Shown: piece by piece, positions 1 to 48,971 of the stretch
How the letters are laid out: the number at the start of each line of letters is the position of its first letter
How positions within the stretch are numbered: position 1 is the first letter of the stretch
From: an uncultured Clostridia bacterium
GTDB lineage: Bacteria > Bacillota > Clostridia > CALYAR01
Length of the DNA stretch: 48,971 bases
Assembly (NCBI GenBank): GCA_944393585.1
Contig: CALYAR010000073.1
Coordinates: 1 to 48,971 of the forward strand
Reading direction: 5' to 3'
Program-made: the position numbers and the translations under genes
Notes under the pieces: model-generated
What the model was told of the DNA's origin: nothing
Databases searched by the model: none
What the model saw: only the letters and a program-made list of their open reading frames with translations

Positions 1-115
1 CGGTAGGAAGGATGAGCCCGCGGACGATACAATGCTGTTTCTCCAAAAGACGGATGATCGTGCTTCCCAAATGTCCGTTTGCTCCCGTAATAATATACAA
101 TTTGTTCGTGAACAA
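1..115 (-). CDS. NAD-dependent epimerase/dehydratase (extended SDR) family protein, N-terminal fragment truncated by the window edge
   Basis: The reverse-strand translation reads (M)FTNKLYIITGANGHLGSTIIRLLEKQHCIVRGLILPT, a GxxGxxG Rossmann motif at the N-terminus. A GAAAGGAG RBS (reverse complement of 120-127) lies 4 nt upstream of a TTG at 115. The gene is divergent from the TetR gene. It is absent from the ORF track because it is truncated. Confidence 0.55.
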   Translation of the reverse strand, partial: MFTNKLYIITGANGHLGSTIIRLLEKQHCIVRGLILPT

Positions 116-135
116 CACACTCCTTTCATTTATTT

Positions 136-173
136 AACACGGTGTTGATTTTCTTTTCTAATTGTATTATAAT
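136..173 (+). promoter_or_regulatory. Candidate tetR promoter overlapped by a palindromic operator-like site
   Basis: -35 TTGATT (145-150), a 17-nt spacer and -10 TATAAT (168-173). An 11-bp palindrome AACACgGTGTT (136-146) overlaps the -35. The site lies in the divergent intergenic region between the SDR fragment and the TetR gene. Confidence 0.35.
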
Positions 174-265
174 ATTGACTGCGTAAAAGAACAATGAACA
201 GATTAAGGTTATTTTGACAGATAAACAACAGATCGGACAGCTGCTGTTGAAAAGAAGGGGAAGTT

Positions 266-847
266 TTGAAAAAGTTTACAAATGATCATAGAGCCCGCGT
301 GACGAAAATGCTGATTCGTAATTCGTTTACCACTTTGCTGAAACAAAAACCCATTCAAAGTATCTCCATCAAAGAACTGTGTGAGCAGGCCGGAATCAAC
401 AGAGGTACGTTTTATTCCCACTATACAGATCTATATGATCTGCGCAATCAAATTGAGGAAGAAATGCTGGAGGAGTTTAACCGGGCATTAGAGCCGCTTA
501 GTGCTGACGGACAGCTGACCCAGCTTCAAATTACTACGGAGATATTTCGATGCCTAAAGAATAATTCAGATTTATGTGCCGTAACGCTAGGAGAACATGG
601 TGATAAAGCGTTTGCCCTCAAGCTGATCAACCTGGGACGGGAAAGATGCGTGGAATCCTACCTCAAATACTTTGAACACGCTTCTCCCAAAAAGATTGAA
701 TATTTTTATTCGTTTGTTTGTTCCGGCTGTATCGGCCTTTTGCAGAAATGGCTCGATGACGGTATGGTCATACCGGCGGAGGAAGCGGCAAAAATGGCCG
801 AGGACATTATGCTCAAAGGAATTGGATTTTTAACCGAAGAAAGCTAA
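266..847 (+). CDS. TetR/AcrR family transcriptional regulator
   Basis: TTG start with an AAGAAGGGG RBS. The N-terminal HTH reads SISIKELCEQAGINRGTFYSHYTDLYDL, typical of the TetR_N domain. Length is 193 aa. Confidence 0.9.
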   Translation: MKKFTNDHRARVTKMLIRNSFTTLLKQKPIQSISIKELCEQAGINRGTFYSHYTDLYDLRNQIEEEMLEEFNRALEPLSADGQLTQLQITTEIFRCLKNNSDLCAVTLGEHGDKAFALKLINLGRERCVESYLKYFEHASPKKIEYFYSFVCSGCIGLLQKWLDDGMVIPAEEAAKMAEDIMLKGIGFLTEES

Positions 848-1471
848 TTTAGCAGATGAATCCAATATAGCATACTTTATTGGACGTATATTTTCTTGTC
901 TATTTTATATTAAAATAATTCAATTTTATTATTGCATTTCTACAAATAGTCGAAAAATACATTATTTATGGATACTATTTCTTCATAATGAAAAAGTATA
1001 CTAATTCAGACATATTACCGTCTTCATTATAAAATCATTTTATTTAAAAGCAAGCAAATTTAAAATCTTTATAGAATTTACTAATAATTTTATAGAAAAA
1101 ATCAATAATTTTCTTATATTATAACTAATTTTAGTTTAAACAACAAGCTATTCATTGAACATCTTAACCAATACGAAAGTATTTATATGTAATATCAGAT
1201 TTCGGGATTAAACAATGCGGCGGCTGTCATATAATTTTTTCCTTATAAGCCAGTACAATTCTAATCCTTTATACAAGGGCCTGTTCAAAAATTGACCGAT
1301 TCATAATGAGAACCGGCCAATTTTTATTTTTTATACTTTTCTGGAAAATCGCATCATTCTTATTTGCTTTGATCAATTATTTGGCTGGTTAATATAATAA
1401 AAAAGAGATAAGCCCCAAAAAGTGCTGGAAAGTATTGTTTTGAAACTAAAAAACGGCATTGTTTTTGACTC

Positions 1472-1596
1472 ACGGATGGCATAAGGCCGCTATCTTAATA
1501 TAGTAGAAGGAAATATCGTCCCCCGCACAGTTTAAGTCTTACTTTGTGAATGAATGGGAAACCATTTGTTTGATAGAAATTAAGGAGGATGGGAGA
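1472..1596 (+). promoter_or_regulatory. Conserved 5' leader of the giant SLH protein gene (homologous to 38598..38772)
   Basis: It shares blocks with the paralog leader: acggatggca, agaaggaa.atc.gtcc, aatggg..accatttgtttgata and attaaggaggatggga.aatg. The inverted repeat AATGG-N4-CCATT (1553-1566) lies just upstream of the AAGGAGG RBS (1582-1588). Confidence 0.4.
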
Positions 1597-4500
1597 ATGC
1601 GATCAAAAACACTCAAAAAAGGGCTGTCGTGGCTGCTTTGCGCTGCGATGCTATTGACGACGGCCCCTGTTTTCGCCGCCCCGGAGGATGGCGGAGACGA
1701 ACCTGTACCCAAGACAGTATATGTGGCATTAAATGGCAACGATACTGCTGGAACCGGAGCGAAGGATACTCCGTTTGCTACCCTTCAGAAGGGACTCGAC
1801 GCCCTGTCTGACGGAGACACCTTGTACATTGGTGAAGGGACCTATACGGGCGAAGGTGTGATATCGGACAAGGATAACATTACCATCACAGGCCCGGATG
1901 CCGGAGAAGCTGTTCTGACTGCGGCAGGTACACAGGGGATAGGGCTTATCACGGCAAACAACTGCGAGAATTTGAACATTACAAAGCTAACCATAAATCC
2001 AACGCGCGGAACGGCAGGTGAAGGGGTAAGTCCCGGTTTTTATTATAACGCCATTCAATTCAATGGGTGCGTAGCCCCACAGGTTTCTTATTGTAAGATA
2101 GACGGCGCGGGAGATGGAAGCGGAATCTATGCAATCGGAAATACAACAGGCGCTGCAATCCACCATAATGTATTTTCCAATACCCGCGGTTACAGTTATG
2201 GCTGCAACATTGCGACGGACGGAAAAATCTATAACAATATTTTTGCAAGCGGAGAACGCGGAATCTGGCTGTACAATGAGTCAAATAGCAACTTTATTGC
2301 AAATAATACCTTTTTGAATCATGTCAATGGAGATTTTATTTATTATAATACTTTAACAACAGGAAATACCTTCCAAAACAACATTTTTGCGAGTTCTACC
2401 GCAATTGGGGAAGTTGGAGGAAAAAATGATGTAGTATCGGTTCGCGACATTTTGGAACAAAATACATTCCAAAATAATTTATTTAGAGGAATCAGTGAGT
2501 CCGACATGATTGCGAAGGACGCTGACGGAACGGAAGTCACCTTTGCGGAAGCGGCTGCATTGGATTCGTTCAGCGGAAATCTCATCGACGATCCGCTCTT
2601 CCTGGATTCTACAATCGGAACCATTGCGAAGAACAGCCCCTGCGCAGGGGCAGGTGCGGCCGTTGACGATATTACGGATGATTATGACGGAACTGCAAGA
2701 GCAAATCCTCCTGCCATTGGCGCTTTTGAACCTTCGGACGAAGTAAAACTCGACGTGTATTATGTCGATGCCGAAAACGGCAGTGACGATAACCTGGGAG
2801 ATGAAGAGCGCCCGTTCCAGACTGTGGAAAAGGGGATTGCTTCGCTGTCGAACGGCAAAAGCCTGGTCATTGCCGCAGGCACCTATGAATTGACAGGACC
2901 TGTGACAGTAAGTGCGTCTAATGTGACCATCCAGGGTGACTCGAATGGCGGAACAACCTTTTCAAAAGTATTTTCCAATGGCGGAGCCGCTTTACAAATC
3001 AATGGCTCAAATAATGAAATTAAACATATTAATTTTATTTCTGATAAGGCCAGCAGCAGTTCAACCCCATTTACAATTGATGCAAATGCGGCGGATAATT
3101 TGAAAATACATGATTGTACTTTTTCATCTGACGCTAATGTATCAATTCGGTTTACTGGAAGCAGTGATGTGCAAATCTATAATAATGTTTTTACAGGGAC
3201 GGCTGAGAGCTGCATTTACGTTAATGGCGAAAATTCGGGAAGTAGCATCTACAACAATCTGTTTCAGTCTGGACAGCGCGGGGTTTCGCTCTATAACGCC
3301 GCAAACGATAATATGATTGTTTCCAATACATTCGTATCCAATACGGTTTATGATATTGGATATTATAATGCTACTCCTCAGGGAAATCTGATACAAAACA
3401 ATATTTTGACGAAAGGCTTTGGCGAATTGGATAATGTAAAGCCAATGGCGGATTTTCTGAACAATAATACGTTTTGCAACAATTTATTCCATGTGACCGA
3501 TGGGGCCGCCGTGATTGCACAGGATGGATCAAATCATCAGTTCACATTTGATCAGGCAGAAGCTTTGGAGTCTTTCCAAAATAACCTTGCCGCTGATCCG
3601 AATTATGTGGGCGGCGGGGACTATTCACTTGCAGACGGCAGTCCCGCGATTGACGCCGGCTTGGCCGTTGATTTTGTGGCAACCGATATTTTAGGAAATT
3701 CGCGCGATGGTTTGCCGGATATTGGTGCGTACGAAAACCAGAATGCGGTTTCAAACTTTAACACGGTTTCTTCTGCGATTCCTGCAGCAAAACAGCCGCT
3801 GGATGAGGGAATCGTAATTTCTTTTACCAAGCCGGTAGATTTAACATCCCTGGAAGGAAAAATTACGCTTGTTCCGGCTTCGGGCGGCGATGCACTGGGC
3901 GTAACAGTTCAGGCTGCCGGCAGCAGCATTTTGATTACACCGAATGTTGCCCTTGCCGCGGATACTGCTTACCAGCTAACCATTGCAGCGAGAGTTTCTG
4001 CGGCTGATGGGGATATTCTGAAAACGCCGTATGTGCGTACTTTTACAACTGCTTCAGCACAAGCTGAGGACGCCTCGCTTCAGATCGGTACGTTAAAATC
4101 TTCTTATGGCCGGGCGCACACAAAAGTACCGGCGTTGTCTGGTGATTATACTATCAGCTTCGACTATTATTATCCGTCAGCAGATGCTTTGAATGATTTC
4201 TGGGTTTTTGCAGCCTATTCCGAAGAAGTGATAAAGGGAGTTGACAGGGAACTATCCGGCGGACCGTTGTCGCCGCAAATTAAACAGACCGGTGCCAGGA
4301 TGACGTTTACGTTAGATGGCAAAGGCTATAATCTGCCGTACTCGTTCCAGGGGGATACATGGTACCATTTGACATTGAAATTTGAAAACGGAACTTTCTC
4401 TTTCTATATCAATGGCGTAAAACAGACCTTTTCCAATGGCGAAACGGAACTCGAGTATCCGGAAGATCAGGTCATAAATTACATCGGTTATTTGGGAGAC

Positions 4501-7500
4501 TTGACTGGAAAGAGCAAAGTCCATGACGGTATGGCATATTACGACAATTTTGTGATCCGCCAAAATGGGGAAGTAATCTTCCAGGAAGATTTTCAGAGCG
4601 GGAAAACACTGGATCAGCTCGACGGCTGGTTTTCTTCTCCGATCGGGGAACAGGTTGTTGATGAAGATTGGACGAACTTTGTCGGCGTCTCTGCGGAAAA
4701 CAATCGGGAGCCGGCGGAAATTGTCTCCATTTCCCTTCAGGGGGAAAACGGGCGCACTGGATTTATGGTTGGAACCAGCGGCAATTTAACGTTCCAGGCA
4801 TTGGACTCCAATGGAAATCCCGTAGTATTGGCGGGGAATCTCTATGAAGTTGTGAGCAAGAATACCGATATTCTCAAAATGGAAGAGATCGAAGAAGGAG
4901 TCTTTCAGGCAACAGGAGTGAGTGCTGGTGATACAGAAGTAGTCGTAAAAGCGATTCTGGATGGAAAATATTTTGAGAAGACGGTTCCAGTCCTGGTAAC
5001 GGATACGGCTGAATTGTGTAATCTCATATTTGCCGATGAATTTTTGACCCTGTTAGTTGGAAATTCTGCGAATCCTGTCATTCAAACCGTGAAAACAGAC
5101 GGCTCGCTGGAGAGTATTTCCGTTCAGGGCATGACAATTGAATCGCTCCATCCAGATATTGCGGCAGCAGCTGCGGATGGAGACAGTTTAAAAGTAACCG
5201 GTGTTGCGGCCGGCAATACTGCAATCCGCCTGACTTTAAACAGCAACGGGCGGAATTATACCGCCGAGCTTCCGGTAAGGGTTCTTACACTGGACCGGAT
5301 CGAGGCTTCAGTCAATTCCACTGAACTGTATGTCGGCGACACGACATCCGTTTCTGTAACGGCTTATGCAGCCGATGGCACGCCGATAGCGGATTCCAGT
5401 CTTGCAATCAGCCTATCCAGTGATAGCGACTGTGTTGATGTAGTAGAAGGGAAATTGGTGGCAAAAGCAGTGGGATCTGCAAAAATTACCGTGTCCGCTG
5501 CATTTGGCGATGTAACCAGAACGGCTGAGGTCAGTGTGAATGTCAATGAGCTTGACCCGGCTAAAGAACGTGCTACAATATACACGGACGAGGATCGTGC
5601 CAATGCGCGGGAAAATATTGAAAAATACGGCTGGGCTTCTGATATTCAGCAAAGTGCCATTAATTCTGCCGAAACATATTTAAACATGGACAACGAAACC
5701 CTCTGGGGTATGGTCACTTCTCAGATGATTCCGAGGAGTTACGCTGTTACAAGCCCCCAGACTGTTGGCTGCTTAAACTGCGGTTCAGCGGTCAATGACT
5801 ACGGAAACTATCCATATGTGATTGATTCCATCGGAAAACCGTGGAAGCTGACTTGTCCGAACTGCAAAATGGTATTCCCAACTAATGATTTTGAGGCATA
5901 TTATGAGGGCGGCCTGGATGAAAATGGATTATTTAACCCTGATTTGGCGAAAGCGCACAACGACGAACTGATTGCCCAGGGTGAACCCGGCAACCTTGTT
6001 AATATCCTTTATCCGGAAAAAGGCGAAAGCTGGGGTGTTGACGATGGTACCGGCTATATTGCAGAGGACGGACAGAAATATACGTTTGTTGCCTACTACA
6101 ATCATGAGGGACTGTGGCATGGAGGCGCTATTGTCAATGCGCTGACTGCTTTGCGGGATGCTTATCTTTATACCGGCGACGTCGCTTATGCGAACAAGGG
6201 CGTCATCCTGCTCGACCGCATCGCAGACGTCTATCCGGATTTAGATCTGGACATCTGGAATTACCAGGATGGATATTTAAACAGCAACGGCAACTCCAAC
6301 CGCGGAAAGGCAATTGGTTCGATCTGGGAAACATCGCTTGCACAGGCATTTCTGGAGGCCTACGATGCGTTTTATCCGGCTTTGGCCGACGATGCAGAAG
6401 AGCCCTGTACAGAAGCATTGAATTTCCTTGCAACCAAAAATTCGGGCAAAGCCAATGCCGCACGCGTTCGCGTTAACATCGAAGACGGCATTGTCCGCGA
6501 GATCTTCCCGGCCGTTCAGCGCGGTGAAATCCGCGGCAACAGCGGTATGCATCAGGCTACATTGGCTTATGCGGCAGTTGTTCTGGACAGCATGCCGGAA
6601 TCGCAGGAGTGGCTGGATTTTGACTTCCAGGCCGGAACTACAACTGCCTATGCAGTAACCGGCGGCAATATCAGTGCAGAATTAATTAACAGCGTTGACC
6701 GGGACGGCCATGGAAACGAAGGCGCACCCGGCTATAACTCTCTGTGGCTGGGAAACTACCTGGAAGTAGCGGATGTGTTGGATGGCTATACCATCAACGG
6801 CACAGAAATTTCCTATGATTTATATGATAATGTTAAATTCCGCAAGATGTTCTCTTCCATGTATCCTTTGATCCTGTCAACGGACTACTCTCCCTCCATT
6901 GGAGATACGGGTACAGCGGGAGGAAAGAGCCTGCAGGTAACTTTGGCGAATATGGTTAAGGCCTTTTCCAAATTTGGAGATACGGAATATGCACAGGTTG
7001 CTTATTTGCTCAATGCAAACAGCAGTGACAATATCAAGCTTGGCATCTTTGACAAAGATCCGGAGGCAATCGCCGCCCAGATTCAAAATATTATCGACAC
7101 GGAAGGCGAGATCGATCTGGGAGCAACGAATCTAACCGGATTTGGATTTACCGCGCTGCGAGATGGCGAGCCAGGAACCACAGTTCAGGTAACGGGCGAC
7201 GAATATGTCTTTAGTAATTTGCCGCATACGGAATCAGTATTGACCAAGTATTTTGACTCCAATTCCACTCTGCAGCTGGAAGCTTCGCAGGAAGGCGACT
7301 ACATTGAATTTACATTCCAATCGGAAAGCGCCGGAAGCCGGGTCCTTTATATCAATATGTGGACCGCGGGAACCTATGGCATATATGATGTCTATGTAAA
7401 TGGGACCAAACTGGAAGATCCGCTTTCCTTCTTAGGATCAGGCATTCAGGTGAGAAAAGCAGGAACAGTAGATATCGCAGAAGGAACCAATACCATCCGG

Positions 7501-9921
7501 TTTGTTCTGACTGACGCTACGCTTGGTAAGGCAGGCTTCCGCACGATGACGCTTGCAACGCAAAGTGCAGGGGAAGCCGTTCCGACTACAGAGCGCGATT
7601 TGTGGATGTACTACGGCAGAACATATGAAAAAGCATCACATGGCCATAAAGATGCTTTAAATATTGGATTGCATGCGTTTGGGATCGATTTAATGCCAGA
7701 TCTGGGATATCCGCGTTTTGCCGATGAAAATGATAAACACCGCCGGTCTTTGGTAGGCAATACAACCGCTCATAATACGGTTATGGTCAACAATACCCAG
7801 CAGACCGGGCAGATTGTCGGACAGCCGGAGCATTTTGATTCCACTGATTTTGTCAAGCTGTTTGATGTCTCCGATGAAGCCGCCTACAGCGGTGTAACCG
7901 ATCAGTACCGCCGTACCTCGGCGATGATCCGGATTGACGAGGAGAACAGTTATGTGATCGATCTGTTCCGCGTTTCCGGCGGAAATACCCATCGTTACAG
8001 CTTCCACGGGGCAGAGACCAGCGGCATTGAAACGACGGGGCTTGATCTGATCAAACAGGCGGATGCAGACGGCAATTATGTCGGGACATTGGCCGGATCG
8101 GATCAGCCGTATCCGGATAACTGTGATGTGGAAGACTTGACCGGAGCCAGATATTTCTTCAATATCGATACGCAGGAAGGTGAGATAGGCAGCTTTACAG
8201 CTGATTACAGCATTTTGGATACTTGGAATGTTTTGGGCGAAGGAACCAGCATGCCAACGGATATCCATCTCAAGCTCACCATGCTCGGAGATTTTGATAA
8301 GGTGACTTTGGCCGACGCAAAACCGCCGGAAAATAAACCAGGAAACCCATCTGCACTGCGTTATGTCTTTGCCGAGCGCAGCGGTGTGGATCTCGACAGC
8401 TGCTTTACCGCTGTGATTGAACCGTACCGCGGCGAAAGCAACATCGCGTCGATTGAAGCCCTGACCGTAATGGATGGCGCATCCGAAGCTTCTGATATGG
8501 ATGTGCGTGCGGTGAAAGTAACATTGACCAACGGCCGTGTGGATTATATTATCAACGCGCTGGATGAAAGCAAGGAATATACCGTAGTGGACGGCGATGT
8601 CACAATTCCGTTCCAGGGATTCTTCGGTGTTTACAGCAAGGACAGTGAAGACAGTGAGACTTCCCGCTATTACCTGAATGACGGAACCAGAATTGCAGAT
8701 GCGACCAATGAAGGAGTTGCAGCTGTCACAGGTACTGTAACCGATTTTACAAAAGAATTGGCAGTGGAGAATACCATTACCATTCAGGCCAATGAAGCGG
8801 TTGATCCCGCTGATCTGGCAGGGAAATATATCTATATTGAAAATGACGGAACCTATAACGCTGCTTACCGTATTATATCTGCTTCGGAAGGCGGAAATGG
8901 ATCGATTATTCTTGATATTGGAGATGTTACCCCAATCCGCGGCTATGTAGACAGCAATGATTTTAATCAGGGCTTTGTTTATGATATTACGGAGGGCAAA
9001 GCGTTCCAAATTCCTCTTTCAGCAAACAACAATCTGGCTCCGTCTGCTGTTGCTCTTTCCTATGATACGGTTATCAATACCGGCGGAGGAAACGATCTGG
9101 TGGGTACCTTTACTGTGACAGATCCGGATGATTCCGAATGGACAATTTCCCTGCCTGCGGAAGAAGAAAACTTTAAAATCATTGGAAACAGCCTGTATCT
9201 GGCAAAAAGTGTGGCGGCAGGAGAATATGCAGTCGAAGTAACAGTGGAGGACAGCGCAGGAAATAAGCTCGTACAGGAATTCACAGTTACCGTTGAAAAC
9301 AAAACTCCTTCCGGCGAAGAAGAGGAAGTGCCTCCGAATTCGCCAAGACCTGGAAAAGACGAGGAAGATGATACGATATCGTTTACTGATTTGCCGGACG
9401 ATCACTGGGCGGCAGAAGCAATTCTTGCTTTGGCAGAGGACGGTATCATTGCCGGATATGTAGACGATACAGTAAGACCGGGCAATAACGCTACGAGAGC
9501 CGAGTTTACTTCGATGATGTCGAGATTGCTTGGACTCAGGGGAGTCGGAGAGCTTCCCTTTGCCGACACAGATGAAAATGCCTGGTATGCTGAAGATGTT
9601 TCAGCTGCTGTAGCGGAAGGTCTGGTCGTTGGATGGGATGGCAATTTCCGTCCAGACGAAACCATTACCCGGGAAGAGGCAATGGTAATCGTTGCAAAAG
9701 CCATAGAACGCTATGGCGTGGAACCGGTTGGTGATTTATCGTGCCTGGAGGCATTTTCGGATGCCGGACAGATTTCCGATTGGGCAGCTGAGTTCGCTGC
9801 AACACTGGTTTCCAATGGAATTATTGTTGGTTTTGACGGAGAGATCATGCCCAAAGCCAATATTACACGGGCTGAGATTGCAGTGATCCTTTACCAGATG
9901 AAAACGAAATATTCCATTTAA
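1597..9921 (+). CDS. Giant secreted SLH-anchored multidomain protein with a heparinase II/III-like (putative polysaccharide lyase) core
   Basis: ATG at 1597 follows the AAGGAGG RBS; the ORF-track start at 1546 is an in-frame leader read-through. Signal peptide MRSKTLKKGLSWLLCAAMLLTTAPVFA/AP. Domain order:
- two tandem right-handed beta-helix modules (about 1711-2730 and 2746-3735; NNIF/NNLF repeats, each ending in IGAFE/IGAYE)
- an SbsA-type Ig-like domain (about 3766-4050)
- a LamG/concanavalin-like domain (about 4075-4620)
- Big_2 repeats (about 4720-5547)
- an alginate-lyase/heparinase II/III-like core (HGHKDALNIGLHAFGIDLMPDLGYPRF...HNTVMVN)
- a cadherin-like repeat
- three C-terminal SLH repeats (about 9376-9918). 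Confidence 0.9.
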   Translation: MRSKTLKKGLSWLLCAAMLLTTAPVFAAPEDGGDEPVPKTVYVALNGNDTAGTGAKDTPFATLQKGLDALSDGDTLYIGEGTYTGEGVISDKDNITITGPDAGEAVLTAAGTQGIGLITANNCENLNITKLTINPTRGTAGEGVSPGFYYNAIQFNGCVAPQVSYCKIDGAGDGSGIYAIGNTTGAAIHHNVFSNTRGYSYGCNIATDGKIYNNIFASGERGIWLYNESNSNFIANNTFLNHVNGDFIYYNTLTTGNTFQNNIFASSTAIGEVGGKNDVVSVRDILEQNTFQNNLFRGISESDMIAKDADGTEVTFAEAAALDSFSGNLIDDPLFLDSTIGTIAKNSPCAGAGAAVDDITDDYDGTARANPPAIGAFEPSDEVKLDVYYVDAENGSDDNLGDEERPFQTVEKGIASLSNGKSLVIAAGTYELTGPVTVSASNVTIQGDSNGGTTFSKVFSNGGAALQINGSNNEIKHINFISDKASSSSTPFTIDANAADNLKIHDCTFSSDANVSIRFTGSSDVQIYNNVFTGTAESCIYVNGENSGSSIYNNLFQSGQRGVSLYNAANDNMIVSNTFVSNTVYDIGYYNATPQGNLIQNNILTKGFGELDNVKPMADFLNNNTFCNNLFHVTDGAAVIAQDGSNHQFTFDQAEALESFQNNLAADPNYVGGGDYSLADGSPAIDAGLAVDFVATDILGNSRDGLPDIGAYENQNAVSNFNTVSSAIPAAKQPLDEGIVISFTKPVDLTSLEGKITLVPASGGDALGVTVQAAGSSILITPNVALAADTAYQLTIAARVSAADGDILKTPYVRTFTTASAQAEDASLQIGTLKSSYGRAHTKVPALSGDYTISFDYYYPSADALNDFWVFAAYSEEVIKGVDRELSGGPLSPQIKQTGARMTFTLDGKGYNLPYSFQGDTWYHLTLKFENGTFSFYINGVKQTFSNGETELEYPEDQVINYIGYLGDLTGKSKVHDGMAYYDNFVIRQNGEVIFQEDFQSGKTLDQLDGWFSSPIGEQVVDEDWTNFVGVSAENNREPAEIVSISLQGENGRTGFMVGTSGNLTFQALDSNGNPVVLAGNLYEVVSKNTDILKMEEIEEGVFQATGVSAGDTEVVVKAILDGKYFEKTVPVLVTDTAELCNLIFADEFLTLLVGNSANPVIQTVKTDGSLESISVQGMTIESLHPDIAAAAADGDSLKVTGVAAGNTAIRLTLNSNGRNYTAELPVRVLTLDRIEASVNSTELYVGDTTSVSVTAYAADGTPIADSSLAISLSSDSDCVDVVEGKLVAKAVGSAKITVSAAFGDVTRTAEVSVNVNELDPAKERATIYTDEDRANARENIEKYGWASDIQQSAINSAETYLNMDNETLWGMVTSQMIPRSYAVTSPQTVGCLNCGSAVNDYGNYPYVIDSIGKPWKLTCPNCKMVFPTNDFEAYYEGGLDENGLFNPDLAKAHNDELIAQGEPGNLVNILYPEKGESWGVDDGTGYIAEDGQKYTFVAYYNHEGLWHGGAIVNALTALRDAYLYTGDVAYANKGVILLDRIADVYPDLDLDIWNYQDGYLNSNGNSNRGKAIGSIWETSLAQAFLEAYDAFYPALADDAEEPCTEALNFLATKNSGKANAARVRVNIEDGIVREIFPAVQRGEIRGNSGMHQATLAYAAVVLDSMPESQEWLDFDFQAGTTTAYAVTGGNISAELINSVDRDGHGNEGAPGYNSLWLGNYLEVADVLDGYTINGTEISYDLYDNVKFRKMFSSMYPLILSTDYSPSIGDTGTAGGKSLQVTLANMVKAFSKFGDTEYAQVAYLLNANSSDNIKLGIFDKDPEAIAAQIQNIIDTEGEIDLGATNLTGFGFTALRDGEPGTTVQVTGDEYVFSNLPHTESVLTKYFDSNSTLQLEASQEGDYIEFTFQSESAGSRVLYINMWTAGTYGIYDVYVNGTKLEDPLSFLGSGIQVRKAGTVDIAEGTNTIRFVLTDATLGKAGFRTMTLATQSAGEAVPTTERDLWMYYGRTYEKASHGHKDALNIGLHAFGIDLMPDLGYPRFADENDKHRRSLVGNTTAHNTVMVNNTQQTGQIVGQPEHFDSTDFVKLFDVSDEAAYSGVTDQYRRTSAMIRIDEENSYVIDLFRVSGGNTHRYSFHGAETSGIETTGLDLIKQADADGNYVGTLAGSDQPYPDNCDVEDLTGARYFFNIDTQEGEIGSFTADYSILDTWNVLGEGTSMPTDIHLKLTMLGDFDKVTLADAKPPENKPGNPSALRYVFAERSGVDLDSCFTAVIEPYRGESNIASIEALTVMDGASEASDMDVRAVKVTLTNGRVDYIINALDESKEYTVVDGDVTIPFQGFFGVYSKDSEDSETSRYYLNDGTRIADATNEGVAAVTGTVTDFTKELAVENTITIQANEAVDPADLAGKYIYIENDGTYNAAYRIISASEGGNGSIILDIGDVTPIRGYVDSNDFNQGFVYDITEGKAFQIPLSANNNLAPSAVALSYDTVINTGGGNDLVGTFTVTDPDDSEWTISLPAEEENFKIIGNSLYLAKSVAAGEYAVEVTVEDSAGNKLVQEFTVTVENKTPSGEEEEVPPNSPRPGKDEEDDTISFTDLPDDHWAAEAILALAEDGIIAGYVDDTVRPGNNATRAEFTSMMSRLLGLRGVGELPFADTDENAWYAEDVSAAVAEGLVVGWDGNFRPDETITREEAMVIVAKAIERYGVEPVGDLSCLEAFSDAGQISDWAAEFAATLVSNGIIVGFDGEIMPKANITRAEIAVILYQMKTKYSI

Positions 9922-9942
9922 TCGCTTTACCTCCCCATTTTT

Positions 9943-9982
9943 AATTCCGGGATGCTCATTTGAGCAGCCCGGAATTTTTTTA
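9943..9982 (+). terminator. Rho-independent terminator of the giant gene
   Basis: Near-perfect hairpin AATTCCGGGATGCTCA/TGAGCAGCCCGGAATT followed by a T7 run, 22 nt after the stop codon. Confidence 0.8.
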
Positions 9983-10312
9983 TAACATATTAGGAAGACT
10001 GTGGATATTATTGATTGACTGCTGAATTGGGGTCTCCTTCTGATTGGAGGGTTTGACAAAGCAGAAGAAAGCAAATAAAATATATTTGATTGGAATTATT
10101 TGAAAACATCTGCTTTCGAAAGCTCAGAAATGGATCGGTCCAGGAATTGCCTGTCAAGCGGAGTTTTCAAAAACAAAAAACGATGGACAGATGTACGGAG
10201 CAGATCCTGCACTTTGAACGGCCCAAAATGCTCTGAAAGAACGCAAAAATGCGGATAGCCTGCGTAACCGGGAAATTCGGCAATATTATGAGACAGAAAG
10301 AAGGGTAAATGT

Positions 10313-11206
10313 ATGTATAACCCGCAACTGGATACTTTTCTATGTGTGGCAGAATCAGGAAGTTTTAATAAGGCTGCTGAAAAGCTGTTCATCTCCCCGC
10401 CGGCTGTCATCAAACAGATTAATCTTTTGGAAGAGAGCTTGAATTTGCAGCTTTTTGTGCGCACTCACCGCGGATTGGTTTTGACCGAAGCCGGGAAATC
10501 CTTGTTTCAGGATGTCAAATACATCATTCAATATTGTAAGGATTCCGTAACTCGTGCCAGGAACGCCATGCAGGAAAGCACGGATGTCATCCGAATCGGC
10601 ACTTCACCTATGACTCCGGCCCAGGTGTTGGTGGATTTGTGGCCCAAGCTGCAGGCATACTGTCCTAACATAAAGTTCCAGCTCATTCCCTTCGACAATA
10701 CTCCGGAGAATGCACGCGAGATTTTAGCTAATTTGGGACAGAATATCGATGTGGTGGCAGGTATTTTCGATCGGACTATGTTGACCCTCCGTCAATGTGC
10801 AGGACTGGAGCTTTCCAGAGAGCCCATCTGCTGCGCCGTGTCGGTCCACCATCGGCTGGCCCAAAAGGAAAAGCTTACAGTTCAGGATTTGTATGGAGAA
10901 AACTTAATGCTCATGCGCCGGAATTGGAGTCATTATGTGGATCTGCTGCGCGACGATCTCTGGAAGAACCACCCGCAGATCCATATTGTAGATTTTAATT
11001 TTTACGATGTAGCGGTCTTTAACCAATGTGAGAACAACAACTGTGTGCTGATGGCCGTGGAAAACTGGCGGTATGTACATCCGCTGCTGAAAATTATGCC
11101 GGTGGATTGGGGCTACTCCATTCCCTTTGGGTTATTGCATTCTCCTCAGCCTTCTTCCACGGTTAAACAATTTCTGCGCGCAGTGGAAAAGACATTAAAA
11201 GCATAA
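10313..11206 (+). CDS. LysR family transcriptional regulator
   Basis: N-terminal HTH LDTFLCVAESGSFNKAAEKLFISPPAVIKQINLLEESL plus a LysR substrate-binding domain. AGAAGGG RBS. Length is 297 aa. Confidence 0.9.
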   Translation: MYNPQLDTFLCVAESGSFNKAAEKLFISPPAVIKQINLLEESLNLQLFVRTHRGLVLTEAGKSLFQDVKYIIQYCKDSVTRARNAMQESTDVIRIGTSPMTPAQVLVDLWPKLQAYCPNIKFQLIPFDNTPENAREILANLGQNIDVVAGIFDRTMLTLRQCAGLELSREPICCAVSVHHRLAQKEKLTVQDLYGENLMLMRRNWSHYVDLLRDDLWKNHPQIHIVDFNFYDVAVFNQCENNNCVLMAVENWRYVHPLLKIMPVDWGYSIPFGLLHSPQPSSTVKQFLRAVEKTLKA

Positions 11207-11248
11207 ACCGATTAACACTATTAACCTTTTGGTATAAACTGAATAACG

Positions 11249-11282
11249 AATCGAGACTTCTGCGGAGGTCTCGATTTTTTTA
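11249..11282 (+). terminator. Rho-independent terminator after the LysR gene
   Basis: Stem AATCGAGAC/GTCTCGATT followed by a T-run. Confidence 0.75.
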
Positions 11283-11320
11283 TAATGAGATTAACAGGAA
11301 TACGAAAGACGGGTGAGAAA

Positions 11321-12352
11321 ATGAAAAAGAAATCGGTCCTTGCCGCGGCACTCTGTTTGGTACTTTGTTTCACCGGATGCAGCGGAGGCCAGCGACCTGG
11401 AATAACCAGCGAGACTCAATCGGCCGAGAGCAGCCGGCAGGAAACTGGAGGAGAAGATTCCATGCAGCCAGCAAATGGTGCCGGCGAACCCTTTACGGTG
11501 GATACCACAATCGAGGAAGTTGTAAATGAGCCTGTGTTTGGAGACTACGGCCGGCTGATCTTTCCGGTAGACAGCGGCTACTACAGCGGAGATACTCTCG
11601 GAGACCTCCGCCTCACTTGGTATAACAACATTGACCCGGAAAAGACGGTGGAGATCGTCAATTACCTGAAAGAGCATGCAGAAGCAGGTGATACTGTATT
11701 TTATGACATTTACACCGAAGAAGAAAAGGCGGAGGATCCGGGAAAAGAGGATACAGGACTTTTCTTCTTCCGGGGAGACGCGGGTGCTCCTTTTGCTGTG
11801 TGCAGCGCCGGAGGCGGATTTGCATATGTGGGAGCCATGCAGGATAGTTTTCCGCATGCACTGGAATTATCAAAACGAGGCTACAATGCCTTTGCTCTGA
11901 TTTACCGCCCCGGTGCGCAGACCGCCTGCGAAGACCTGGCGCGGGCCATCAGCTTTATCTTTGAACATGCCGAAGAGCTGCAGGTGGACACCGAATGCTA
12001 CTCGCTTTGGGGCGGTTCGGCCGGAGCAAGGATGGCGGCATGGCTGGGTTCCTACGGCCCGGCAGCATTCGGCGGCGATGACCTGCCTCAGCCTGGTGCA
12101 GTCATTATGCAGTACACTGGACATACCGATTACACCGAAAACGATCCGCCCACCTTTGCCTGCGTGGGAGAAAATGACGCAATCGCCAACTGGCATACCA
12201 TGGAGCGGCGTATTCAGGAGCTGGATGCACTGGGAATTCCAACTGAATTTCATCATTATCCGGGCCTGCACCATGGTTTTGGCCTAGGCACCGGCACCGC
12301 GGCCGAAGGATGGCTGGACCAGGCGGTTGCCTTTTGGGAAGCGCAGATGTGA
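11321..12352 (+). CDS. Exported lipoprotein, alpha/beta hydrolase (esterase/lipase-like)
   Basis: ATG at 11321 gives MKKKSVLAAALCLVLCFTGC (lipobox). A Ser nucleophile motif LWGGSAGA and a C-terminal HHGFG are present. The ORF-track start at 11285 adds 12 aa ahead of the signal peptide. Confidence 0.85.
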   Translation: MKKKSVLAAALCLVLCFTGCSGGQRPGITSETQSAESSRQETGGEDSMQPANGAGEPFTVDTTIEEVVNEPVFGDYGRLIFPVDSGYYSGDTLGDLRLTWYNNIDPEKTVEIVNYLKEHAEAGDTVFYDIYTEEEKAEDPGKEDTGLFFFRGDAGAPFAVCSAGGGFAYVGAMQDSFPHALELSKRGYNAFALIYRPGAQTACEDLARAISFIFEHAEELQVDTECYSLWGGSAGARMAAWLGSYGPAAFGGDDLPQPGAVIMQYTGHTDYTENDPPTFACVGENDAIANWHTMERRIQELDALGIPTEFHHYPGLHHGFGLGTGTAAEGWLDQAVAFWEAQM

Positions 12353-12438
12353 GTTTTTAATTTTATTGTTGTAGAAAACTTTATGCAAATGCAGTTCAGC
12401 TATCCCAGCATTTGCTAAAGAAGAAAAGGAAGTTTGAT

Positions 12439-13269
12439 ATGAAAAAAGTAATGATTTTGACAGGAGCGGGCCAGATCGGCATGGCGATAGCCCGCAGAAT
12501 GGGAGCGGGCATGAAAATTGCGATCGGCGACAAAAATCCGAAAAATGCGGAGAATACCGCTGGGATTATGAAAGATGCGGGGGTTGACACGATGGCTATG
12601 GAGATGGATCTCTCTTCCCGCAAGTCCATTCAGGATCTGATTGCGAAGGCACAAGAATACGGCGATATTGCCATGCTGGTCAACGCTGCGGGAGTCTCTC
12701 CCAGCCAGGCCCCGATTGAGACAATTTTGAAGGTGGATTTATATGGCACTGCTGTTTTGCTGGAGGAAGTGGGAAAAGTGATTGTTTCCGGCGGCACAGG
12801 GGTAACCATTTCCAGTCAGTCAGGTTACCGAATGCCTGCTCTTTCCCCAAAACAGGATGAACAGCTTGCCTGTACTCCTGCGGAGAAACTGCTTGAACTA
12901 GATATACTTCAGCCGGAGAATATCCGGGACACGCTTCATGCCTATCAGCTGGCAAAGCGGTGCAATGAAAAACGGGTTATGGCCGAAGCGGTCAAATGGG
13001 GCGAAAGGGGAGCACGCCTCAACTCTATCTCTCCGGGAATCGTAGTAACGCCTTTGGCCATTGACGAATTCAACGGACCGCGCGGAGATTTTTATCAGAA
13101 CATGTTTGAAAAATGCCCGGCGGGCCGCCCTGGCACAGCGGATGAGATTGCCAATGTAGCAGAGTTGTTGATGAGCGAAAAGGGCGCATTTATTACCGGT
13201 GCGGATTTTCTGATCGACGGCGGCGCTACGGCTTCTTACTTTTACGGTCCGCTTCGCCCCGGAAAATAA
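12439..13269 (+). CDS. SDR family oxidoreductase
   Basis: MKKVMILTGAGQIGMAIARR (TGxGxIG) and a YQLAK catalytic motif. AAAAGGAAG RBS upstream of the ATG at 12439. Confidence 0.88.
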   Translation: MKKVMILTGAGQIGMAIARRMGAGMKIAIGDKNPKNAENTAGIMKDAGVDTMAMEMDLSSRKSIQDLIAKAQEYGDIAMLVNAAGVSPSQAPIETILKVDLYGTAVLLEEVGKVIVSGGTGVTISSQSGYRMPALSPKQDEQLACTPAEKLLELDILQPENIRDTLHAYQLAKRCNEKRVMAEAVKWGERGARLNSISPGIVVTPLAIDEFNGPRGDFYQNMFEKCPAGRPGTADEIANVAELLMSEKGAFITGADFLIDGGATASYFYGPLRPGK

Positions 13270-13306
13270 AAAGCAAAAAGGATTTCTATGGAAGGAGATG
13301 TGATAG

Positions 13307-14473
13307 ATGAACAACTTTATTTTTCAAAACGCCACAAAGGTCTATTTCGGCCGTGGCTGTGTAAAAGAATATCTCTCCTGTCTGACAGGCCCCTATGATA
13401 CGGTCATGCTGGCCTATGGCGGAGGGTCGATCAAAAAAAACGGCATATATGACGAGGTCGCCGGGATACTGCGCAATGCCGGAAAAAACATTGTGGAGTT
13501 TTCCGGGATTATGGCCAACCCAACCTATGCCAAAGTGCTGGAAGGTGCAAATCTGGCGCGGGAAAGCAAGACGGACATGATTCTTGGGATCGGCGGGGGG
13601 AGCGTGATGGATTGCTGCAAGGCCATTTCTTTGGCCGCACGGTATGAAGGTGATATCTGGGAAGATTTCTGGGCCCGTCCCGGCGTTATCGAGGCGGAGC
13701 CTCTGCCGCTTGGAGTTATCGTCACAGTGGCAGGCACCGGCAGCGAGTGCAATGGCGGCGCAGTCATCACCAACGAAGAGAAGAAAATAAAAACCGGCCG
13801 TGATTATCCGAAACTGAATCCCCGCTTTGCCCTGATGGATCCAACCTATACTTACAGCGTGCCGGTGAAGCAGATGGTGTCCGGCGGATTTGATATTTTA
13901 AGTCATATTATGGAGACCTATTTCAGTGAGCCCAATGAGGATAACGTGTCCGATGATATCATGGAGGCACTGATGAAAAGCGTCATCCGCAACCTGCGGG
14001 CTGCCATTTTAAATCCAGAAGACTATACTGCCCGCAGCAATCTGATGTGGGACTCCACTATGGCAGAAAATCGCATCATCAAAATGGGAAAAAAATGCGA
14101 TTTCGAGTGTCACAATATGGAACATCAGCTTGGGGCCTATACCAACTGTAATCACGGCTGCGGTCTGGCGGTCCTGCATCCGGTGTATTACCGGCATATC
14201 TATAAGGATGGACTTGCCAAGTTTGTCCGGTTTGCGGAAAATGTATGGGGAATTGCCCGTGACGGAATGGATGAGGAGGAACTGGCCCTTGCAGGAATCA
14301 ACGCTTTGGCCGATTTTATCCGGGAAATCGGGCTGCCCGCTGCGTTAAAAGAATTGGGCACTGACCAGGCTCAATTAAAGGAGATTGCCAATTCCTGCGG
14401 CATTTCGGCAGGAAGCTATAAGAAAATGACCCATGAAGAAATCCTGGAAATCTTCCAGGAATGTTATGATTGA
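13307..14473 (+). CDS. Iron-containing alcohol dehydrogenase (butanol dehydrogenase/YqhD-like)
   Basis: Fe-ADH hallmarks GIGGGSVMDCCKAI, VTVAGTGSE and HxxxH (HNMEHQLGAYTNCNHGCGLAVLHP). GGAAGGAG RBS. Confidence 0.92.
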   Translation: MNNFIFQNATKVYFGRGCVKEYLSCLTGPYDTVMLAYGGGSIKKNGIYDEVAGILRNAGKNIVEFSGIMANPTYAKVLEGANLARESKTDMILGIGGGSVMDCCKAISLAARYEGDIWEDFWARPGVIEAEPLPLGVIVTVAGTGSECNGGAVITNEEKKIKTGRDYPKLNPRFALMDPTYTYSVPVKQMVSGGFDILSHIMETYFSEPNEDNVSDDIMEALMKSVIRNLRAAILNPEDYTARSNLMWDSTMAENRIIKMGKKCDFECHNMEHQLGAYTNCNHGCGLAVLHPVYYRHIYKDGLAKFVRFAENVWGIARDGMDEEELALAGINALADFIREIGLPAALKELGTDQAQLKEIANSCGISAGSYKKMTHEEILEIFQECYD

Positions 14474-14487
14474 AAGGAGCACTCACA

Positions 14488-15171
14488 ATGAAAAAATTAA
14501 CCGCAATATTTTTATCACTTATGATGGTATTCAGCCTTGCCGCATGCACCAGCGAAAGCCCTTCCACTCCATCTGCCACACCGGATTCGTCTCCATCGGA
14601 GAGTCCTCAGGCTTCCGAACCGGCAAGCACTCCGTCTTCCTCTGCCGCAGTGGAAAGCGAGCCGCAGCCGGAAACGGATGCTGAAACGGGAAAAACCCTG
14701 GTAGTCTATTTTTCAGCTACCGGCAATACCGAAGCAGCGGCAAACTATATTGCTGAAATCACCGGCGGTGACCTGTTTGAATTAGAGCCTGCAGACCCAT
14801 ACACCAACGAGGATCTGAATTGGAGAGATGAGGACAGCCGGGTGGTATATGAGCATGATAACCCGGATGCCCGTGATGTAGAATTGGTAGCGGATACGGT
14901 GGAGAATTGGGACGAGTATGATACTGTATTTATCGGATATCCGATTTGGTGGGGAATCGCCGCGTGGCCGGTAGATACCTTTGTAGAGGCCAACGATTTT
15001 ACCGGAAAAACCGTCATTCCTTTCTGCACCTCCTCTTCTTCCGGTTTGGGGGCAAGCGGGCAGCTTCTGGCGGAGCTGGCCGGAACCGGCGACTGGCAGG
15101 AAGGGCATCGTTTCTCATCCAGAGTGAGTGAAGAAGACGTGCGGAGCTGGCTGACTGGACTGGGCCTGTAA
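14488..15171 (+). CDS. Exported lipoprotein with a flavodoxin-fold domain (Flavodoxin_4-like), canonical FMN P-loop
   Basis: MKKLTAIFLSLMMVFSLAAC lipobox, then an S/P/E-rich linker. The flavodoxin domain has an intact phosphate loop VVYFSATGNTE and a GYPIWWG aromatic motif. AAAGGAG RBS before the ATG at 14488. Confidence 0.85.
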   Translation: MKKLTAIFLSLMMVFSLAACTSESPSTPSATPDSSPSESPQASEPASTPSSSAAVESEPQPETDAETGKTLVVYFSATGNTEAAANYIAEITGGDLFELEPADPYTNEDLNWRDEDSRVVYEHDNPDARDVELVADTVENWDEYDTVFIGYPIWWGIAAWPVDTFVEANDFTGKTVIPFCTSSSSGLGASGQLLAELAGTGDWQEGHRFSSRVSEEDVRSWLTGLGL

Positions 15172-15198
15172 GAAAATGACGGAAAGGAGACATACCCG

Positions 15199-16572
15199 AT
15201 GAAACGGATTATGCCTGTATTTCTGGCTTTTACGTTGTCTTTATGTCTGGCCGCGTGCAGCAATAGCCGGGAACCCTCCTCTCAATCGGTCATTTCAAAT
15301 GAGCAGAACGGTATACAGCAAAGCCAATCGAATATTCTGATTGCCTATGCGCCTGCGGAGGACGGCGATTGCATAGCACAAACGGCTGCCTTGCTCCAGG
15401 AAGCGGTGGGCGGCGATTTGTTCCAGATCGAAGAAGAAGCAGACGGAGACTTTGCCGTCTACGAATTTATTCTGCTGGGGTTTGACACAGAGAACAGTAC
15501 ATTGCCGGAGCACATTCAGGAATTTTTGAAAACCAATCAATTTGGCGCAAAAACCATTATTCCGTTCGTGAGCGGCAGTGAAAATGATTCCGACGCCATT
15601 TTTTCTGCGATTTCGCAGCTTCAGCCCGGCGCCCTGCTGGGGGAAAGTGCACTTCTGTTTACCGCGGACACCAGGGAACAGGAAATTACGGAGTGGGCTC
15701 AAGGATTAAATCTGTCCGATCAGGCCTTTGTCCCGGAAAGCGACGGCGGTAATACCGTTGCAACTGCCTTGGTGACCCCGGAGGTCCAGCAGGTACTGTA
15801 TCTCTGGGAGGAGGACAATGCGCCTGCCGTCACAGAATACACGCAAAACAATGGAGCTTATTCGGATGAACCGGATTTTCGGCCCTACATTACCAGCTTT
15901 CCGGTACCGGATGGGACTGCCGTCAAGGGTGCAGTGCTCATTTGTCCCGGAGGAGCTTTTCAGTTCCGCAGCGACCAGCCGGAAGGCGTGGATGTGGCCG
16001 AGGCACTCAGCGCCCTTGGCTATCAGAGCTTTGTAGTGGATTACCGCCTGCGTCCCTATACACAGCAGGAAGGAGCACTGGATCTGGCACGAGCAGTACG
16101 GTTTGTCCGCGCCCATGCAGAGGAATACGGCATTGCCGAAGACGACATTGCCGTGATGGGGTTTTCTGCCGGTGGAATTTTGAGCGGAGAGATGCTTTTG
16201 AATTTTGACGGGCAAGTCAATGGCACCGCGCTGGACCCGGATTATGTACCGGATCAGCTGGACGAAATATCCGCAGACGCAGCGGCCTGCGGAATGATCT
16301 ATTCTTTCTATGGCCGGCTGAGCGTTGGCACTACGGATGTAGAACTGCTGCGTTCCGGCAACCTGCCGCCTACCTTCTACTGCTACGGCACTCGTGATCC
16401 ATTTTACGAACAATTCCTTGCCAACGCGGATGCAGCAGAGGAAGCCGGTGTTGCCGTAGAACGGCTGCAGCTGGACGATATGCCTCACGGCTTCGGAGCC
16501 AGCGGGGATTGGATTCCTGCCTATGACGAATGGCTGTCGGAAGTTTTTGCAGCTAATGAAGGGAGAATGTAA
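15199..16572 (+). CDS. Exported lipoprotein: degenerate flavodoxin-like N-domain fused to an alpha/beta hydrolase (Aes-type esterase)
   Basis: Lipobox LCLAAC. The N-domain aligns with the flavodoxin paralogs (GGDLFQI..., TIIPFVSGS), but the YFSxTGNT loop is replaced by AYAPAEDGD. The C-domain has GFSAGG and PHGFG alpha/beta hydrolase motifs. Confidence 0.8.
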   Translation: MKRIMPVFLAFTLSLCLAACSNSREPSSQSVISNEQNGIQQSQSNILIAYAPAEDGDCIAQTAALLQEAVGGDLFQIEEEADGDFAVYEFILLGFDTENSTLPEHIQEFLKTNQFGAKTIIPFVSGSENDSDAIFSAISQLQPGALLGESALLFTADTREQEITEWAQGLNLSDQAFVPESDGGNTVATALVTPEVQQVLYLWEEDNAPAVTEYTQNNGAYSDEPDFRPYITSFPVPDGTAVKGAVLICPGGAFQFRSDQPEGVDVAEALSALGYQSFVVDYRLRPYTQQEGALDLARAVRFVRAHAEEYGIAEDDIAVMGFSAGGILSGEMLLNFDGQVNGTALDPDYVPDQLDEISADAAACGMIYSFYGRLSVGTTDVELLRSGNLPPTFYCYGTRDPFYEQFLANADAAEEAGVAVERLQLDDMPHGFGASGDWIPAYDEWLSEVFAANEGRM

Positions 16573-16574
16573 AA

Positions 16575-17108
16575 ATGAATAAAAAAGTTTTGGTTTTGGC
16601 CGGAAGTCCGCGAAAAGGCGGAAATTCGGATTTGCTGTGCGACGAATTAATTCGCGGCGCACAGGAGTCTGGCAATACGGCGGAAAAGATTTATGTGCAG
16701 GATTGGAAGATTGCTCCTTGCCGTGCTTGTTATGCCTGCAGAGGAACGGGAAGCTGTGTGCAGAAGGATGATATGGCGCAGCTTCTGGAAAAAATGATCG
16801 ATGCCGATGTGATTGTTCTGGCAACGCCTGTCTATTTCTATTCCATGGACGGACAGATGAAAACCATGATAGACCGTACACTGCCCAGGTATATGGAGAT
16901 CAAAAACAAGGAATTCTTCCTCATTGCCACTGCCGCCGCCGGTGCGGAGGCAATGGAACGCACCATAGACAGCCTGCGCGGATTTACCGACTGTCTGCCG
17001 AATGCTAAGGTACGGGGTGTGATATATGGAGCCGGCGTTTATCGAAAGGGCGAAGTTGCGCGGACAAAAGCAATGAAAGACGCTTTTCGCGCTGGCCAGT
17101 CTATATAA
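16575..17108 (+). CDS. NAD(P)H-dependent FMN reductase / iron-sulfur flavoprotein (Isf)-like
   Basis: VLVLAGSPRKGGNS flavodoxin-like fold. A compact Cys motif CRACYACRGTGSC (CX2CX2CX5C) resembles the Isf 4Fe-4S site. There is no signal peptide. Confidence 0.85.
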   Translation: MNKKVLVLAGSPRKGGNSDLLCDELIRGAQESGNTAEKIYVQDWKIAPCRACYACRGTGSCVQKDDMAQLLEKMIDADVIVLATPVYFYSMDGQMKTMIDRTLPRYMEIKNKEFFLIATAAAGAEAMERTIDSLRGFTDCLPNAKVRGVIYGAGVYRKGEVARTKAMKDAFRAGQSI

Positions 17109-17187
17109 AAAACGAGATCCATGATCCGGGCGGTCAGCCGGAAGGGGTCTGTTTTCCGTCGATTTACTCGTTTAGAAAGAAGGCAAT

Positions 17188-18555
17188 TTGGAAATAATGG
17201 AGGAACAATCGGAAAAATATCTGTTTGAAGAGATGCCCGTGCCCAAGGCAGTGGCAACTCTCGCGATTCCCACTGTCATCAGTCAGGTAGTCACCATGAT
17301 TTACAATCTGGCGGATACTTTTTTCATCGGCCAGATGGGAGATCCCACTATGGTGGCGGCGGTCTCCCTAGTGTCGCCCTGGTTCAATCTGCTCACTGCC
17401 CTGGGCAATCTGTTCGGCTTGGGCGCAAGCAGCCTCATCTCCCGAATGCTGGGAGCACAAAAACGCGGAGACATCAGACATGTGGCCGCTTTCAGTGTGT
17501 GGGGCGGCGGGGCAGTAACTCTGGTATTTTCACTGGGTACCTATCTGGCCCGCGTCCCGCTGCTGAATTTTCTGGGTGCCAGTTCGGATACTTTTGGCTA
17601 TGCGGAAAGCTATCTGTTCTGGGTGGTGGTATTGGGCGGGGTCCCCACGATGATCAGCTTGGCACTGGGCCATCTGCTGCGAAGCGAGGGGCATGCCAGA
17701 CAGGCCAGCGCCGGCATGATGTTCGGCGGCATCCTGAATGTGGTATTGGACCCAATCCTTATCTTCGGATTCCATATGGATGTTGCGGGAGCGGCCATTG
17801 CAACTGCCTTTTCCAACGCTGCATCGGTAGTGTTCTTTGTCATTCAGTATTTGCGGCTTAGAGACAAAACGGCAGTTTCACTCAACCCGCGGTATTTTAC
17901 GTTCCGGTTTACAGGACCGGTTTTTTCAGTGGGATTGGCTTCGGCTCTGGCCACTACCTTGGGAAACGCTTCCAATATGGTGATGGTGCGGCTCGCTTCC
18001 GGTTACGGGGACATACCTGTGGCGGCATATGGCATTGTAAAGCGCATTGACCAGTTTCCGCTTAACGTCTCCATGGGGCTGTGTCAGGGATTTATGCCTT
18101 TGGTGGGTTATAATTATGCGGCAAAAAATTACCAGCGGATGCGTCGGGTTTCTGTGTTTTCCTGGAAAGCAGCTCTGATCATATCCGCGTGCTTCGTGGC
18201 CTGCTTTGCGGTCTTCGCACCTCAAATTCTCCATTTATTTATTCCAGAGGAGCAGACCAGTACTCTGGACGCCCGGTTTTTGCGCATTGCCTGTCTGGCG
18301 GTGCCGCTGACGTCGGTAAATTTTCTTATCAGCTATACTTTGCAGGCCATGGGCAAAGGAGTGCAATCGGCAGCTCTCACATTCAGCCGCCAGGGACTAA
18401 TCAATATTCCGCTGCTCATGCTGATGAACGTAGTCTTTGGACTGTACGGCATGATCTGGACCCAACTGGTAGTGGAGATCATTATGCTGCCTGTCTCGCT
18501 GGGCATGTATGCACATACTTGGAAGAGGCTGAAACAGCCGGATGAAAAGTCATAA
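17188..18555 (+). CDS. MATE family efflux transporter
   Basis: 12-TM profile. The N-terminus PKAVATLAIPTVISQVVTMIYNLADTFFIGQ is typical of MatE. The start is TTG 17188 or ATG 17197. Confidence 0.9.
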   Translation: MEIMEEQSEKYLFEEMPVPKAVATLAIPTVISQVVTMIYNLADTFFIGQMGDPTMVAAVSLVSPWFNLLTALGNLFGLGASSLISRMLGAQKRGDIRHVAAFSVWGGGAVTLVFSLGTYLARVPLLNFLGASSDTFGYAESYLFWVVVLGGVPTMISLALGHLLRSEGHARQASAGMMFGGILNVVLDPILIFGFHMDVAGAAIATAFSNAASVVFFVIQYLRLRDKTAVSLNPRYFTFRFTGPVFSVGLASALATTLGNASNMVMVRLASGYGDIPVAAYGIVKRIDQFPLNVSMGLCQGFMPLVGYNYAAKNYQRMRRVSVFSWKAALIISACFVACFAVFAPQILHLFIPEEQTSTLDARFLRIACLAVPLTSVNFLISYTLQAMGKGVQSAALTFSRQGLINIPLLMLMNVVFGLYGMIWTQLVVEIIMLPVSLGMYAHTWKRLKQPDEKS

Positions 18556-18639
18556 CCTTTGGGTTTTAACTGCAAAACAAATGGAGACTTCTGTTTAAAG
18601 CGCAAGGAATTATAATAAAGACATAAGGAGATGAAAACG

Positions 18640-19626
18640 ATGCAGACGAGATTGTTAGGTAAGGATTTATCTGTTTCCGCAGTGGGATTGGGCTGCATGG
18701 GTTTTTCTCACGCCTATGGCGCACCCACGGAAGAAAAGGAAGCAGTGCGTCTGCTGCGGCGGGCAGCGGAGATGGGATACACCTTTTTTGATACCGCTGA
18801 GGTTTACGGAACGCCGCAGGATCCCCATATCAATGAACAGTTGGTAGGGGAAGCTCTGGCGCCGGTTCGGGATAAAGTGGTTATTGCCACCAAATTTGGT
18901 TTGCGGTTTGACTTTGAATCCGGCAAAGTGCCGCTTCCCCTGATTCCGGATTCCCGGCCGGAAACCATCCGCAGGTCGGTGGAAGGCTCTCTCAAGCGCC
19001 TGCAGACTGACCACATTGATTTGTACTTTCAGCATCGGATCGACCCCGGCATAGAACCGGAGGAGGTAGCCGGCGTTATGGCTGATCTGATTCGGGAAGG
19101 CAAGATCACCCACTGGGGAATCTCAGAGGCAAATGAAGAATACCTGTGCCGGGCTCATGCTGTCTGTCCAGTGACTGCGGTACAGAACCGCTATTCCATG
19201 ATGGCAAGGCACTATGAACTGCTGTTCCCGGTCCTGGAAGAGCTTGGAGTGGGAATGGTGGCCTTCTCTCCCATGGCAAACGGATTTTTGACCGGCAGAT
19301 ATGGGAAGGGCGGACAGTTTGACACGAAAACAGACTATCGTGCGTCCATGCCTCAGTTCACCGATAAGGGAATAGAACAAAATCAAAAGCTGCTGGAGCT
19401 GCTCCGCGGCATGGCAGAGCAGAAGAACGCCACGCCGGCACAGATTTCCCTGGCATGGATGCTCTGCAAGAAGCCTTGGATTGTGCCCATTCCAGGCACA
19501 AGGAAGGAAGAGCGGATGAGCGAAAATGTCGGCGCTGCCGGTGTGAAGCTCTCTTCCTGTGAGGTAAAAGCTGTGGATGAAGCTTTAGACGGCATGGAAA
19601 TTTCGGCGGTATATGGGGTGGCGTGA
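18640..19626 (+). CDS. Aldo/keto reductase
   Basis: MQTRLLGKDLSVSAVGLGCMGFS, DTAEVYG and HRIDP motifs. The AAGGAG RBS (18625-30) abuts the ORF-track ATG at 18631, so the ATG at 18640 is the better start. Confidence 0.92.
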   Translation: MQTRLLGKDLSVSAVGLGCMGFSHAYGAPTEEKEAVRLLRRAAEMGYTFFDTAEVYGTPQDPHINEQLVGEALAPVRDKVVIATKFGLRFDFESGKVPLPLIPDSRPETIRRSVEGSLKRLQTDHIDLYFQHRIDPGIEPEEVAGVMADLIREGKITHWGISEANEEYLCRAHAVCPVTAVQNRYSMMARHYELLFPVLEELGVGMVAFSPMANGFLTGRYGKGGQFDTKTDYRASMPQFTDKGIEQNQKLLELLRGMAEQKNATPAQISLAWMLCKKPWIVPIPGTRKEERMSENVGAAGVKLSSCEVKAVDEALDGMEISAVYGVA

Positions 19627-19675
19627 CCCCAGTGACCAGTGAGAATACAATTAGTTATAAATGGAGGAATGTACA

Positions 19676-20521
19676 ATGGAGTTCGCTATGTTAAACAATG
19701 GAGTAAAGATGCCCATGGCAGGAATCGGGACTTTCCTTTTGACCCCAGATGAAGCGGAAGCTTCCGTCCTCAGTGCGCTTGAGTGCGGCTACCGTCTGAT
19801 TGACACTGCCAATGCCTATGTGAACGAAAAAGCCGTGGGCAGGGCAATGAGACGTTCCGGGTTGAAACGGGAAGAGATTTTCCTGGAGACCAAATTGTGG
19901 CCCAGCTTCTATGAGCAGCCCGATGCGGTGGAAAAGACACTCAGACGACTGGACACGGATTATATCGATCTGCTGCTCATTCATCAGCCTGCCGGCAATT
20001 ACATTGCTGGATATAAGCTGATGGAAAAGGCTTACAAAGCGGGAAAGGTGAAAGCGATCGGTCTGTCCAACTTTACGGAAAAGCAGATTCAGGAGATTCT
20101 GGATATCTGCGAGGTAAAGCCCGCTGTACTGCAGACAGAGGTACATCCTTATTCGCAGGAGAAGGAATTAAAAAAATTCCTGAATCGGGAAGGCATCGTA
20201 ATCCAGGCATGGTACCCGCTGGGGCATGGAGACAAGGCCCTGATTGAAGAGCCGCTGTTTGCCGAACTGGGCAGAAAGTATGGAAAATCCAATGCTCAGA
20301 TTATTCTGCGGTGGCACATCCAGGATGGAAACATTGTCATTCCGGGTTCGAAGAATCCTGCCCATATTAAAGATAATTTTGACCTGTTCGACTTCTCGCT
20401 CACCGAAGAGGAAATGGCGAAGATTGCCGGCATGGATCAGAAGAAACGCTATTATATCAGCACTCCGGAGCTGCTCAAGGGCTATGCCGAGATGGTGCCT
20501 CCGGTAGATGAACAGAAATAA
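19676..20521 (+). CDS. Aldo/keto reductase (DkgA/YtbE-like)
   Basis: GIGTF..., DTANAY, LLIHQP and GLSNF motifs. The GGAGGA RBS (19663-68) lies 7 nt before the ATG at 19676. Confidence 0.92.
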   Translation: MEFAMLNNGVKMPMAGIGTFLLTPDEAEASVLSALECGYRLIDTANAYVNEKAVGRAMRRSGLKREEIFLETKLWPSFYEQPDAVEKTLRRLDTDYIDLLLIHQPAGNYIAGYKLMEKAYKAGKVKAIGLSNFTEKQIQEILDICEVKPAVLQTEVHPYSQEKELKKFLNREGIVIQAWYPLGHGDKALIEEPLFAELGRKYGKSNAQIILRWHIQDGNIVIPGSKNPAHIKDNFDLFDFSLTEEEMAKIAGMDQKKRYYISTPELLKGYAEMVPPVDEQK

Positions 20522-20539
20522 GGAAAGGAGCAAACACTT

Positions 20540-21097
20540 ATGCGTAAAAATTTTGGAACAAAATCCTGGTTCTATCCGCTGCCGGTGCTGATCATCGGCA
20601 CCTACAGCGAGGACGGAACGGCCGATGCCATGAATGCCGCCTGGGGAGGTCTGTACGACGCGGATAAGGTAGTGCTTTGTTTGAGTGCCGGTCACAGAAC
20701 CACTGCAAACATCAAGGCGAGAGGGGCTTTTACTGTGAGCTTTGCGGATGCGGCCCATGTCGTGGCTTCTGATTATGTGGGAATGGTTTCTGCCAACAGT
20801 GAGCCGCAGAAGATGGAAAAGTCCGGATTCCATTTGACGAAGAGTGAGTTTGTGGATGCGCCCCTCATAGATGAACTGCCGGTGGCGCTGGAATGCAAAT
20901 TGATAAAGGTCAATGAGGACGGCAACATCATTGGCCAGATCGTCAATGTCAGCGTTGACGAAAGCGTTTTGGGAGAAGATGGAAGCATCGATTTTGCCAA
21001 ATTCCGTCCTATTTCCTTTGAGCCTGCGCACAATGCCTACCATGTACTGGGTGAGAAGGCAGGAAACGCTTTCCAGGACGGCAGAAAATTGAAATAA
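20540..21097 (+). CDS. Flavin reductase family protein (FMN-binding split barrel)
   Basis: PLPVLIIGTYSEDGTADAMNAAWGG is typical of the Flavin_Reduct family. AAAGGAG RBS. Confidence 0.88.
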   Translation: MRKNFGTKSWFYPLPVLIIGTYSEDGTADAMNAAWGGLYDADKVVLCLSAGHRTTANIKARGAFTVSFADAAHVVASDYVGMVSANSEPQKMEKSGFHLTKSEFVDAPLIDELPVALECKLIKVNEDGNIIGQIVNVSVDESVLGEDGSIDFAKFRPISFEPAHNAYHVLGEKAGNAFQDGRKLK

Positions 21098-21270
21098 AAA
21101 GCCACCCAAATATTTTGCAAAGCGGAAAAAGCAGATAGGGCGGTTTTCCGGAAGATTTGGGAGGAAAACTTTCCGTCGTTGCAGGCGGCGGTATGTTTTA
21201 ATCAAAATGAGAGAGTACCTGCATTGATATAGAAAGGAAGCGCGCAGCAGCGCTGATTGGGTAACCTGTT

Positions 21271-21978
21271 ATGTTTGTAGTTTGTCACATGTTCACTTCT
21301 TTAGACGGAAAGATCGACGGCGCTTTTTTCTCTGCACCGGAAACAGCACCGGCACTGAAAGCGTATCAAGATCTGCGAGGGTTTTATCACTGCCAGGCCG
21401 CCTTATACGGCACTACAACGATGCTCGGCGGTTACGCCGACGGTCTGGTTCCAGCACTGGAAGAAGATAGGGAAGCATACTCCGAAAAGGATTTTATTAA
21501 TCCGGTGGGGAAAACAATGGGCAACTTCATTGTCTCTGTTGACCCCAAAGGCATGCTGGGATTTTCTTCGCATATCCTGGAGAAAAAAGGGCGGCCGGCG
21601 GCCCATGTGGTTGAGGCGCTGACAGAGCAGGCCTCTCCGGCTTATCTTTCCTATCTGCGCAAGCTGGGGATCTCATATCTGTTTGCCGGCCGGGAACAGC
21701 TGGATTGTGCCCTTCTTCTGGAAAAATTGGCGCATCGGTTTGAGATTCAGAGATTGATGATTGCAGGAGGCGGCACGGTGAACTGGTCATTTGTGCAGGA
21801 GGGCCTGATTGACGAGCTTAGCCTGGTAATTGCTCCGGTGGCGGACGGCAGCACTACTGCTGTGTCGATCTTTGAGAGGGCAGAGTTTCTGCCGCCTCAT
21901 GAACCGACCGCTTTTGTGCTGAAAGAGGCAAAACCTCTTGAGGGAAGCGGGCTTTGGCTTCGGTATGCACGGCAGTGA
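21271..21978 (+). CDS. RibD C-terminal domain / dihydrofolate reductase-like family protein
   Basis: HMFTSLDGKIDG at the N-terminus and IAGGGTVNWSF...DELSLVIAP near the C-terminus are typical of RibD_C. The RBS is weak, so the start is uncertain (21271 or 21289). Confidence 0.8.
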   Translation: MFVVCHMFTSLDGKIDGAFFSAPETAPALKAYQDLRGFYHCQAALYGTTTMLGGYADGLVPALEEDREAYSEKDFINPVGKTMGNFIVSVDPKGMLGFSSHILEKKGRPAAHVVEALTEQASPAYLSYLRKLGISYLFAGREQLDCALLLEKLAHRFEIQRLMIAGGGTVNWSFVQEGLIDELSLVIAPVADGSTTAVSIFERAEFLPPHEPTAFVLKEAKPLEGSGLWLRYARQ

Positions 21979-22026
21979 AAGTCCGGCCGGGGAACAAGAC
22001 AGGAGAACAAGAGGTGAAAAAGGAAG

Positions 22027-22920
22027 ATGAAAAAAAGAAAGCTGCTGCTTTTCCCATTCACTGCCGTTTTGGTTTTGGGCCTTACTGCGTGCGAACATTC
22101 TAATACAGAAGCTTCTCCCACGCAAACAGTGCCGGCAGCGGAGGAGGTTTCCTCTCCGAAGCCGGAAAATGAGGAAAGTATAGAATTGGAAGCTTTGGTG
22201 ACGGAGGGAACGGAAACGTATCGGGATTTTCTTCTGGACAATGTGCTGCATACCGAAGAGCAGGGAGATATTCATTTCAATCTCTATATTCCGGAAGATT
22301 ATGACGGAAGCTCGCCATATGCGCTATTTGTCACTCTCCCCGGTTATGAAGGGCTTTATTTTCAGGGAGTAGGCGCTAATCTCCGATCAGAAGAATACGG
22401 CTTTGAAGCGCAGAAGTACAACGAGAAAATGATCATCGCCGCCCCGCAGCTTGGTGACTGGGGCGAAACGTCGGCGAACCAGGCCATCGCACTGACGGAA
22501 TACCTCCTCGGCCATTACAACATTGATCCGGAAAAAGTATACCTGCACGGACTGTCCGGAGGCGGGGAGACAGGCTCTCTGGTGATGGGAAAACGGCCGG
22601 AACTGTACACGGCTTATCTTGCCACCAGCACCCAATGGGACGGCGATTTGGAGCAGTTGGCTGAAGCGGAAACACCGGTCTATCTGGCAGTGGGTGAGGA
22701 TGACAGCTATTACGGTTCTGAGCCGCTCAAGCAGGCTTATGCAGAACTGAAAGCTCTTTATGAGGAAAAGGGATTGTCTGAGGAAGAGATTAACGAGCTT
22801 TTAGTTCTTGACGTGAAAGATCAGGATTATTTTTCTCAGCGCGGTTATTCCGACCAGCACGCCGGAGGCCTGGCCTTCGCCTTTGATGAAACGATCATGG
22901 GCTGGCTGTTTGGCAAATAA
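22027..22920 (+). CDS. Exported lipoprotein, alpha/beta hydrolase (esterase)
   Basis: MKKRKLLLFPFTAVLVLGLTAC lipobox. Nucleophile elbow LHGLSGGG. The fold pattern is esterase/PHB-depolymerase-like. Confidence 0.8.
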   Translation: MKKRKLLLFPFTAVLVLGLTACEHSNTEASPTQTVPAAEEVSSPKPENEESIELEALVTEGTETYRDFLLDNVLHTEEQGDIHFNLYIPEDYDGSSPYALFVTLPGYEGLYFQGVGANLRSEEYGFEAQKYNEKMIIAAPQLGDWGETSANQAIALTEYLLGHYNIDPEKVYLHGLSGGGETGSLVMGKRPELYTAYLATSTQWDGDLEQLAEAETPVYLAVGEDDSYYGSEPLKQAYAELKALYEEKGLSEEEINELLVLDVKDQDYFSQRGYSDQHAGGLAFAFDETIMGWLFGK

Positions 22921-23361
22921 AGACGCGGAAAGACAGGAAGCAAATGACGGAGCGAACTGCGTTCCACCTCCTTTTGCTGCCGGCAGGCCGCCAATGCAGG
23001 GGAAAGAGATATAAGCGCGCTCTTAGCTGTTCCAATGCTGCAAATCAAATTACAAGCGGAACGATGACGAATATCGGACGGATACAATAATGCTGCCAAA
23101 CAACCTTCCCAGGCAGGAATTCTGGGATGAATCTGTCCGACGTTTGATTCCGGCAATGGTAAGAGATGGAGCAATTTCCAGTTGCTATGGCCATGGGATG
23201 TGCTTTTTGATCAGGAAAAGGGCTGATACTGTCTTGGATATCCAAATAGATCGGCGGTTATAAAAGGATATCCTTTGAAGAAAATCAGCGGCAGTATGGC
23301 CAATATGGAAGATGATAGAATTGAAAATAACGTGAGTCGAAAGAGATTGTATTTTGCGTTT

Positions 23362-23397
23362 AGAAAGAACGGCCATTGGAAAGCGGCCGTTCTTTCT
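23362..23397 (+). terminator. 13-bp perfect hairpin in a decayed intergenic region (weak terminator candidate)
   Basis: AGAAAGAACGGCC/GGCCGTTCTTTCT with a 10-nt loop. There is no clean T-run after it. Confidence 0.3.
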
Positions 23398-23746
23398 ATG
23401 TATAACAGATGCTTCCGCAATTTAAAGCCGCCCCAGATAGATCAAAAACAGATAAGACGATACGGTCTGGATTGATTTACAATCACCAAATTCCAGAGCA
23501 TATATGATATTTGCTCCTTGCCTTAGCAGACAAACTGCTCTGGGCCTTCTGCTTACCAATAAATCTCGAATTTGTTTTCCGTTTTAGCAGGGAACGTTTG
23601 ATGCAAATATGCCGATTGCGGCACAGCGATGAGGCTCTTATCCATTGATTCCATGCTTATCTGCGAATATATATTCTTTTTGTTGCTTTTCAGGCATGAG
23701 ATTATTATAATAAGAATGGAATTTGCCTACAATGGGAGGGATGTAT

Positions 23747-24646
23747 ATGGAAATCCGAGTCCTGCGCTATTTTTTGACTGTGGTACGGGAAGAAAGCATC
23801 ACACGGGCAGCAGACGTACTGCACATTACACAGCCTACTCTGAGCCGACAGCTGGCACAAATGGAAGATGAGATGGGGGTCAAACTGTTTGACCGTGGAA
23901 CAAGAAAGATTGTTCTTACGAACGAAGGACTTTTGCTGCGCCGCCGGGCAGAAGAAATTTTAGAACTGGTGGATAAAACGGAAAAAGAACTGACAGAGCA
24001 GGATGAAATGGTCGAAGGAACCGTATCGATCGGATGCGGTGACCTGGCGGCAGTGCAGATGCTGCCGGAGCTGTTTCGCTCCTTTCACGAACGGTATCCG
24101 TCTGTTTCATTTGATCTATATACTGCCACTGCCGACCATGTAAAAGATCGAATGGATCGGGGGCTGACGGATATGGGGCTGTTATTGGAACCGGTCAATA
24201 TCGAAAAGTACGACTTTATCCGCATGGACCAGCGGGAGCAGTGGGTAGCTGTCATGCATCCGGATTCTCCCTTGGCTAAGCTCGATCGTATTACCCCTCA
24301 AGATTTAAAAGATCTTCCTTTGATTCTGCCAAAGCGGATCAATGTTCAGAGCGAAGTAGCGAACTGGTTTGGAGCTGATTTGAGCCAGCTGAATATTCTA
24401 TTTACTTCGAATCTTCCATCCAATAGCTCCATCATGGTGTATAATAAATTGGCATACTCGATTATTATCAAGGGCTCGATCTCCTTCTGGGACAGTCAGA
24501 AGATTACCTACCGGCCGTTGTACCCGGAACTTACCGCAACCAGCGTTTTAGCATGGAAACGAAAGCAGCCCTTTGGTTTGGCGGCCGCAAAATTCATCCA
24601 GTATGCAAAAGACTGCCTGCTTGCAGAGCATGAGAATACAGATTGA
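23747..24646 (+). CDS. LysR family transcriptional regulator
   Basis: MEIRVLRYFLTVVREESITRAADVLHITQPTLSRQLAQME HTH. The GGGAGGG RBS lies 6 nt before the ATG at 23747. Confidence 0.9.
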   Translation: MEIRVLRYFLTVVREESITRAADVLHITQPTLSRQLAQMEDEMGVKLFDRGTRKIVLTNEGLLLRRRAEEILELVDKTEKELTEQDEMVEGTVSIGCGDLAAVQMLPELFRSFHERYPSVSFDLYTATADHVKDRMDRGLTDMGLLLEPVNIEKYDFIRMDQREQWVAVMHPDSPLAKLDRITPQDLKDLPLILPKRINVQSEVANWFGADLSQLNILFTSNLPSNSSIMVYNKLAYSIIIKGSISFWDSQKITYRPLYPELTATSVLAWKRKQPFGLAAAKFIQYAKDCLLAEHENTD

Positions 24647-24706
24647 GCCATATGATACTCCGAAAATTCATGCCTAAAAAGCATTTAATTGTATGAAAAA
24701 CAAGTA

Positions 24707-24736
24707 TTAGACATGGAAAATTTTCCGATTTATAAT
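24707..24736 (+). promoter_or_regulatory. MerR-type promoter candidate with a dyad operator in an over-long spacer
   Basis: -35 TTAGAC (24707-12), an 18-nt spacer and -10 TATAAT (24731-36). The spacer contains the perfect 12-bp palindrome GGAAAATTTTCC (24715-26). The site lies about 65 nt upstream of the MerR start. Confidence 0.45.
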
Positions 24737-24800
24737 GTAAGTGCAGCGGAGAAGAAGCATTTCCGTTTGCACTTACTTTATTTTTGGCAAAAATGGAGGA

Positions 24801-25172
24801 ATGGTGATGACCTTACAGGAGGCAAGCAGACGGTTTCATTTGAAATTGGATATGCTCCAGCTGTATGAAGAAAACGGTCTGTTAAAGAGAATGAAAACAA
24901 AAGATGGAACTGTCGATTATCCGGAGTCGGAACTGCATCGTGCCTCCCACTTGTATTTTCTGGAGAAAGCTGGAATGGATTTGGATACACTGAAGCGATT
25001 TGTAAAACTTTCGGAAAAAGGAAGCAGTACAGAACAAATCCAGCTTTTACGCAAATGCAGGCATCAACTTCTGGAGGAAATCCATCGAAAACAGCAGTCG
25101 CTTGATCAATTAGATTATCTCATCTATGAGATAAAAAATCCAAAGAGTCAAAAGGAGGATCGACTTCTATGA
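24801..25172 (+). CDS. MerR family transcriptional regulator
   Basis: MerR HTH pattern (TLQEASRRFHLKLDMLQLYEENGLL) plus a C-terminal coiled-coil. GGAGGA RBS; the start is ATG 24801 or 24807. Its stop overlaps the next gene's start (ATGA). Confidence 0.8.
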   Translation: MVMTLQEASRRFHLKLDMLQLYEENGLLKRMKTKDGTVDYPESELHRASHLYFLEKAGMDLDTLKRFVKLSEKGSSTEQIQLLRKCRHQLLEEIHRKQQSLDQLDYLIYEIKNPKSQKEDRLL

Positions 25173-26299
25173 AACGATTTACCGCAGTTATACTGGCTGT
25201 GGGGCTGATTTTTTCTCTGGCGGCCTGCCAAAATCAAGATGATGAACCGCCGTCCGTCAGTACCCCGTCGGCAGAGAACCAGGAACCTGCTGCGTCTGCT
25301 GAACCTGCAGAGCAGGACCTCACGCAATCAGAAATACCGGAGACTAAGAGTATATTAATCGCTTACTTTTCCCTGGGCCGTAATGCCGATTCCCCCAAAG
25401 ACATTGATGCCAGTACATCGGCAAGCCTTGTGATGGATGGAGAAGAACAAATGGGAACCACGGAATATGTAGCACATTTGATTCAGGACAATGTGGGCGG
25501 GGATCTCCATTCCATTCAAACTTTAGACCCCTATTCTTCGGATTTTGATACCGTGGTGGATCAAAACCACGAAGAACAGGATGCCGGTACCCTGCCTGTG
25601 CTGATGACCAGCGATTTGGATGTTTCCCAATACGATATTGTGTTTATTGGATATCCTATTTGGGCTACCAGTGCTCCGCAGGCCGTCTTTTCCTTCCTCT
25701 CTCAATATGATCTGTTCGGAAAAACATTGATTCCCTTCTGTACTCATGATGGGTACGGTGCAGGCAGCAGCTATAAGGACATTGCAGACGCTGTCAGCGG
25801 AGCAAGGGAGGTCTTAGACGGATTGGCTGTTGAGGCGTCGGACGTGCCCGATTCTGAAGAAACCGTTGCCGAGTGGCTGCGGAGTATTGATATAGAGCAG
25901 CAGTCTGAGACTGCCAATCAGTCTGGGGAAACGGCAATTACCATTTCGATCGGCGATACTGTGCTGGACGGCGTATTATATAACACGGCTCTGGCAAACG
26001 AAATTCAGCAGTATTTTCCGCTGACGATTTCTATGACGGGCTTTGGCGGAAGAGAATATTATGGAGGTGTAGATTTCTATCTGGAGAATGCAGAAGGCGG
26101 GCAAAAAAATTTTGAAAACGGTGATATCACATATTGCCAAGCTCATCACAACATGGCGATATTTTACGCACAGACCGATGATCCTGATCTTTCCGTAGAG
26201 GTAATTCCCATAGGGAAAGTGACATCTGATCTTGGCATATTCCATGAACTTCCGGGCAGTGTGGAAATCACATTCGCTCTGGCGGATTCGTTAATTTGA
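25169..26299 (+). CDS. Exported lipoprotein: flavodoxin-fold domain fused to a cyclophilin-like domain
   Basis: Lipobox FSLAAC, then an acidic P/E/S linker. The flavodoxin-fold domain has a split P-loop (AYFS...DIDASTSAS...GTTE) and GYPIWA. The C-terminal about 120 aa (ITISIGDTVLDGVLYNTALANEI...GDITYCQAHHNMAIFY...IPIGKV) matches the cyclophilin-like family pattern. Confidence 0.8.
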   Translation: MKRFTAVILAVGLIFSLAACQNQDDEPPSVSTPSAENQEPAASAEPAEQDLTQSEIPETKSILIAYFSLGRNADSPKDIDASTSASLVMDGEEQMGTTEYVAHLIQDNVGGDLHSIQTLDPYSSDFDTVVDQNHEEQDAGTLPVLMTSDLDVSQYDIVFIGYPIWATSAPQAVFSFLSQYDLFGKTLIPFCTHDGYGAGSSYKDIADAVSGAREVLDGLAVEASDVPDSEETVAEWLRSIDIEQQSETANQSGETAITISIGDTVLDGVLYNTALANEIQQYFPLTISMTGFGGREYYGGVDFYLENAEGGQKNFENGDITYCQAHHNMAIFYAQTDDPDLSVEVIPIGKVTSDLGIFHELPGSVEITFALADSLI

Positions 26300-26322
26300 T
26301 TTAAGACAGGAGGAAATCCATC

Positions 26323-27108
26323 ATGAAAAAATTTTTGATTATCTTTACGGCGTGTATCTTGACTTTAATTTTGGCGGCCTGCAGTGAAAATAGTACGTCC
26401 GGCGATTCACAGCCCGAACCGACTCCAAGCAGTTCTCAGATAAGCGTGCCGCAAACGCCTTCTTCTGAGCCGGAAGATCCTGAACCGTTGCCTGCGGAGC
26501 CTTCCTCCGCATTGTCTGATGAGGAGCAGCCAGCGGAAGAAGAGGAAACGGAAACAAATATGCTGGTTGCTTATTTCAGCTATGCCGAGAATGCAGATTT
26601 GCCGGATGATGTAGATGCGTCCGCCTCGGCAAGCATTCAGGCCTGGAACGGCGAGATCACAGGCAACACCGGTGTAGTGGCCGCCATGATTGCCGAAGCA
26701 ACCGGTGCGGACCTGTTCTCCATTCAAACGGTAGAAAAATACCCTGATACCTATGATGCAACCATTAACCAGGGACAGGAAGAACGCAATCAAGACGCCC
26801 GACCAGAGCTTGCTTCTCATCTGGAAAATACAGAAAGCTATGATGTCATTTTCCTGGGCTTTCCCAATTGGTGGGGAGACATGCCAATGGCGGTATACAG
26901 TTTTTTGGATGAAGTGGATCTTTCGGGTAAGACCATTGTGCCATTTGTCACTTCCGGCGGCAGCGGATTCTCCAATACCATTCGTACGATTGAAAGCCTG
27001 GAATCCGGCGCAGCCGTCCAGCAGGGACTATCCGTCAGCGCCTCCAGTGCCGCAGGTGCACAGGATCAGGTCAATGAATGGCTCAGCGGACTGGGATATG
27101 CAGGGTAA
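26323..27108 (+). CDS. Exported lipoprotein with a flavodoxin-fold domain (long P-loop insert)
   Basis: Lipobox LILAAC, an acidic linker, AYFSYAENADLPDDVDASASASIQAWNGEITGNTG, then GFPNWWG and VPFVTSGGSG. Confidence 0.85.
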   Translation: MKKFLIIFTACILTLILAACSENSTSGDSQPEPTPSSSQISVPQTPSSEPEDPEPLPAEPSSALSDEEQPAEEEETETNMLVAYFSYAENADLPDDVDASASASIQAWNGEITGNTGVVAAMIAEATGADLFSIQTVEKYPDTYDATINQGQEERNQDARPELASHLENTESYDVIFLGFPNWWGDMPMAVYSFLDEVDLSGKTIVPFVTSGGSGFSNTIRTIESLESGAAVQQGLSVSASSAAGAQDQVNEWLSGLGYAG

Positions 27109-27122
27109 AAGGAGCGGTTATT

Positions 27123-28094
27123 TTGAAAAAACGTATTCTTGGAAAACAAAATTCATTGACAGTTTCTGAAATCGGCATGGGCTGCATGGGATTCAGCCAT
27201 GGCTATGGCCCAGGACCAGGGCGGAATGAGTCTATCCAGCTGATCCGGACTGCCTACGATTTGGGCTGTACTTTCTTTGACACGGCAGAAGGGTATGCAG
27301 CCGGCGAAAACGAAAGGCTGGTCGGCGAGGCAATCAAACCATTCCGGCACGAGGTGATCCTCGCCACAAAGCTGCATATTCCAGAGGAGGGAGACTTGGA
27401 AACCGCCATTCGAAAACATCTGGACGACTCTCTCTTCCGGCTGGGATGCGACTATGTGGATCTGTATTACCAGCACCGGGTCAATAAGAATATTCCAGTT
27501 GAAGAAGTGGCCGGCGTCATGGGCAAGCTCATTGACGAAGGCAAGATTCGCGGCTGGGGGCAGTCTCAGGCTTCAAACAGTGAGATCCGCCGGGCACATG
27601 CTGTTACTCCGATCACGGCGATTCAAAGCGAGTATTCCTTGATGGAGCGGATGTTTGAAAAGGATGTGCTTCCTGCATGCAGGGAGCTTGGCATTGGCTT
27701 TGTCCCCTTCTCTCCGCTGGGAGCAGGTTTCCTGAGCGGCAGATATACCAGCAAAGACATCTATACCGGTGACGATGTTCGCCGCGTCATTACCCGCTTT
27801 TCCAAAGACAATATGGATGCCAATCAGCCGCTGCTGGATTTGCTCCATCGGTTTGCACATGAAAAAGGCGCAACTCCAGCGCAGATTTCACTGGCCTGGA
27901 TGCTGCACAAATGGGATTTTTTAGTACCCATTCCCGGTATGCGGAAGGCGGAGCGAATCAGGGAGAATTTTGGCTCTGCGGATGTGGTGCTCACCCATGA
28001 GGAATTTGGGCGGCTGGAAGCAGAACTTGCCCGAATGAATATCTACGGAAACCGAACCGATGAGGATATTGCCAAGCTGCGGGATATGATTTGA
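27123..28094 (+). CDS. Aldo/keto reductase
   Basis: The TTG at 27123 lies 8 nt after the AAAGGAG RBS (27108-14). The ORF-track start at 27078 would overlap the upstream gene. Motifs GMGCMGFS, DTAEGY and HRVN are present. There is no signal peptide. Confidence 0.9.
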   Translation: MKKRILGKQNSLTVSEIGMGCMGFSHGYGPGPGRNESIQLIRTAYDLGCTFFDTAEGYAAGENERLVGEAIKPFRHEVILATKLHIPEEGDLETAIRKHLDDSLFRLGCDYVDLYYQHRVNKNIPVEEVAGVMGKLIDEGKIRGWGQSQASNSEIRRAHAVTPITAIQSEYSLMERMFEKDVLPACRELGIGFVPFSPLGAGFLSGRYTSKDIYTGDDVRRVITRFSKDNMDANQPLLDLLHRFAHEKGATPAQISLAWMLHKWDFLVPIPGMRKAERIRENFGSADVVLTHEEFGRLEAELARMNIYGNRTDEDIAKLRDMI

Positions 28095-28152
28095 ATGAAG
28101 ATCGGGAGCGAGCATTTGAATCAAAAATTTTATGGGAAAGAAGGAATATTTT

Positions 28153-28890
28153 ATGAGAAAAATTACGGCACTGCTTATAGCATTTGTTTTGACTTTTTCT
28201 TTTGCTGGATGCAGTTCCAATCAAGAGGAGCAGAAACCGGCTGAAAGTCCATCCAACCGCGCAGAGCCTGCTCCCTCAGAATCGCCGTCTGGTTCTGAAA
28301 CTTCTGCGCCGGCGGATGACTCCTCACAGGGACAGTCTGCCGGCGATGAAAGCAATATACTGGTGGCATATTTTTCCTGGGCTGACAATGCTGTGATCGA
28401 GGGAGATGTGGACGCTGTGACTTCTCCCAGCGTTACTGCTCCCGGCAATGTACAGCAGCTTGCCGGATGGGTGCAGGAAAAAACAGGCGGCGATTTGTTC
28501 TCAATTCAGGTGACAGAACCGTATCCCAGCGGTTGGGATGAATGCCTGGAACGAGCCAATCAGGAGCGGGCAGAAGATGCCCGGCCGGAGCTTACGGCCG
28601 CTGTAGAAAATATGAACGACTACGATACGGTCTTTCTGGGTTACCCCAACTGGTGGTATGGGGCACCGATGGCACTTTTGTCTTTTCTGGAAGAAAACGA
28701 CCTGTCGAATAAGCAGATCTATCTGTTTTGTTCTCATGGCACAGGGGGTCTTGCAGGAAGTGTAGAGGATATTCAAGCGGTACTGCCGGACAGCGCCGTG
28801 CTCTCTGACAATGTCTTTGACGTGTACGAAGAAGAGGCAGCATCTTCACAGAATGCTATTTTGGATTGGCTGGCAGAACTGGGATATTGA
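28153..28890 (+). CDS. Exported lipoprotein with a flavodoxin-fold domain (long P-loop insert)
   Basis: MRKITALLIAFVLTFSFAGC lipobox, an S/P/E linker, AYFSWADNAVIEGDVDAVTSPSVTAPGNV, then GYPNWWYG and LFCSHGTGG. Confidence 0.85.
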   Translation: MRKITALLIAFVLTFSFAGCSSNQEEQKPAESPSNRAEPAPSESPSGSETSAPADDSSQGQSAGDESNILVAYFSWADNAVIEGDVDAVTSPSVTAPGNVQQLAGWVQEKTGGDLFSIQVTEPYPSGWDECLERANQERAEDARPELTAAVENMNDYDTVFLGYPNWWYGAPMALLSFLEENDLSNKQIYLFCSHGTGGLAGSVEDIQAVLPDSAVLSDNVFDVYEEEAASSQNAILDWLAELGY

Positions 28891-28958
28891 TGGAAGCTGC
28901 TGTATCCAATCGTTTTATTTTAGCTGGGTTTTCTGCCTATGTGAGAGGATGATATAAT

Positions 28959-29654
28959 TTGAAACCGAAAATGATGTTAAAAATGTCCATAGATTTTGTC
29001 ATGACAGTTCTGCTTCTCTGCCAGATGGCTTATATGCTCATTGGAGAGACAGCGCATGAATGGATGGGAACGGCTTTGTTTCTGCTGTTTATCCTGCACC
29101 ATATTCTCAACTGGAGATGGTATAAAAATTTATCCGCAGGAAAGTACAGTGCTGTTCGGATTTTGCAGACTATAGTTGATTTTTTGGTACTCTTCTCCAT
29201 GATTGGCCTGATGATCAGCGGCATTATGATGTCCAGGGAGGTGTTTGCTTTCCTGCCGATCGGCGGAGGAATGGGATTTGCCCGAATTCTGCACATGCTG
29301 ACCGCCTATTGGGGATTCATTTTTATGAGTATCCATCTCGGACTGCACTGGGGGATGATTATGAGCATGATACGGAAGCTGAGCGGTACATCTAAGATAG
29401 TCCCTGTCCGAACCTGGATATTACGGGTGCTGGCAGTCATAATCTGCTGCTTTGGTATATATTCCTTTTTCAGACACAACATTGCCGACTATCTGTTTGT
29501 ACGCAGTCAGTTCGTATTTTTTGATTTGGAACAGCCGCTTATACTGTTTTTTGGAGAATACCTGGCCATGATGGGCCTGTGGGTCTGTATCGCATACTAT
29601 GCAGTCCGGTTGATATCAAAATGCACAGGAAAAAAGCCAATTAAAAAAGGCTAA
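28959..29654 (+). CDS. DUF4405-like polytopic membrane protein with conserved intramembrane histidines (possible b-type cytochrome)
   Basis: About 6 TM segments. His residues sit in or near TM helices (ETAHEW, FILHHILNW, RILHML, SIHLGLHW), matching the DUF4405 N-terminal pattern. The start is uncertain (TTG 28959 or the ATGs at 28971, 28974 or 28983). Confidence 0.7.
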   Translation: MKPKMMLKMSIDFVMTVLLLCQMAYMLIGETAHEWMGTALFLLFILHHILNWRWYKNLSAGKYSAVRILQTIVDFLVLFSMIGLMISGIMMSREVFAFLPIGGGMGFARILHMLTAYWGFIFMSIHLGLHWGMIMSMIRKLSGTSKIVPVRTWILRVLAVIICCFGIYSFFRHNIADYLFVRSQFVFFDLEQPLILFFGEYLAMMGLWVCIAYYAVRLISKCTGKKPIKKG

Positions 29655-29926
29655 TGTGGTGAAGCATTGAGAATGAAAATTCAAAATACACATGCCTGTA
29701 TGCCCGGTCAAAGAAGTGCATCCCCAGGCGATAAATGAGGCAGAAGGTAATATTCTTTTGTGCCGAGGCATTTGTATATTTGCAAAAAGGACACCGTATT
29801 TTTCGGATTTGGTGAAAGCGAATCCTTTTAAAGATTTGTATTTTCCAGATCCGAAGAGCGGAAAAAGGCCTACCGCGGCCTGCAAAATATTTAATACGAT
29901 TGATTTCATGTTAGGAGGTTTTATTT

Positions 29927-31099
29927 ATGAATTTTCAGATGTATATGCCAACTAGGATTTTATTTGGCGCAGGGCAGCTTTCGAATCTGCACGCACAGGC
30001 ACTGCCCGGCAAAAAGGCTATGATTGTTATTTCCAACGGCAAGTCAACCCGGGCAAACGGTTCTCTTGCCAAAACAGAACAGCAGTTAAAGCAGGCCGGA
30101 GTAGAGACCGTTCTGTTTGACAAGATCATGGCAAATCCATTGAAGTCCACCGTGATGGAGGGCGCTGCCTATGCGAGAAAAAACGGCTGTGATTTTCTAG
30201 TGGCTTTGGGCGGGGGCAGCGTCATGGACGCTTCCAAAGCGATTGCGGCGATGGCGGTCAATGACGGCGATTTGTGGGACTATGTGTCCGGCGGCACCGG
30301 AAAAGGCAAAGCTCTGGTCAGCGAGCCGCTTCCCATTGTGGCCATTACGACAACAGCGGGAACCGGCAGTGAAGTAGATCAGTATGGCGTTATTTCCAAT
30401 GAGGAAACCAACGAAAAAATCGGGTTTGGCGGTTCGGATTCCTTGTTTCCCCGGCTTGCTGTCGTCGATCCGGAGCTCATGAGCACAGTTCCTCCCCGGT
30501 TCACTGCCTATCAGGGATTTGACGCTCTGTTTCACAGCGTTGAGTGCTATATTGCGGCACCGGCCAATCTGATGAGCGACATGTACGCCTTAACTGCCAT
30601 GGAAAACATCGGAACCTATCTTGGACGAGCAGTGAAGAATGGGGCAGATTTGGAGGCCCGGGAGCATGTAGCCTTTGCAAATACCCTTTCCGGTGTGGTC
30701 ATGACACTGAGCGGCTGTACCAGTGAGCATTCCATTGAGCACGCAATGAGTGCATACCATCATGACCTTCCTCACGGAGCAGGGCTAATTATGATTTCCA
30801 AGGCATATTTTACTCACTTCATTAATAGGCACGCCTGTGATGAGCGGTTTATTTGTATGGCACGCGCCTTGGGAAAACAGAATGCAAAAGAACCAATGGA
30901 TTTCATTGCAGCACTGACAGAGCTGCAGGAAGAATGCGGTGTGGCAGATTTAAAAATGTCGGATTATGGCATAGAGCCCGAGGAGTTTATGACCCTTGCC
31001 CGGAATGCCCGCGCCACTATGGGAGGTCTGTTCGCCTGCGACCGGGTACCGCTTTCTGATGAGGATTGTGCCGCTATCCTTGAAAAATCTTACCGCTAG
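29927..31099 (+). CDS. Iron-containing alcohol dehydrogenase
   Basis: ALGGGSVMDASKAIA and TTTAGTGSE motifs, plus His-rich metal ligands (HSIEHAMSAYHHDLPHGAG). GGAGG RBS. Confidence 0.92.
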   Translation: MNFQMYMPTRILFGAGQLSNLHAQALPGKKAMIVISNGKSTRANGSLAKTEQQLKQAGVETVLFDKIMANPLKSTVMEGAAYARKNGCDFLVALGGGSVMDASKAIAAMAVNDGDLWDYVSGGTGKGKALVSEPLPIVAITTTAGTGSEVDQYGVISNEETNEKIGFGGSDSLFPRLAVVDPELMSTVPPRFTAYQGFDALFHSVECYIAAPANLMSDMYALTAMENIGTYLGRAVKNGADLEAREHVAFANTLSGVVMTLSGCTSEHSIEHAMSAYHHDLPHGAGLIMISKAYFTHFINRHACDERFICMARALGKQNAKEPMDFIAALTELQEECGVADLKMSDYGIEPEEFMTLARNARATMGGLFACDRVPLSDEDCAAILEKSYR

Positions 31100-31120
31100 A
31101 GCGTCATAGGAGGAATCAAT

Positions 31121-31234
31121 GTGGGCAATAACAGGATGACGCCGCTTTCTGCCGTTACCTGGTACATTCCCTATATTGGATTTCCCCGCACTCTGAATGC
31201 GGTAAATTGTATCAATGAAATTGCAAAAGAGTAA
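31121..31234 (+). pseudogene. Carboxymuconolactone decarboxylase (AhpD-like) family remnant, C-terminal about 37 codons only
   Basis: A GTG at 31121 follows a TAGGAGGA RBS. The translation VGNNRMTPLSAVTWYIPYIGFPRTLNAVNCINEIAKE matches only the C-terminal helix pair (YxGfPxxlNA) of CMD-family proteins. It is too short for a full domain. Confidence 0.4.
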
Positions 31235-31285
31235 CGAGAGGCAGGCGATGCTGGTACAGCACGGCTTACTGAGATTTATCAAAGA

Positions 31286-31340
31286 AACAGCTCTGATATG
31301 GACTCCAATTTCAGAGCTGTTATCTTTGAAAGCTCTTTTC
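31286..31340 (+). terminator. Terminator region after the ADH/CMD-remnant unit
   Basis: A perfect 11-bp inverted repeat AACAGCTCTGA/TCAGAGCTGTT (31286-96 and 31311-21). A second small stem AGAGCT/AGCTCT and a TTTT run follow. Confidence 0.5.
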
Positions 31341-31452
31341 GTTATGTCTGTAATTGGAATGATTTGGGTTATACTATAGAAACAGCAGTGGAAAAAATAT
31401 TAAATCCGCGCTATAATAAAAAAGAAACAATCAAAAAGTATGCGGTGGTATT

Positions 31453-32349
31453 ATGAATTCGATCATTCCGGAATTACAAAATGAAGTACGCCGCCTTTGT
31501 CCTGCCGAAGGCGGAAATGCAACAGGAATTCCATTTGTAACGGCCTGGCGGTTTGCGGACAGAAAAATCCAAATGCCGCAGACAGATAATCCTTATGTGT
31601 ATATTGTTCTGAACGGTATGCTTAGACTGTATACGCCTTCAGGCATTCTGGACTATATGGTCGGGCAATATTCTATCTCGAAAATTGATACTCCGTTTTC
31701 GGGGACGGCATTGGGCATTTCACAGCAGGATTTTTTAGCTCTTTCTGTAGAATTCTCAGTGAATGACGTCATAACAGCGGTCTTGGGATTGGATCATGAC
31801 CTGACAGAGAAAATCATGGAGGAAAAGCTGGAAGAGCAGACAATGTCTGAAGCGGACAGGTTGGTCGTTTGGTCCGTTTATCGGATTTTTTCTGTATTAA
31901 AGCAGGCAGTTTGGTCTGAATCTTTGGGAAAAAATATGCTGCAGGAGATCATCTACTATCTCCTGTGCGGTTCCTGTGGAAAGCAGTTCCTTCAAAGTAT
32001 TGTAAATATTGGGCAAGCCGATGAGATTTATGAAGCAAACAACTGGATCAAAGAAAATTTCCGGCAGGCTTTTACCGTAGAAGAATTGGCAGAACAGCGA
32101 AACATGAGCGTTTCGCACTTTCATCAGAAATTCAAAAGTGCTGTGGGAATGGGGCCGCTGCAATGCCAAAAGCGGCTTCGGCTTACAGAAGCCAGACGGC
32201 TGATGCTGGATGAGAACAAAAATGTAACGCAGGCTTCGATTAAAGTAGGATATGAAAGCCTTTCCCAGTTTATCCGGGATTATCGGAAAATGTTTGGGAT
32301 GGCTCCAAAAGAGGATATTCTCACAATTCAAAGGCAGCTGAAGGAATAG
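31453..32349 (+). CDS. AraC family transcriptional regulator
   Basis: C-terminal double HTH (FTVEELAEQRNMSVSHFHQKFK...ASIKVGYESLSQFIRDYRKMFG). The N-terminal domain is AraC_N-like. Confidence 0.9.
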   Translation: MNSIIPELQNEVRRLCPAEGGNATGIPFVTAWRFADRKIQMPQTDNPYVYIVLNGMLRLYTPSGILDYMVGQYSISKIDTPFSGTALGISQQDFLALSVEFSVNDVITAVLGLDHDLTEKIMEEKLEEQTMSEADRLVVWSVYRIFSVLKQAVWSESLGKNMLQEIIYYLLCGSCGKQFLQSIVNIGQADEIYEANNWIKENFRQAFTVEELAEQRNMSVSHFHQKFKSAVGMGPLQCQKRLRLTEARRLMLDENKNVTQASIKVGYESLSQFIRDYRKMFGMAPKEDILTIQRQLKE

Positions 32350-32458
32350 GCAAATTTTTCGGAGAAACGGGCAAGCGGCATAGACAATTCATTTGTTATA
32401 CTCAAAATACAAAAGAGGTTTTTCCTCGCATCAATCTAGGAATATGGAGGTTTTTGTA

Positions 32459-32869
32459 ATGGTTTTAACAGATGAACTGTGTGATAAGCTTTGCACTGCC
32501 GCACGAGAAAAGAGCAGGGAAATGGGAATTGATATCAGCTTTGCGGTCAGCGACGAGAATGGTCTGCCCAGAGTTTACCGCAGATATGGGGAAGCGTTGG
32601 TGCTGAGTATTACCCTCGTACCCGGAAAAGCCTATACGGCTGCCGTTACACAATGTAAAACAAAAGATGTAGCTGCTGCTGCCGCAGAAGGTGCTCCCCT
32701 AATGGCGATTCGGACAAATGACCCCCGGATTACGCTTGTGGCCGGAGGATATCCGTTGTTTGTAAATGGGAAGATTGCCGGCGGCATTGGAGTAGGAGGC
32801 GGAACAGAGGAGCAAGACTGCGAAATTGCGGAGTATGTAGTTTCCGTGTTTGAGAGATTAAGCTTATAA
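32459..32869 (+). CDS. GlcG/HbpS-like (DUF336) heme-binding family protein
   Basis: The pattern FAVSDENG...AGGYPLF.NGKIAGGIGVGGGTEEQDCEIA is typical of DUF336. The GGAGG RBS lies 8 nt before the ATG at 32459. Confidence 0.85.
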   Translation: MVLTDELCDKLCTAAREKSREMGIDISFAVSDENGLPRVYRRYGEALVLSITLVPGKAYTAAVTQCKTKDVAAAAAEGAPLMAIRTNDPRITLVAGGYPLFVNGKIAGGIGVGGGTEEQDCEIAEYVVSVFERLSL

Positions 32870-32987
32870 TATTTTTTATATTTTCGATGTCACAAATAGA
32901 AAGATTTCTGTTAAATGATTGAATCACTTGAACGAATCAGCAAGGATGAATTAGAGTACAGAATTTTGTCGGGAGCATTATATTTGG

Positions 32988-33027
32988 AAGGCGGGCGGAA
33001 TATTTTCCGGCCGCCTTATTTGTATTT
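32988..33027 (+). terminator. Rho-independent terminator candidate downstream of the AraC/GlcG unit
   Basis: A 13-bp stem AAGGCGGGCGGAA/TTCCGGCCGCCTT with one central mismatch and a 4-nt loop. A T-rich tail ATTTGTATTT follows. Confidence 0.55.
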
Positions 33028-33282
33028 ATGAAAATCGTTTTGAAGACAGGGCGGAAATATTGACCGGTATTTTTGAGTAGACACCCAGCAATCTGGCAGA
33101 GGGATGAAAGACGGCCACCATGCACTCCTTTCTGTCCATAAAATGAAACCTGTGAAAAAGGAAAAAAGAGACTGTTTGATTTAATAATTTATAAACAAAT
33201 CGCAATCAATTCTAAAACATGGCACAGTTACAATCAAATCATCAAGTGCGGAAGCACAAAAAATCGAATGGAGGCCGTTAAA

Positions 33283-33651
33283 ATGAAGAAAAAAGATTTT
33301 GTTACGCTGATCATGAGCACAGTAGGAGGCATCTTGTTTGCCTTGGGTATGTGTATGGCACTGCTGCCGGAGTGGGGAGCAATGACACAAGGGATTGTAA
33401 TCGGCATTGTCGGAGCCGTAATTCTGTTAGCCATGATTTTTGTCCGCCGGAAGATGGGCGGAAAGCCTGCGATTGTCCTGAATGGGAAAGCAATCGGAAT
33501 CACCCTGCTTGGCGTATTCGGAGCCGTTGTCTTGGGAGTCGGCATGTGCATGACGATGGTATGGGAGATGATGATTCCCGGAATCATCGTTGGCATTTGC
33601 GGTATTGTCGCTCTGCTTTGCCTGATCCCTGCTGTGCGGGGATTAAAATAG
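33283..33651 (+). CDS. Small 4-TM membrane protein with an internally duplicated GMC hairpin; unknown function
   Basis: The GGAGG RBS lies 8 nt before the ATG at 33283. It has two TM hairpins, each with LG.GMCM...G/PGI.VGI.G. Confidence 0.7.
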   Translation: MKKKDFVTLIMSTVGGILFALGMCMALLPEWGAMTQGIVIGIVGAVILLAMIFVRRKMGGKPAIVLNGKAIGITLLGVFGAVVLGVGMCMTMVWEMMIPGIIVGICGIVALLCLIPAVRGLK

Positions 33652-33718
33652 GAAAAAGCAATGTTGTGCCAAAGATGGATTCTTTCGATTATGGCTGGAG
33701 AAGGGCTTAACGGTTGAT

Positions 33719-33837
33719 CCTGTCCGCAGCTGCAATGAAGCGCAGAGAACCAGCTTTGATGCGGCAAAGGGTGAGTCCAAATCAAAGCGGGAAGAACAGA
33801 GCAGCCTCAATGTGAATCGGGCTGCGGCGCGGACAGG
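33719..33837 (+). ncRNA. Candidate structured RNA element (unclassified)
   Basis: A 9-bp closing helix CCTGTCCGC/GCGGACAGG (33719-27 and 33829-37) encloses two internal hairpins. These are GCTTTGAT/ATCAAAGC (33753-60 and 33781-88) and GCAGCC/GGCTGC (33801-06 and 33820-25). The element lies in a roughly 600-nt stretch with no start-codon-initiated ORF. I recognised no known riboswitch signature. Confidence 0.2.
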
Positions 33838-34263
33838 GGGGAAGAAGCTATTTCCAAACCAAAAGAACAAACCGTTCGGGTCCAGACACGGATTGGGAAA
33901 GCAAAGACGAAAAGATGAACTTTTTACAGCATCATAATGAATCCGGGCCTGAACACGTCTTACACGTTCAGGTCAAAATTTTTTGCAAAAGCTCAAAATG
34001 CAAACAAAACTTTAACATCTCCATGCTACTATTAAGACAGCAGGAGACTAGAGGATGGCCCAAATATCTTTGATGGAGGCGGGGTAAGAGCGTATACGTC
34101 TATCGATATCAGAACAGTTATGAGATGGCAGAATGCTTCGGTGCCAATGAAGCGTATGATGTTATATGCGGCAGCCCTTCGCTCGTTCCGGCACCATAAT
34201 ACCAGGGATATTTCCGCAGCAGGAAAAGACAGTAAGTTTACAATAAAAATAGGAGAATTCAAA

Positions 34264-35157
34264 ATGGAGAAACTGAAAAAGCTTTTGCATAGACTGGTAT
34301 TTCCGGGTACGGCAGTTGTGATTCTTAGTGTTCCGGCGGCGGCTGGATTACTGGCTTATACTTTCCTGATTGCCGGGGAGGAAAGTTCCATCGCCTATGT
34401 GTCTTATGTAGTCTCGGCCTACGCTTTGACCATTGTCTGCACCAATCTGGTTCCCATGATACGAAAAGGATATCGATGGATTCATCAGAATCCATTTGTT
34501 AGCCGTTTTTTGGAAGATATCCCATATAAGCTGCGCCTCTCACTTCACTTATCCCTCGGAATCAATCTATTGTATGCAGGCGTCAATGCTTTTTCGGGAA
34601 TTTGCTACCATTCTGTTTGGTTTGGAACATTAGCGGCTTACTATCTCTTTTTGGCAGTCATGCGTTATTTGCTGGTGCGGCGTATTCCTAAAAACGACTT
34701 AAAAAAGAAACGGACTGCTGAATTCAAGCGCTACCGGCTGTGCGGCGCCATTTTGATGATGATGAATATAACGCTGGCCGGTGTGGTGATACTCGTACTT
34801 TATCAAAATAGAAGTTTTCAATATGCCGGCTCACTGATTTATGTGATGGCATTGTATACCTTCTATATTACCATCATGGCAATGATTAATGTGGTGCGGT
34901 ACCGAAAATACCAAAGTCCTGTAATGTCTGCGGCGCGGGCTGTCAATTTGGCGGCAGCATTGGTTTCTATGCTGTCGTTAGAGACAGCCATGCTGACCCG
35001 GTTTGACGATGGGAGTGCTGCGCCTTTTTTCCGCCGGATTATGATCGGGACTACCGGAGGAGTCGTATGTATCATTGTTGTGGCAATGGGAATATACATG
35101 ATTGTCCGATCCACGAGGCAGTTAAGGAAGCTGCGCAATAACATTTCAGAAACATAA
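34264..35157 (+). CDS. Polytopic membrane protein, unknown function
   Basis: ATG at 34264 follows an AGGAG RBS (MEKLKKLLHRLVFPGTAVVIL). About 6-7 TM segments. The ORF-track start at 34120 adds a non-hydrophobic 48-aa extension with no RBS. Confidence 0.75.
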   Translation: MEKLKKLLHRLVFPGTAVVILSVPAAAGLLAYTFLIAGEESSIAYVSYVVSAYALTIVCTNLVPMIRKGYRWIHQNPFVSRFLEDIPYKLRLSLHLSLGINLLYAGVNAFSGICYHSVWFGTLAAYYLFLAVMRYLLVRRIPKNDLKKKRTAEFKRYRLCGAILMMMNITLAGVVILVLYQNRSFQYAGSLIYVMALYTFYITIMAMINVVRYRKYQSPVMSAARAVNLAAALVSMLSLETAMLTRFDDGSAAPFFRRIMIGTTGGVVCIIVVAMGIYMIVRSTRQLRKLRNNISET

Positions 35158-35227
35158 ATTGATTCTTTTAAATACAACGAAACATTATGGCGGAACTGAT
35201 TCAATCAAACGGAAAGGGTGATTTATT

Positions 35228-35608
35228 ATGGAAAATAAAAGAGAAACTTTCAGCTATACCTACTCGGCAAAGCAGCAAGAGGAAATTCAGACAATCCGAA
35301 AGAAATACCTGCCTAAGGAAGAAGATAAAATGGAACAGCTGAGGCGTTTGGATCAAAGTGCTGTCAAAAAAGGAACGATCGTTTCTGTCGTGATCGGCGT
35401 GCTCAGTTCTCTGCTTTTGGGTGTGGGTATGTGCGGTACGATGGTCTGGATGCAGCAGTGGTTTATTCCTGGAATTGTGGTAGGGGTGATTGGAATTGCG
35501 GGCATAGCCGCTGCTTATCCGCTGTATTCTCATATTACCAAAAAAGAAAGAGAGAAGCTGGCCCCGCAGATTTTGAAGCTGACGGATGAGCTATCCAAGC
35601 CGGAATAA
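35228..35608 (+). CDS. Small membrane protein (charged N-domain plus one GMC TM hairpin), unknown function
   Basis: AAAGGGTGA RBS. The cytoplasmic N-domain reads YSAKQQEEIQTIRKKYLPKEEDKMEQLRRLD. The TM hairpin LGVGMCGTMVWMQQWFIPGIVVGVIGIAGI shares a motif with 33283..33651. Confidence 0.75.
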   Translation: MENKRETFSYTYSAKQQEEIQTIRKKYLPKEEDKMEQLRRLDQSAVKKGTIVSVVIGVLSSLLLGVGMCGTMVWMQQWFIPGIVVGVIGIAGIAAAYPLYSHITKKEREKLAPQILKLTDELSKPE

Positions 35609-35615
35609 CTAGATG

Positions 35616-35655
35616 GACTGGACAAAAGGGAGATTTCCTGCTGTCCGGTCTTTTT
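35616..35655 (+). terminator. Rho-independent terminator candidate
   Basis: A 9-bp stem GACTGGACA/TGTCCGGTC (one G-U pair) followed by a T5 run, immediately after the stop at 35608. Confidence 0.6.
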
Positions 35656-35895
35656 AGTCATACTTGCTGCCAAGCTCTGTCAAAACGAAATATCGGGTTA
35701 ACTGTGCGAGCATGCTGAAAGTGCATTCTGAGGATGGATAGCCATATCTGCCCTGCCGCAACAAAATGATAACACGATAGCGCATCACTTTCTCCAAAGC
35801 CGCTGGAAACATCCCATTGTGCCGGCAAAACAACATTTGCTGAAAAATACACTTGTTGAGACAATGCCCAAAAGGTATGAATAAAAATAAATACA

Positions 35896-35931
35896 AAGTA
35901 TTAGACATGATTCTAAAAGTATAGTATACTT
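35896..35931 (+). promoter_or_regulatory. Candidate promoter of the ApbE operon with a palindrome over the -10
   Basis: -35 TTAGAC (35901-06), an 18-nt spacer and -10 TATACT (35925-30). A 13-bp palindrome AGTATAgTATACT spans 35919-31. The 14-mer AAGTATTAGACATG is shared with the MerR promoter at 24702. Confidence 0.35.
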
Positions 35932-35992
35932 TTGTTCGTAAGCTGGATGCAAAATAATCCATAGACAGGCTTACAAACAGAAAGGTGAACCA

Positions 35993-37024
35993 ATGAGGAC
36001 GTTAAAACATATATTGGCTGTAATTTTACTCACAGTAACTATGGCGGGATGCAGCACACAAACAGCGGAGGAGGCGCAAAGGGCAGAAAGAAGCTTTTTT
36101 GCGATGAATACTTATATGACTTTCACTGCCTATGGAGAAAACGCTCAGACGGCTTTGCAGAAATCAGAGGAACTGATTTCTGATGCGGAGTCCCTTTGGT
36201 CCGTTACCAATGGGGATAGCGAGATTTACCGGGCAAATCACAGCGGCGGGCAGACAATTACAGTCAGCAGCGAGACGGCAGATCTGATTTCCTTTGCTTT
36301 AGATATGGCACAGAAAACGGACGGCGCGCTGGATCCCACCATTTATCCTGTGCTGACCGCCTGGGGCTTTACTACCGACAGCAAACAGGTTCCATCTCCA
36401 AAGCAGATTGAAAGCCTGCTTTCAAAAGTAGGCTATGACCGTATCCGGCTGGAAGGCGCGGCTTTGACCGTCCCGGATGGAATGGAGCTGGACCTGGGCG
36501 CAGTAGCAAAAGGCTACGCTGCTGATCTGGTCACGGACGTATTGAAAGAACATGGTATTGAGTCCGCACTCATCAGCCTTGGAGGAAACATTCAAGCCAT
36601 TGGTTCCCGGCCCGACGACAGTGACTGGCGGATCGGGATCCGCGCTCCGTGGGAGGATGGAAACCTGGGTGTGCTGGAGATCAGCGACTCGGCAGTAGTG
36701 ACCTCCGGTGGGTATGAAAAATACTTTGAAGATGAAAATGGAAATATCCATTGGCATATTCTCGACCCGTCTACTGGTTATCCGGCGGACAGTGGACTGC
36801 AGTCTGTTACTGTTATTGGCAAAGAGGGCAAGCTGTGTGATGCACTTTCCACAGCTTTATTTGTAATGGGAGCGGAAAATGCGGAAGCATACTGGCGGGA
36901 GACAGGCGGATTTGACATGCTGCTGGTCACCGATGAAAATGAGATTATTCTGACAGAAGGGATCGCCGGCCGATTTTCTCTGGGCGATGAACGAACTGAG
37001 ACAGTTCGGGTGCTGGAATCATGA
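35993..37024 (+). CDS. apbE: FAD:protein FMN transferase (ApbE family), lipoprotein
   Basis: Lipobox VTMAGC. ApbE signatures are present: GALDPTIYPVLTAWGF, LDLGAVAKGYAAD, VVTSGGYEKYF, HILDPSTGYP and CDALSTALFVMG. Confidence 0.92.
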   Translation: MRTLKHILAVILLTVTMAGCSTQTAEEAQRAERSFFAMNTYMTFTAYGENAQTALQKSEELISDAESLWSVTNGDSEIYRANHSGGQTITVSSETADLISFALDMAQKTDGALDPTIYPVLTAWGFTTDSKQVPSPKQIESLLSKVGYDRIRLEGAALTVPDGMELDLGAVAKGYAADLVTDVLKEHGIESALISLGGNIQAIGSRPDDSDWRIGIRAPWEDGNLGVLEISDSAVVTSGGYEKYFEDENGNIHWHILDPSTGYPADSGLQSVTVIGKEGKLCDALSTALFVMGAENAEAYWRETGGFDMLLVTDENEIILTEGIAGRFSLGDERTETVRVLES

Positions 37025-37386
37025 AGTGGAAAAAATGGCCTTTCGTCCTGGTGGGAATCATTTTGTTAATTGGGATTGCAGGAAGCGTGCTGGTACTGCA
37101 AAGGCCCGGTACCAATTTGGTGGAAATTGTTCAAGATGGCGAAGTGCTGTATCAGTTTGACCTGCTGCAGGCAGAGGACCAAATTATCAAAGTGGAGTAC
37201 AGCGGCAGAGTTAACACGATAGAAATCAAAGACCATCAAATTCATATGCTGGAGGCAGAGTGCCCGGACAAAACCTGCGTGAACGCAGGCTGGCTGAACT
37301 CAGCAGCGCCGATTGTCTGCCTGCCAAATCATCTGGTGATCCGGTTTACAAACAACAGCAATATTGTGGATGGAGTTGTCGGCTAA
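37021..37386 (+). CDS. NusG domain II-containing protein (membrane-anchored)
   Basis: Its start overlaps the ApbE stop (ATGA). It has an N-terminal TM anchor and the CPDKTCVNAGWL...IVCLPNHLVI motif typical of the NusG_II family. Confidence 0.85.
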   Translation: MKWKKWPFVLVGIILLIGIAGSVLVLQRPGTNLVEIVQDGEVLYQFDLLQAEDQIIKVEYSGRVNTIEIKDHQIHMLEAECPDKTCVNAGWLNSAAPIVCLPNHLVIRFTNNSNIVDGVVG

Positions 37387-37400
37387 GGAGAGTGATAGGT

Positions 37401-37898
37401 TTGAAAGCCAGAAGATTAACGGAATTAGCATTACTCACTGCGGTAGCCCTGATTATCTTTGTAGTGGAATTGCAGATTCCCAACCCTGTTCCCATTGCCG
37501 GAGTGAAGCTGGGGCTGGCAAATATCATTACGGTATATGCCATGTATCATTACCGGGCAAATGAGGTCTTTCTGATTGTCGTTGTCCGAATCCTTCTTGG
37601 CTCATTTTTTTCTGGAAATATAATGACGCTCCTGTACAGCATGGCCGGAGGTTTGCTGTGCCTTGCGGGGATGCTGCTGATGAAACCTTTGCTTCCCGAA
37701 AAGTATATTTGGGTATGCAGTGTGTTGGGTGCAGTGTTGCACAACATCGGACAAACAGCAGTTGCTTGTCTGATTGCTGGATGGGGAATGATCGTTTACC
37801 TCCCGTTTCTGCTGGTATCCGGCTGCATTGCCGGTACATTTACGGGGATCTGTGCGCAGCTGTTGATTTGGCGGCGGATTAAGAAGCCAAATGGCTAG
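37401..37898 (+). CDS. Gx transporter family protein (heptaprenyl diphosphate synthase component I-like membrane protein)
   Basis: The TTG at 37401 follows an AAGGAG RBS (37385-90). The sequence LTELALLTAVALIIFVVELQIPNPVPIAGVKLGLANIITV and 5 TM segments fit the family. The ORF-track start at 37260 lies inside the upstream gene. Confidence 0.8.
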   Translation: MKARRLTELALLTAVALIIFVVELQIPNPVPIAGVKLGLANIITVYAMYHYRANEVFLIVVVRILLGSFFSGNIMTLLYSMAGGLLCLAGMLLMKPLLPEKYIWVCSVLGAVLHNIGQTAVACLIAGWGMIVYLPFLLVSGCIAGTFTGICAQLLIWRRIKKPNG

Positions 37899-38597
37899 GC
37901 CATGACTGACAGGGAGCTGAATTGAAAGGTAAGGCTAGGGTGTTCATCATGAGAGGATTAACGTTTCAAGTGCTAAATTAAACAGTATCCCTGTTTGTAT
38001 GTGGAATAATTCTTAATCTGGAAACAGGAAAATACGGGGGGTGTAATTTTGACAAGAGAAGTGTCCGCAGTACGTTTTTGAACTAAAACAAGAGCACCTC
38101 AAGATTTGACGTTCGGGTTGGGATGGGTAATCGAATTTCCTGATTTTACAGTCTTTTTCGGTTCAGCCCCGGTACATCGAAGACCAGTGTTCCGATCGTA
38201 CTTAGATATAACAGATGATCGTACCAGGATTTTAATGCAGGATTAGAATATAATCTATGTGTTTGGCGGATGGGAACAGCAGGTTTGGCCCGCATAAGAA
38301 AAGTACACAGAAATAGCTTTGTTGTCAATACTATCTTGGAAACGGAGTTTTTACTTTTTGATCTATATCCCGTTAAAAGTTGACAGATATTATTATTTTA
38401 TTAGCATATGTAATGAAAAATTATTTTTTGCTTGATTTTAGAAATAAAATGAATTTATAATTTAATTACCATATTTAATTTACCTATCTTTGCATGGAAC
38501 TGGATGACATGCAGGAAATTTTGGTTTCAATGGAAGAAAAATTTCATTCGTTCCATGACTAGTTTTTATAGCTGTCCGGCGGATATTCAACCATAAT

Positions 38598-38772
38598 ACG
38601 GATGGCAGATCATAAATATTAAAAGAAATATTGTCCTGGCATGATCTGTAATCAGAGGAAGGAATCCGTCCGATGTACTCTTTCGCACTGCCCCAATCTT
38701 ATACAATTTCAAATTGCGAATAAATGGGTTACCATTTGTTTGATACACAAATTTATTAAGGAGGATGGGAAA
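38598..38772 (+). promoter_or_regulatory. Conserved 5' leader of the second SLH protein gene (homologous to 1472..1596)
   Basis: It has the same conserved blocks as the first leader. The inverted repeat AAATGG-N4-CCATTT (38722-37) precedes the AAGGAGG RBS. Confidence 0.4.
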
Positions 38773-41700
38773 ATGCGTACAAAACCACTCAAAAAAGGGC
38801 TGTCTGGATTGCTTTGTGCAGCCATGCTGTTTACGGCAGCGCCTGTTTTTGCTGCACCAGGAGGCGGGGACACTGACCTGCCGAAACTGGTTTACGCAGC
38901 TGCCGCTCCGAATGAGACGGCGGCGGAAACGGCCCAATCACTGGAACTGGATCATATCACCGCTTTGGTACGGCTGGATGCTCTCTACATAGGGGATCAG
39001 GTGCCGGTTATCGTTACGGCCTATGCCGCTGACGAAACCCCCTTATTGCCGCAAAGCTATGAGCTGGAAGTGCAAAGCGGGGATGAAGATGTCATTGCAG
39101 TCCAGGATGGAAAGCTGTCGGCAAAAAGCGTTGGAGAAGCTGAGATTACGGTCACAGCTGCCAGCGGATCAAACTCTGCCGAAGCAAAATTTACGGTTTC
39201 GGTAAAAGAGCTTGCTCCGGCTAAGACGCGTTCTACCTTTTACACGGAAGAGGAACGTGCCAACGCCCAGGAAAACATTGCAAAATACGACTGGGCATCC
39301 AGTCTACAGCAGAACGCCGTAAAAGCTGCAGACGTGTATGTAAATATGGACAACGAGGAACTATGGGGAATGGTTCCCTCGCAGATGATTCCGAGAAGCT
39401 ATGCGGTAACCAGCCCGCAGACAATCGGATGCTTAAACTGCGGCTCCGAAGTAAATGAATTTGGAAATTATCCTTATATCATTGATTCTGCCGGGATGCC
39501 TTGGAAGCTTACCTGTCCGAACTGCAAGATGGTATTCCCGACCAATGATTTTGAAGCCTATTACGAAGGCGGCCTGGATGAAGACGGCTGCTTCAATCCG
39601 GATCTTGCCAAGGCGCATAATGACGAGCTGATTGCAAAAGGCGAGCCTGGAAATCTGGTCAATATCCTCTATCCGGAAAAAGGGGAGAGCTGGGGCGTGG
39701 ACGACGGTACCGGCTATATTGCAGAGGACGGGCAGAAATATACGTTCGTTGCCTACTACAATCACGAGGGACTGTGGCACGGAGGCGAGATAGTCGACGC
39801 ACTGACTGCCCTGCGGGATGCCTATCTTTATACGGGAGATGTGAAATACGCCAATAAGGGCGTCATTCTTCTCGACCGAATTGCAGACGTATATCCGGAC
39901 CTGGATTTGGATATCTGGAATTACCAGGATGGCTATTTAAACAGCAACGGACATTCCAACCGCGGAAAAGCGATTGGTTCCATTTGGGAAACCTCCGTTG
40001 CCAACGTCTCTATCACTGCTTATGACGCCTTTTACCCGGCGTTAGCGGATGATTCTGCGGCGCCCTGCACCGAAGCGCTGGAATTCCTGGCTGGCAAAAA
40101 TCCGGCTAAGGCCAATGCAGCCCGCGTCCGCGTGAATATGGAGGACGGGATCCTGCGGGAGATACTGCCTGCGGTCGAACGCGGTGAGATCCGCGGCAAC
40201 AGCGGAATGCACCAGACAACGCTTGCCAATGCAGCCGTTGTATTGGACAGTATGCCGGAAAGCAAGGAATGGCTCGATTTTGACTTCCAGGCTGGTACGG
40301 CAAAAGCCCAGGAAGTAACGGGAGGAAACATCAGCGTGGAGCTGATCGATCGCGTTGACCGCGATGGAAACGGTAACGAAGGCGCTCCCGGTTACAACTC
40401 GCTCTGGATCCGTACCTATCTGAATGTAGCCAATGTCTTGGACGGATATGTGATCAATGGAACCGACATTTCCTATGACCTTTATGACAACGTCAAATTC
40501 CGCAAAATGTTCGCTTCGAACTATCCGCTGATCCTTTCCAGCGGTTATTCGCCCAATATCGGCGATACGGGAACTGCCGGCGGAAAAGCTTTGCAGGTGA
40601 CGCTGGAAAACATGGTAAAGGCATTTTCCAAGTTCGGCGATATTGAATTTGCCCAGGTAGCTTATTTGCTGAGCGCAAACAGTACGGCAAATATCAAACT
40701 TGGAATTTTCGACAAAGATCCGGAAGCAATTGCGGCAGAGATCCAGAAGGTCATCGATACAAACGGCGAAATTGATCTGGATGCGACGAATCTCACAGGT
40801 TTCGGTTTTGCCGCACTGCGCGACGGCGATCCTGGAAAAGCTGCCACGATTGAGGGGGAGGAATTTGTATTTAATTCCCTTAACCACAACGAGTCTGTTG
40901 CTACAAAATATTTTGATAAGAATTCAACGCTGCAACTGGAAGCATCTGTACCCGGCGATTTCATCGAGTTTACATTCCAGGCGGAAAGCACCGGTCTCCA
41001 GAACATTTATATCAATATGTGGACAGCCGGCTCATACGGAGTTTATGACGTCTATGTAAATGGTGAAAAGCTGCCAGAACCGCTTTCGTTCCTGGGTGCT
41101 GGAGTCCAGGTGAAAAAGGCCGGGACTGCAGAGATTCTGCCAGGGGAAAATACCATCAAATTCGTGATGAACGACTCCCAGCCCGGCAAAGCGGGATTCC
41201 GTACCATGACGCTTGCCACTACGGGAGCAGAGGAGGCCGTTCCGAGCACAGAGCGCGATCTCTGGATGTATTATGGCAAAACCAGAGGCGTTGCTTCCCA
41301 CGGACACAGCGATGCGCTCAATATCGGGCTGCATGCGTTTGGAATGGATCTAATGCCGGATCTGGGTTATCCACGGTTTGCAGACAGCAGCGATAAACAC
41401 CGCAGTTCGTTGGTCAGCAATACGATTTCGCACAATACTGTTGTAGTGGACAATACCCGGCAGACCGGCCAGATTGTCGGACAGCCGCAGCATTTTGACG
41501 ACACGGATTTTGTAAAGCTGTTTGATGTATCGGATGAAAAAGCCTATGACGGCATAGCGGATCTGTACCGCCGTACTTCGGCCATGATCCGTATTGATAA
41601 CGAAAACAGTTATATCGTCGATCTTTTCCGCGTATCGGGAGGCGATACGCACAGTTACAGCTTCCACGGCGCGGAAACCAACCAGATCACAACGACAGGA

Positions 41701-43503
41701 CTTGACCTGGTCAAACAGGCAGACGAAAACGGAAATTATGTGGGAACGCTGGCGGGGGCTGACCAGCCTTATCCGGAAGCCTGCGACGTCGAAGATCCGA
41801 GCGGCGCTCTGTATTTCTTTAACGTAGATTCACAGGAAGGCGAGATTGGTAACTTCTCCGCAGACTACAGCATTTTGGACACCTGGAATATCCTCGGCAA
41901 TGGCGTGAGCCAGCCCACAGACGTCCATTTGAAGCTCACTATGCTCGGCGATTTTGACAAAGTGACATTTGCTGATGCCAAACCGCCGGAAAACAAGCCG
42001 GGCAATCCTTCGCAATTACGTTATGTCTTTGCAGAACGCAACGGTGAGGATTTGGAGAGCTGCTTTACCTCCGTCATTGAGCCGTACCGCGGGGAAAGCA
42101 ACATTGCTTCCATAGAAGCGCTCAAGGTTTTGGAAGGTTCTGAAGAAGCTTCGGATATGGATGTCCGTGCGGTGAAAGTGACTTTGACCAACGGACGCGT
42201 TGATTATATTATCAATGCGTTGGATGAATCGGTGGCTTATACCGTCGTAGACGGCAATACCACGATTGCGTTCCAGGGATTCTTCGGCGTTTACAGCAAG
42301 GACAGCGCAGAGGACGGAGCGTTCCGGTATTATCTGAATGACGGAGTGCAGATTGCCGGCATTACAAATGATGCAGTATCCGCTGTGACAGGAACAGTAG
42401 TTGATTTTACAAAGGAATTGGCAGTAGAAAACTCCATTACCATCAAAGCAAATGAAGAGATAGACCCGGCTGATTTAGCGGGAAAATACATCTATATCGA
42501 AAATGACGGCACATACAATGCAGCATACCGGATTCACTCTGCAGCAGCAGGGGAGAATCAGACGATCGTTTTGGATATCGGCGACACCACGACAGTGCGT
42601 GCGTATCAGAATCCGGAAAATCTGGACGAAGGGTTTGTCTACGATATTGAAAAAGGGAAAGAATTCCGCATTCCTTTCAGCACAGCGAACAACCTTGCGC
42701 CAAGCGGGATAGCATTGTCAAACAATACGGCCTCTGAAACGGCAGGAATGGGCGACCTGGTCGGACGTTTTATCGTAACCGACCTGGATGATTCGGAGTG
42801 GACTTATTCGCTGGCTGCAGGAGAAGAAAACTTCACGATCCGTGGAGAGAGCCTTTATCTGGCAAAACAGCTCCCAAGCGGGACTTATCCGGTTGAAATC
42901 ACGGTGACGGACAGCGCAGGCAACAAGCTGACAAAAGAGCTTTCTGTTTCCATAGTCATTTCCTTTAGCGATTTGCCGGAAGGCCACTGGGCCGCTGAAG
43001 CAATTCAGGCTTTGGCAAAAGATGGTATCCTCAAAGGGTATGACGATGGTACGGTAAAACCCGGCAATGCTGCCACCAGAGCGGAATTTACCTCTTTGGT
43101 TGCGAGACTGCTTGGCTTAACGGGCAGCGGTGAACTACAATTCCAGGATACGGATTCCTCAGCCTGGTATGCAAAGGATGTATCTGCTGCTGTGGCAGAG
43201 GGACTGGTTTCCGGATGGAACGGACAGTTCCGGCCCAATGAGACCATTACACGGGAGGAAGCGATGGTCATTGCTGCAAAAGCACTGGATATACTGGGCG
43301 CTGAGGTGAATGAAGATGCTTCCGTCTTAAATGCCTTTGCCGACGCATCGCAGGTTTCCGACTGGGCCATCCCCTCGACAGCGGTACTTGTTTCGGAAAA
43401 CATTATTGTCGGTACTAACGGGAATTTGAATCCCAAAGCCAATATTACCAGAGCAGAGATTGCCATGATTTTGTATCTGGTTCAATCAAACTATTTAAAC
43501 TAG
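38773..43503 (+). CDS. Secreted SLH-anchored heparinase II/III-like protein (shorter paralog of 1597..9921)
   Basis: The ATG at 38773 follows AAGGAGG. Signal peptide MRTKPLKKGLSGLLCAAMLFTAAPVFA/AP. It has one Big_2 domain, then a region collinear with 5548-9918 of the first gene. That region includes the Cys4 motif, the HGHSDALNIGLHAFGMDLMPDLGYPRF core, a cadherin-like repeat and three SLH repeats. Confidence 0.9.
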   Translation: MRTKPLKKGLSGLLCAAMLFTAAPVFAAPGGGDTDLPKLVYAAAAPNETAAETAQSLELDHITALVRLDALYIGDQVPVIVTAYAADETPLLPQSYELEVQSGDEDVIAVQDGKLSAKSVGEAEITVTAASGSNSAEAKFTVSVKELAPAKTRSTFYTEEERANAQENIAKYDWASSLQQNAVKAADVYVNMDNEELWGMVPSQMIPRSYAVTSPQTIGCLNCGSEVNEFGNYPYIIDSAGMPWKLTCPNCKMVFPTNDFEAYYEGGLDEDGCFNPDLAKAHNDELIAKGEPGNLVNILYPEKGESWGVDDGTGYIAEDGQKYTFVAYYNHEGLWHGGEIVDALTALRDAYLYTGDVKYANKGVILLDRIADVYPDLDLDIWNYQDGYLNSNGHSNRGKAIGSIWETSVANVSITAYDAFYPALADDSAAPCTEALEFLAGKNPAKANAARVRVNMEDGILREILPAVERGEIRGNSGMHQTTLANAAVVLDSMPESKEWLDFDFQAGTAKAQEVTGGNISVELIDRVDRDGNGNEGAPGYNSLWIRTYLNVANVLDGYVINGTDISYDLYDNVKFRKMFASNYPLILSSGYSPNIGDTGTAGGKALQVTLENMVKAFSKFGDIEFAQVAYLLSANSTANIKLGIFDKDPEAIAAEIQKVIDTNGEIDLDATNLTGFGFAALRDGDPGKAATIEGEEFVFNSLNHNESVATKYFDKNSTLQLEASVPGDFIEFTFQAESTGLQNIYINMWTAGSYGVYDVYVNGEKLPEPLSFLGAGVQVKKAGTAEILPGENTIKFVMNDSQPGKAGFRTMTLATTGAEEAVPSTERDLWMYYGKTRGVASHGHSDALNIGLHAFGMDLMPDLGYPRFADSSDKHRSSLVSNTISHNTVVVDNTRQTGQIVGQPQHFDDTDFVKLFDVSDEKAYDGIADLYRRTSAMIRIDNENSYIVDLFRVSGGDTHSYSFHGAETNQITTTGLDLVKQADENGNYVGTLAGADQPYPEACDVEDPSGALYFFNVDSQEGEIGNFSADYSILDTWNILGNGVSQPTDVHLKLTMLGDFDKVTFADAKPPENKPGNPSQLRYVFAERNGEDLESCFTSVIEPYRGESNIASIEALKVLEGSEEASDMDVRAVKVTLTNGRVDYIINALDESVAYTVVDGNTTIAFQGFFGVYSKDSAEDGAFRYYLNDGVQIAGITNDAVSAVTGTVVDFTKELAVENSITIKANEEIDPADLAGKYIYIENDGTYNAAYRIHSAAAGENQTIVLDIGDTTTVRAYQNPENLDEGFVYDIEKGKEFRIPFSTANNLAPSGIALSNNTASETAGMGDLVGRFIVTDLDDSEWTYSLAAGEENFTIRGESLYLAKQLPSGTYPVEITVTDSAGNKLTKELSVSIVISFSDLPEGHWAAEAIQALAKDGILKGYDDGTVKPGNAATRAEFTSLVARLLGLTGSGELQFQDTDSSAWYAKDVSAAVAEGLVSGWNGQFRPNETITREEAMVIAAKALDILGAEVNEDASVLNAFADASQVSDWAIPSTAVLVSENIIVGTNGNLNPKANITRAEIAMILYLVQSNYLN

Positions 43504-43524
43504 TTATTTTCCATCCCCCATTAT

Positions 43525-43563
43525 TCCGTTCCCAGACTGATTTACAGTCTGGGAACGGATTTT
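43525..43563 (+). terminator. Rho-independent terminator of the second SLH gene
   Basis: A perfect 15-bp stem TCCGTTCCCAGACTG/CAGTCTGGGAACGGA with a 5-nt loop and a TTTT tail. Confidence 0.8.
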
Positions 43564-44115
43564 GTATTTGAAATATGGCTGGAAGGCGCGAACCGAAATC
43601 AAACAGAAAACTCTGGGAAATATGTACCGATTAAAGCGATTTAAAATAAAATTATAATTCGATTTATTTTGCGCTTCTTATCATATTTGCAAAAAAATAA
43701 ATCATTTTGATTTCCATAAAGTAAATGCAGATTGAAATTTAAGTTTACTCTTATCAGACATAAGCCATGAAGAGGTCGTGTGCCATAGCGTGTGGAAACT
43801 GTTTTTCATTGCAAATGCACGAAAGTGTGCAGAGCAATAAAATGTACGCCTTGAATCTTTCGTCCACGGCTTATTATTCACATAATAGGAGATAATTCGC
43901 GGGTTGCATTTTTTAAAAATTGCACAAATTCTTTTTCGGGAATTAAAGGATTCAGAGACAGGATAAATTCCTGTAGCCGCTTTTCAATATTGAATGATAG
44001 AAAGACAATCATGTTATTGAATGTATAGAAGCGGAGAAGAATGCGTTGCAATCTTAAAGAATGAAAGATAAAATAGTCACAGATAAGCAAACGACAAATC
44101 GGGATCTGTGCGCTT

Positions 44116-44715
44116 TTGCCGGGAAAGACAAGCGGTAAGGAGGGATCTATTATAAACGAAACAATAAAATTTGCAAACAGAGAAGAATTTCACAGATGGC
44201 TCCATGAGCATTGTTTATCAAATGACGGTATTTGGCTTTTGTTTGGTAAGGCTGGCGGGCCAAAAACTATAAAGGCGGGAGAAGCCCTTGAAGAAGCTCT
44301 CTGTTTTGGCTGGATTGACGGACAGATGGAAAAAATTGATGATAAGACTTATAAGAAGTATTTTTCTCAGCGTAGAAAGAACAGCAAATGGTCAGAGAAG
44401 AATAAGGCATTGGTAAAAAAACTTGAAGAACAAGGTCTTATGACTGATTTTGGCAGAGAGAAGATAGCTGAGGCCAAGAAGAACGGCCAGTGGGACGCTC
44501 CAAACCCTCTGGCAATCATTACAGAAGAACAGATTGCCTGCCTATCTGCACTGCTCAAAGGGCACGAACCCGCCTATACAAATTTTCAAGCCATGTCCGT
44601 ATCCGTAAAGAAAACTTATACACGGGCATATTTTGACGCAAAGACAGACGCTGGAAGGGAAAAGAGAATTGCCTGGATGGTGGACAGACTCAATAAAAAT
44701 CTAAAACCCATGTAA
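44116..44715 (+). CDS. YdeI/OmpD-associated family protein
   Basis: EEFHRWLHEH...GIWLLFGK...EEALCFGWIDGQMEKIDDKTYKKYFSQRRKNSKWSEKNK matches the YdeI family pattern. The start is uncertain. A strong AAGGAGG at 44137-43 lies inside the ORF-track N-terminus and is followed only by ATT/ATA codons. Confidence 0.8.
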   Translation: MPGKTSGKEGSIINETIKFANREEFHRWLHEHCLSNDGIWLLFGKAGGPKTIKAGEALEEALCFGWIDGQMEKIDDKTYKKYFSQRRKNSKWSEKNKALVKKLEEQGLMTDFGREKIAEAKKNGQWDAPNPLAIITEEQIACLSALLKGHEPAYTNFQAMSVSVKKTYTRAYFDAKTDAGREKRIAWMVDRLNKNLKPM

Positions 44716-44736
44716 TCAATTGAAAGGAGTAACATC

Positions 44737-44934
44737 ATGGAAGAATTAAAATCGATTATGGAGAAGTTTGTTGCGTCTGGCTGGGATTTATTATCTGTTC
44801 CAGCACAACAATGGCTAGACGGGAAATCTGATAAAGACGCTTTAGTATCAGCAATTAAACAGGCTGATAAAGAATGTGGGAGCTGCGGCTGCGAGTTAGA
44901 CCCATTGTATAAAAGAGCTTTGGAATTGATTTAA
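44737..44934 (+). CDS. Small hypothetical protein (65 aa) with a CGSCGC motif
   Basis: GAAAGGAG RBS 7 nt upstream. The predicted product is helical and acidic, with a C-terminal KECGSCGCELDP. I recognised no family. Confidence 0.5.
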   Translation: MEELKSIMEKFVASGWDLLSVPAQQWLDGKSDKDALVSAIKQADKECGSCGCELDPLYKRALELI

Positions 44935-45090
44935 CGGCACGATCAATCCTAATTTGCCAATCGGATAAACCGCTTACTTCCAATCCATTATGGAATGTTC
45001 GCGTTTAGGATAAAAAATCCTCTGATTTTATACGGTTTCTTTTTTATACCCTATTCGTCAAAATGGCGTTTCTACTGCATAACAGGAAGA

Positions 45091-45133
45091 AAAAAGACGG
45101 GCAAAAAGTAATCGCTTTTTACCCGTCTTTTTC
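45091..45133 (+). terminator. Long hairpin terminator (A-tract / T-tract flanked, possibly bidirectional)
   Basis: An 18-bp stem AAAAAGACGGGCAAAAAG/CTTTTTACCCGTCTTTTT with one mismatch. Confidence 0.6.
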
Positions 45134-45351
45134 TGTACCTTATAAGTCAGACAGCCTATTTCAAATTGTCAGTTGATACTGCTTTATGAGCAGCCGCCGC
45201 TAGGGGCGCTTTGTTTTTACTCCTGACATTTAGCAGGGGGTTCTTGTCATACATATTTCTCAGTCCGAATATATCTTAATAAGCGCATGCTTGTTTCATT
45301 GGCTTATAAAATAAGCGGATTATGAGGAAAACGAAGGGGATTGAAATATTT

Positions 45352-48021
45352 ATGATATGGAAAGAGAGAAAAAGCGTCCAAACTGCATATTCCGGACTGA
45401 CAACGGCGGAAGCAGAGGCGTCGAGAAAACAATTTGGAGACAATTCGCTTTCGGTCAAAAAAAAGAATGGATTTTTTAAAAGCCTGCTGTCCAGCTTTGC
45501 CGATCCCATTATCAAAATTCTGCTGATTGCGTTGGCTGTGAATATTATCTTCTTATTCAAGACCAGCGATTGGTTCGAAACACTTGGAATTGCAGTTGCA
45601 ATTTTCCTGGCTACGTTTGTGTCCACACTATCCGAATATGGAAGTGAAGCCGCCTTCAAGGAATTGCAGGAAGAAGCCTCGAAAACCATGTGCCGGGTTC
45701 GCCGGGACGGAGAGATAAGAGAAATCCCGCTGGCTGATGTTGTGACAGGGGATCTTGTTCTGCTGGAGGTGGGCGAGAAGATTCCGGCAGATGGAATCCT
45801 GCTCACGGGAACTCTTTCGGTCGATCAGTCCGCCTTGAATGGGGAAAGCAAAGAAGCAAAGAAAAGGCCGGGAAGCACTGTCATGGAGAAAATGTCATTG
45901 TCGGATGAAAGCGCCTTGTTCCGCGGCTGCATTGTCTGTTCCGGCGAGGGGACAATGCGCGTTGCAAAGGTAGGCGGCGCTACGCTTTACGGCTCAATGG
46001 CAGAAGAAGTACAGGAGGAGACCCGCGAAAGCCCTTTGAAGGTACGCCTGGCCCATTTGGCAGGGGTCATCAGCAAACTGGGATATTTCGCTGCTTTTGT
46101 GGTGGCGGGAGCATATTTATTCAATATCTTTTTGCTCGACAGCGGATTCTCCGGCGCTGTTATTGTTCAAAAACTTCAGAATCTGCCTTATCTGTTTCAC
46201 CATTTGCTCAATGCGCTGACATTAGCCATTACTGTCATTGTAGTTGCAGTGCCGGAAGGTTTGCCGATGATGATTACCGTAGTGTTGTCTTCGAATATGA
46301 AGCGGATGCTCAAAGACAACGTGCTGGTCCGAAAATTAGTAGGAATTGAGACAGCGGGAAGCCTCAATATTCTCTTTACGGATAAGACCGGTACTATAAC
46401 CCGCGGAGCTCTGTCCGTCACTAATTTTATATCCGGGTCCGGAAAGGAATATGGAACCATTCAAAGCTTGAAAAAATGCCGCCCGCTTTATGAGTTGTTT
46501 GAACTTTCCGCCGGATTGAATACTTCGAGCAGTATAACAAGGGATGGCGTAATCGGAGGGAACGCGACCGACCGCGCAGTTTTACAAGCTATTTTGCCGG
46601 CAAAACTTCCAGGCGATATTAAAATAAGAAATAAAGTTCCCTTCGACAGTGTTCGAAAATATTCCTGTGTTCAAATAGAAGGGAAGAAGAATTTAATTTT
46701 AATCAAAGGGGCGCCGGAAAAGATTCTTACAGCTTGTGACCGTTTTTATGACGAAAGCGGAAACGTACACGCGTTTCATTCCAGGAGTGTTTTGCAGCGG
46801 CGCTGGAATGAGATGACAAAAAATGCCGTTCGCGTGCTCGCCTTTGCGGTTTCCGATGGGGAGTGGAGCGAACGCGGAGACTTTCGGAATCTCATTCTAA
46901 TTGGGCTCGCAGGAATCAAAGACGAGATTCGTCCCGAGGCAAAAAGAGCCATTGCGGAAGTCCGTTCCGCCGGCGTGCAGGTTGTCATGATAACCGGCGA
47001 CAATAAAGAAACGGCAGCAGCAATCGCAAAAGAATGCGGATTGATATTGCCCTATGAAAAGGGAATTATTTTAACGGGCGATGAGTTGGCTGTAACAAGC
47101 GACGAGCAGTTAAAACAGCTTTTGCCGCAGCTTCGGGTCATTGCCCGAGCGCTTCCCTCGGATAAAAGCAGATTGGTTCGCGTTGCACAGGAATGCGGCC
47201 TTGTAGCCGGTATGACGGGAGACGGGATTAACGATGCGCCCGCTTTGAAAGCCGCGGATGTCGGATTTGTGATGGGGAGCGGAACGGAAGTGGCAAAGGA
47301 AGCAGGCGATATTGTCATCCTGGATAATAACTTTGCTTCTATCGTAAAAGCGGTACTGTATGGCAGGACAATTTTCAAAAGCATCCGAAAATTTATTATT
47401 TTTCAGCTTACGATGAACCTGTGTGCAGTGGGCGTTTCGATTATCGGCCCATTCATTGGAATTGACGCGCCCGTCACTGTCATACAAATGTTATGGGTCA
47501 ATATTATTATGGACACTCTTGGTGCGCTGGCTTTTGCAGGCGAAGCACCGCCGCCGGACTGTATGCGCGAGCCTCCCAAGTCGCGGGAGGAACCAATACT
47601 AAACCGATATATGATAAACCAGATCTTAGTGGATGGAATATTGACCATTGGAATCTGCATATTGTTTTTGAAACTGCCGGTGGTCAAAAATTGGTTTCGG
47701 TATTGGGAAGACCCCATTTATTTTATGACTGCTTTCTTTGCCCTTTTTATTTTTGCCGGCGTATTTAACTGCTTTAACGCGCGTACGAACCGGATGAACC
47801 TGTTAGCAGGATTGACAAAGAATAAGAGTTTTATCATTATCATGGTACTCATTTCCATTGTACAGGTGATCTTTATCTATTTTGGCGGAACTCTGTTCCG
47901 AACAGCACCACTTTTGGCCAAAGAAGTTTGTTTGGTGATTATGATTGCATTTTTGGTCATCCCCGCTGACTTAGCTCGAAAAGTTACTTTGCGTATTGCC
48001 GGACACAGGGGCAGCATTTGA
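45352..48021 (+). CDS. Calcium-translocating P-type ATPase (type IIA-like)
   Basis: Motifs DKTGTIT, VPEGLP (TM4), MITGDNKETA and GDGINDAPALKAADVG. The ATG at 45352 follows a GAAGGGGA RBS. An upstream in-frame ATG at 45322 is also possible. Confidence 0.92.
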   Translation: MIWKERKSVQTAYSGLTTAEAEASRKQFGDNSLSVKKKNGFFKSLLSSFADPIIKILLIALAVNIIFLFKTSDWFETLGIAVAIFLATFVSTLSEYGSEAAFKELQEEASKTMCRVRRDGEIREIPLADVVTGDLVLLEVGEKIPADGILLTGTLSVDQSALNGESKEAKKRPGSTVMEKMSLSDESALFRGCIVCSGEGTMRVAKVGGATLYGSMAEEVQEETRESPLKVRLAHLAGVISKLGYFAAFVVAGAYLFNIFLLDSGFSGAVIVQKLQNLPYLFHHLLNALTLAITVIVVAVPEGLPMMITVVLSSNMKRMLKDNVLVRKLVGIETAGSLNILFTDKTGTITRGALSVTNFISGSGKEYGTIQSLKKCRPLYELFELSAGLNTSSSITRDGVIGGNATDRAVLQAILPAKLPGDIKIRNKVPFDSVRKYSCVQIEGKKNLILIKGAPEKILTACDRFYDESGNVHAFHSRSVLQRRWNEMTKNAVRVLAFAVSDGEWSERGDFRNLILIGLAGIKDEIRPEAKRAIAEVRSAGVQVVMITGDNKETAAAIAKECGLILPYEKGIILTGDELAVTSDEQLKQLLPQLRVIARALPSDKSRLVRVAQECGLVAGMTGDGINDAPALKAADVGFVMGSGTEVAKEAGDIVILDNNFASIVKAVLYGRTIFKSIRKFIIFQLTMNLCAVGVSIIGPFIGIDAPVTVIQMLWVNIIMDTLGALAFAGEAPPPDCMREPPKSREEPILNRYMINQILVDGILTIGICILFLKLPVVKNWFRYWEDPIYFMTAFFALFIFAGVFNCFNARTNRMNLLAGLTKNKSFIIIMVLISIVQVIFIYFGGTLFRTAPLLAKEVCLVIMIAFLVIPADLARKVTLRIAGHRGSI

Positions 48022-48025
48022 GTCA

Positions 48026-48066
48026 AATACCCGTGAAGTTTTGATAAATTTCACGGGTATTTTTCT
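48026..48066 (+). terminator. Rho-independent terminator of the ATPase gene
   Basis: Stem AATACCCGTGAA/TTCACGGGTATT followed by a T-run. Confidence 0.75.
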
Positions 48067-48090
48067 CTCAAAAATCTTTTGAAATTTTCG

Positions 48091-48119
48091 TTGACAAACA
48101 ATAGCCTTTATGCTATAAT
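48091..48119 (+). promoter_or_regulatory. Consensus sigma-A type promoter of the tRNA gene
   Basis: -35 TTGACA (48091-96), a 17-nt spacer and extended -10 TGcTATAAT (48111-19). The tRNA starts 15 nt downstream. Confidence 0.7.
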
Positions 48120-48133
48120 CGGAAAAGTGATTT

Positions 48134-48217
48134 GCGAGTGTGCTGGAATAGGCAGACAGGCACGTTTGAGGGGCGTGTGTCTCTGACGTACGGGTTCAAG
48201 TCCCGTCACTCGCACCA
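48134..48217 (+). tRNA. tRNA-Leu (anticodon GAG), class II with a long variable arm and encoded CCA
   Basis: Manual fold:
- acceptor stem GCGAGTG/CACTCGC
- 3-bp D stem CTG/CAG with an 11-nt GG-containing loop
- anticodon stem CACGT/GCGTG
- anticodon loop TTGAGGG (T33, GAG, G37)
- 12-nt variable arm
- T arm ACGGG-TTCAAGT-CCCGT
- discriminator A, then CCA. Confidence 0.85.
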
Positions 48218-48246
48218 TAAGAGGGCACTAAAAAAGATGCCTAAGC

Positions 48247-48275
48247 AAAAAACCTCGATAAAATCGAGGTTTTTT
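48247..48275 (+). terminator. Rho-independent terminator after tRNA-Leu
   Basis: Stem AACCTCGAT/ATCGAGGTT with a 3-nt loop and a T6 tail. Confidence 0.8.
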
Positions 48276-48377
48276 CGCATTTTCAGGGCAAGTTTTTCAG
48301 CATAGATTCTATAGATGCCAAACGGCAAAAATCCTATACTGACAGGACTTAAACCCAGAAATAGCAAAAATCGCACT

Positions 48378-48420
48378 GAAAGGCGTATGGAGAGTTAAAA
48401 ATTCATACGCCTTTTTCTTT
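48378..48420 (+). terminator. Terminator-like hairpin in an ORF-free flank
   Basis: Stem GAAAGGCGTATG/CATACGCCTTT followed by TTTTCTTTT. No credible ORF lies upstream of it. Confidence 0.4.
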
Positions 48421-48483
48421 TGCCCAAAATCATTATTATTCTCCCTGTTGGCATGCAGCAATAAAATATTAACACATCATTTT

Positions 48484-48530
48484 AAAGCCTTTTGTTTTTG
48501 ATTATCACAGCAAAAACTGAAGGCTTTTTT
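48484..48530 (+). terminator. Second terminator-like hairpin in an ORF-free flank
   Basis: A composite stem AAAGCCTT..GTTTTTG / CAAAAAC..AAGGCTTT followed by a T-run. Confidence 0.4.
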
Positions 48531-48682
48531 ATTGAAAGGAAAAAGTTATGTATTCAGAAATCAGGAGTACGATTCTTTGGTGTTTACCTTGTTCTACACG
48601 CCATTAAACAAACTTTTACAGATGTAAAGCGGTCGTATTTTGCAGGTAAAGCAAGGTCGAAAAATAAGCAGGTGAAAGGAAC

Positions 48683-48861
48683 GGGGTTGCTGAGGCTTCC
48701 CCGTTCCGGTTCACAGCGGACGGCAATGCCGACCGCATCAGGGTTTTACGACTCTTTTGGCTATCAGAAACCATAGGGGTTGCAAAACCGTCCGAATACC
48801 TGTTGTCGGGGTTGTAGGTAACCATAATTACCGACTGTGCAAGGAAAAAAAGAGGGGTTGT
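48683..48861 (+). repeat. Four direct copies of a GGGGTTGYA/T motif (iteron/operator-like)
   Basis: Copies lie at 48683-91 (GGGGTTGCT), 48776-84 (GGGGTTGCA), 48808-16 (GGGGTTGTA) and 48853-61 (GGGGTTGTA). The first sits in the loop side of a 9-bp hairpin GGAACGGGG/CCCCGTTCC (48678-86 and 48699-707). Confidence 0.35.
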
Positions 48862-48895
48862 AGCAGGCGTTGTAAAACAAATAAGCAGATGGATC

Positions 48896-48971
48896 ATGTT
48901 TGAGAACAAGAAAAAAATTAACCTGTGGATGTATCCTGATAGCCTTGAAAAGGTGGATATTATTTGCTTTA
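48896..48971 (+). CDS. Partial ORF at the window edge, possibly a ribbon-helix-helix-like regulator
   Basis: ATG at 48896. MFENKKKINLWMYPDSLEKVDIICF resembles the beta-strand/helix start of CopG/RHH proteins (basic stretch, then xINLxxxxxxLEKxD). Only 25 codons are visible. Confidence 0.25.
   Translation, partial: MFENKKKINLWMYPDSLEKVDIICF

Follow-up and report, generated by a model that had tools for sequence, protein, structure and literature searches.

Genes for cytoplasmic NAD(P)H reductases and for surface lipoproteins are interleaved at positions 10313–32869 of the window (the whole 49-kb stretch of clostridial DNA analysed here), and the linkage of flavodoxin genes with cytoplasmic reductase genes is strongly conserved in related loci. 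This two-compartment layout had been perceived in a sequence-only reading, of which the observation itself is confirmed and the interpretation partly supported. Rather than a single operon, the region is a mosaic whose modules each have different nearest relatives. With a probability of about 0.6, it is considered a two-compartment reductive defence or electron-disposal neighbourhood directed against quinone and carbonyl electrophiles and exchanged horizontally.

Gene content and organization

All families named in the sequence-only reading are present where it had placed them (Pfam): four regulators, three AKRs, two Fe-ADHs, an SDR, flavin enzymes, a GlcG-like protein and a MATE transporter (Table 1). 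The genes number 23 instead of about 24, all on the + strand. The short or overlapping junctions hold inside units (−4 to 88 nt), but breaks of 114, 173, 826, 154, 272 and 353 nt also occur, and the proposed single 22-kb island breaks up into three or four modules, which comprise no fewer than six or seven transcription units. Co-directionality is real but cannot delimit an island, because nearly all genes of the 49-kb window share that strand and GC skew stays positive along its whole length. The right border set at 32869 omits the ApbE–EetA–EetB genes (35993–37898), which belong to the exported system although they lie 6.3 kb downstream of the DUF4405 gene, with unrelated genes intervening.

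Table 1. Features of the region and of the downstream ApbE–EetA–EetB genes, with the basis of each assignment
Position	Strand	Feature	Basis
10313..11206	+	LysR-family regulator 1	Pfam HTH_1, LysR_substrate
11321..12352	+	alpha/beta-hydrolase lipoprotein, BD-FAE/Abhydrolase_3-like, GGSAG nucleophile elbow	Pfam; lipobox FTGC (in CFTGC)
12439..13269	+	SDR oxidoreductase, cytoplasmic, PRK06940 subfamily	Pfam; NCBIfam NF005395
13307..14473	+	Fe-ADH, YqhD/BdhA type, cytoplasmic	Pfam; PDB 1vlj 4e-85, YqhD 8e-66
14488..15171	+	Flavodoxin_4 lipoprotein without insert, YFSATGNT loop intact	Pfam 2.2e-42; lipobox LAAC; alignment
15199..16572	+	degenerate Flavodoxin_4 + Abhydrolase_3 esterase (GFSAG) lipoprotein fusion	Pfam; flavodoxin paralogy; lipobox LAAC
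16575..17108	+	iron-sulfur flavoprotein, Isf-type FMN_red, CRACYACRGTGSC, cytoplasmic	Pfam; CX2CX2CX5C motif
17197..18555	+	MATE efflux transporter	Pfam MatE; NCBIfam MepA-like, below cut-off
18631..19626	+	AKR 1, Tas/YdjG/Kv-beta-like, cytoplasmic	Pfam 1.4e-73
19661..20521	+	AKR 2, DkgA-like, cytoplasmic	Pfam; NCBIfam DkgA 3.8e-70
20540..21097	+	NAD(P)H-flavin reductase, Flavin_Reduct domain	Pfam
21271..21978	+	RibD_C protein, DHFR-like reductase fold	Pfam
22027..22920	+	alpha/beta-hydrolase lipoprotein, S9/esterase-like, GLSGG	Pfam; lipobox LTAC
23747..24646	+	LysR-family regulator 2	Pfam
24801..25172	+	MerR-family regulator, NmlR-like, heads flavodoxin operon	Pfam MerR_1
25169..26299	+	insert-type Flavodoxin_4 + Cyclophil_like2 lipoprotein fusion	Pfam; DASTSAS at 25406-25426; alignment; lipobox LAAC
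26323..27108	+	insert-type Flavodoxin_4 lipoprotein	Pfam; DASASAS at 26614-26634; alignment; lipobox LAAC
27123..28094	+	AKR 3, cytoplasmic, 46% identical to AKR 1	Pfam; paralogy
28153..28890	+	insert-type Flavodoxin_4 lipoprotein	Pfam; DAVTSPS at 28411-28431; alignment; lipobox FAGC
28959..29654	+	DUF4405 membrane protein, predicted di-haem b transmembrane electron carrier	Pfam
29927..31099	+	second Fe-ADH, not YqhD-type, own transcription unit	Pfam; PDB 5yvm 1e-64
31103..31231	+	gene remnant, C-terminus of ~250-aa protein, family unconfirmed (possibly CMD)	blastx
31453..32349	+	AraC-family regulator, AraC_N domain	Pfam
32444..32869	+	HbpS/GlcG-like protein	Pfam
35993..37024	+	ApbE FAD:protein FMN transferase, lipoprotein (MAGC)	Pfam 9e-88; N-terminus
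37021..37386	+	NusG_II-domain membrane protein, EetA candidate	Pfam
37401..37898	+	PF07456 protein, EetB, ECF-S-type FAD exporter component	Pfam 4e-38

LysR 1 forms its own transcription unit, because a strong terminator-like site (13-bp hairpin and T-run, 11248-11277) follows it; its paralogue (5.7e-79) adjoins a cytosolic flavodoxin cluster on contig C43. LysR 2 is preceded by the 826-nt non-coding gap. The MerR gene has a promoter-like site upstream (24708-24736, 11/12 matches), its stop overlaps the start at 25169 by 4 nt, and the sole NCBIfam match of its product is NmlR (42.8 bits for a cut-off of 175). The second Fe-ADH gene is flanked by the gaps of 272 and 353 nt. Next to it, the remnant matches by blastx, over 39–43 aa and with 46–59% identity, the C-terminal ends of proteins of about 155–267 aa, mostly about 250 aa, from six related loci (L051, L059, L076, L061, L082 and L005); a CMD match is present in four related loci, and the remnant may derive from a CMD gene.

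Exported and cytoplasmic components

In seven proteins of the region, as previously counted, a basic-hydrophobic N-terminus leads into a lipobox, as seen directly in the sequences; they are four Flavodoxin_4 proteins, one degenerate flavodoxin–esterase fusion and two alpha/beta hydrolases. Module 1 has a flavodoxin lipoprotein and no DUF4405 of its own. That protein (14488) matches PDB entries 4ici (1e-37) and 3klb (4e-33), and its intact loop and lack of insert assign it to the non-covalent FMN type; the flavodoxin domain of the fusion has lost its phosphate loop. The three others carry an inserted motif of the ApbE flavinylation type; all of 32 aligned insert-type flavodoxins have Asp at −6 of this motif, and at least 90% of them have Ser at 0. 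Since their motifs (TSAS, ASAS and TSPS, the latter with Pro for Ala) differ from the canonical SGAT/SGAS, their flavinylation is putative. The multi-histidine membrane protein noticed earlier is the DUF4405 protein, whose four conserved haem histidines (H33, H47, H112 and H126) are each kept in 95–100% of 44 homologues. The window ApbE is 76% identical to its homologue in Ca. Falkowella (L077), likewise downstream of DUF4405. PF07456 is stated to be EetB, and eetA and eetB are co-localised in 3,328 genomes (PMC9973259); the NusG_II protein is taken to be EetA on our own inference, as PMC9973259 assigns EetA no Pfam family.

On the cytoplasmic side, the SDR exceeds the NF005395 cut-off (454 bits versus 280), while the NCBIfam matches of AKR 1 all remain below equivalog cut-offs, as does the DkgA match of AKR 2 (236 bits, cut-off 425). 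The YqhD-type Fe-ADH gene ends 14 nt upstream of the flavodoxin lipoprotein gene at 14488. AKR 3 is indeed sandwiched between exported flavodoxin genes (26323 and 28153). The cysteine motif of the Isf-type FMN_red, a candidate cytosolic electron donor, is shared by 37 of 41 cluster homologues.

Conservation of the neighbourhood

The comparison covered 80 related loci of several phyla, density being called near within 4 kb of a flavodoxin gene, and background controls were confined to one genome and to the distal parts of the flanks of these loci. AKR genes occur in 45 loci (74 genes, 72 of them on the same strand and 91% less than 5 kb from a flavodoxin gene) and their density within 4 kb is 5.3 times that found farther away. 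FMN_red genes (33/80) are 4.3 times denser near flavodoxin genes. YqhD-type Fe-ADH genes (26 genes in 24/80 loci) are all near flavodoxin genes and on the same strand, usually immediately upstream of the flavodoxin lipoprotein gene, with a median gap of 36 nt to the Flavodoxin_4 gene and direct adjacency in about 15 of the 26 cases. Esterases are found in 23 loci, about half being lipoproteins, and Flavin_Reduct in 9, each time less than 4 kb from a flavodoxin gene. At least one cytoplasmic reductase family is present in 66 of the 80 loci, and nearly all AKR, FMN_red, Fe-ADH and esterase partners lie on the same strand within 5 kb. Across loci, the presence of DUF4405 is only weakly associated with that of FMN_red/Flavin_Reduct or AKR (Fisher p about 0.07). 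CMD/AhpD-like and cupin genes recur around the clusters, and gene order and content differ between loci. Some relatives have SLH-anchored double flavodoxins or exported FGE–flavodoxin fusions, indicating an extracellular location; in some lineages, AKRs exported by a Tat signal are encoded beside flavodoxins.

AKR, FMN_red, Fe-ADH and esterases are recurrent members of the proposed system, but other listed members are not: no GlcG-like counterpart was found in the 80 loci, and no enrichment near flavodoxin genes was seen for AraC (near/far ratio 1.8, n=7 genes), MATE (1.1) or RibD_C. GlcG, AraC and MATE are not conserved partners; the two RibD_C copies of the genome both lie within flavodoxin clusters. 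That genome contains three further clusters, of which C85 repeats, in this sequence, FMN_red, Fe-ADH, flavodoxin lipoprotein, RibD_C, esterase lipoprotein, insert flavodoxin and DUF4405 genes, C43 combines LysR, cytosolic flavodoxins, CMD and AKR, and C56 has DUF3737, a cyclophilin-like lipoprotein, two AKR-Fer4 genes, DUF362 and ArsP. Recurrence in these three clusters and in most of the 80 loci confirms that the combination exceeds chance.

A lack of synteny had been named as refuting the proposal; conserved synteny was found in Firmicutes, Spirochaetes, Bacteroidota, Desulfovibrionaceae, Enterobacteriaceae and Methanosarcina. Module 1 has a syntenic counterpart in Ca. Gallacutalibacter (L035), where four enzymes are 82–87% identical versus 70% for RpoB (Fe-ADH and AKR 1, 85% each; AKR 2, 87%). 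Module 2 and ApbE are syntenic with L077, where equally placed homologues of LysR 2 and AKR 3 are 79% and 84% identical. Among Enterobacteriaceae, a version of the cluster is carried by conjugative plasmids and, in a few cases, by the E. coli chromosome; in both the Klebsiella plasmid and the E. coli chromosome it comes after a sensor kinase pair with a heavy-metal-type annotation. The Klebsiella plasmid version holds flavodoxin, DUF4405, cupin, CMD, flavodoxin, esterase and AKR genes; in the E. coli chromosome examined, a single Tat-signal AKR gene lies upstream instead. The neighbourhood is conserved widely and has probably been exchanged horizontally.

Functional readings and known systems

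In the proposed defence, FAD would be exported by EetA/EetB (export by EetB is known from the literature), and the lipoprotein ApbE would flavinylate three Flavodoxin_4 lipoproteins, one with a cyclophilin-like fusion, by linking FMN covalently to the serine of their inserted D-x5-S motif; a fourth, insert-less paralogue belongs to another unit. DUF4405 would pass electrons through its two haems b to these surface flavodoxins, which would reduce an external acceptor; the electrons would probably come from the Isf-type FMN reductase, the Flavin_Reduct protein or both, as cytoplasmic donors presumably fed by NAD(P)H or ferredoxin. In a carbonyl branch, the YqhD/BdhA-type Fe-ADH, the DkgA-like AKR, two Tas/YdjG-like AKRs and the SDR would use NAD(P)H to reduce aldehydes and ketones, while three surface esterases, including the one joined to a dead flavodoxin domain, may work extracellularly. 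LysR and NmlR-like MerR regulators would control the units. The joint role is most likely the reductive removal of diet-derived electrophiles such as quinones, reactive aldehydes and phenolic esters on either side of the membrane, by which reducing equivalents would be disposed of as well.

Alternatively, the flavinylated surface flavodoxins could serve energy and redox balance as an extracellular sink, passing electrons to external quinones, humics, flavins, metals or oxygen and regenerating NAD(P)+, with AKRs and ADHs as parallel cytoplasmic sinks. The gene set does match the architecture of flavinylation-based extracellular electron transfer, in which a membrane cytochrome and a flavinylated lipoprotein accompany ApbE and EetA/EetB, every cluster enzyme consumes reducing equivalents, and the Flavodoxin_4 family is strongly expanded (9 matches in this 2.8-Mb genome versus 0–1 in most class relatives). 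Such a sink is nevertheless unlikely: LysR, NmlR-like MerR and TetR genes at the cluster heads, like the enterobacterial kinase pair, better suit an inducible stress or xenobiotic response than core energy metabolism, esterase, CMD and cupin partners are unexpected, and the cluster has no quinone-biosynthesis or NADH-dehydrogenase gene. The kinase pair would also fit a protection of the envelope against oxygen or reactive oxygen/chlorine species, a quite improbable reading in which, by analogy with MsrPQ, DUF4405-fed surface flavodoxins would reduce O2, peroxides or oxidised envelope parts, Isf and CMD/AhpD-like proteins doing the same in the cytoplasm. HprSR, which senses oxidants and regulates msrPQ, belongs to the heavy-metal-type kinase/regulator family, and Isf of Methanosarcina reduces O2 and H2O2. 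The prevalence of the Isf type and the recurrent CMD/AhpD-like and cupin genes favour this protection, as does the description of DUF4405 as structurally MsrQ-like (PMC11334425); AKRs, Fe-ADHs, SDR and esterases, however, have no obvious anti-ROS role, the window cluster lacks peroxidase, rubrerythrin and superoxide reductase, and its CMD is at most the possible C-terminal remnant.

AKR, Fe-ADH, LysR and esterases are common families that also cluster with purely cytosolic Flavodoxin_4 (C43), so that the link may reflect a shared regulon or transfer and not one pathway. Carried to its end, this would leave no functional unit, merely common stress and xenobiotic genes gathered by regulon sharing and co-transfer, with the flavodoxin/DUF4405 system and the reductases independent. 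The multiple units with separate regulators, the variable order and content, the turnover indicated by the remnant and the separation of modules 1 and 2 in L035 and L077 agree with this. It is held highly improbable, given the adjacency of Fe-ADH and flavodoxin lipoprotein genes, the AKR inside the MerR–flavodoxin–DUF4405 operon both here and in L077, the recurrence of the mix across phyla and on plasmids, and the Tat-exported AKRs.

The pathway regarded earlier as unnameable has, for its exported half, a published counterpart. ApbE flavinylation of insert-type Flavodoxin_4 and binding of haem b by the DUF4405 family are experimentally established, an Oscillospiraceae bacterium has clusters of apbE, DUF4405, Flavodoxin_4 and flavin transporter genes, and the flavinylated Flavodoxin_4/DUF4405 electron-transfer cluster was published in 2024 (PMC11334425). 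The papers searched contain no description of a cytoplasmic reductase link to this system. The exported set of the window (insert-type Flavodoxin_4, DUF4405, ApbE and EetA/EetB) matches the cluster of PMC11334425, so that the exported flavodoxin electron-transfer branch is of a known kind, and its coupling to cytoplasmic reductases may be new.

Gene content and transcription units

Between 10313 and 32869, ORF listing and Pfam searches count 23 successive + strand genes, where the sequence-only reading had estimated about 24, and the gene families named there are all present. Seven products carry a basic and hydrophobic N-terminus, a lipobox and then a Ser/Pro/Glu-rich tether, which bears out the seven exported lipoproteins, and the multi-histidine membrane protein is a DUF4405 protein. 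No signal sequence was seen on the AKR, Fe-ADH, SDR, FMN_red, Flavin_Reduct and RibD_C proteins of the region, and the AKR catalytic residues are readable in the window AKR sequences. Paralogy inside the region is old, with flavodoxins mutually 31-38% identical, AKR1 46% identical to AKR3 and Fe-ADH1 34% identical to Fe-ADH2.

Features of the window (genes by start coordinate; bracketed members of proposed unit 2 are shown as (2))
Feature	Position	Strand	Proposed unit	Description
Heparinase II/III-like gene	1546-9921			giant, SLH-anchored
LysR1	10313	+	1	regulator
Esterase	11321	+	2	alpha/beta hydrolase lipoprotein (Pfam, lipobox)
SDR		+	2	
Fe-ADH1	13307	+	2	
Flavodoxin A	14488	+	2	Flavodoxin_4 lipoprotein (Pfam, lipobox)
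Dead-flavodoxin-esterase	15199	+	2	degenerate Flavodoxin_4 domain fused to Abhydrolase_3 esterase, lipoprotein (Pfam, lipobox)
Isf	16575	+	2	FMN_red
26-nt repeat, first copy	17169-17194			upstream of MATE gene
MATE		+	(2)	
AKR1	18631	+	(2)	
AKR2	19661	+	(2)	
Flavin_Reduct		+	(2)	
RibD_C		+	3	
Esterase	22027	+	3	alpha/beta hydrolase lipoprotein (Pfam, lipobox)
26-nt repeat, second copy	23357-23382			in gap before LysR2
Hairpin	about 23362-23400			13-bp stem
LysR2	23747	+	4	regulator
MerR	24801	+	5	regulator
Flavodoxin-cyclophilin	25169	+	5	Flavodoxin_4 lipoprotein (Pfam, lipobox)
Flavodoxin B	26323	+	5	Flavodoxin_4 lipoprotein (Pfam, lipobox)
AKR3	27123	+	5	
Flavodoxin C	28153	+	5	Flavodoxin_4 lipoprotein (Pfam, lipobox)
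DUF4405	28959	+	5	membrane protein
Fe-ADH2	29927	+	6	
Gene remnant	31103-31231			43-aa C-terminal piece
AraC		+	7	regulator
GlcG		+	7	
Small membrane protein	33268-33651			GMC hairpin motif
Membrane protein	34120-35157			345 aa
Small membrane protein	35228-35608			GMC hairpin motif
ApbE	35993			lipoprotein
NusG_II protein				beside EetB
PF07456 protein (EetB)	37401			
Heparinase II/III-like gene	38641-43503			giant, SLH-anchored

The reading as a single 22-kb operon does not stand, because gaps of 114, 173, 826, 154, 272 and 353 nt break the region (that of 114 nt, after LysR1, holds a 13-bp hairpin and a T-run) and junctions within units are -4 to 88 nt once starts are refined. A partition into seven units, derived from spacing and consensus scans, is reasonable. 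Co-directionality is no island signature either, since nearly every gene of the whole window has this orientation, with a GC skew that stays positive from end to end. In addition, the right border was drawn too early, as it omits the lipoprotein ApbE, the NusG_II protein and the PF07456 protein at 35993-37898.

An Rfam scan of the whole window found no RNA elements, FMN riboswitch included. The 26-nt direct repeat is 81% identical between its copies, the second of which, in the 826-nt gap, is part of the hairpin; it may be due to chance because there are only two copies. Downstream of the region, the two small membrane proteins sharing the GMC hairpin motif have homologues in two flavodoxin-anchored loci (L039 3000-3383 and L066 12150-12500), and the 345-aa membrane protein has no Pfam match and no homologue in related loci.

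The exported flavodoxins and their cytoplasmic partners

The core of the region is a further member of a system published in 2024 (PMC11334425, mSystems). According to that study, Flavodoxin_4 with an insert between the first strand and the first helix bears the ApbE flavinylation site, confirmed for two Firmicute proteins by co-expression and Ser/Thr-to-Ala mutants, and four histidines lie at the centre of DUF4405, a haem b cytochrome that structurally resembles MsrQ; an Oscillospiraceae bacterium co-localises apbE, DUF4405, flavinylated Flavodoxin_4 and a flavin transporter. The evidence for covalent FMN and haem b is limited there to homologues from A. xylanovorans, D. lacus and the Oscillospiraceae bacterium, no physiological role is assigned, and AKR, alcohol dehydrogenase, LysR and hydrolase partners go unmentioned. 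The view that the pathway has no name fails for the exported half, which matches the published system; the papers searched were not found to describe its conserved coupling to carbonyl reductases of the cytoplasm, Isf proteins and esterases at the surface.

Pfam E-values for Flavodoxin_4 (PF12682) range from 1e-18 to 2e-42 in the four flavodoxin lipoproteins, which are predicted from lipoboxes and Ser/Pro/Glu-rich tethers to lie outside the cytoplasm. Alignments place an insert of 22-27 aa in flavodoxin-cyclophilin, flavodoxin B and flavodoxin C (motifs DASTSAS, DASASAS and DAVTSPS, respectively) and none in flavodoxin A, which retains an uninterrupted YFSATGNT loop and is predicted to bind FMN non-covalently only. 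Asp(-6) never varies among 32 aligned insert-type homologues, one of them a periplasmic E. coli flavodoxin with DGFSGAS, and Ser(0), which ends the motif, is at least 90% conserved. The three insert-bearing proteins are candidate ApbE flavinylation substrates, with variants (TSAS, ASAS and TSPS) that are non-canonical at the Gly or Ala position. The DUF4405 protein (Pfam 1.8e-14) is a predicted haem b protein, and its H33, H47, H112 and H126 are each 95-100% conserved over 44 homologues. Independent support for an extracellular location comes from long flavodoxin ORFs of other loci, namely tandem flavodoxins, an SLH-anchored double flavodoxin (L064 1102-2793) and four FGE-sulfatase-flavodoxin fusions (L052, L045, L071 and L069). 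A search for PDB sequence relatives of the Cyclophil_like2 domain gave none.

The genes for ApbE (Pfam 9e-88) and the PF07456 protein (4e-38) lie 6.3 kb downstream of DUF4405, and the same linkage of apbE/PF07456 to flavodoxin/DUF4405 occurs in four related loci (L077, L010, L011 and L018). PF07456 is EetB, the FAD-exporting ECF-S component; eetA and eetB are co-localised in 3,328 genomes, and apbE and eetB in 2,169 (PMC9973259). We infer that the NusG_II protein beside EetB is EetA, since PMC9973259 gives no Pfam family for the latter. Neither the NusG_II/PF07456 pair nor Flavodoxin_4 clusters are mentioned in the eLife 2021 flavinylation survey. As the window matches the PMC11334425 system on each point, the flavodoxin lipoproteins are therefore considered clients of the downstream ApbE-EetA-EetB.

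On the cytoplasmic side, the product of gene 16575 is of the Isf type, combining an FMN_red domain (Pfam 3.6e-25) with the compact CX2CX2CX4-7C motif CRACYACRGTGSC. The closest matches of Fe-ADH1 are T. maritima butanol dehydrogenase and E. coli YqhD (PDB YqhD 8e-66), AKR2 is DkgA-like, and AKR1 and AKR3 are YdjG/Tas/Kv-beta-like. Against the NCBIfam equivalogs, Fe-ADH1 scores 247.8 bits for YqhD (PRK15138, cut-off 645) and AKR2 scores 236 bits for DkgA (PRK11565, cut-off 425); because no equivalog cut-off is reached, these enzymes are treated as reactive-aldehyde reductase homologues, not as assigned orthologues. NmlR, a carbonyl/nitrosative stress regulator, is the only NCBIfam match of the MerR protein, with full-length coverage and 42.8 bits against a cut-off of 175. 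Together, the reductases, the MerR protein and the esterases of the window resemble cytoplasmic electrophile-response sets (YqhC-YqhD-DkgA and the AdhR/NmlR, YodB and MhqR regulons).

Recurrence, mosaic structure and transfer

A contig pattern scan with the insert-type flavodoxin alignment gave >592 relatives, from which 80 loci were taken with flanks of up to 10 kb on each side (Oscillospiraceae, Lachnospiraceae, Erysipelotrichaceae, Paenibacillus, Enterococcus, Spirochaetes, Bacteroides/Phocaeicola, Desulfovibrionaceae, Pasteurellaceae and Methanosarcina). Families were counted by phmmer with window proteins against all ORFs of these loci; the controls for enrichment were the far flanks of the same 80 loci and one genome, ‘near’ meaning within 4 kb of a flavodoxin. 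The coupling proposed in the sequence-only reading is conserved as a neighbourhood, exported flavodoxins recurring with AKR, Fe-ADH and MerR genes in several phyla.

Families recurring at flavodoxin loci (lower five rows from unbiased clustering of unassigned neighbours)
Family	Loci	Detail
AKR	45/80	74 genes, 72 on flavodoxin strand; 91% no more than 5 kb away; density inside 4 kb 5.3x that outside
DUF4405	40/80	median gap 15 nt; 30x denser near
FMN_red	33/80	4.3x denser near; Isf cysteine motif in 37/41 cluster homologues
LysR	30/80	
Fe-ADH	24/80	all 26 genes near, same strand; median gap 36 nt
Esterases	23/80	5.7x denser near; about half lipoproteins
CMD	15/80	
MerR	13/80	
ApbE	9/80	
Cupin/CMD proteins	14	
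Cyclophil_like2 proteins	14	stand-alone, apparently exported
AKR fused to 4Fe-4S dicluster domain	13	
DUF362	13	
ArsP-type permease	8	

At least one cytoplasmic reductase family is present in 66 of the 80 loci, and two or more in 40. Of the 26 Fe-ADH genes, about 15 have a flavodoxin gene directly behind them, and about 13 of these flavodoxins are clearly exported. The presence of DUF4405 follows that of FMN_red or AKR across loci as a weak trend (p about 0.07). As core members, GlcG, AraC, MATE and RibD_C were rejected or left undecided on enrichment: MATE (near/far ratio 1.1), RibD_C (1.1) and AraC (1.8) are not enriched near flavodoxins, and GlcG has no homologue in any of the 80 loci. A representative of the AKR-4Fe-4S fusions, from a Bacteroides locus (L023 11177-12583), has a Tat signal and a lipobox.

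The source genome holds 9 Flavodoxin_4 matches in 2.8 Mb; any match occurs in only 20 of 61 genomes (its own and 60 same-class relatives), mostly one each. Outside its flavodoxin clusters it has only 7 AKR genes in about 2.75 Mb. Three of its other contigs carry clusters. C85 (L001 4684-10768) encodes FMN_red, Fe-ADH, an insert-less flavodoxin lipoprotein, RibD_C, an esterase lipoprotein, an insert flavodoxin (DTVAGAS) and DUF4405; upstream and divergent lies a weakly TetR-like regulator gene that does not reach the Pfam cut-off. C43 combines a LysR gene in divergent orientation with genes for a cytosolic flavodoxin, CMD, a further cytosolic flavodoxin and an AKR. C56 (L097 1938-8795) encodes DUF3737, a lipoprotein that contains Cyclophil_like2 twice, two AKR-Fer4 fusions, DUF362 and a permease of the ArsP type; in Ca. 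Falkowella (L077 11371-16794), AKR-Fer4, DUF3737, DUF362 and ArsP stand beside or just downstream of DUF4405 and upstream of ApbE.

The region is a mosaic of modules. Module 1 is syntenic with a locus of Ca. Gallacutalibacter stercoravium, L035 (Fe-ADH1, flavodoxin A, AKR1, AKR2, Flavin_Reduct, RibD_C and esterase), and four of its enzymes are 82-87% identical; module 2, from LysR2 to DUF4405, together with ApbE, is syntenic with L077 at 63-84% identity. RpoB is only 70-71% identical to that of either genome. This suggests exchange among chicken-gut Clostridia, not decisively, given the lower similarity of other cluster proteins (43-71% identity) and the broad spread of non-cluster best matches (40-90%). 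Examined as a genomic island, the cluster showed a GC of 0.50-0.53 versus 0.44-0.49 in the flanks and no integrase, transposase or tRNA, and plasmids contained no DNA near-identical to 10313-32869. Just downstream of Fe-ADH2, gene turnover has left the remnant, derived from a protein of about 250 aa that recurs in related loci and whose family is unconfirmed. The two heparinase-like genes are paralogues in the same orientation, 74% identical over 1,544 aa, and the 28.7-kb redox segment is therefore enclosed by direct repeats at the protein-coding level.

Flavodoxin_4 homologues also occur in 111 plasmid records. On the conjugative IncFIB/IncHI1B Klebsiella pneumoniae plasmid NZ_CP141562.1 (L095), the gene order runs from a sensor kinase pair with a heavy-metal-type annotation through flavodoxin, DUF4405, cupin, CMD, flavodoxin, FGE and esterase to two AKR genes. 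A few E. coli chromosomes have cluster versions; in NZ_CP069945.1 (L096), the heavy-metal-annotated kinase pair is followed by flavodoxin (with signal peptide and canonical DGFSGAS), DUF4405, cupin, CMD, a second flavodoxin and esterase. The twin-arginine signal of an AKR upstream suggests a periplasmic aldo-keto reductase.

Proposed function and comparison with known systems

In the proposed mechanism, EetA/EetB would export FAD and ApbE would flavinylate the three insert-type lipoproteins; electrons would pass from an Isf-type or Flavin_Reduct flavoprotein through a DUF4405 relay to the surface flavodoxins, and the flavinylated lipoproteins would reduce an external acceptor. YqhD/DkgA/Tas-like reductases and the SDR would handle carbonyls in the cytoplasm, surface esterases would cleave ester substrates, and the inducer would be sensed by LysR and NmlR-like MerR proteins. 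The favoured purpose is removal of electrophiles (quinone, aldehyde or phenolic ester) on both sides of the membrane, its main rivals being a sink for electrons outside the cell that serves redox balance and a defence of the envelope against oxidants. That the genes are juxtaposed without functional meaning has become less credible in view of the tight Fe-ADH-flavodoxin adjacency, of an AKR embedded in a MerR-flavodoxin-DUF4405 operon both here and in L077, of the recurrence of the mix across phyla and of the export of the AKR itself in some lineages.

Taken further, the carbonyl reductases, surface esterases, cyclophilin-like modules and flavodoxin/DUF4405 relay could form one undescribed, cross-phylum, mobile system for two-step processing of external electrophiles, a tentative proposal with roughly one chance in four of being right. 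The first step, at the cell surface, would combine release by esterases with flavin-dependent reduction, and NAD(P)H-dependent carbonyl reduction inside would follow. On the same proposal, the AKR step would itself have shifted to the outside of the membrane in some lineages, as Tat-exported AKR and AKR-Fer4 fusions, where the surface flavodoxin relay and not free NAD(P)H would drive AKR chemistry.

The partner genes provide testable hypotheses on the targets of the surface flavoproteins, for which the 2024 description offered no physiological role. YqhD-type ADH, AKR, Isf and surface esterases accompany the system in hosts as different as gut Clostridia and Methanosarcina and on conjugative Klebsiella/E. 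coli plasmids; it stands under stress-type regulators, and versions exist in genetically tractable hosts. Candidate cultured carriers of homologous clusters are Thomasclavelia saccharogumia DSM 17460 (L018), Pseudoflavonifractor capillosus (L073), Parablautia intestinalis (L022) and Clostridium sp. KNHs205 (L017). If functional, the coupling would give anaerobes a common surface route for neutralising or using quinones, aldehydes and phenolic esters from the diet, and would bear on gut xenobiotic metabolism and redox ecology. The window is an especially complete, not a unique, example, uniting within 28 kb four flavodoxin lipoproteins, the degenerate flavodoxin-esterase, the cytochrome, ApbE/EetAB and both reductase modules.

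Among known systems, YqhC-YqhD-DkgA of E. coli is a reactive-aldehyde reductase system. The window likewise has a YqhD-type Fe-ADH, a DkgA-like AKR and an AraC_N AraC gene adjoining a Fe-ADH. However, this AraC gene follows, co-directionally, the Fe-ADH that is not of YqhD type and is not a conserved partner, and the enzymes fall below equivalog cut-offs. In Bacillus subtilis, the quinone/carbonyl stress regulons of YodB, MhqR and AdhR/NmlR-type MerR proteins comprise alcohol dehydrogenases and carboxylesterases besides quinone reductases that depend on flavin. The window shares the stress-type regulators, its MerR matching NmlR best, though far below cut-off; the B. subtilis regulons are wholly cytoplasmic, dispersed on the chromosome and, to our knowledge, include no exported flavoproteins or membrane cytochrome. 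In MsrPQ of E. coli, a haem b membrane protein passes cytoplasmic electrons to an extracytoplasmic redox protein, and the heavy-metal-type kinase pair of the enterobacterial clusters belongs to a family that we take to include HprSR. DUF4405 is structurally MsrQ-like (PMC11334425) and the enterobacterial clusters follow that kinase pair, but a molybdoenzyme of the MsrP type is absent, a flavodoxin takes its place as partner and the two systems belong to different sequence families.

The apbE-eetA-eetB trio is shared with the extracellular electron transfer system of Listeria monocytogenes, in which the ApbE is FmnB and EetB exports FAD for extracytosolic lipoprotein flavinylation (PMC9973259). 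Here, Flavodoxin_4 would replace the FMN_bind protein PplA as client and DUF4405 would replace Ndh2/demethylmenaquinone in the membrane step, and the window showed no ECF-T gene of the FmnA type. With the system of PMC11334425, the window has in common the insert-type extracytosolic Flavodoxin_4, the four-histidine DUF4405, nearby apbE and PF07456 genes and a Clostridia host. It differs in its TSAS, ASAS and TSPS motifs in place of SGAS and in an ApbE gene 6 kb away, and it adds flavodoxin lipoproteins that lack the insert, fusions with esterase and cyclophilin-like domains and several carbonyl reductases of the cytoplasm.

Follow-up and report, generated by a model that had tools for sequence, protein, structure and literature searches.

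Organization of the locus and its exported flavodoxin-like proteins

The window analysed here is a 48,971-nucleotide stretch of DNA from an uncultured Clostridia bacterium. Five open reading frames for flavodoxin-like proteins are present on its + strand, each behind a plausible ribosome-binding site, and are named by their starts A (14488), B (15199), C (25169), D (26323), and E (28153). A and B belong to a first cluster headed by a LysR-family regulator (Pfam assignment; 10313..11206, + strand; promoter-like site at 10053, terminator-like site at 11248) and made up of an esterase, an SDR, an Fe-ADH, A, B, an FMN_red protein, a MATE protein, two AKRs, a Flavin_Reduct protein, a RibD_C protein, and a closing esterase. 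Pfam assigns the two esterases, both lipoproteins, to BD-FAE/Abhydrolase_3 (11321..12352, + strand, lipobox FTGC) and to a Peptidase_S9-like type (22027..22920, + strand, lipobox LTAC), and the gene directly upstream of A to the iron-containing alcohol dehydrogenases (13307..14473, + strand). The second unit, C-D-AKR-E-DUF4405, is headed by a MerR-family regulator (24741..25172, + strand, PF13411), which is preceded by a promoter-like site at 24708-24736 with 11/12 matches and whose stop codon is overlapped by the start of C. Between D and E, the open reading frame of a cytoplasmic aldo/keto reductase (27078..28094, + strand; PF00248, 232.7 bits) overlaps the end of D, so its true start is probably later. 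A second Fe-ADH copy lies past DUF4405 at 29927-31099.

Lipoproteins were called with a regular expression for what we take to be the Gram-positive pattern: Lys or Arg in the n-region, an uncharged h-region, and a lipobox with its Cys. All five proteins match it. The signal sequence of A is MKKLTAIFLSLMMVFSLAAC, with the lipobox LAAC, and the others end in LCLAAC (B), FSLAAC (C), LILAAC (D), and FSFAGC (E); a search of these signal peptides for a twin arginine found none. The lipobox is retained in 118/120 relatives of A and in 108 of the 120 closest relatives of D, which argues against a chance signal, and about 90% of 150 diverse family representatives carry a lipobox or another hydrophobic N terminus. 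By sequence, A to E are Sec-type lipoproteins, predicted to be extracytoplasmic and surface-tethered, and clustering at 50% identity divides the very large exported flavodoxin family into 10,863 clusters. An earlier note on this DNA had described five exported flavodoxin-like lipoproteins with LAAC or FAGC lipoboxes, which is borne out, and its argument that Sec/lipoprotein export obliges them to obtain both flavin and an electron donor outside the cytoplasm holds as well. The S/P/E-rich tether that it had proposed needs qualification: a low-complexity linker follows in all five, the fraction of S/P/E/T/A/Q/D over the 50 residues past the Cys being 0.94 in A, 0.88 in D, 0.80 in E, 0.74 in C, and 0.62 in B, but the linker of B is short and rich in S/N/Q rather than S/P/E. 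The window holds eight lipobox proteins in total, the remaining three being the two esterases and the ApbE protein at 35993.

Searches with Pfam Flavodoxin_4 (PF12682, cutoff 24 bits) gave 144.7 bits for A, 93.2 for D, 74.2 for E, and 67.3 for C; B scored 22.8 bits, under the cutoff and against the C-terminal half of the profile only. A Flavodoxin_4-like domain, attributed earlier to all five, is thus confirmed in A, C, D, and E and degenerate in B. Pairwise identity to A is 26-39%. A is of a short, non-insertion type (NCBIfam PRK07116-like) and C, D, and E are of an insertion type (PRK06934-like). Of 41 family-conserved positions, 39 are matched in C, 38 in D, 35 in E, and 21 in B, compared with 38 in the experimentally validated SHO45324.1. 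The paralogues do form a diversified family, but not a uniform one, and because A lacks the flavinylation insertion, the five are not united by one mechanism.

A (14488..15171, + strand) has the canonical phosphate loop S-A-T-G-N-T, no insertion between β1 and α1, and no flavinylation motif in a search of its sequence; the loop and the missing insertion together predict that FMN would be bound non-covalently. It matches the PDB flavoprotein 4ICI with 132 bits and is also related to 3KLB, a structure determined with bound FMN. In 98/120 relatives the A-type domain is a tandem fusion behind an insertion-type domain. B (15199..16572, + strand) combines a degenerate flavodoxin-like N-terminal domain with an α/β-hydrolase of the Abhydrolase_3/BD-FAE type (Abhydrolase_3, 54.4 bits; nucleophile elbow GFSAGG). 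Its flavodoxin-like domain lacks the P-loop Gly and has D-x-E in place of P-x-W; with these FMN-binding motifs lost, the domain probably does not make B a flavoprotein. The earlier picture of surface-tethered flavoproteins therefore stands for the tethered fold but probably not for B, and the differing fusion partners that it reported, the hydrolase in B and a cyclophilin-like domain in C, were found again.

The insertion-type proteins C, D, and E

Huang, Meheust, Barquera and Light (mSystems 2024, PMC11334425) demonstrated that Flavodoxin_4 proteins with a β1-α1 insertion are covalently flavinylated with FMN by ApbE and that exchange of the predicted Ser/Thr for Ala abolishes the flavin label. 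By sequence, C, D, and E appear to belong to this class of flavodoxins given covalent flavin outside the cell. D (26323..27108, + strand) carries a 27-aa insertion that is present in 113/115 relatives with locatable flanking motifs. An AF2 model of its domain places this insertion (11-40) between β1 (6-10) and α1 (41-53), and a Foldseek search with the model gave TMt values of 0.78-0.84 to 4ICI, 4J8P, and 3KLB. C (25169..26299, + strand) has a C-terminal Cyclophil_like2 domain (65 bits), modelled with a pLDDT of 93.7 and a TM of 0.82 to TM1367. E (28153..28890, + strand) lies directly upstream of DUF4405.

The predicted FMN acceptors are the last serines of related motifs: D80-A-S-T-S-A-S86 in C (Ser86, nt 25424-25426), D98-A-S-A-S-A-S104 in D (Ser104, nt 26632-26634), and the variant D87-A-V-T-S-P-S93 in E (Ser93, nt 28429-28431). 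A scan of the exported window proteins found C, D, and E to be the only carriers. This D-A-x-x-S-[A/P]-S motif departs from the canonical [S/T]GA[S/T] in that Ser replaces Gly, with Pro at -1 in E; the x-S-P-S variant was seen again in relatives, and the acceptor column holds Ser in 57/61 family representatives. The motif aligns column for column with SHO45324.1 of A. xylanovorans, a lipoprotein (VMTAC) whose insertion carries the motif DVDAVSSAS and which is 48% identical to the D domain, encoded exactly by positions 9815-10549 of locus L044. SHO45324.1 was among the proteins tested in PMC11334425, where its flavinylation depended on Ser, and from this homology we infer flavinylation of C, D, and E. 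The residue number of the mutated serine is stated in neither PMC11334425 nor its supplement, and the S-A-S form would count as validated only if that serine is the one aligned here.

Candidate flavin and electron supply, and related loci

Directly after E lies the gene for a DUF4405 membrane protein (28959..29654, + strand; PF14358, 54.4 bits), with a start codon uncertain between 28959 and 29001. It has roughly five to six hydrophobic segments, and His-33, His-47, His-112, His-126, and His-130 are invariant in 48/48 homologs of 32-76% identity. It is predicted to be a di-heme b-type cytochrome taking electrons across the membrane; DUF4405 was described as a heme-b cytochrome in PMC11334425, with heme b shown for a homolog. 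A separate transcription unit 7 kb downstream of the flavodoxin genes encodes an ApbE-family FAD:protein FMN transferase (35993..37024, + strand; PF02424, 294.6 bits), itself a lipoprotein with the lipobox MAGC, and a small membrane-anchored NusG_II-domain protein (37021..37386, + strand; PF07009, 85.9 bits) whose start overlaps the apbE stop. We take the NusG_II domain to correspond to EetA, and the protein is probably EetA. The third gene encodes an EetB homolog, an ECF-S-like FAD exporter subunit (37260..37898, + strand; PF07456, 131.2 bits), probably starting at a GTG at about 37392, just past the NusG_II gene. EetB is defined by PF07456 in PMC9973259, where eetA adjoins eetB in 3,328 genomes. 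The window itself holds answers to the two questions that the earlier note had raised: flavin would be supplied through apbE, NusG_II, and eetB, and electrons through DUF4405.

A candidate cytoplasmic electron donor is the FMN_red-family protein behind B (16575..17108, + strand; PF03358, 88.8 bits). Its CxxCxxCx5C motif at residues 49-61 is retained in 15/16 homologs from related loci, and an ortholog of 58% identity lies one gene from DUF4405 in a syntenic cassette. The syntenic cassette of locus L079 also contains counterparts of the LysR regulator (68% identity), of the first esterase (73%; its A. xylanovorans ortholog is 65% identical), of the Fe-ADH in the same position (79%), and, at its end, an ortholog of the second esterase. 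The first esterase is a conserved neighbour of these exported flavodoxins. The SHO45324.1 gene is likewise flanked by a MerR gene and adjoined by an Fe-ADH with 64% identity to the second window copy; neither DUF4405 nor apbE was found within 10 kb of it.

Among 78 related loci, DUF4405 occurs in 48 (in 32 within 300 bp and on the same strand), AKRs in 34, and ApbE within 10 kb in 20. In 88 long representatives, Flavodoxin_4 is fused directly to DUF4405 in three and to ApbE in one; the cyclophilin-like domain is the commonest partner (31/88), and the surface modules SLH (8), Big_2 (11), and Cu_amine_oxidN1 (6) also occur. A common gut cassette joins DUF4405 to three exported flavodoxin domains, all without the motif and with no apbE within 8 kb, which implies that the link to the cytochrome does not require covalent flavin. 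A check for a flavodoxin subtype preferred next to DUF4405 revealed none.

Proposed mechanism, alternatives, and known systems

We consider it likely that these genes specify an extracytosolic electron-transfer system of the DUF4405/ApbE type, with surface-tethered Flavodoxin_4 lipoproteins at its core. A to E would be exported unfolded by Sec, lipidated at the lipobox Cys, and held by a flexible linker on the outside of the membrane. FAD would be exported by EetB, probably with the EetA-like protein, and the ApbE lipoprotein would move its FMN moiety onto the last serine of the motif in the β1-α1 insertion, Ser86 of C, Ser104 of D, and probably Ser93 of E, as suggested by homology to SHO45324.1. 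The attached flavin may occupy the conserved flavodoxin pocket, unable to diffuse away. Electrons from the Fe-S-type FMN_red protein, the Flavin_Reduct protein at 20540, or quinol could then pass through the di-heme cytochrome to the flavodoxins. A, with non-covalent FMN, may serve in the same chain, and the flavodoxin-like domain of B, its FMN site lost, would serve a surface esterase as a non-redox module. Three features suggest, speculatively, that the likeliest terminal acceptors are small electrophiles, carbonyls, or quinones from the diet, handled at the cell surface: the prevalence of cyclophilin-like fusions, the esterases at the surface, and the Fe-ADH and AKR genes with cytoplasmic products, all under LysR/MerR control. 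The statement that the biochemical role of such proteins is not established is overtaken in one part, since covalent FMN attachment by ApbE was published in 2024 (PMC11334425), and stands for the physiological acceptor and role.

An alternative that we regard as possible but doubtful agrees through the cytochrome step and differs in the last step only: the DUF4405-fed flavodoxin domains would themselves be terminal enzymes, acting at the surface as WrbA/NQO-like two-electron reductases on soluble quinones or azo or nitro compounds instead of as carriers that hand electrons on to another protein. D and E have secondary matches to the FMN_red and Flavodoxin_2 (NQO-type) families, mostly at or under curated cutoffs, and Foldseek ranks WrbA, SsuE, PnpB, and AzoR after the Flavodoxin_4 structures, but with a TM to WrbA of about 0.45-0.5 only. 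The operons contain no dedicated signal-peptide reductase gene, and the combination of MerR/LysR control with a MATE efflux pump, AKRs, and Fe-ADHs is reminiscent of an electrophile-stress regulon; the tandem and triple flavodoxins and the frequent cyclophilin-like fusion look more like a relay with an effector. It is improbable that A to E bind flavin non-covalently or not at all, with a structural insertion in C, D, and E and ApbE serving substrates elsewhere. The distant apbE operon, the deviating motif, the motif-less flavodoxins linked to DUF4405, and the proximity of apbE in only 20/78 loci would fit such a reading, but SHO45324.1, whose insertion shares the S-S-A-S form, is flavinylated Ser-dependently, the acceptor serine is kept in 57/61 representatives, no candidate ApbE motif was found in other exported window proteins, and one Flavodoxin_4-ApbE fusion is known.

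Lipoproteins on flexible linkers are the usual form of substrate-binding proteins in Gram-positive bacteria, and gut anaerobes often depend on outside flavins. A to E might on these grounds be flavin-binding or scavenging lipoproteins, storage proteins or uptake receptors without a redox function, which we judge very improbable: no ABC/ECF importer genes are adjacent, the neighbours being a cytochrome and oxidoreductases, the repeated linkage and fusion to DUF4405 cytochromes favours electron transfer, and covalent attachment would defeat flavin delivery. That the signal peptides are start-codon artefacts and A to E cytoplasmic flavodoxins is scarcely credible given the ribosome-binding site before every chosen start, the in-frame linker from lipobox to domain in a conserved architecture, the retained lipoboxes in the relatives of D and A, and the lipobox or hydrophobic N termini of the diverse representatives, some of which bear SLH or Big_2.

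The preferred electron-transfer system is closest to the ApbE-flavinylated Flavodoxin_4 proteins (SHO45324.1; D. lacus WP_073032509.1; PMC11334425), which share PF12682 and an insertion of the D-A-x-x-S-A-S type with C, D, and E. SHO45324.1, also from Firmicutes, has the same lipoprotein signal and low-complexity linker. The gene clusters of apbE, DUF4405, flavinylated Flavodoxin_4, and a Listeria-type flavin transporter (EetB flavin exporter) reported in PMC11334425 provide the same genomic tie to apbE, DUF4405, and eetB as here. The present locus differs in having five copies in one island, the cyclophilin-like fusion of C, Pro at -1 in E, apbE 7 kb away, and A and B without the defining insertion and motif; its conserved setting among esterase, Fe-ADH, AKR, and LysR/MerR genes is absent from the main text of PMC11334425. 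The structural-genomics Flavodoxin_4 proteins from Bacteroides (3KLB, 4ICI, 4J8P) and Lactobacillus (3EDO) are non-covalent and share the fold and the FMN-site residues (phosphate loop, P-x-W-W, and the T-S-G-G-S-G loop); the crystallised chains of 156-171 aa show no tether and lack the insertion. A is of their domain type, but lipoprotein-exported.

The flavin-based extracellular electron transfer of Listeria monocytogenes (FmnB/ApbE, the lipoprotein PplA, EetA, EetB, FmnA, and Ndh2) likewise has a surface lipoprotein with covalent FMN from an ApbE-family lipoprotein and FAD via EetB, and the window has its own apbE, eetA-like, and eetB genes. The carrier here has a flavodoxin fold instead of an FMN_bind domain, and the membrane step would use the DUF4405 b-type cytochrome instead of Ndh2 and demethylmenaquinone; the window lacks fmnA, ndh2, and dmk genes. 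DUF4405 has no detectable sequence-family membership with MsrQ of MsrQ/MsrP or the PepSY-like ferric-reductase-domain cytochromes, and it is paired with a flavodoxin instead of a molybdoenzyme. It resembles them as a small multi-His di-heme b protein feeding an extracytoplasmic soluble or tethered partner, and PMC11334425 itself likens DUF4405 structurally to MsrQ/PepSY-like cytochromes.

Lipoprotein signals and domain types of the five proteins

Five plus-strand genes start at window positions 14488, 15199, 25169, 26323 and 28153 and are referred to here as A to E. All are present, as the earlier note had reported. Each has a Shine-Dalgarno-like sequence before the chosen ATG, and each N terminus runs from a positively charged n-region through an uncharged hydrophobic stretch to a lipobox with its final cysteine. 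E has the lipobox FAGC and the other four have LAAC, and all five fit the Gram-positive lipoprotein pattern. They are not the only ones, since the window holds eight lipobox proteins in total, the other three being the esterases at 11321 and 22027 and an ApbE protein at 35993. The S/P/E-rich tether ascribed to all five was found in A, C, D and E (74-94% S/P/E/T/A/Q/D over the 50 residues after the cysteine), but the linker of B is shorter and S/N/Q-rich. Export by Tat was considered and ruled out: the motif S/T-R-R-x-F-L-K was sought, and RR is absent from the first 12 residues of all eight window lipoproteins. Because A to E lack the twin arginine, their route is Sec/Lgt/Lsp and not Tat. The lipobox pattern is kept in 108 of the 120 closest relatives of D and in 118 of 120 relatives of A, the exceptions being truncated or near misses, and the signal is therefore not a chance occurrence. 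From the lipobox and its conservation in relatives, C, D and E are predicted to be extracytosolic.

The five had been taken as one paralogous set with Flavodoxin_4-like domains. A flavodoxin-type fold is common to them, but the set is not uniform. A, D, E and C match Flavodoxin_4 (PF12682) with 144.7, 93.2, 74.2 and 67.3 bits, respectively, against the Pfam cutoff of 24, whereas B stays below it at 22.8 bits, with a match confined to the C-terminal half of the profile. A is of a short type with the canonical phosphate loop S-A-T-G-N-T. B is degenerate: it has neither a phosphate loop nor a P-x-W-W motif, and a segment of about 35 residues is missing. C, D and E contain an insertion of 22-27 residues between Y-F-S and G-N-T, located between beta1 and alpha1, that is missing in A and B. 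The partner domains proposed for B (Abhydrolase_3/BD-FAE) and C (Cyclophil_like2) were both recovered with Pfam. A classical cytoplasmic flavodoxin, which would lack a signal peptide and match PF00258 or one of the TIGR models flav_short and flav_long best, was rejected, as FldA, flav_short and flav_long gave only 15-20 bits against cutoffs of 123-315 and all five carry lipoprotein signals.

ApbE, an FMN transferase that works outside the cytosol, flavinylates Flavodoxin_4 proteins whose beta1-alpha1 insertion holds an [S/T]GA[S/T]-like motif (PMC11334425; Huang, Meheust, Barquera and Light, mSystems 2024). That study demonstrated flavinylation of SHO45324.1 from A. xylanovorans and WP_073032509.1 from D. 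lacus, and Ser/Thr-to-Ala mutants lose the label. The insertion is absent from 3KLB-type proteins but present in C, D and E, where it aligns with that of SHO45324.1. The motifs DIDASTSAS (C), DVDASASAS (D) and DVDAVTSPS (E) align column for column with DAVSSAS of SHO45324.1; the canonical Gly of [S/T]GA[S/T] is Ser in all three, and E has Pro at -1. No exported window protein other than C, D and E has an ApbE-like motif. In a set of 61 single-domain family representatives, 41 positions are conserved in 75% or more; of these positions, SHO45324.1 matches 38, C 39, D 38, E 35, A 26 and B 21. The putative acceptor column is Ser in 57 of the 61. By the motif rule we infer Ser86 of C, Ser104 of D and Ser93 of E as acceptors, since PMC11334425 and its supplement do not number the mutated residue. 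For A, the loop S-S-G-L-G-A-S was considered as an alternative flavinylation site and rejected, as close relatives have G-L-G-E-S there and the Asp at -6 is missing.

An AlphaFold2 model of the D domain (pLDDT 88.3) places beta1 at residues 6-10, the insertion at 11-40 and alpha1 at 41-53, with a dip in confidence around the motif, and it superimposes on 4ICI, 4J8P and 3KLB with target-normalised TM scores of 0.78-0.84. As judged by domain, insertion and motif, C, D and E are predicted members of the ApbE-flavinylated Flavodoxin_4 class. A literature search for lipoprotein, extracellular, periplasmic or secreted flavodoxins gave nothing relevant beyond PMC11334425. The earlier note's interpretation, a diversified family of surface-tethered flavoproteins whose role had not been established, holds in part, although such proteins were already described as a class in 2024 (PMC11334425). 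It had also overlooked that the predicted genes for flavin attachment (apbE/eetB) and electron supply (DUF4405) lie in the same window.

When GTDB representative genomes were scanned with the C/D/E domain, 78 loci were recovered, including one in A. xylanovorans. Matches of 88-90% to uncultured Eisenbergiella and Lachnospiraceae MAGs give the best hint at the host of the window. In the A. xylanovorans locus (L044), the ORF at 9815-10549 is exactly SHO45324.1; its lipobox is VMTAC, its linker is of low complexity, and its insertion reads AVAENSDVDAVSSAS. A BD-FAE esterase (65% identical to its window ortholog), a second lipoprotein esterase, a MerR regulator and an Fe-ADH (64% identical to a window Fe-ADH) are encoded at the same locus, and no DUF4405 or apbE was found within 10 kb of the SHO45324.1 gene. 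Also at this locus, positions 14720-15238 encode a 172-aa Flavodoxin_4 protein without signal peptide, so that cytosolic and exported Flavodoxin_4 proteins share one neighbourhood.

Predicted cytochrome, ApbE and EetB in the window

A DUF4405 gene (28959; PF14358, 54.4 bits against a cutoff of 26.7) directly follows E. DUF4405 proteins are heme-b cytochromes (PMC11334425), recognizable by PF14358, about six transmembrane helices and four centrally placed conserved histidines. The window protein has 5-6 hydrophobic segments, and its residues H33, H47, H112, H126 and H130 are invariant in 48/48 homologs of 32-76% identity. On these features it is predicted to belong to the flavinylation-associated cytochrome b family. 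Between the DUF4405 operon and apbE, positions 31453-32869 encode a regulator of the AraC family and, after it, an HbpS-like (heme-degrading/GlcG-type) protein; these could conceivably be connected with the supply of heme to the cytochrome. Two small ORFs at 33268-33651 and 35228-35608 (127 and 126 aa) have hydrophobic G/V/I-rich stretches and gave no significant family match.

The ApbE lipoprotein (35993-37024, 294.6 bits) is encoded about 7 kb downstream of E. This corresponds to some 6-7 genes, near or beyond the neighbourhood of five genes on either side over which apbE co-localisation was scored in PMC11334425. An ORF for a NusG_II-domain membrane protein (37021; 85.9 bits), whose start overlaps the apbE stop, separates apbE from a downstream eetB homolog (PF07456, 131.2 bits). 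The NusG_II-domain protein is probably EetA. The start of eetB is probably the GTG near 37392 rather than 37260, and the apbE/NusG_II/eetB operon spans 35993-37898. PF07456 is the family that defines eetB, the FAD-exporting ECF-S component; the number of genomes with eetB next to eetA is 3,328, and with eetB next to apbE 2,169 (PMC9973259). By family and co-localisation, the window protein is predicted to be the EetB component of FAD export; ECF-T and ECF-A genes are absent from the window. A terminator scan found 29 candidates against 22 expected from shuffled sequence, and since this is no enrichment, operon boundaries rest on gene spacing.

Motif-less exported flavodoxins and their conserved setting

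The closest relatives of A are almost all lipoproteins, and in 98 of 120 an A-type domain stands behind an insertion-type domain in a protein of about 393 aa. This tandem fusion links the two kinds of domain functionally. One such tandem protein (P0206) occurs in 352 blocks of the assembly collection, and in the four places listed, all of them metagenome contigs, it lies in the same cassette (loci L079-L082, 4754-13897). The gene order is LysR, BD-FAE esterase, Fe-ADH, tandem flavodoxin lipoprotein, esterase lipoprotein, DUF4405, flavodoxin lipoprotein, FMN_red, AKR and S9 esterase lipoprotein. The L079 cassette is syntenic with the first cluster of the window, from the LysR gene at 10313 to the esterase at 22027, with identities to the window orthologs of 68% for LysR, 73% for the first esterase (Est1), 79% for Fe-ADH, 76% for the A-type domain and 58% for FMN_red. 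All three flavodoxin domains of this cassette are exported and without the motif, and no apbE was found within 8 kb of it. The cassette therefore demonstrates that exported, motif-less Flavodoxin_4 proteins tied to DUF4405 exist, which qualifies the remark in PMC11334425 that extracytosolic members are flavinylated and cytosolic members unflavinylated. Some copies have a TnpV gene and a sigma-70 region-2 gene upstream, and on this account the cassette may be mobile.

Several neighbouring genes of the window were also inspected. The cytoplasmic FMN_red protein (16575-17108) has at residues 49-61 the motif CRACYACRGTGSC (CxxCxxCx5C), which is kept in 15 of 16 homologs of related loci and which we take to resemble the [4Fe-4S] motif of iron-sulfur flavoproteins. 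This protein may be the cytoplasmic donor to DUF4405. Lipoprotein esterases at 11321-12352 (BD-FAE/Abhydrolase_3) and 22027-22920 (Peptidase_S9-like) bracket the first cluster and, with B included, the surface esterases of the island number three. An AKR ORF overlaps the 3' end of D by 31 nt (27078-27108), its true start probably being a downstream codon. The island is flanked by SLH-anchored surface proteins of 2791 aa (1546-9921) and 1620 aa (38641-43503), which have heparinase II/III-like C-terminal domains, beta-helix and Ig-like repeats and probably act as polysaccharide lyases anchored in the wall.

Across the 78 loci, DUF4405 is near the flavodoxin gene in 48, in 32 of them less than 300 bp away and on the same strand. 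The other neighbours are AKR (34 loci), LysR (32), FMN_red (24), ApbE (20), Fe-ADH (20) and MerR (19). Presence of apbE compared with presence of the motif per locus gave no clear pattern in windows of +/-10 kb, and adjacency of the flavodoxin subtypes to DUF4405 gave a mixed picture under a regex classification that left 56 ORFs unclassified. With E up to 1e-3, the C/D/E-domain profile retrieved 10,863 clusters (50% identity), and 1,383 of these match with E up to 1e-30. Of the best 150 clusters, 87 have a lipobox, 48 another hydrophobic N terminus and 15 neither, several of the last being truncated. Fused domains in 88 long representatives were Cyclophil_like2 (31), Big_2 (11), SLH (8), Cu_amine_oxidN1 (6), DUF4405 (3), ApbE (1) and several esterases. 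Fusions to SLH, Big_2 and Cu_amine_oxidN1 speak for proteins at the cell surface, and those to DUF4405 and ApbE are Rosetta-stone links to these partners.

The Cyclophil_like2 domain of C comprises residues 251-376 (25919-26299), with an invariant cysteine encoded at 26135-26137. Its model (pLDDT 93.7) matches the fold of TM1367 (TM 0.82) and AF2241 and, more distantly, KslB and McbB, which are small-molecule-binding Pictet-Spenglerases. The family motifs are I-T-Y-C-x-A-H-H-N-M-A-I-F-Y, with the invariant Cys followed by A-H-H, and G-G-R-E-Y-Y-G-G; the Cys and A-H-H could form a catalytic or metal site. A PDB sequence search with the domain gave no match, and no literature on Cyclophil_like2 function was found. 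Apparent stand-alone matches are largely fragments of fused proteins. As the commonest fusion partner of these flavodoxins, the domain is the best candidate for an acceptor-side module, a role that is speculation.

A possible surface reducing module and its relation to the known class

The sequence itself shows the export signals of the lipoproteins, their fold, the insertion with its motif, and the DUF4405, apbE and eetB genes. By homology to experiments on relatives, C and D would carry covalent FMN, E less certainly so, and DUF4405 would bind heme b. Gene context and fusions suggest that electrons would pass from DUF4405 to the flavodoxins, that A would be a non-covalent member of the chain and that the flavodoxin-like domain of B would be non-redox. 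The surrounding esterase, Fe-ADH, AKR, MATE, LysR and MerR genes suggest the handling of diet-derived esters, carbonyls or quinones. A more far-reaching reading has exported Flavodoxin_4 lipoproteins in two working forms, a covalent one (C, D and E) and a non-covalent one (A and the motif-less tandem proteins beside DUF4405 in L079), which would run against the current picture that extracytosolic members are flavinylated. With DUF4405, both forms would make up a module for reduction at the cell surface that is widespread in gut Firmicutes and encoded in a conserved cassette under LysR/MerR control. Surface esterases would free diet-derived compounds, and the flavodoxins would reduce them outside the cell by means of the cyclophilin-like domain, whose part in substrate binding or catalysis would be new; Fe-ADH and AKR would finish the conversion inside. 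We regard this reading as improbable.

Extracytosolic flavinylated flavodoxins and DUF4405 cytochromes were first recognised in 2024, and the window is a compact case with every predicted component: four predicted carriers (three covalent, one non-covalent), a degenerate domain, the cytochrome, ApbE and EetB. They lie inside a gene cassette that recurs in abundant gut Clostridia, and its esterases, Fe-ADH, AKRs, Fe-S-type FMN reductase and LysR/MerR regulators limit where the electron donor and the substrates need to be sought. The practical value is that of a guide for experiments and not of a new principle. Because exported motif-less members are common, the view that covalent attachment is what suits flavodoxins to the outside has to be qualified. 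Modest additions to the main text of PMC11334425 are an exported type, A, that has no motif, the degenerate domain of B, the finding that fusion to a cyclophilin-like domain is prevalent, and the conservation of the cassette.

What the first reader, a model, noticed from the sequence alone, without database searches (positions are those of the whole stretch)
25406..28431. An ApbE-type flavinylation-like motif sits inside the FMN phosphate loop of three exported flavodoxin paralogs
In paralog 14488 the canonical flavodoxin phosphate loop is uninterrupted (YFSATGNT). In the other three paralogs it is split by a 22-27 aa insert containing a related motif:
- D-A-S-T-S-A-S at 25406-25426
- D-A-S-A-S-A-S at 26614-26634
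- D-A-V-T-S-P-S at 28411-28431

The published ApbE target motif is D-[AG]-x-[ST]-[GS]-A-[ST], with FMN phosphoester-linked to the last Ser or Thr. The first paralog matches it at every position, the second at all but one, and the third has Pro instead of Ala.

The motif sits exactly where the FMN phosphate should bind. These proteins are exported and cannot take a pre-bound cofactor through Sec. An extracytoplasmic ApbE lipoprotein is encoded 7 kb downstream with no canonical FMN_bind client next to it.

The hypothesis is that these are a new class of covalently flavinylated, flavodoxin-fold ApbE substrates. The known client classes that I am aware of are FMN_bind, NqrB/RnfD-like, DUF2271 and DUF3570.
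Basis: inference. Interest (0 to 1): 0.75.

Follow-up and report, generated by a model that had tools for sequence, protein, structure and literature searches.

The report
Covalently flavinylated exported flavodoxins, already described
Three membrane-tethered flavodoxin proteins carry a loop that very probably lets the enzyme ApbE bond their flavin cofactor to them permanently, but this exact protein class was published and experimentally confirmed in 2024, so these are ordinary new examples.

Summary
DASTSAS, DASASAS and DAVTSPS lie at the stated coordinates. Each sits in a 20-25 residue insert between strand beta1 (YFS) and the G-N/T-T cap of helix alpha1. All three proteins are Flavodoxin_4 (PF12682) lipoproteins. 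A fourth exported paralog (14488-15171) lacks the insert.

The motif is not chance. The strict pattern occurs once in all six frames of the window. The terminal S-A-S (S-P-S in the third paralog) is kept in about 120 orthologs of each protein.

The interpretation, ApbE flavinylation of a flavodoxin fold, is very probably right. It is not new. Huang et al. 2024 (mSystems, PMC11334425) described flavinylated Flavodoxin_4 proteins with this beta1/alpha1 insert. They confirmed two of them by co-expression with ApbE and Ser-to-Ala mutants. They also linked the class to DUF4405 heme-b cytochromes and a flavin exporter.

The window holds all of these parts:
- DUF4405 directly follows the third paralog.
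- apbE sits next to an EetB-type (PF07456) FAD-export subunit.

Two points remain open: the conserved Ser-Pro-Ser variant in the third paralog, and the unknown electron acceptor.

The parts
25169..26299 (+). Paralog B: a lipoprotein with a Flavodoxin_4 domain carrying the beta1/alpha1 insert, plus a C-terminal cyclophilin-like domain. The predicted FMN acceptor is Ser86.
   Evidence: Pfam PF12682 at E 1.4e-18 and PF18050 at E 8e-18. The lipobox is LAAC. 120 orthologs keep the fusion and an invariant S-A-S.
25406..25426 (+). DASTSAS, a strict match to the ApbE motif D-[AG]-x-[ST]-[GS]-A-[ST].
   Evidence: In orthologs the motif reads DASTSAS in 51, DATTSAS in 35, and variants that all end in SAS in the rest.
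26323..27108 (+). Paralog C: a lipoprotein with a single Flavodoxin_4 domain carrying the insert. The predicted FMN acceptor is Ser104.
   Evidence: PF12682 at E 1.5e-26. NCBIfam PRK06934 scores 171 bits against a cutoff of 172. The AF2 model has pLDDT 88.3. The top structural matches are 4ICI, 4J8P and 3KLB.
26614..26634 (+). DASASAS, the ApbE-like motif with Ala at position 4.
   Evidence: The 120 closest homologs read D-[AVT]-S-x-[TSG]-A-S-I, and positions 4 and 5 vary.
28153..28890 (+). Paralog D: a lipoprotein with a Flavodoxin_4 domain carrying a shorter insert. The candidate acceptor is Ser100 in the numbering of the ORF that starts at 28132.
   Evidence: PF12682 at E 1.2e-20. The lipobox is FAGC. 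The exact protein starting at 28153 is in the public collection as P0277.
28411..28431 (+). DAVTSPS, a motif variant with Pro where the canonical motif has Ala.
   Evidence: Pro is kept in 118 of 120 orthologs at 65-70% identity. More distant subgroup members read DATTSAS.
14488..15171 (+). Paralog A: an exported Flavodoxin_4 lipoprotein with the uninterrupted YFSATGNT loop and no flavinylation motif.
   Evidence: PF12682 at E 2.2e-42.
28959..29654 (+). DUF4405 membrane protein, a presumed di-heme b cytochrome that carries electrons across the membrane to the flavodoxins.
   Evidence: PF14358 at E 1.8e-14. His33, His47, His112 and His126 are invariant or nearly so in 34 homologs. Heme b binding by this family was shown in PMC11334425. 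DUF4405 directly follows a Flavodoxin_4 gene in 26 of 80 loci.
35993..37024 (+). ApbE-family FAD:protein FMN transferase, a lipoprotein.
   Evidence: PF02424 at E 9.3e-88. NCBIfam ApbE at E 1.8e-43, below that model's cutoff. The lipobox is MAGC.
37021..37386 (+). Small membrane-anchored NusG_II-domain protein, in the position that eetA occupies relative to eetB.
   Evidence: PF07009 at E 2.5e-24. The equivalence with EetA is my inference from gene order; I found no paper stating it.
37260..37898 (+). EetB-family (PF07456) membrane protein, the substrate-binding subunit of the ECF-type FAD exporter that supplies ApbE. The true start is probably near 37380.
   Evidence: PF07456 at E 4e-38 over residues 59-201. 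EetB function and its co-localisation with apbE in 2,169 genomes are reported in PMC9973259.
24741..25172 (+). MerR-family regulator whose stop overlaps the start of paralog B. It is probably the first gene of a unit reading merR, fldB, fldC, akr, fldD, DUF4405.
   Evidence: PF13411. A weak NmlR-like match at E 7.6e-11. The best promoter-like site of the region is at 24708-24736, matching 11 of 12 positions. The operon itself is inferred from gene spacing only.

Best explanation
Paralogs B and C, and probably D, belong to the published class of ApbE-flavinylated extracytosolic Flavodoxin_4 proteins.

Proposed mechanism:
1. Each protein is exported unfolded and anchored to the membrane by lipidation, with a Ser/Pro/Glu-rich linker between anchor and domain.
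2. FAD is exported by an ECF-type transporter that uses the EetB-like subunit encoded beside apbE.
3. The ApbE lipoprotein transfers the FMN part of FAD onto the hydroxyl of the last serine of the motif (B Ser86, C Ser104, D Ser100) as a phosphoester.
4. That serine lies in a 20-25 residue loop inserted between strand beta1 and the G-N-T cap of helix alpha1. The tethered FMN can therefore occupy the normal flavodoxin pocket and cannot diffuse away outside the cell.
5. The DUF4405 heme-b cytochrome encoded directly after paralog D passes electrons across the membrane to or from these flavodoxins.
6. The terminal acceptor or donor is unknown.

Shown here: domain identities, the position of the insert, conservation of the motif, export signals and gene neighbourhoods. 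Inferred: flavinylation of these particular proteins (by homology to two tested members), the electron path, and the FAD supply route.
For: - Family and insert. PF12682 hits for all paralogs. The insert lies between beta1 and the G-N-T cap of alpha1 in the alignment. The AF2 model places beta1 at residues 6-10, the motif at 24-30 and alpha1 from residue 41, with pLDDT 88.3.
- Comparison with non-covalent homologs. The sequence and fold relatives 3KLB, 4J8P and 4ICI align only from the G-N-T onward. They lack the insert.
- Motif conservation. The final x-A-S is invariant in about 120 orthologs each of B and C, and S-P-S is kept in 118 of 120 orthologs of D. Among 150 representatives clustered at 50% identity, 100 of about 119 insert-bearing domains carry the motif, and 98-99 of those 100 proteins have a signal peptide or lipobox.
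- Literature. PMC11334425 describes the same insert in Flavodoxin_4 and shows covalent flavin that depends on ApbE and on the Ser/Thr, for A. xylanovorans and D. lacus. It also notes co-occurrence with DUF4405 and the flavin exporter.
- Neighbourhood. DUF4405 follows D in the window and occurs in 41 of 80 related loci. In loci L004, L006 and L017, apbE, the NusG_II gene and the PF07456 gene are contiguous with orthologous flavodoxin genes.
- FAD supply. PF07456 is the family of EetB, the FAD-export subunit.
Against: - No experiment exists on these three proteins.
- I could not retrieve the two validated sequences, so their direct similarity to B, C and D was not measured.
- C has Ala at motif position 4, and its orthologs often have Thr at position 5.
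- D has Pro at the position before the acceptor. Published mutagenesis shows that even Ala-to-Val there halves flavinylation, and Pro has not been tested.
- apbE is 7.1 kb and eight ORFs from D. That is outside the five-gene window used in the 2024 paper.
- The motif loop is the least confident part of the model, with pLDDT about 62. I could not measure the distance from the serine to the FMN phosphate site because coordinates are not returned.
- Exported family members without any motif exist (paralog A and the 'NMT..EE.NS' insert type), so covalent attachment is not obligatory outside the cell. DUF4405 pairs with those types as well.
Confidence: 0.8

Rival explanations
1. Only B and C are flavinylated. 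Paralog D and its Ser-Pro-Ser orthogroup have lost ApbE recognition. They would bind FMN non-covalently, or bind no flavin, and the loop is kept for structural reasons.
For: - Pro replaces the Ala that precedes the acceptor. In the literature Ala-to-Val at that position already lowers flavinylation to about 50%.
- D also has G-N-V instead of G-N-T and a shorter insert.
- Exported family members without a motif exist, so non-covalent exported flavodoxins are viable.
Against: - D-A-V-[AT]-S-P-S-V is under strong conservation: 118 of 120 orthologs at 65-70% identity. That is hard to explain for a dead site.
- The acceptor Ser and the leading Asp are both retained.
- The nearest subgroup has the canonical DATTSAS at the same place.
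- D is the paralog encoded directly beside the DUF4405 cytochrome.
Confidence: 0.4
2. The insert is a lid or docking loop, for example for the DUF4405 cytochrome or for a substrate. Its resemblance to the ApbE motif is incidental, and none of the three proteins is covalently flavinylated.
For: - The motif is short and rich in Ser, Ala and Thr, which are common in these low-complexity lipoproteins.
- Many orthologs deviate from the strict consensus at positions 4 and 5.
- Another insert type of the same length, 'NMT..EE.NS', has no such motif.
Against: - Two family members with the same insert were shown to be flavinylated at the predicted residue.
- The strict motif is otherwise absent from the 49-kb window in all six frames.
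- The invariant positions are exactly the ones that matter for ApbE: the Asp, the Ala and the terminal Ser.
- apbE is contiguous with orthologs in related genomes.
Confidence: 0.1
3. The serine-rich motif is a site for a different modification, such as O-glycosylation or phosphorylation of a surface lipoprotein.
For: Ser/Thr-rich segments of Gram-positive surface proteins can be glycosylated. This rests on general knowledge only; no tool result here supports it.
Against: - The motif is inside the folded flavodoxin domain next to the cofactor site, not in the Ser/Pro linker.
- No glycosyltransferase or kinase gene is nearby.
- The sequence pattern matches ApbE specificity.
Confidence: 0.03

Closest known systems
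ApbE-flavinylated Flavodoxin_4 proteins of Anaerocolumna xylanovorans (SHO45324.1) and Desulfosporosinus lacus (WP_073032509.1), from Huang et al. 2024, mSystems, PMC11334425
   Same: They share the Pfam family (PF12682) and an insertion between beta1 and alpha1 that carries an ApbE-like motif ending in Ser/Thr. They are also extracytosolic, found mainly in Firmicutes, and associated with apbE, DUF4405 and the flavin exporter.
   Different: - The window proteins are untested.
- apbE is not within five genes of them.
- D carries a Ser-Pro-Ser variant.
- B is fused to a cyclophilin-like domain.
- Sequence identity to the validated proteins was not measured, because their sequences could not be fetched.
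Non-covalent Flavodoxin_4 structures 3KLB (B. fragilis, with FMN), 4J8P and 4ICI
   Same: They have the same fold (Foldseek probability 1.00; TM-score normalised to the target 0.80-0.85). Sequence identity is 25-29% in those structural alignments, and the sequence matches run from the G-N-T loop onward.
   Different: They lack the 20-25 residue insert and the motif, and FMN is held non-covalently.
FMN_bind-domain ApbE clients (NqrC, RnfG, PplA)
   Same: They use the same modifying enzyme and the same short motif D-x-x-[ST]-G-A-[ST], with FMN phosphoester-linked to the last residue. They have the same extracytosolic electron-transfer role.
   Different: The fold is unrelated. In those proteins the motif is part of the native domain, not an insert into a pre-existing non-covalent FMN site.
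Engineered 'flavin-fixing' of non-covalent flavoproteins with ApbE (Tong et al. 2023, PMC10722498; review PMC12052999)
   Same: The principle is the same: an ApbE motif is placed so that its acceptor residue sits near the phosphate of the bound FMN.
   Different: Those proteins were designed in the laboratory by point mutations. Here the site is a natural loop insertion.
Listeria monocytogenes FmnB/EetB flavin export and flavinylation module (PMC9973259)
   Same: An apbE-family gene sits next to a PF07456 (EetB) gene with a small membrane-protein gene in between.
   Different: The window holds no PplA, Ndh2 or DMK genes and no FmnA-type ECF-T gene. The clients here are flavodoxins rather than FMN_bind proteins.

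Membership tests
ApbE-flavinylated Flavodoxin_4 (Huang et al. 2024) | Flavodoxin_4 (PF12682) domain | tested here: met
   B scores E 1.4e-18, C E 1.5e-26 and D E 1.2e-20.
ApbE-flavinylated Flavodoxin_4 (Huang et al. 2024) | Insertion between strand beta1 and helix alpha1 that is absent from 3KLB | tested here: met
   The insert is 20-25 extra residues relative to paralog A. PDB homologs align only from the G-N-T onward. The model places beta1 at 6-10 and alpha1 at 41-53.
ApbE-flavinylated Flavodoxin_4 (Huang et al. 2024) | ApbE-like motif ending in Ser/Thr inside the insertion (paralogs B and C) | tested here: met
   B has DASTSAS, a strict match. C has DASASAS, with one deviation at a position that also varies in orthologs. 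The terminal S-A-S is invariant in orthologs.
ApbE-flavinylated Flavodoxin_4 (Huang et al. 2024) | ApbE-like motif ending in Ser/Thr inside the insertion (paralog D) | tested here: inconclusive
   D has DAVTSPS. The Asp and the terminal Ser are present, but Pro replaces the conserved Ala. Pro is kept in 118 of 120 orthologs, and no mutagenesis data exist for Pro.
ApbE-flavinylated Flavodoxin_4 (Huang et al. 2024) | Extracytosolic location | tested here: met
   Each protein has an N-terminal hydrophobic segment plus a lipobox Cys. This is a sequence heuristic, not a dedicated predictor. 117 of 120 D orthologs and 105 of 121 B orthologs have a lipobox.
ApbE-flavinylated Flavodoxin_4 (Huang et al. 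2024) | apbE co-localised (within five genes in the paper's screen) | tested here: not met
   apbE is on the same contig but 7.1 kb and eight ORFs from D. In related genomes L004, L006 and L017 it is contiguous with orthologs. This was the paper's screening rule, not a biochemical requirement.
ApbE-flavinylated Flavodoxin_4 (Huang et al. 2024) | Covalent FMN that depends on ApbE and on the motif Ser | not testable with these tools
   This needs co-expression, UV SDS-PAGE or mass spectrometry, and Ser-to-Ala mutants.
ApbE-flavinylated Flavodoxin_4 (Huang et al. 2024) | Motif Ser placed next to the FMN phosphate site in a structure | not testable with these tools
   Model coordinates are not returned. 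Only the position in the sequence (the beta1/alpha1 loop) and the confidence of that loop (about 62) are known.
DUF4405 flavinylation-associated cytochrome b | PF14358 domain with four conserved membrane-embedded histidines | tested here: met
   PF14358 at E 1.8e-14. His33, His47 and His126 are 100% conserved and His112 97% conserved in 34 homologs. Heme binding itself was not tested.
EetB-type FAD export subunit | PF07456 membrane protein encoded beside apbE | tested here: met
   PF07456 at E 4e-38, two genes after apbE. The family's function is from PMC9973259. Its ECF-T and ECF-A partners are not in the window.

The most novel reading that the evidence does not exclude
Two less ordinary readings remain open.

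1. The Ser-Pro-Ser form of the site in paralog D, conserved in more than 100 orthologs, may be a functional variant of the ApbE recognition motif. That would widen the known specificity of ApbE. Alternatively, it may mark a sub-lineage that switched back to non-covalent flavin while keeping the loop.

2. The recurring island may be one system whose physiological acceptor is still unknown, for example reductive handling of quinones or carbonyl compounds at the cell surface. The island combines several exported flavodoxin paralogs and DUF4405 with cytosolic aldo/keto reductases, Fe-alcohol dehydrogenases, FMN reductases and esterase lipoproteins, under LysR/MerR regulators.
Probability: 0.25. 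Interest if true: 0.5.

Novelty: already known. Interest (0 to 1): 0.22.

Why it matters
That idea was published in 2024 with biochemical proof, so the window adds examples rather than a concept.

This locus is still useful as a compact test set. It holds one motif-less and three motif-bearing exported paralogs, one of them with an untested Pro variant. It also holds the cognate ApbE, an EetB-type exporter subunit and a DUF4405 cytochrome, all on one contig.

The physiological role of the flavodoxin/DUF4405 pathway in gut Clostridia remains unknown.

Tried and rejected
- I tried to obtain the two experimentally validated sequences (SHO45324.1 and WP_073032509.1) for a direct alignment. Table S1 of the paper lists accessions only.
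- I looked for a published link between EetA and the NusG_II domain (PF07009) and found none. That equivalence stays an inference from gene order.
- My first regular-expression classifications of loop types were wrong for the 'YFSRVGNT...DAVSSAS' subtype, which has a G-N-T-like string directly after YFS. I replaced them with alignment-based extraction and a corrected classifier.
- I considered that the motif might be a chance feature of the Ser/Ala-rich lipoprotein linkers. I rejected this because it lies inside the folded domain at the homologous position in all three paralogs and is conserved in orthologs.
- The terminator scan gave fewer hits than shuffled sequence (13 against 15.0, sd 4.7), so it says nothing about operon ends.
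- I checked whether ApbE has another client nearby. No FMN_bind domain or motif-bearing ORF is present in the window.

Full report
**Observation**

The three stated intervals translate to DASTSAS, DASASAS and DAVTSPS. They lie in ORFs 25169-26299 (B), 26323-27108 (C) and 28132/28153-28890 (D).

These three ORFs, and the ORF at 14488-15171 (A), all match Pfam Flavodoxin_4, PF12682. A alignment of the four with 120 homologs gives this picture:

| Paralog | Sequence from YFS to the loop cap | Residues between YFS and G |
|---|---|---|
| A | YFS-AT-GNT | 2 |
| B | YFS ... G-T-T | 27 |
| C | YFS ... G-N-T | 27 |
| D | YFS ... G-N-V | 22 |

The strict ApbE pattern occurs once in all six reading frames of the 48,971-base window, in B. 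A relaxed pattern finds only B, C, D and one unrelated site in a cytosolic short-chain dehydrogenase.

All four paralogs and the ApbE at 35993-37024 (PF02424, E 9e-88) begin with a hydrophobic segment and a lipobox cysteine.

**What the insert is**

PDB relatives found by sequence (4J8P, 3KLB, 4ICI; E about 1e-20) align to C only from its T-G-N-T onward. They lack the insert.

An AlphaFold2 model of the C domain has mean pLDDT 88.3 and pTM 0.87. It shows:
- beta1 at residues 6-10;
- the motif at residues 24-30, in a lower-confidence loop (about 62);
- a small hairpin;
- helix alpha1 starting at the Asn of G-N-T.

Foldseek returns 4ICI, 4J8P and 3KLB as the best matches (probability 1.00; TM-score normalised to the target 0.80-0.85). 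3KLB is a non-covalent FMN complex. The insert therefore sits between beta1 and alpha1, at the loop that binds the FMN phosphate in flavodoxins.

**Conservation**

- The 120 closest homologs of C read D-[AVT]-S-x-[TSG]-A-S-I.
- The 120 homologs of B all end in S-A-S. DASTSAS occurs 51 times and DATTSAS 35 times. All keep the C-terminal cyclophilin-like domain.
- The 120 homologs of D (65-70% identity) read D-A-V-[AT]-S-P-S-V, with Pro kept in 118.

I also searched 1.84 billion representative proteins, which gave 7,881 hits at E up to 0.001, and analysed the best 150:
- About 119 domains carry an insert. 100 of these carry the Asp...Ala/Pro-Ser/Thr motif, 49 of them strictly canonical.
- 98-99 of those 100 proteins have a signal peptide or lipobox. 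One apparent exception, P0136, has no signal.
- About 16 domains carry a different insert of similar length, 'NMT..EE.NS[TV]VVIDGEVLGNT', without the motif.
- A few carry the 13-residue 'GENYxVG' loop.
- Short-loop domains also occur in exported proteins, often in the same polypeptide.

The motif therefore tracks export. Export does not require the motif.

**Literature**

Huang et al. 2024 (mSystems, PMC11334425) already describe this class. Their findings:
- Flavodoxin_4 proteins that co-localise with apbE have an insertion between beta1 and alpha1 containing the predicted flavinylated serine.
- AlphaFold models compared with 3KLB place that residue at the flavin site.
- Co-expressing the A. 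xylanovorans and D. lacus proteins with their cognate ApbE gave UV-fluorescent bands that needed the Ser/Thr.
- DUF4405 proteins bind heme b.
- Clusters with apbE and DUF4405 often also encode a flavinylated Flavodoxin_4 and the flavin exporter.

Rivera-Lugo et al. 2023 (PMC9973259) showed that EetB (Pfam PF07456) is the FAD-binding ECF-S subunit that exports FAD for ApbE. They found it co-localised with apbE in 2,169 genomes and with eetA in 3,328.

The ApbE review PMC12052999 gives the motif as D-x-x-[S/T]-G-A-[S/T] and summarises mutagenesis:

| Change | Effect on flavinylation |
|---|---|
| Acceptor Thr to Ala | abolished |
| Asp to Ala | minor effect |
| Gly to Ala | about 50% |
| Ala to Val | about 50% |
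| Acceptor Thr to Ser | reduced by 10-55% |

Pro at the position before the acceptor has not been tested.

**The window contains the whole published set of parts**

- A DUF4405 gene (28959-29654, PF14358) starts 68 bases after D. Its His33, His47, His112 and His126 are conserved in 34 homologs.
- apbE (35993-37024) is followed by a NusG_II gene (37021-37386) and a PF07456 gene (to 37898).
- ApbE is therefore not an orphan enzyme. It sits with its flavin supply.

A scan of GTDB species genomes returned 80 loci. Most are from Clostridia. Others come from Bacteroidota, Spirochaetes, Desulfovibrio and, for short or 13-residue loop types, Methanosarcina. The best match was Candidatus Gallacutalibacter pullistercoris at 69% identity.

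In those 80 loci:
- DUF4405 is present in 41.
- DUF4405 lies directly downstream of a Flavodoxin_4 gene in 26 and is fused to one in 2.
- ApbE is present in 11.
- In L004, L006 and L017, apbE, the NusG_II gene and the PF07456 gene are contiguous with orthologs of B, C or D.

**Mechanism**

The most likely sequence of events, with confidence about 0.8 for B and C:
1. Sec export and lipidation.
2. FAD export through an EetB-type ECF transporter.
3. ApbE transfers FMN onto B Ser86 and C Ser104, and possibly D Ser100.
4. The tethered FMN docks in the ordinary flavodoxin pocket.
5. DUF4405 carries electrons across the membrane.

The partner acceptor is unknown. Only the sequence-level facts are shown here. 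The covalent bond and the electron path are inferred.

**What is left that is not in the paper**

- D's conserved Ser-Pro-Ser variant. I put the chance that it is not flavinylated at about 0.4.
- The cyclophilin-like fusion in B.
- The coexistence of one motif-less and three motif-bearing exported paralogs.
- A recurrent neighbourhood of aldo/keto reductases (38 of 80 loci), Fe-alcohol dehydrogenases (about 35), FMN reductases (31), LysR regulators and esterase lipoproteins. This count has no background control.

**Verdict**

The mechanism is very probably right. The claim of novelty is wrong, because the class is already known. Interest is low to modest.

Noticed in passing
window 15199-16572 (+): A lipoprotein whose N-terminal domain is a degenerate Flavodoxin_4-like fold. 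It has no S/T-x-x-G-N-T loop and no P-x-W-W, and only the C-terminal half matches Pfam, at E 7e-5. It is fused to an Abhydrolase_3/BD-FAE esterase domain. Similar flavodoxin-esterase fusions of 500-760 aa occur in related loci.
   Followed up: partly
L042 4869-7158 and L046 16263-18417: DUF4405 is fused in one polypeptide (763 and 718 aa) to a short-loop 'WGGNT' Flavodoxin_4 domain. DUF4405 also lies directly downstream of short-loop and 'NMT'-type flavodoxin genes, so the cytochrome partnership is not restricted to motif-bearing flavodoxins.
   Followed up: partly
Family-wide; e.g. L022 9766-10549, L066 9784-10543, and P0124, P0144, P0178: A third insert type of the same length, 'MPETTxPxNMTxEExNS[TV]VVIDGEVLGNT', replaces the ApbE-like motif in many exported Flavodoxin_4 proteins. 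How these proteins hold their flavin is unknown.
   Followed up: no
window 10313-24646 and 27078-31099; 80 GTDB loci: The flavodoxin genes sit in an island with three aldo/keto reductases, two Fe-alcohol dehydrogenases, an SDR, an FMN reductase, a flavin reductase, a RibD_C protein, a MATE pump, three esterase-type lipoproteins and LysR, MerR and AraC regulators. The same families recur around Flavodoxin_4 genes in other genomes: AKR in 38 of 80 loci, Fe-ADH in about 35, FMN_red in 31. No background control was run.
   Followed up: partly
window 26578-26592 (C residues 86-90, YAENA) and the equivalent positions in B and D: The five residues directly after YFS keep a nearly invariant Asn-Ala/Thr (N16 and A17 in alignment A1). 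In many relatives they read R-V-G-N-T, a second phosphate-loop-like string. This hints that the insert may have arisen by partial duplication of the loop. The model gives this segment a short helix.
   Followed up: no
window 1546-9921 (+) and 38641-43503 (+): Two very large proteins (2,791 and 1,620 aa) carry three C-terminal SLH domains, a heparinase II/III-like domain and, in the first, right-handed beta-helix and Ig-like domains. They are probably cell-wall-anchored polysaccharide-degrading enzymes.
   Followed up: no
P0136 (351 aa, from the representative search): A two-domain Flavodoxin_4 protein with a DAVSSAS motif in its second domain has no recognisable signal peptide: the sequence starts MEQHSSDSHILVAYFSCSGNT. 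It is either a mis-called start or a rare cytoplasmic motif-bearing member.
   Followed up: no
window 32393-32869 (+): An HbpS-like/GlcG 'haem-degrading' family protein (PF03928, E 1.5e-27) is encoded between the DUF4405 cytochrome and apbE. Its relevance to heme handling was not examined.
   Followed up: no
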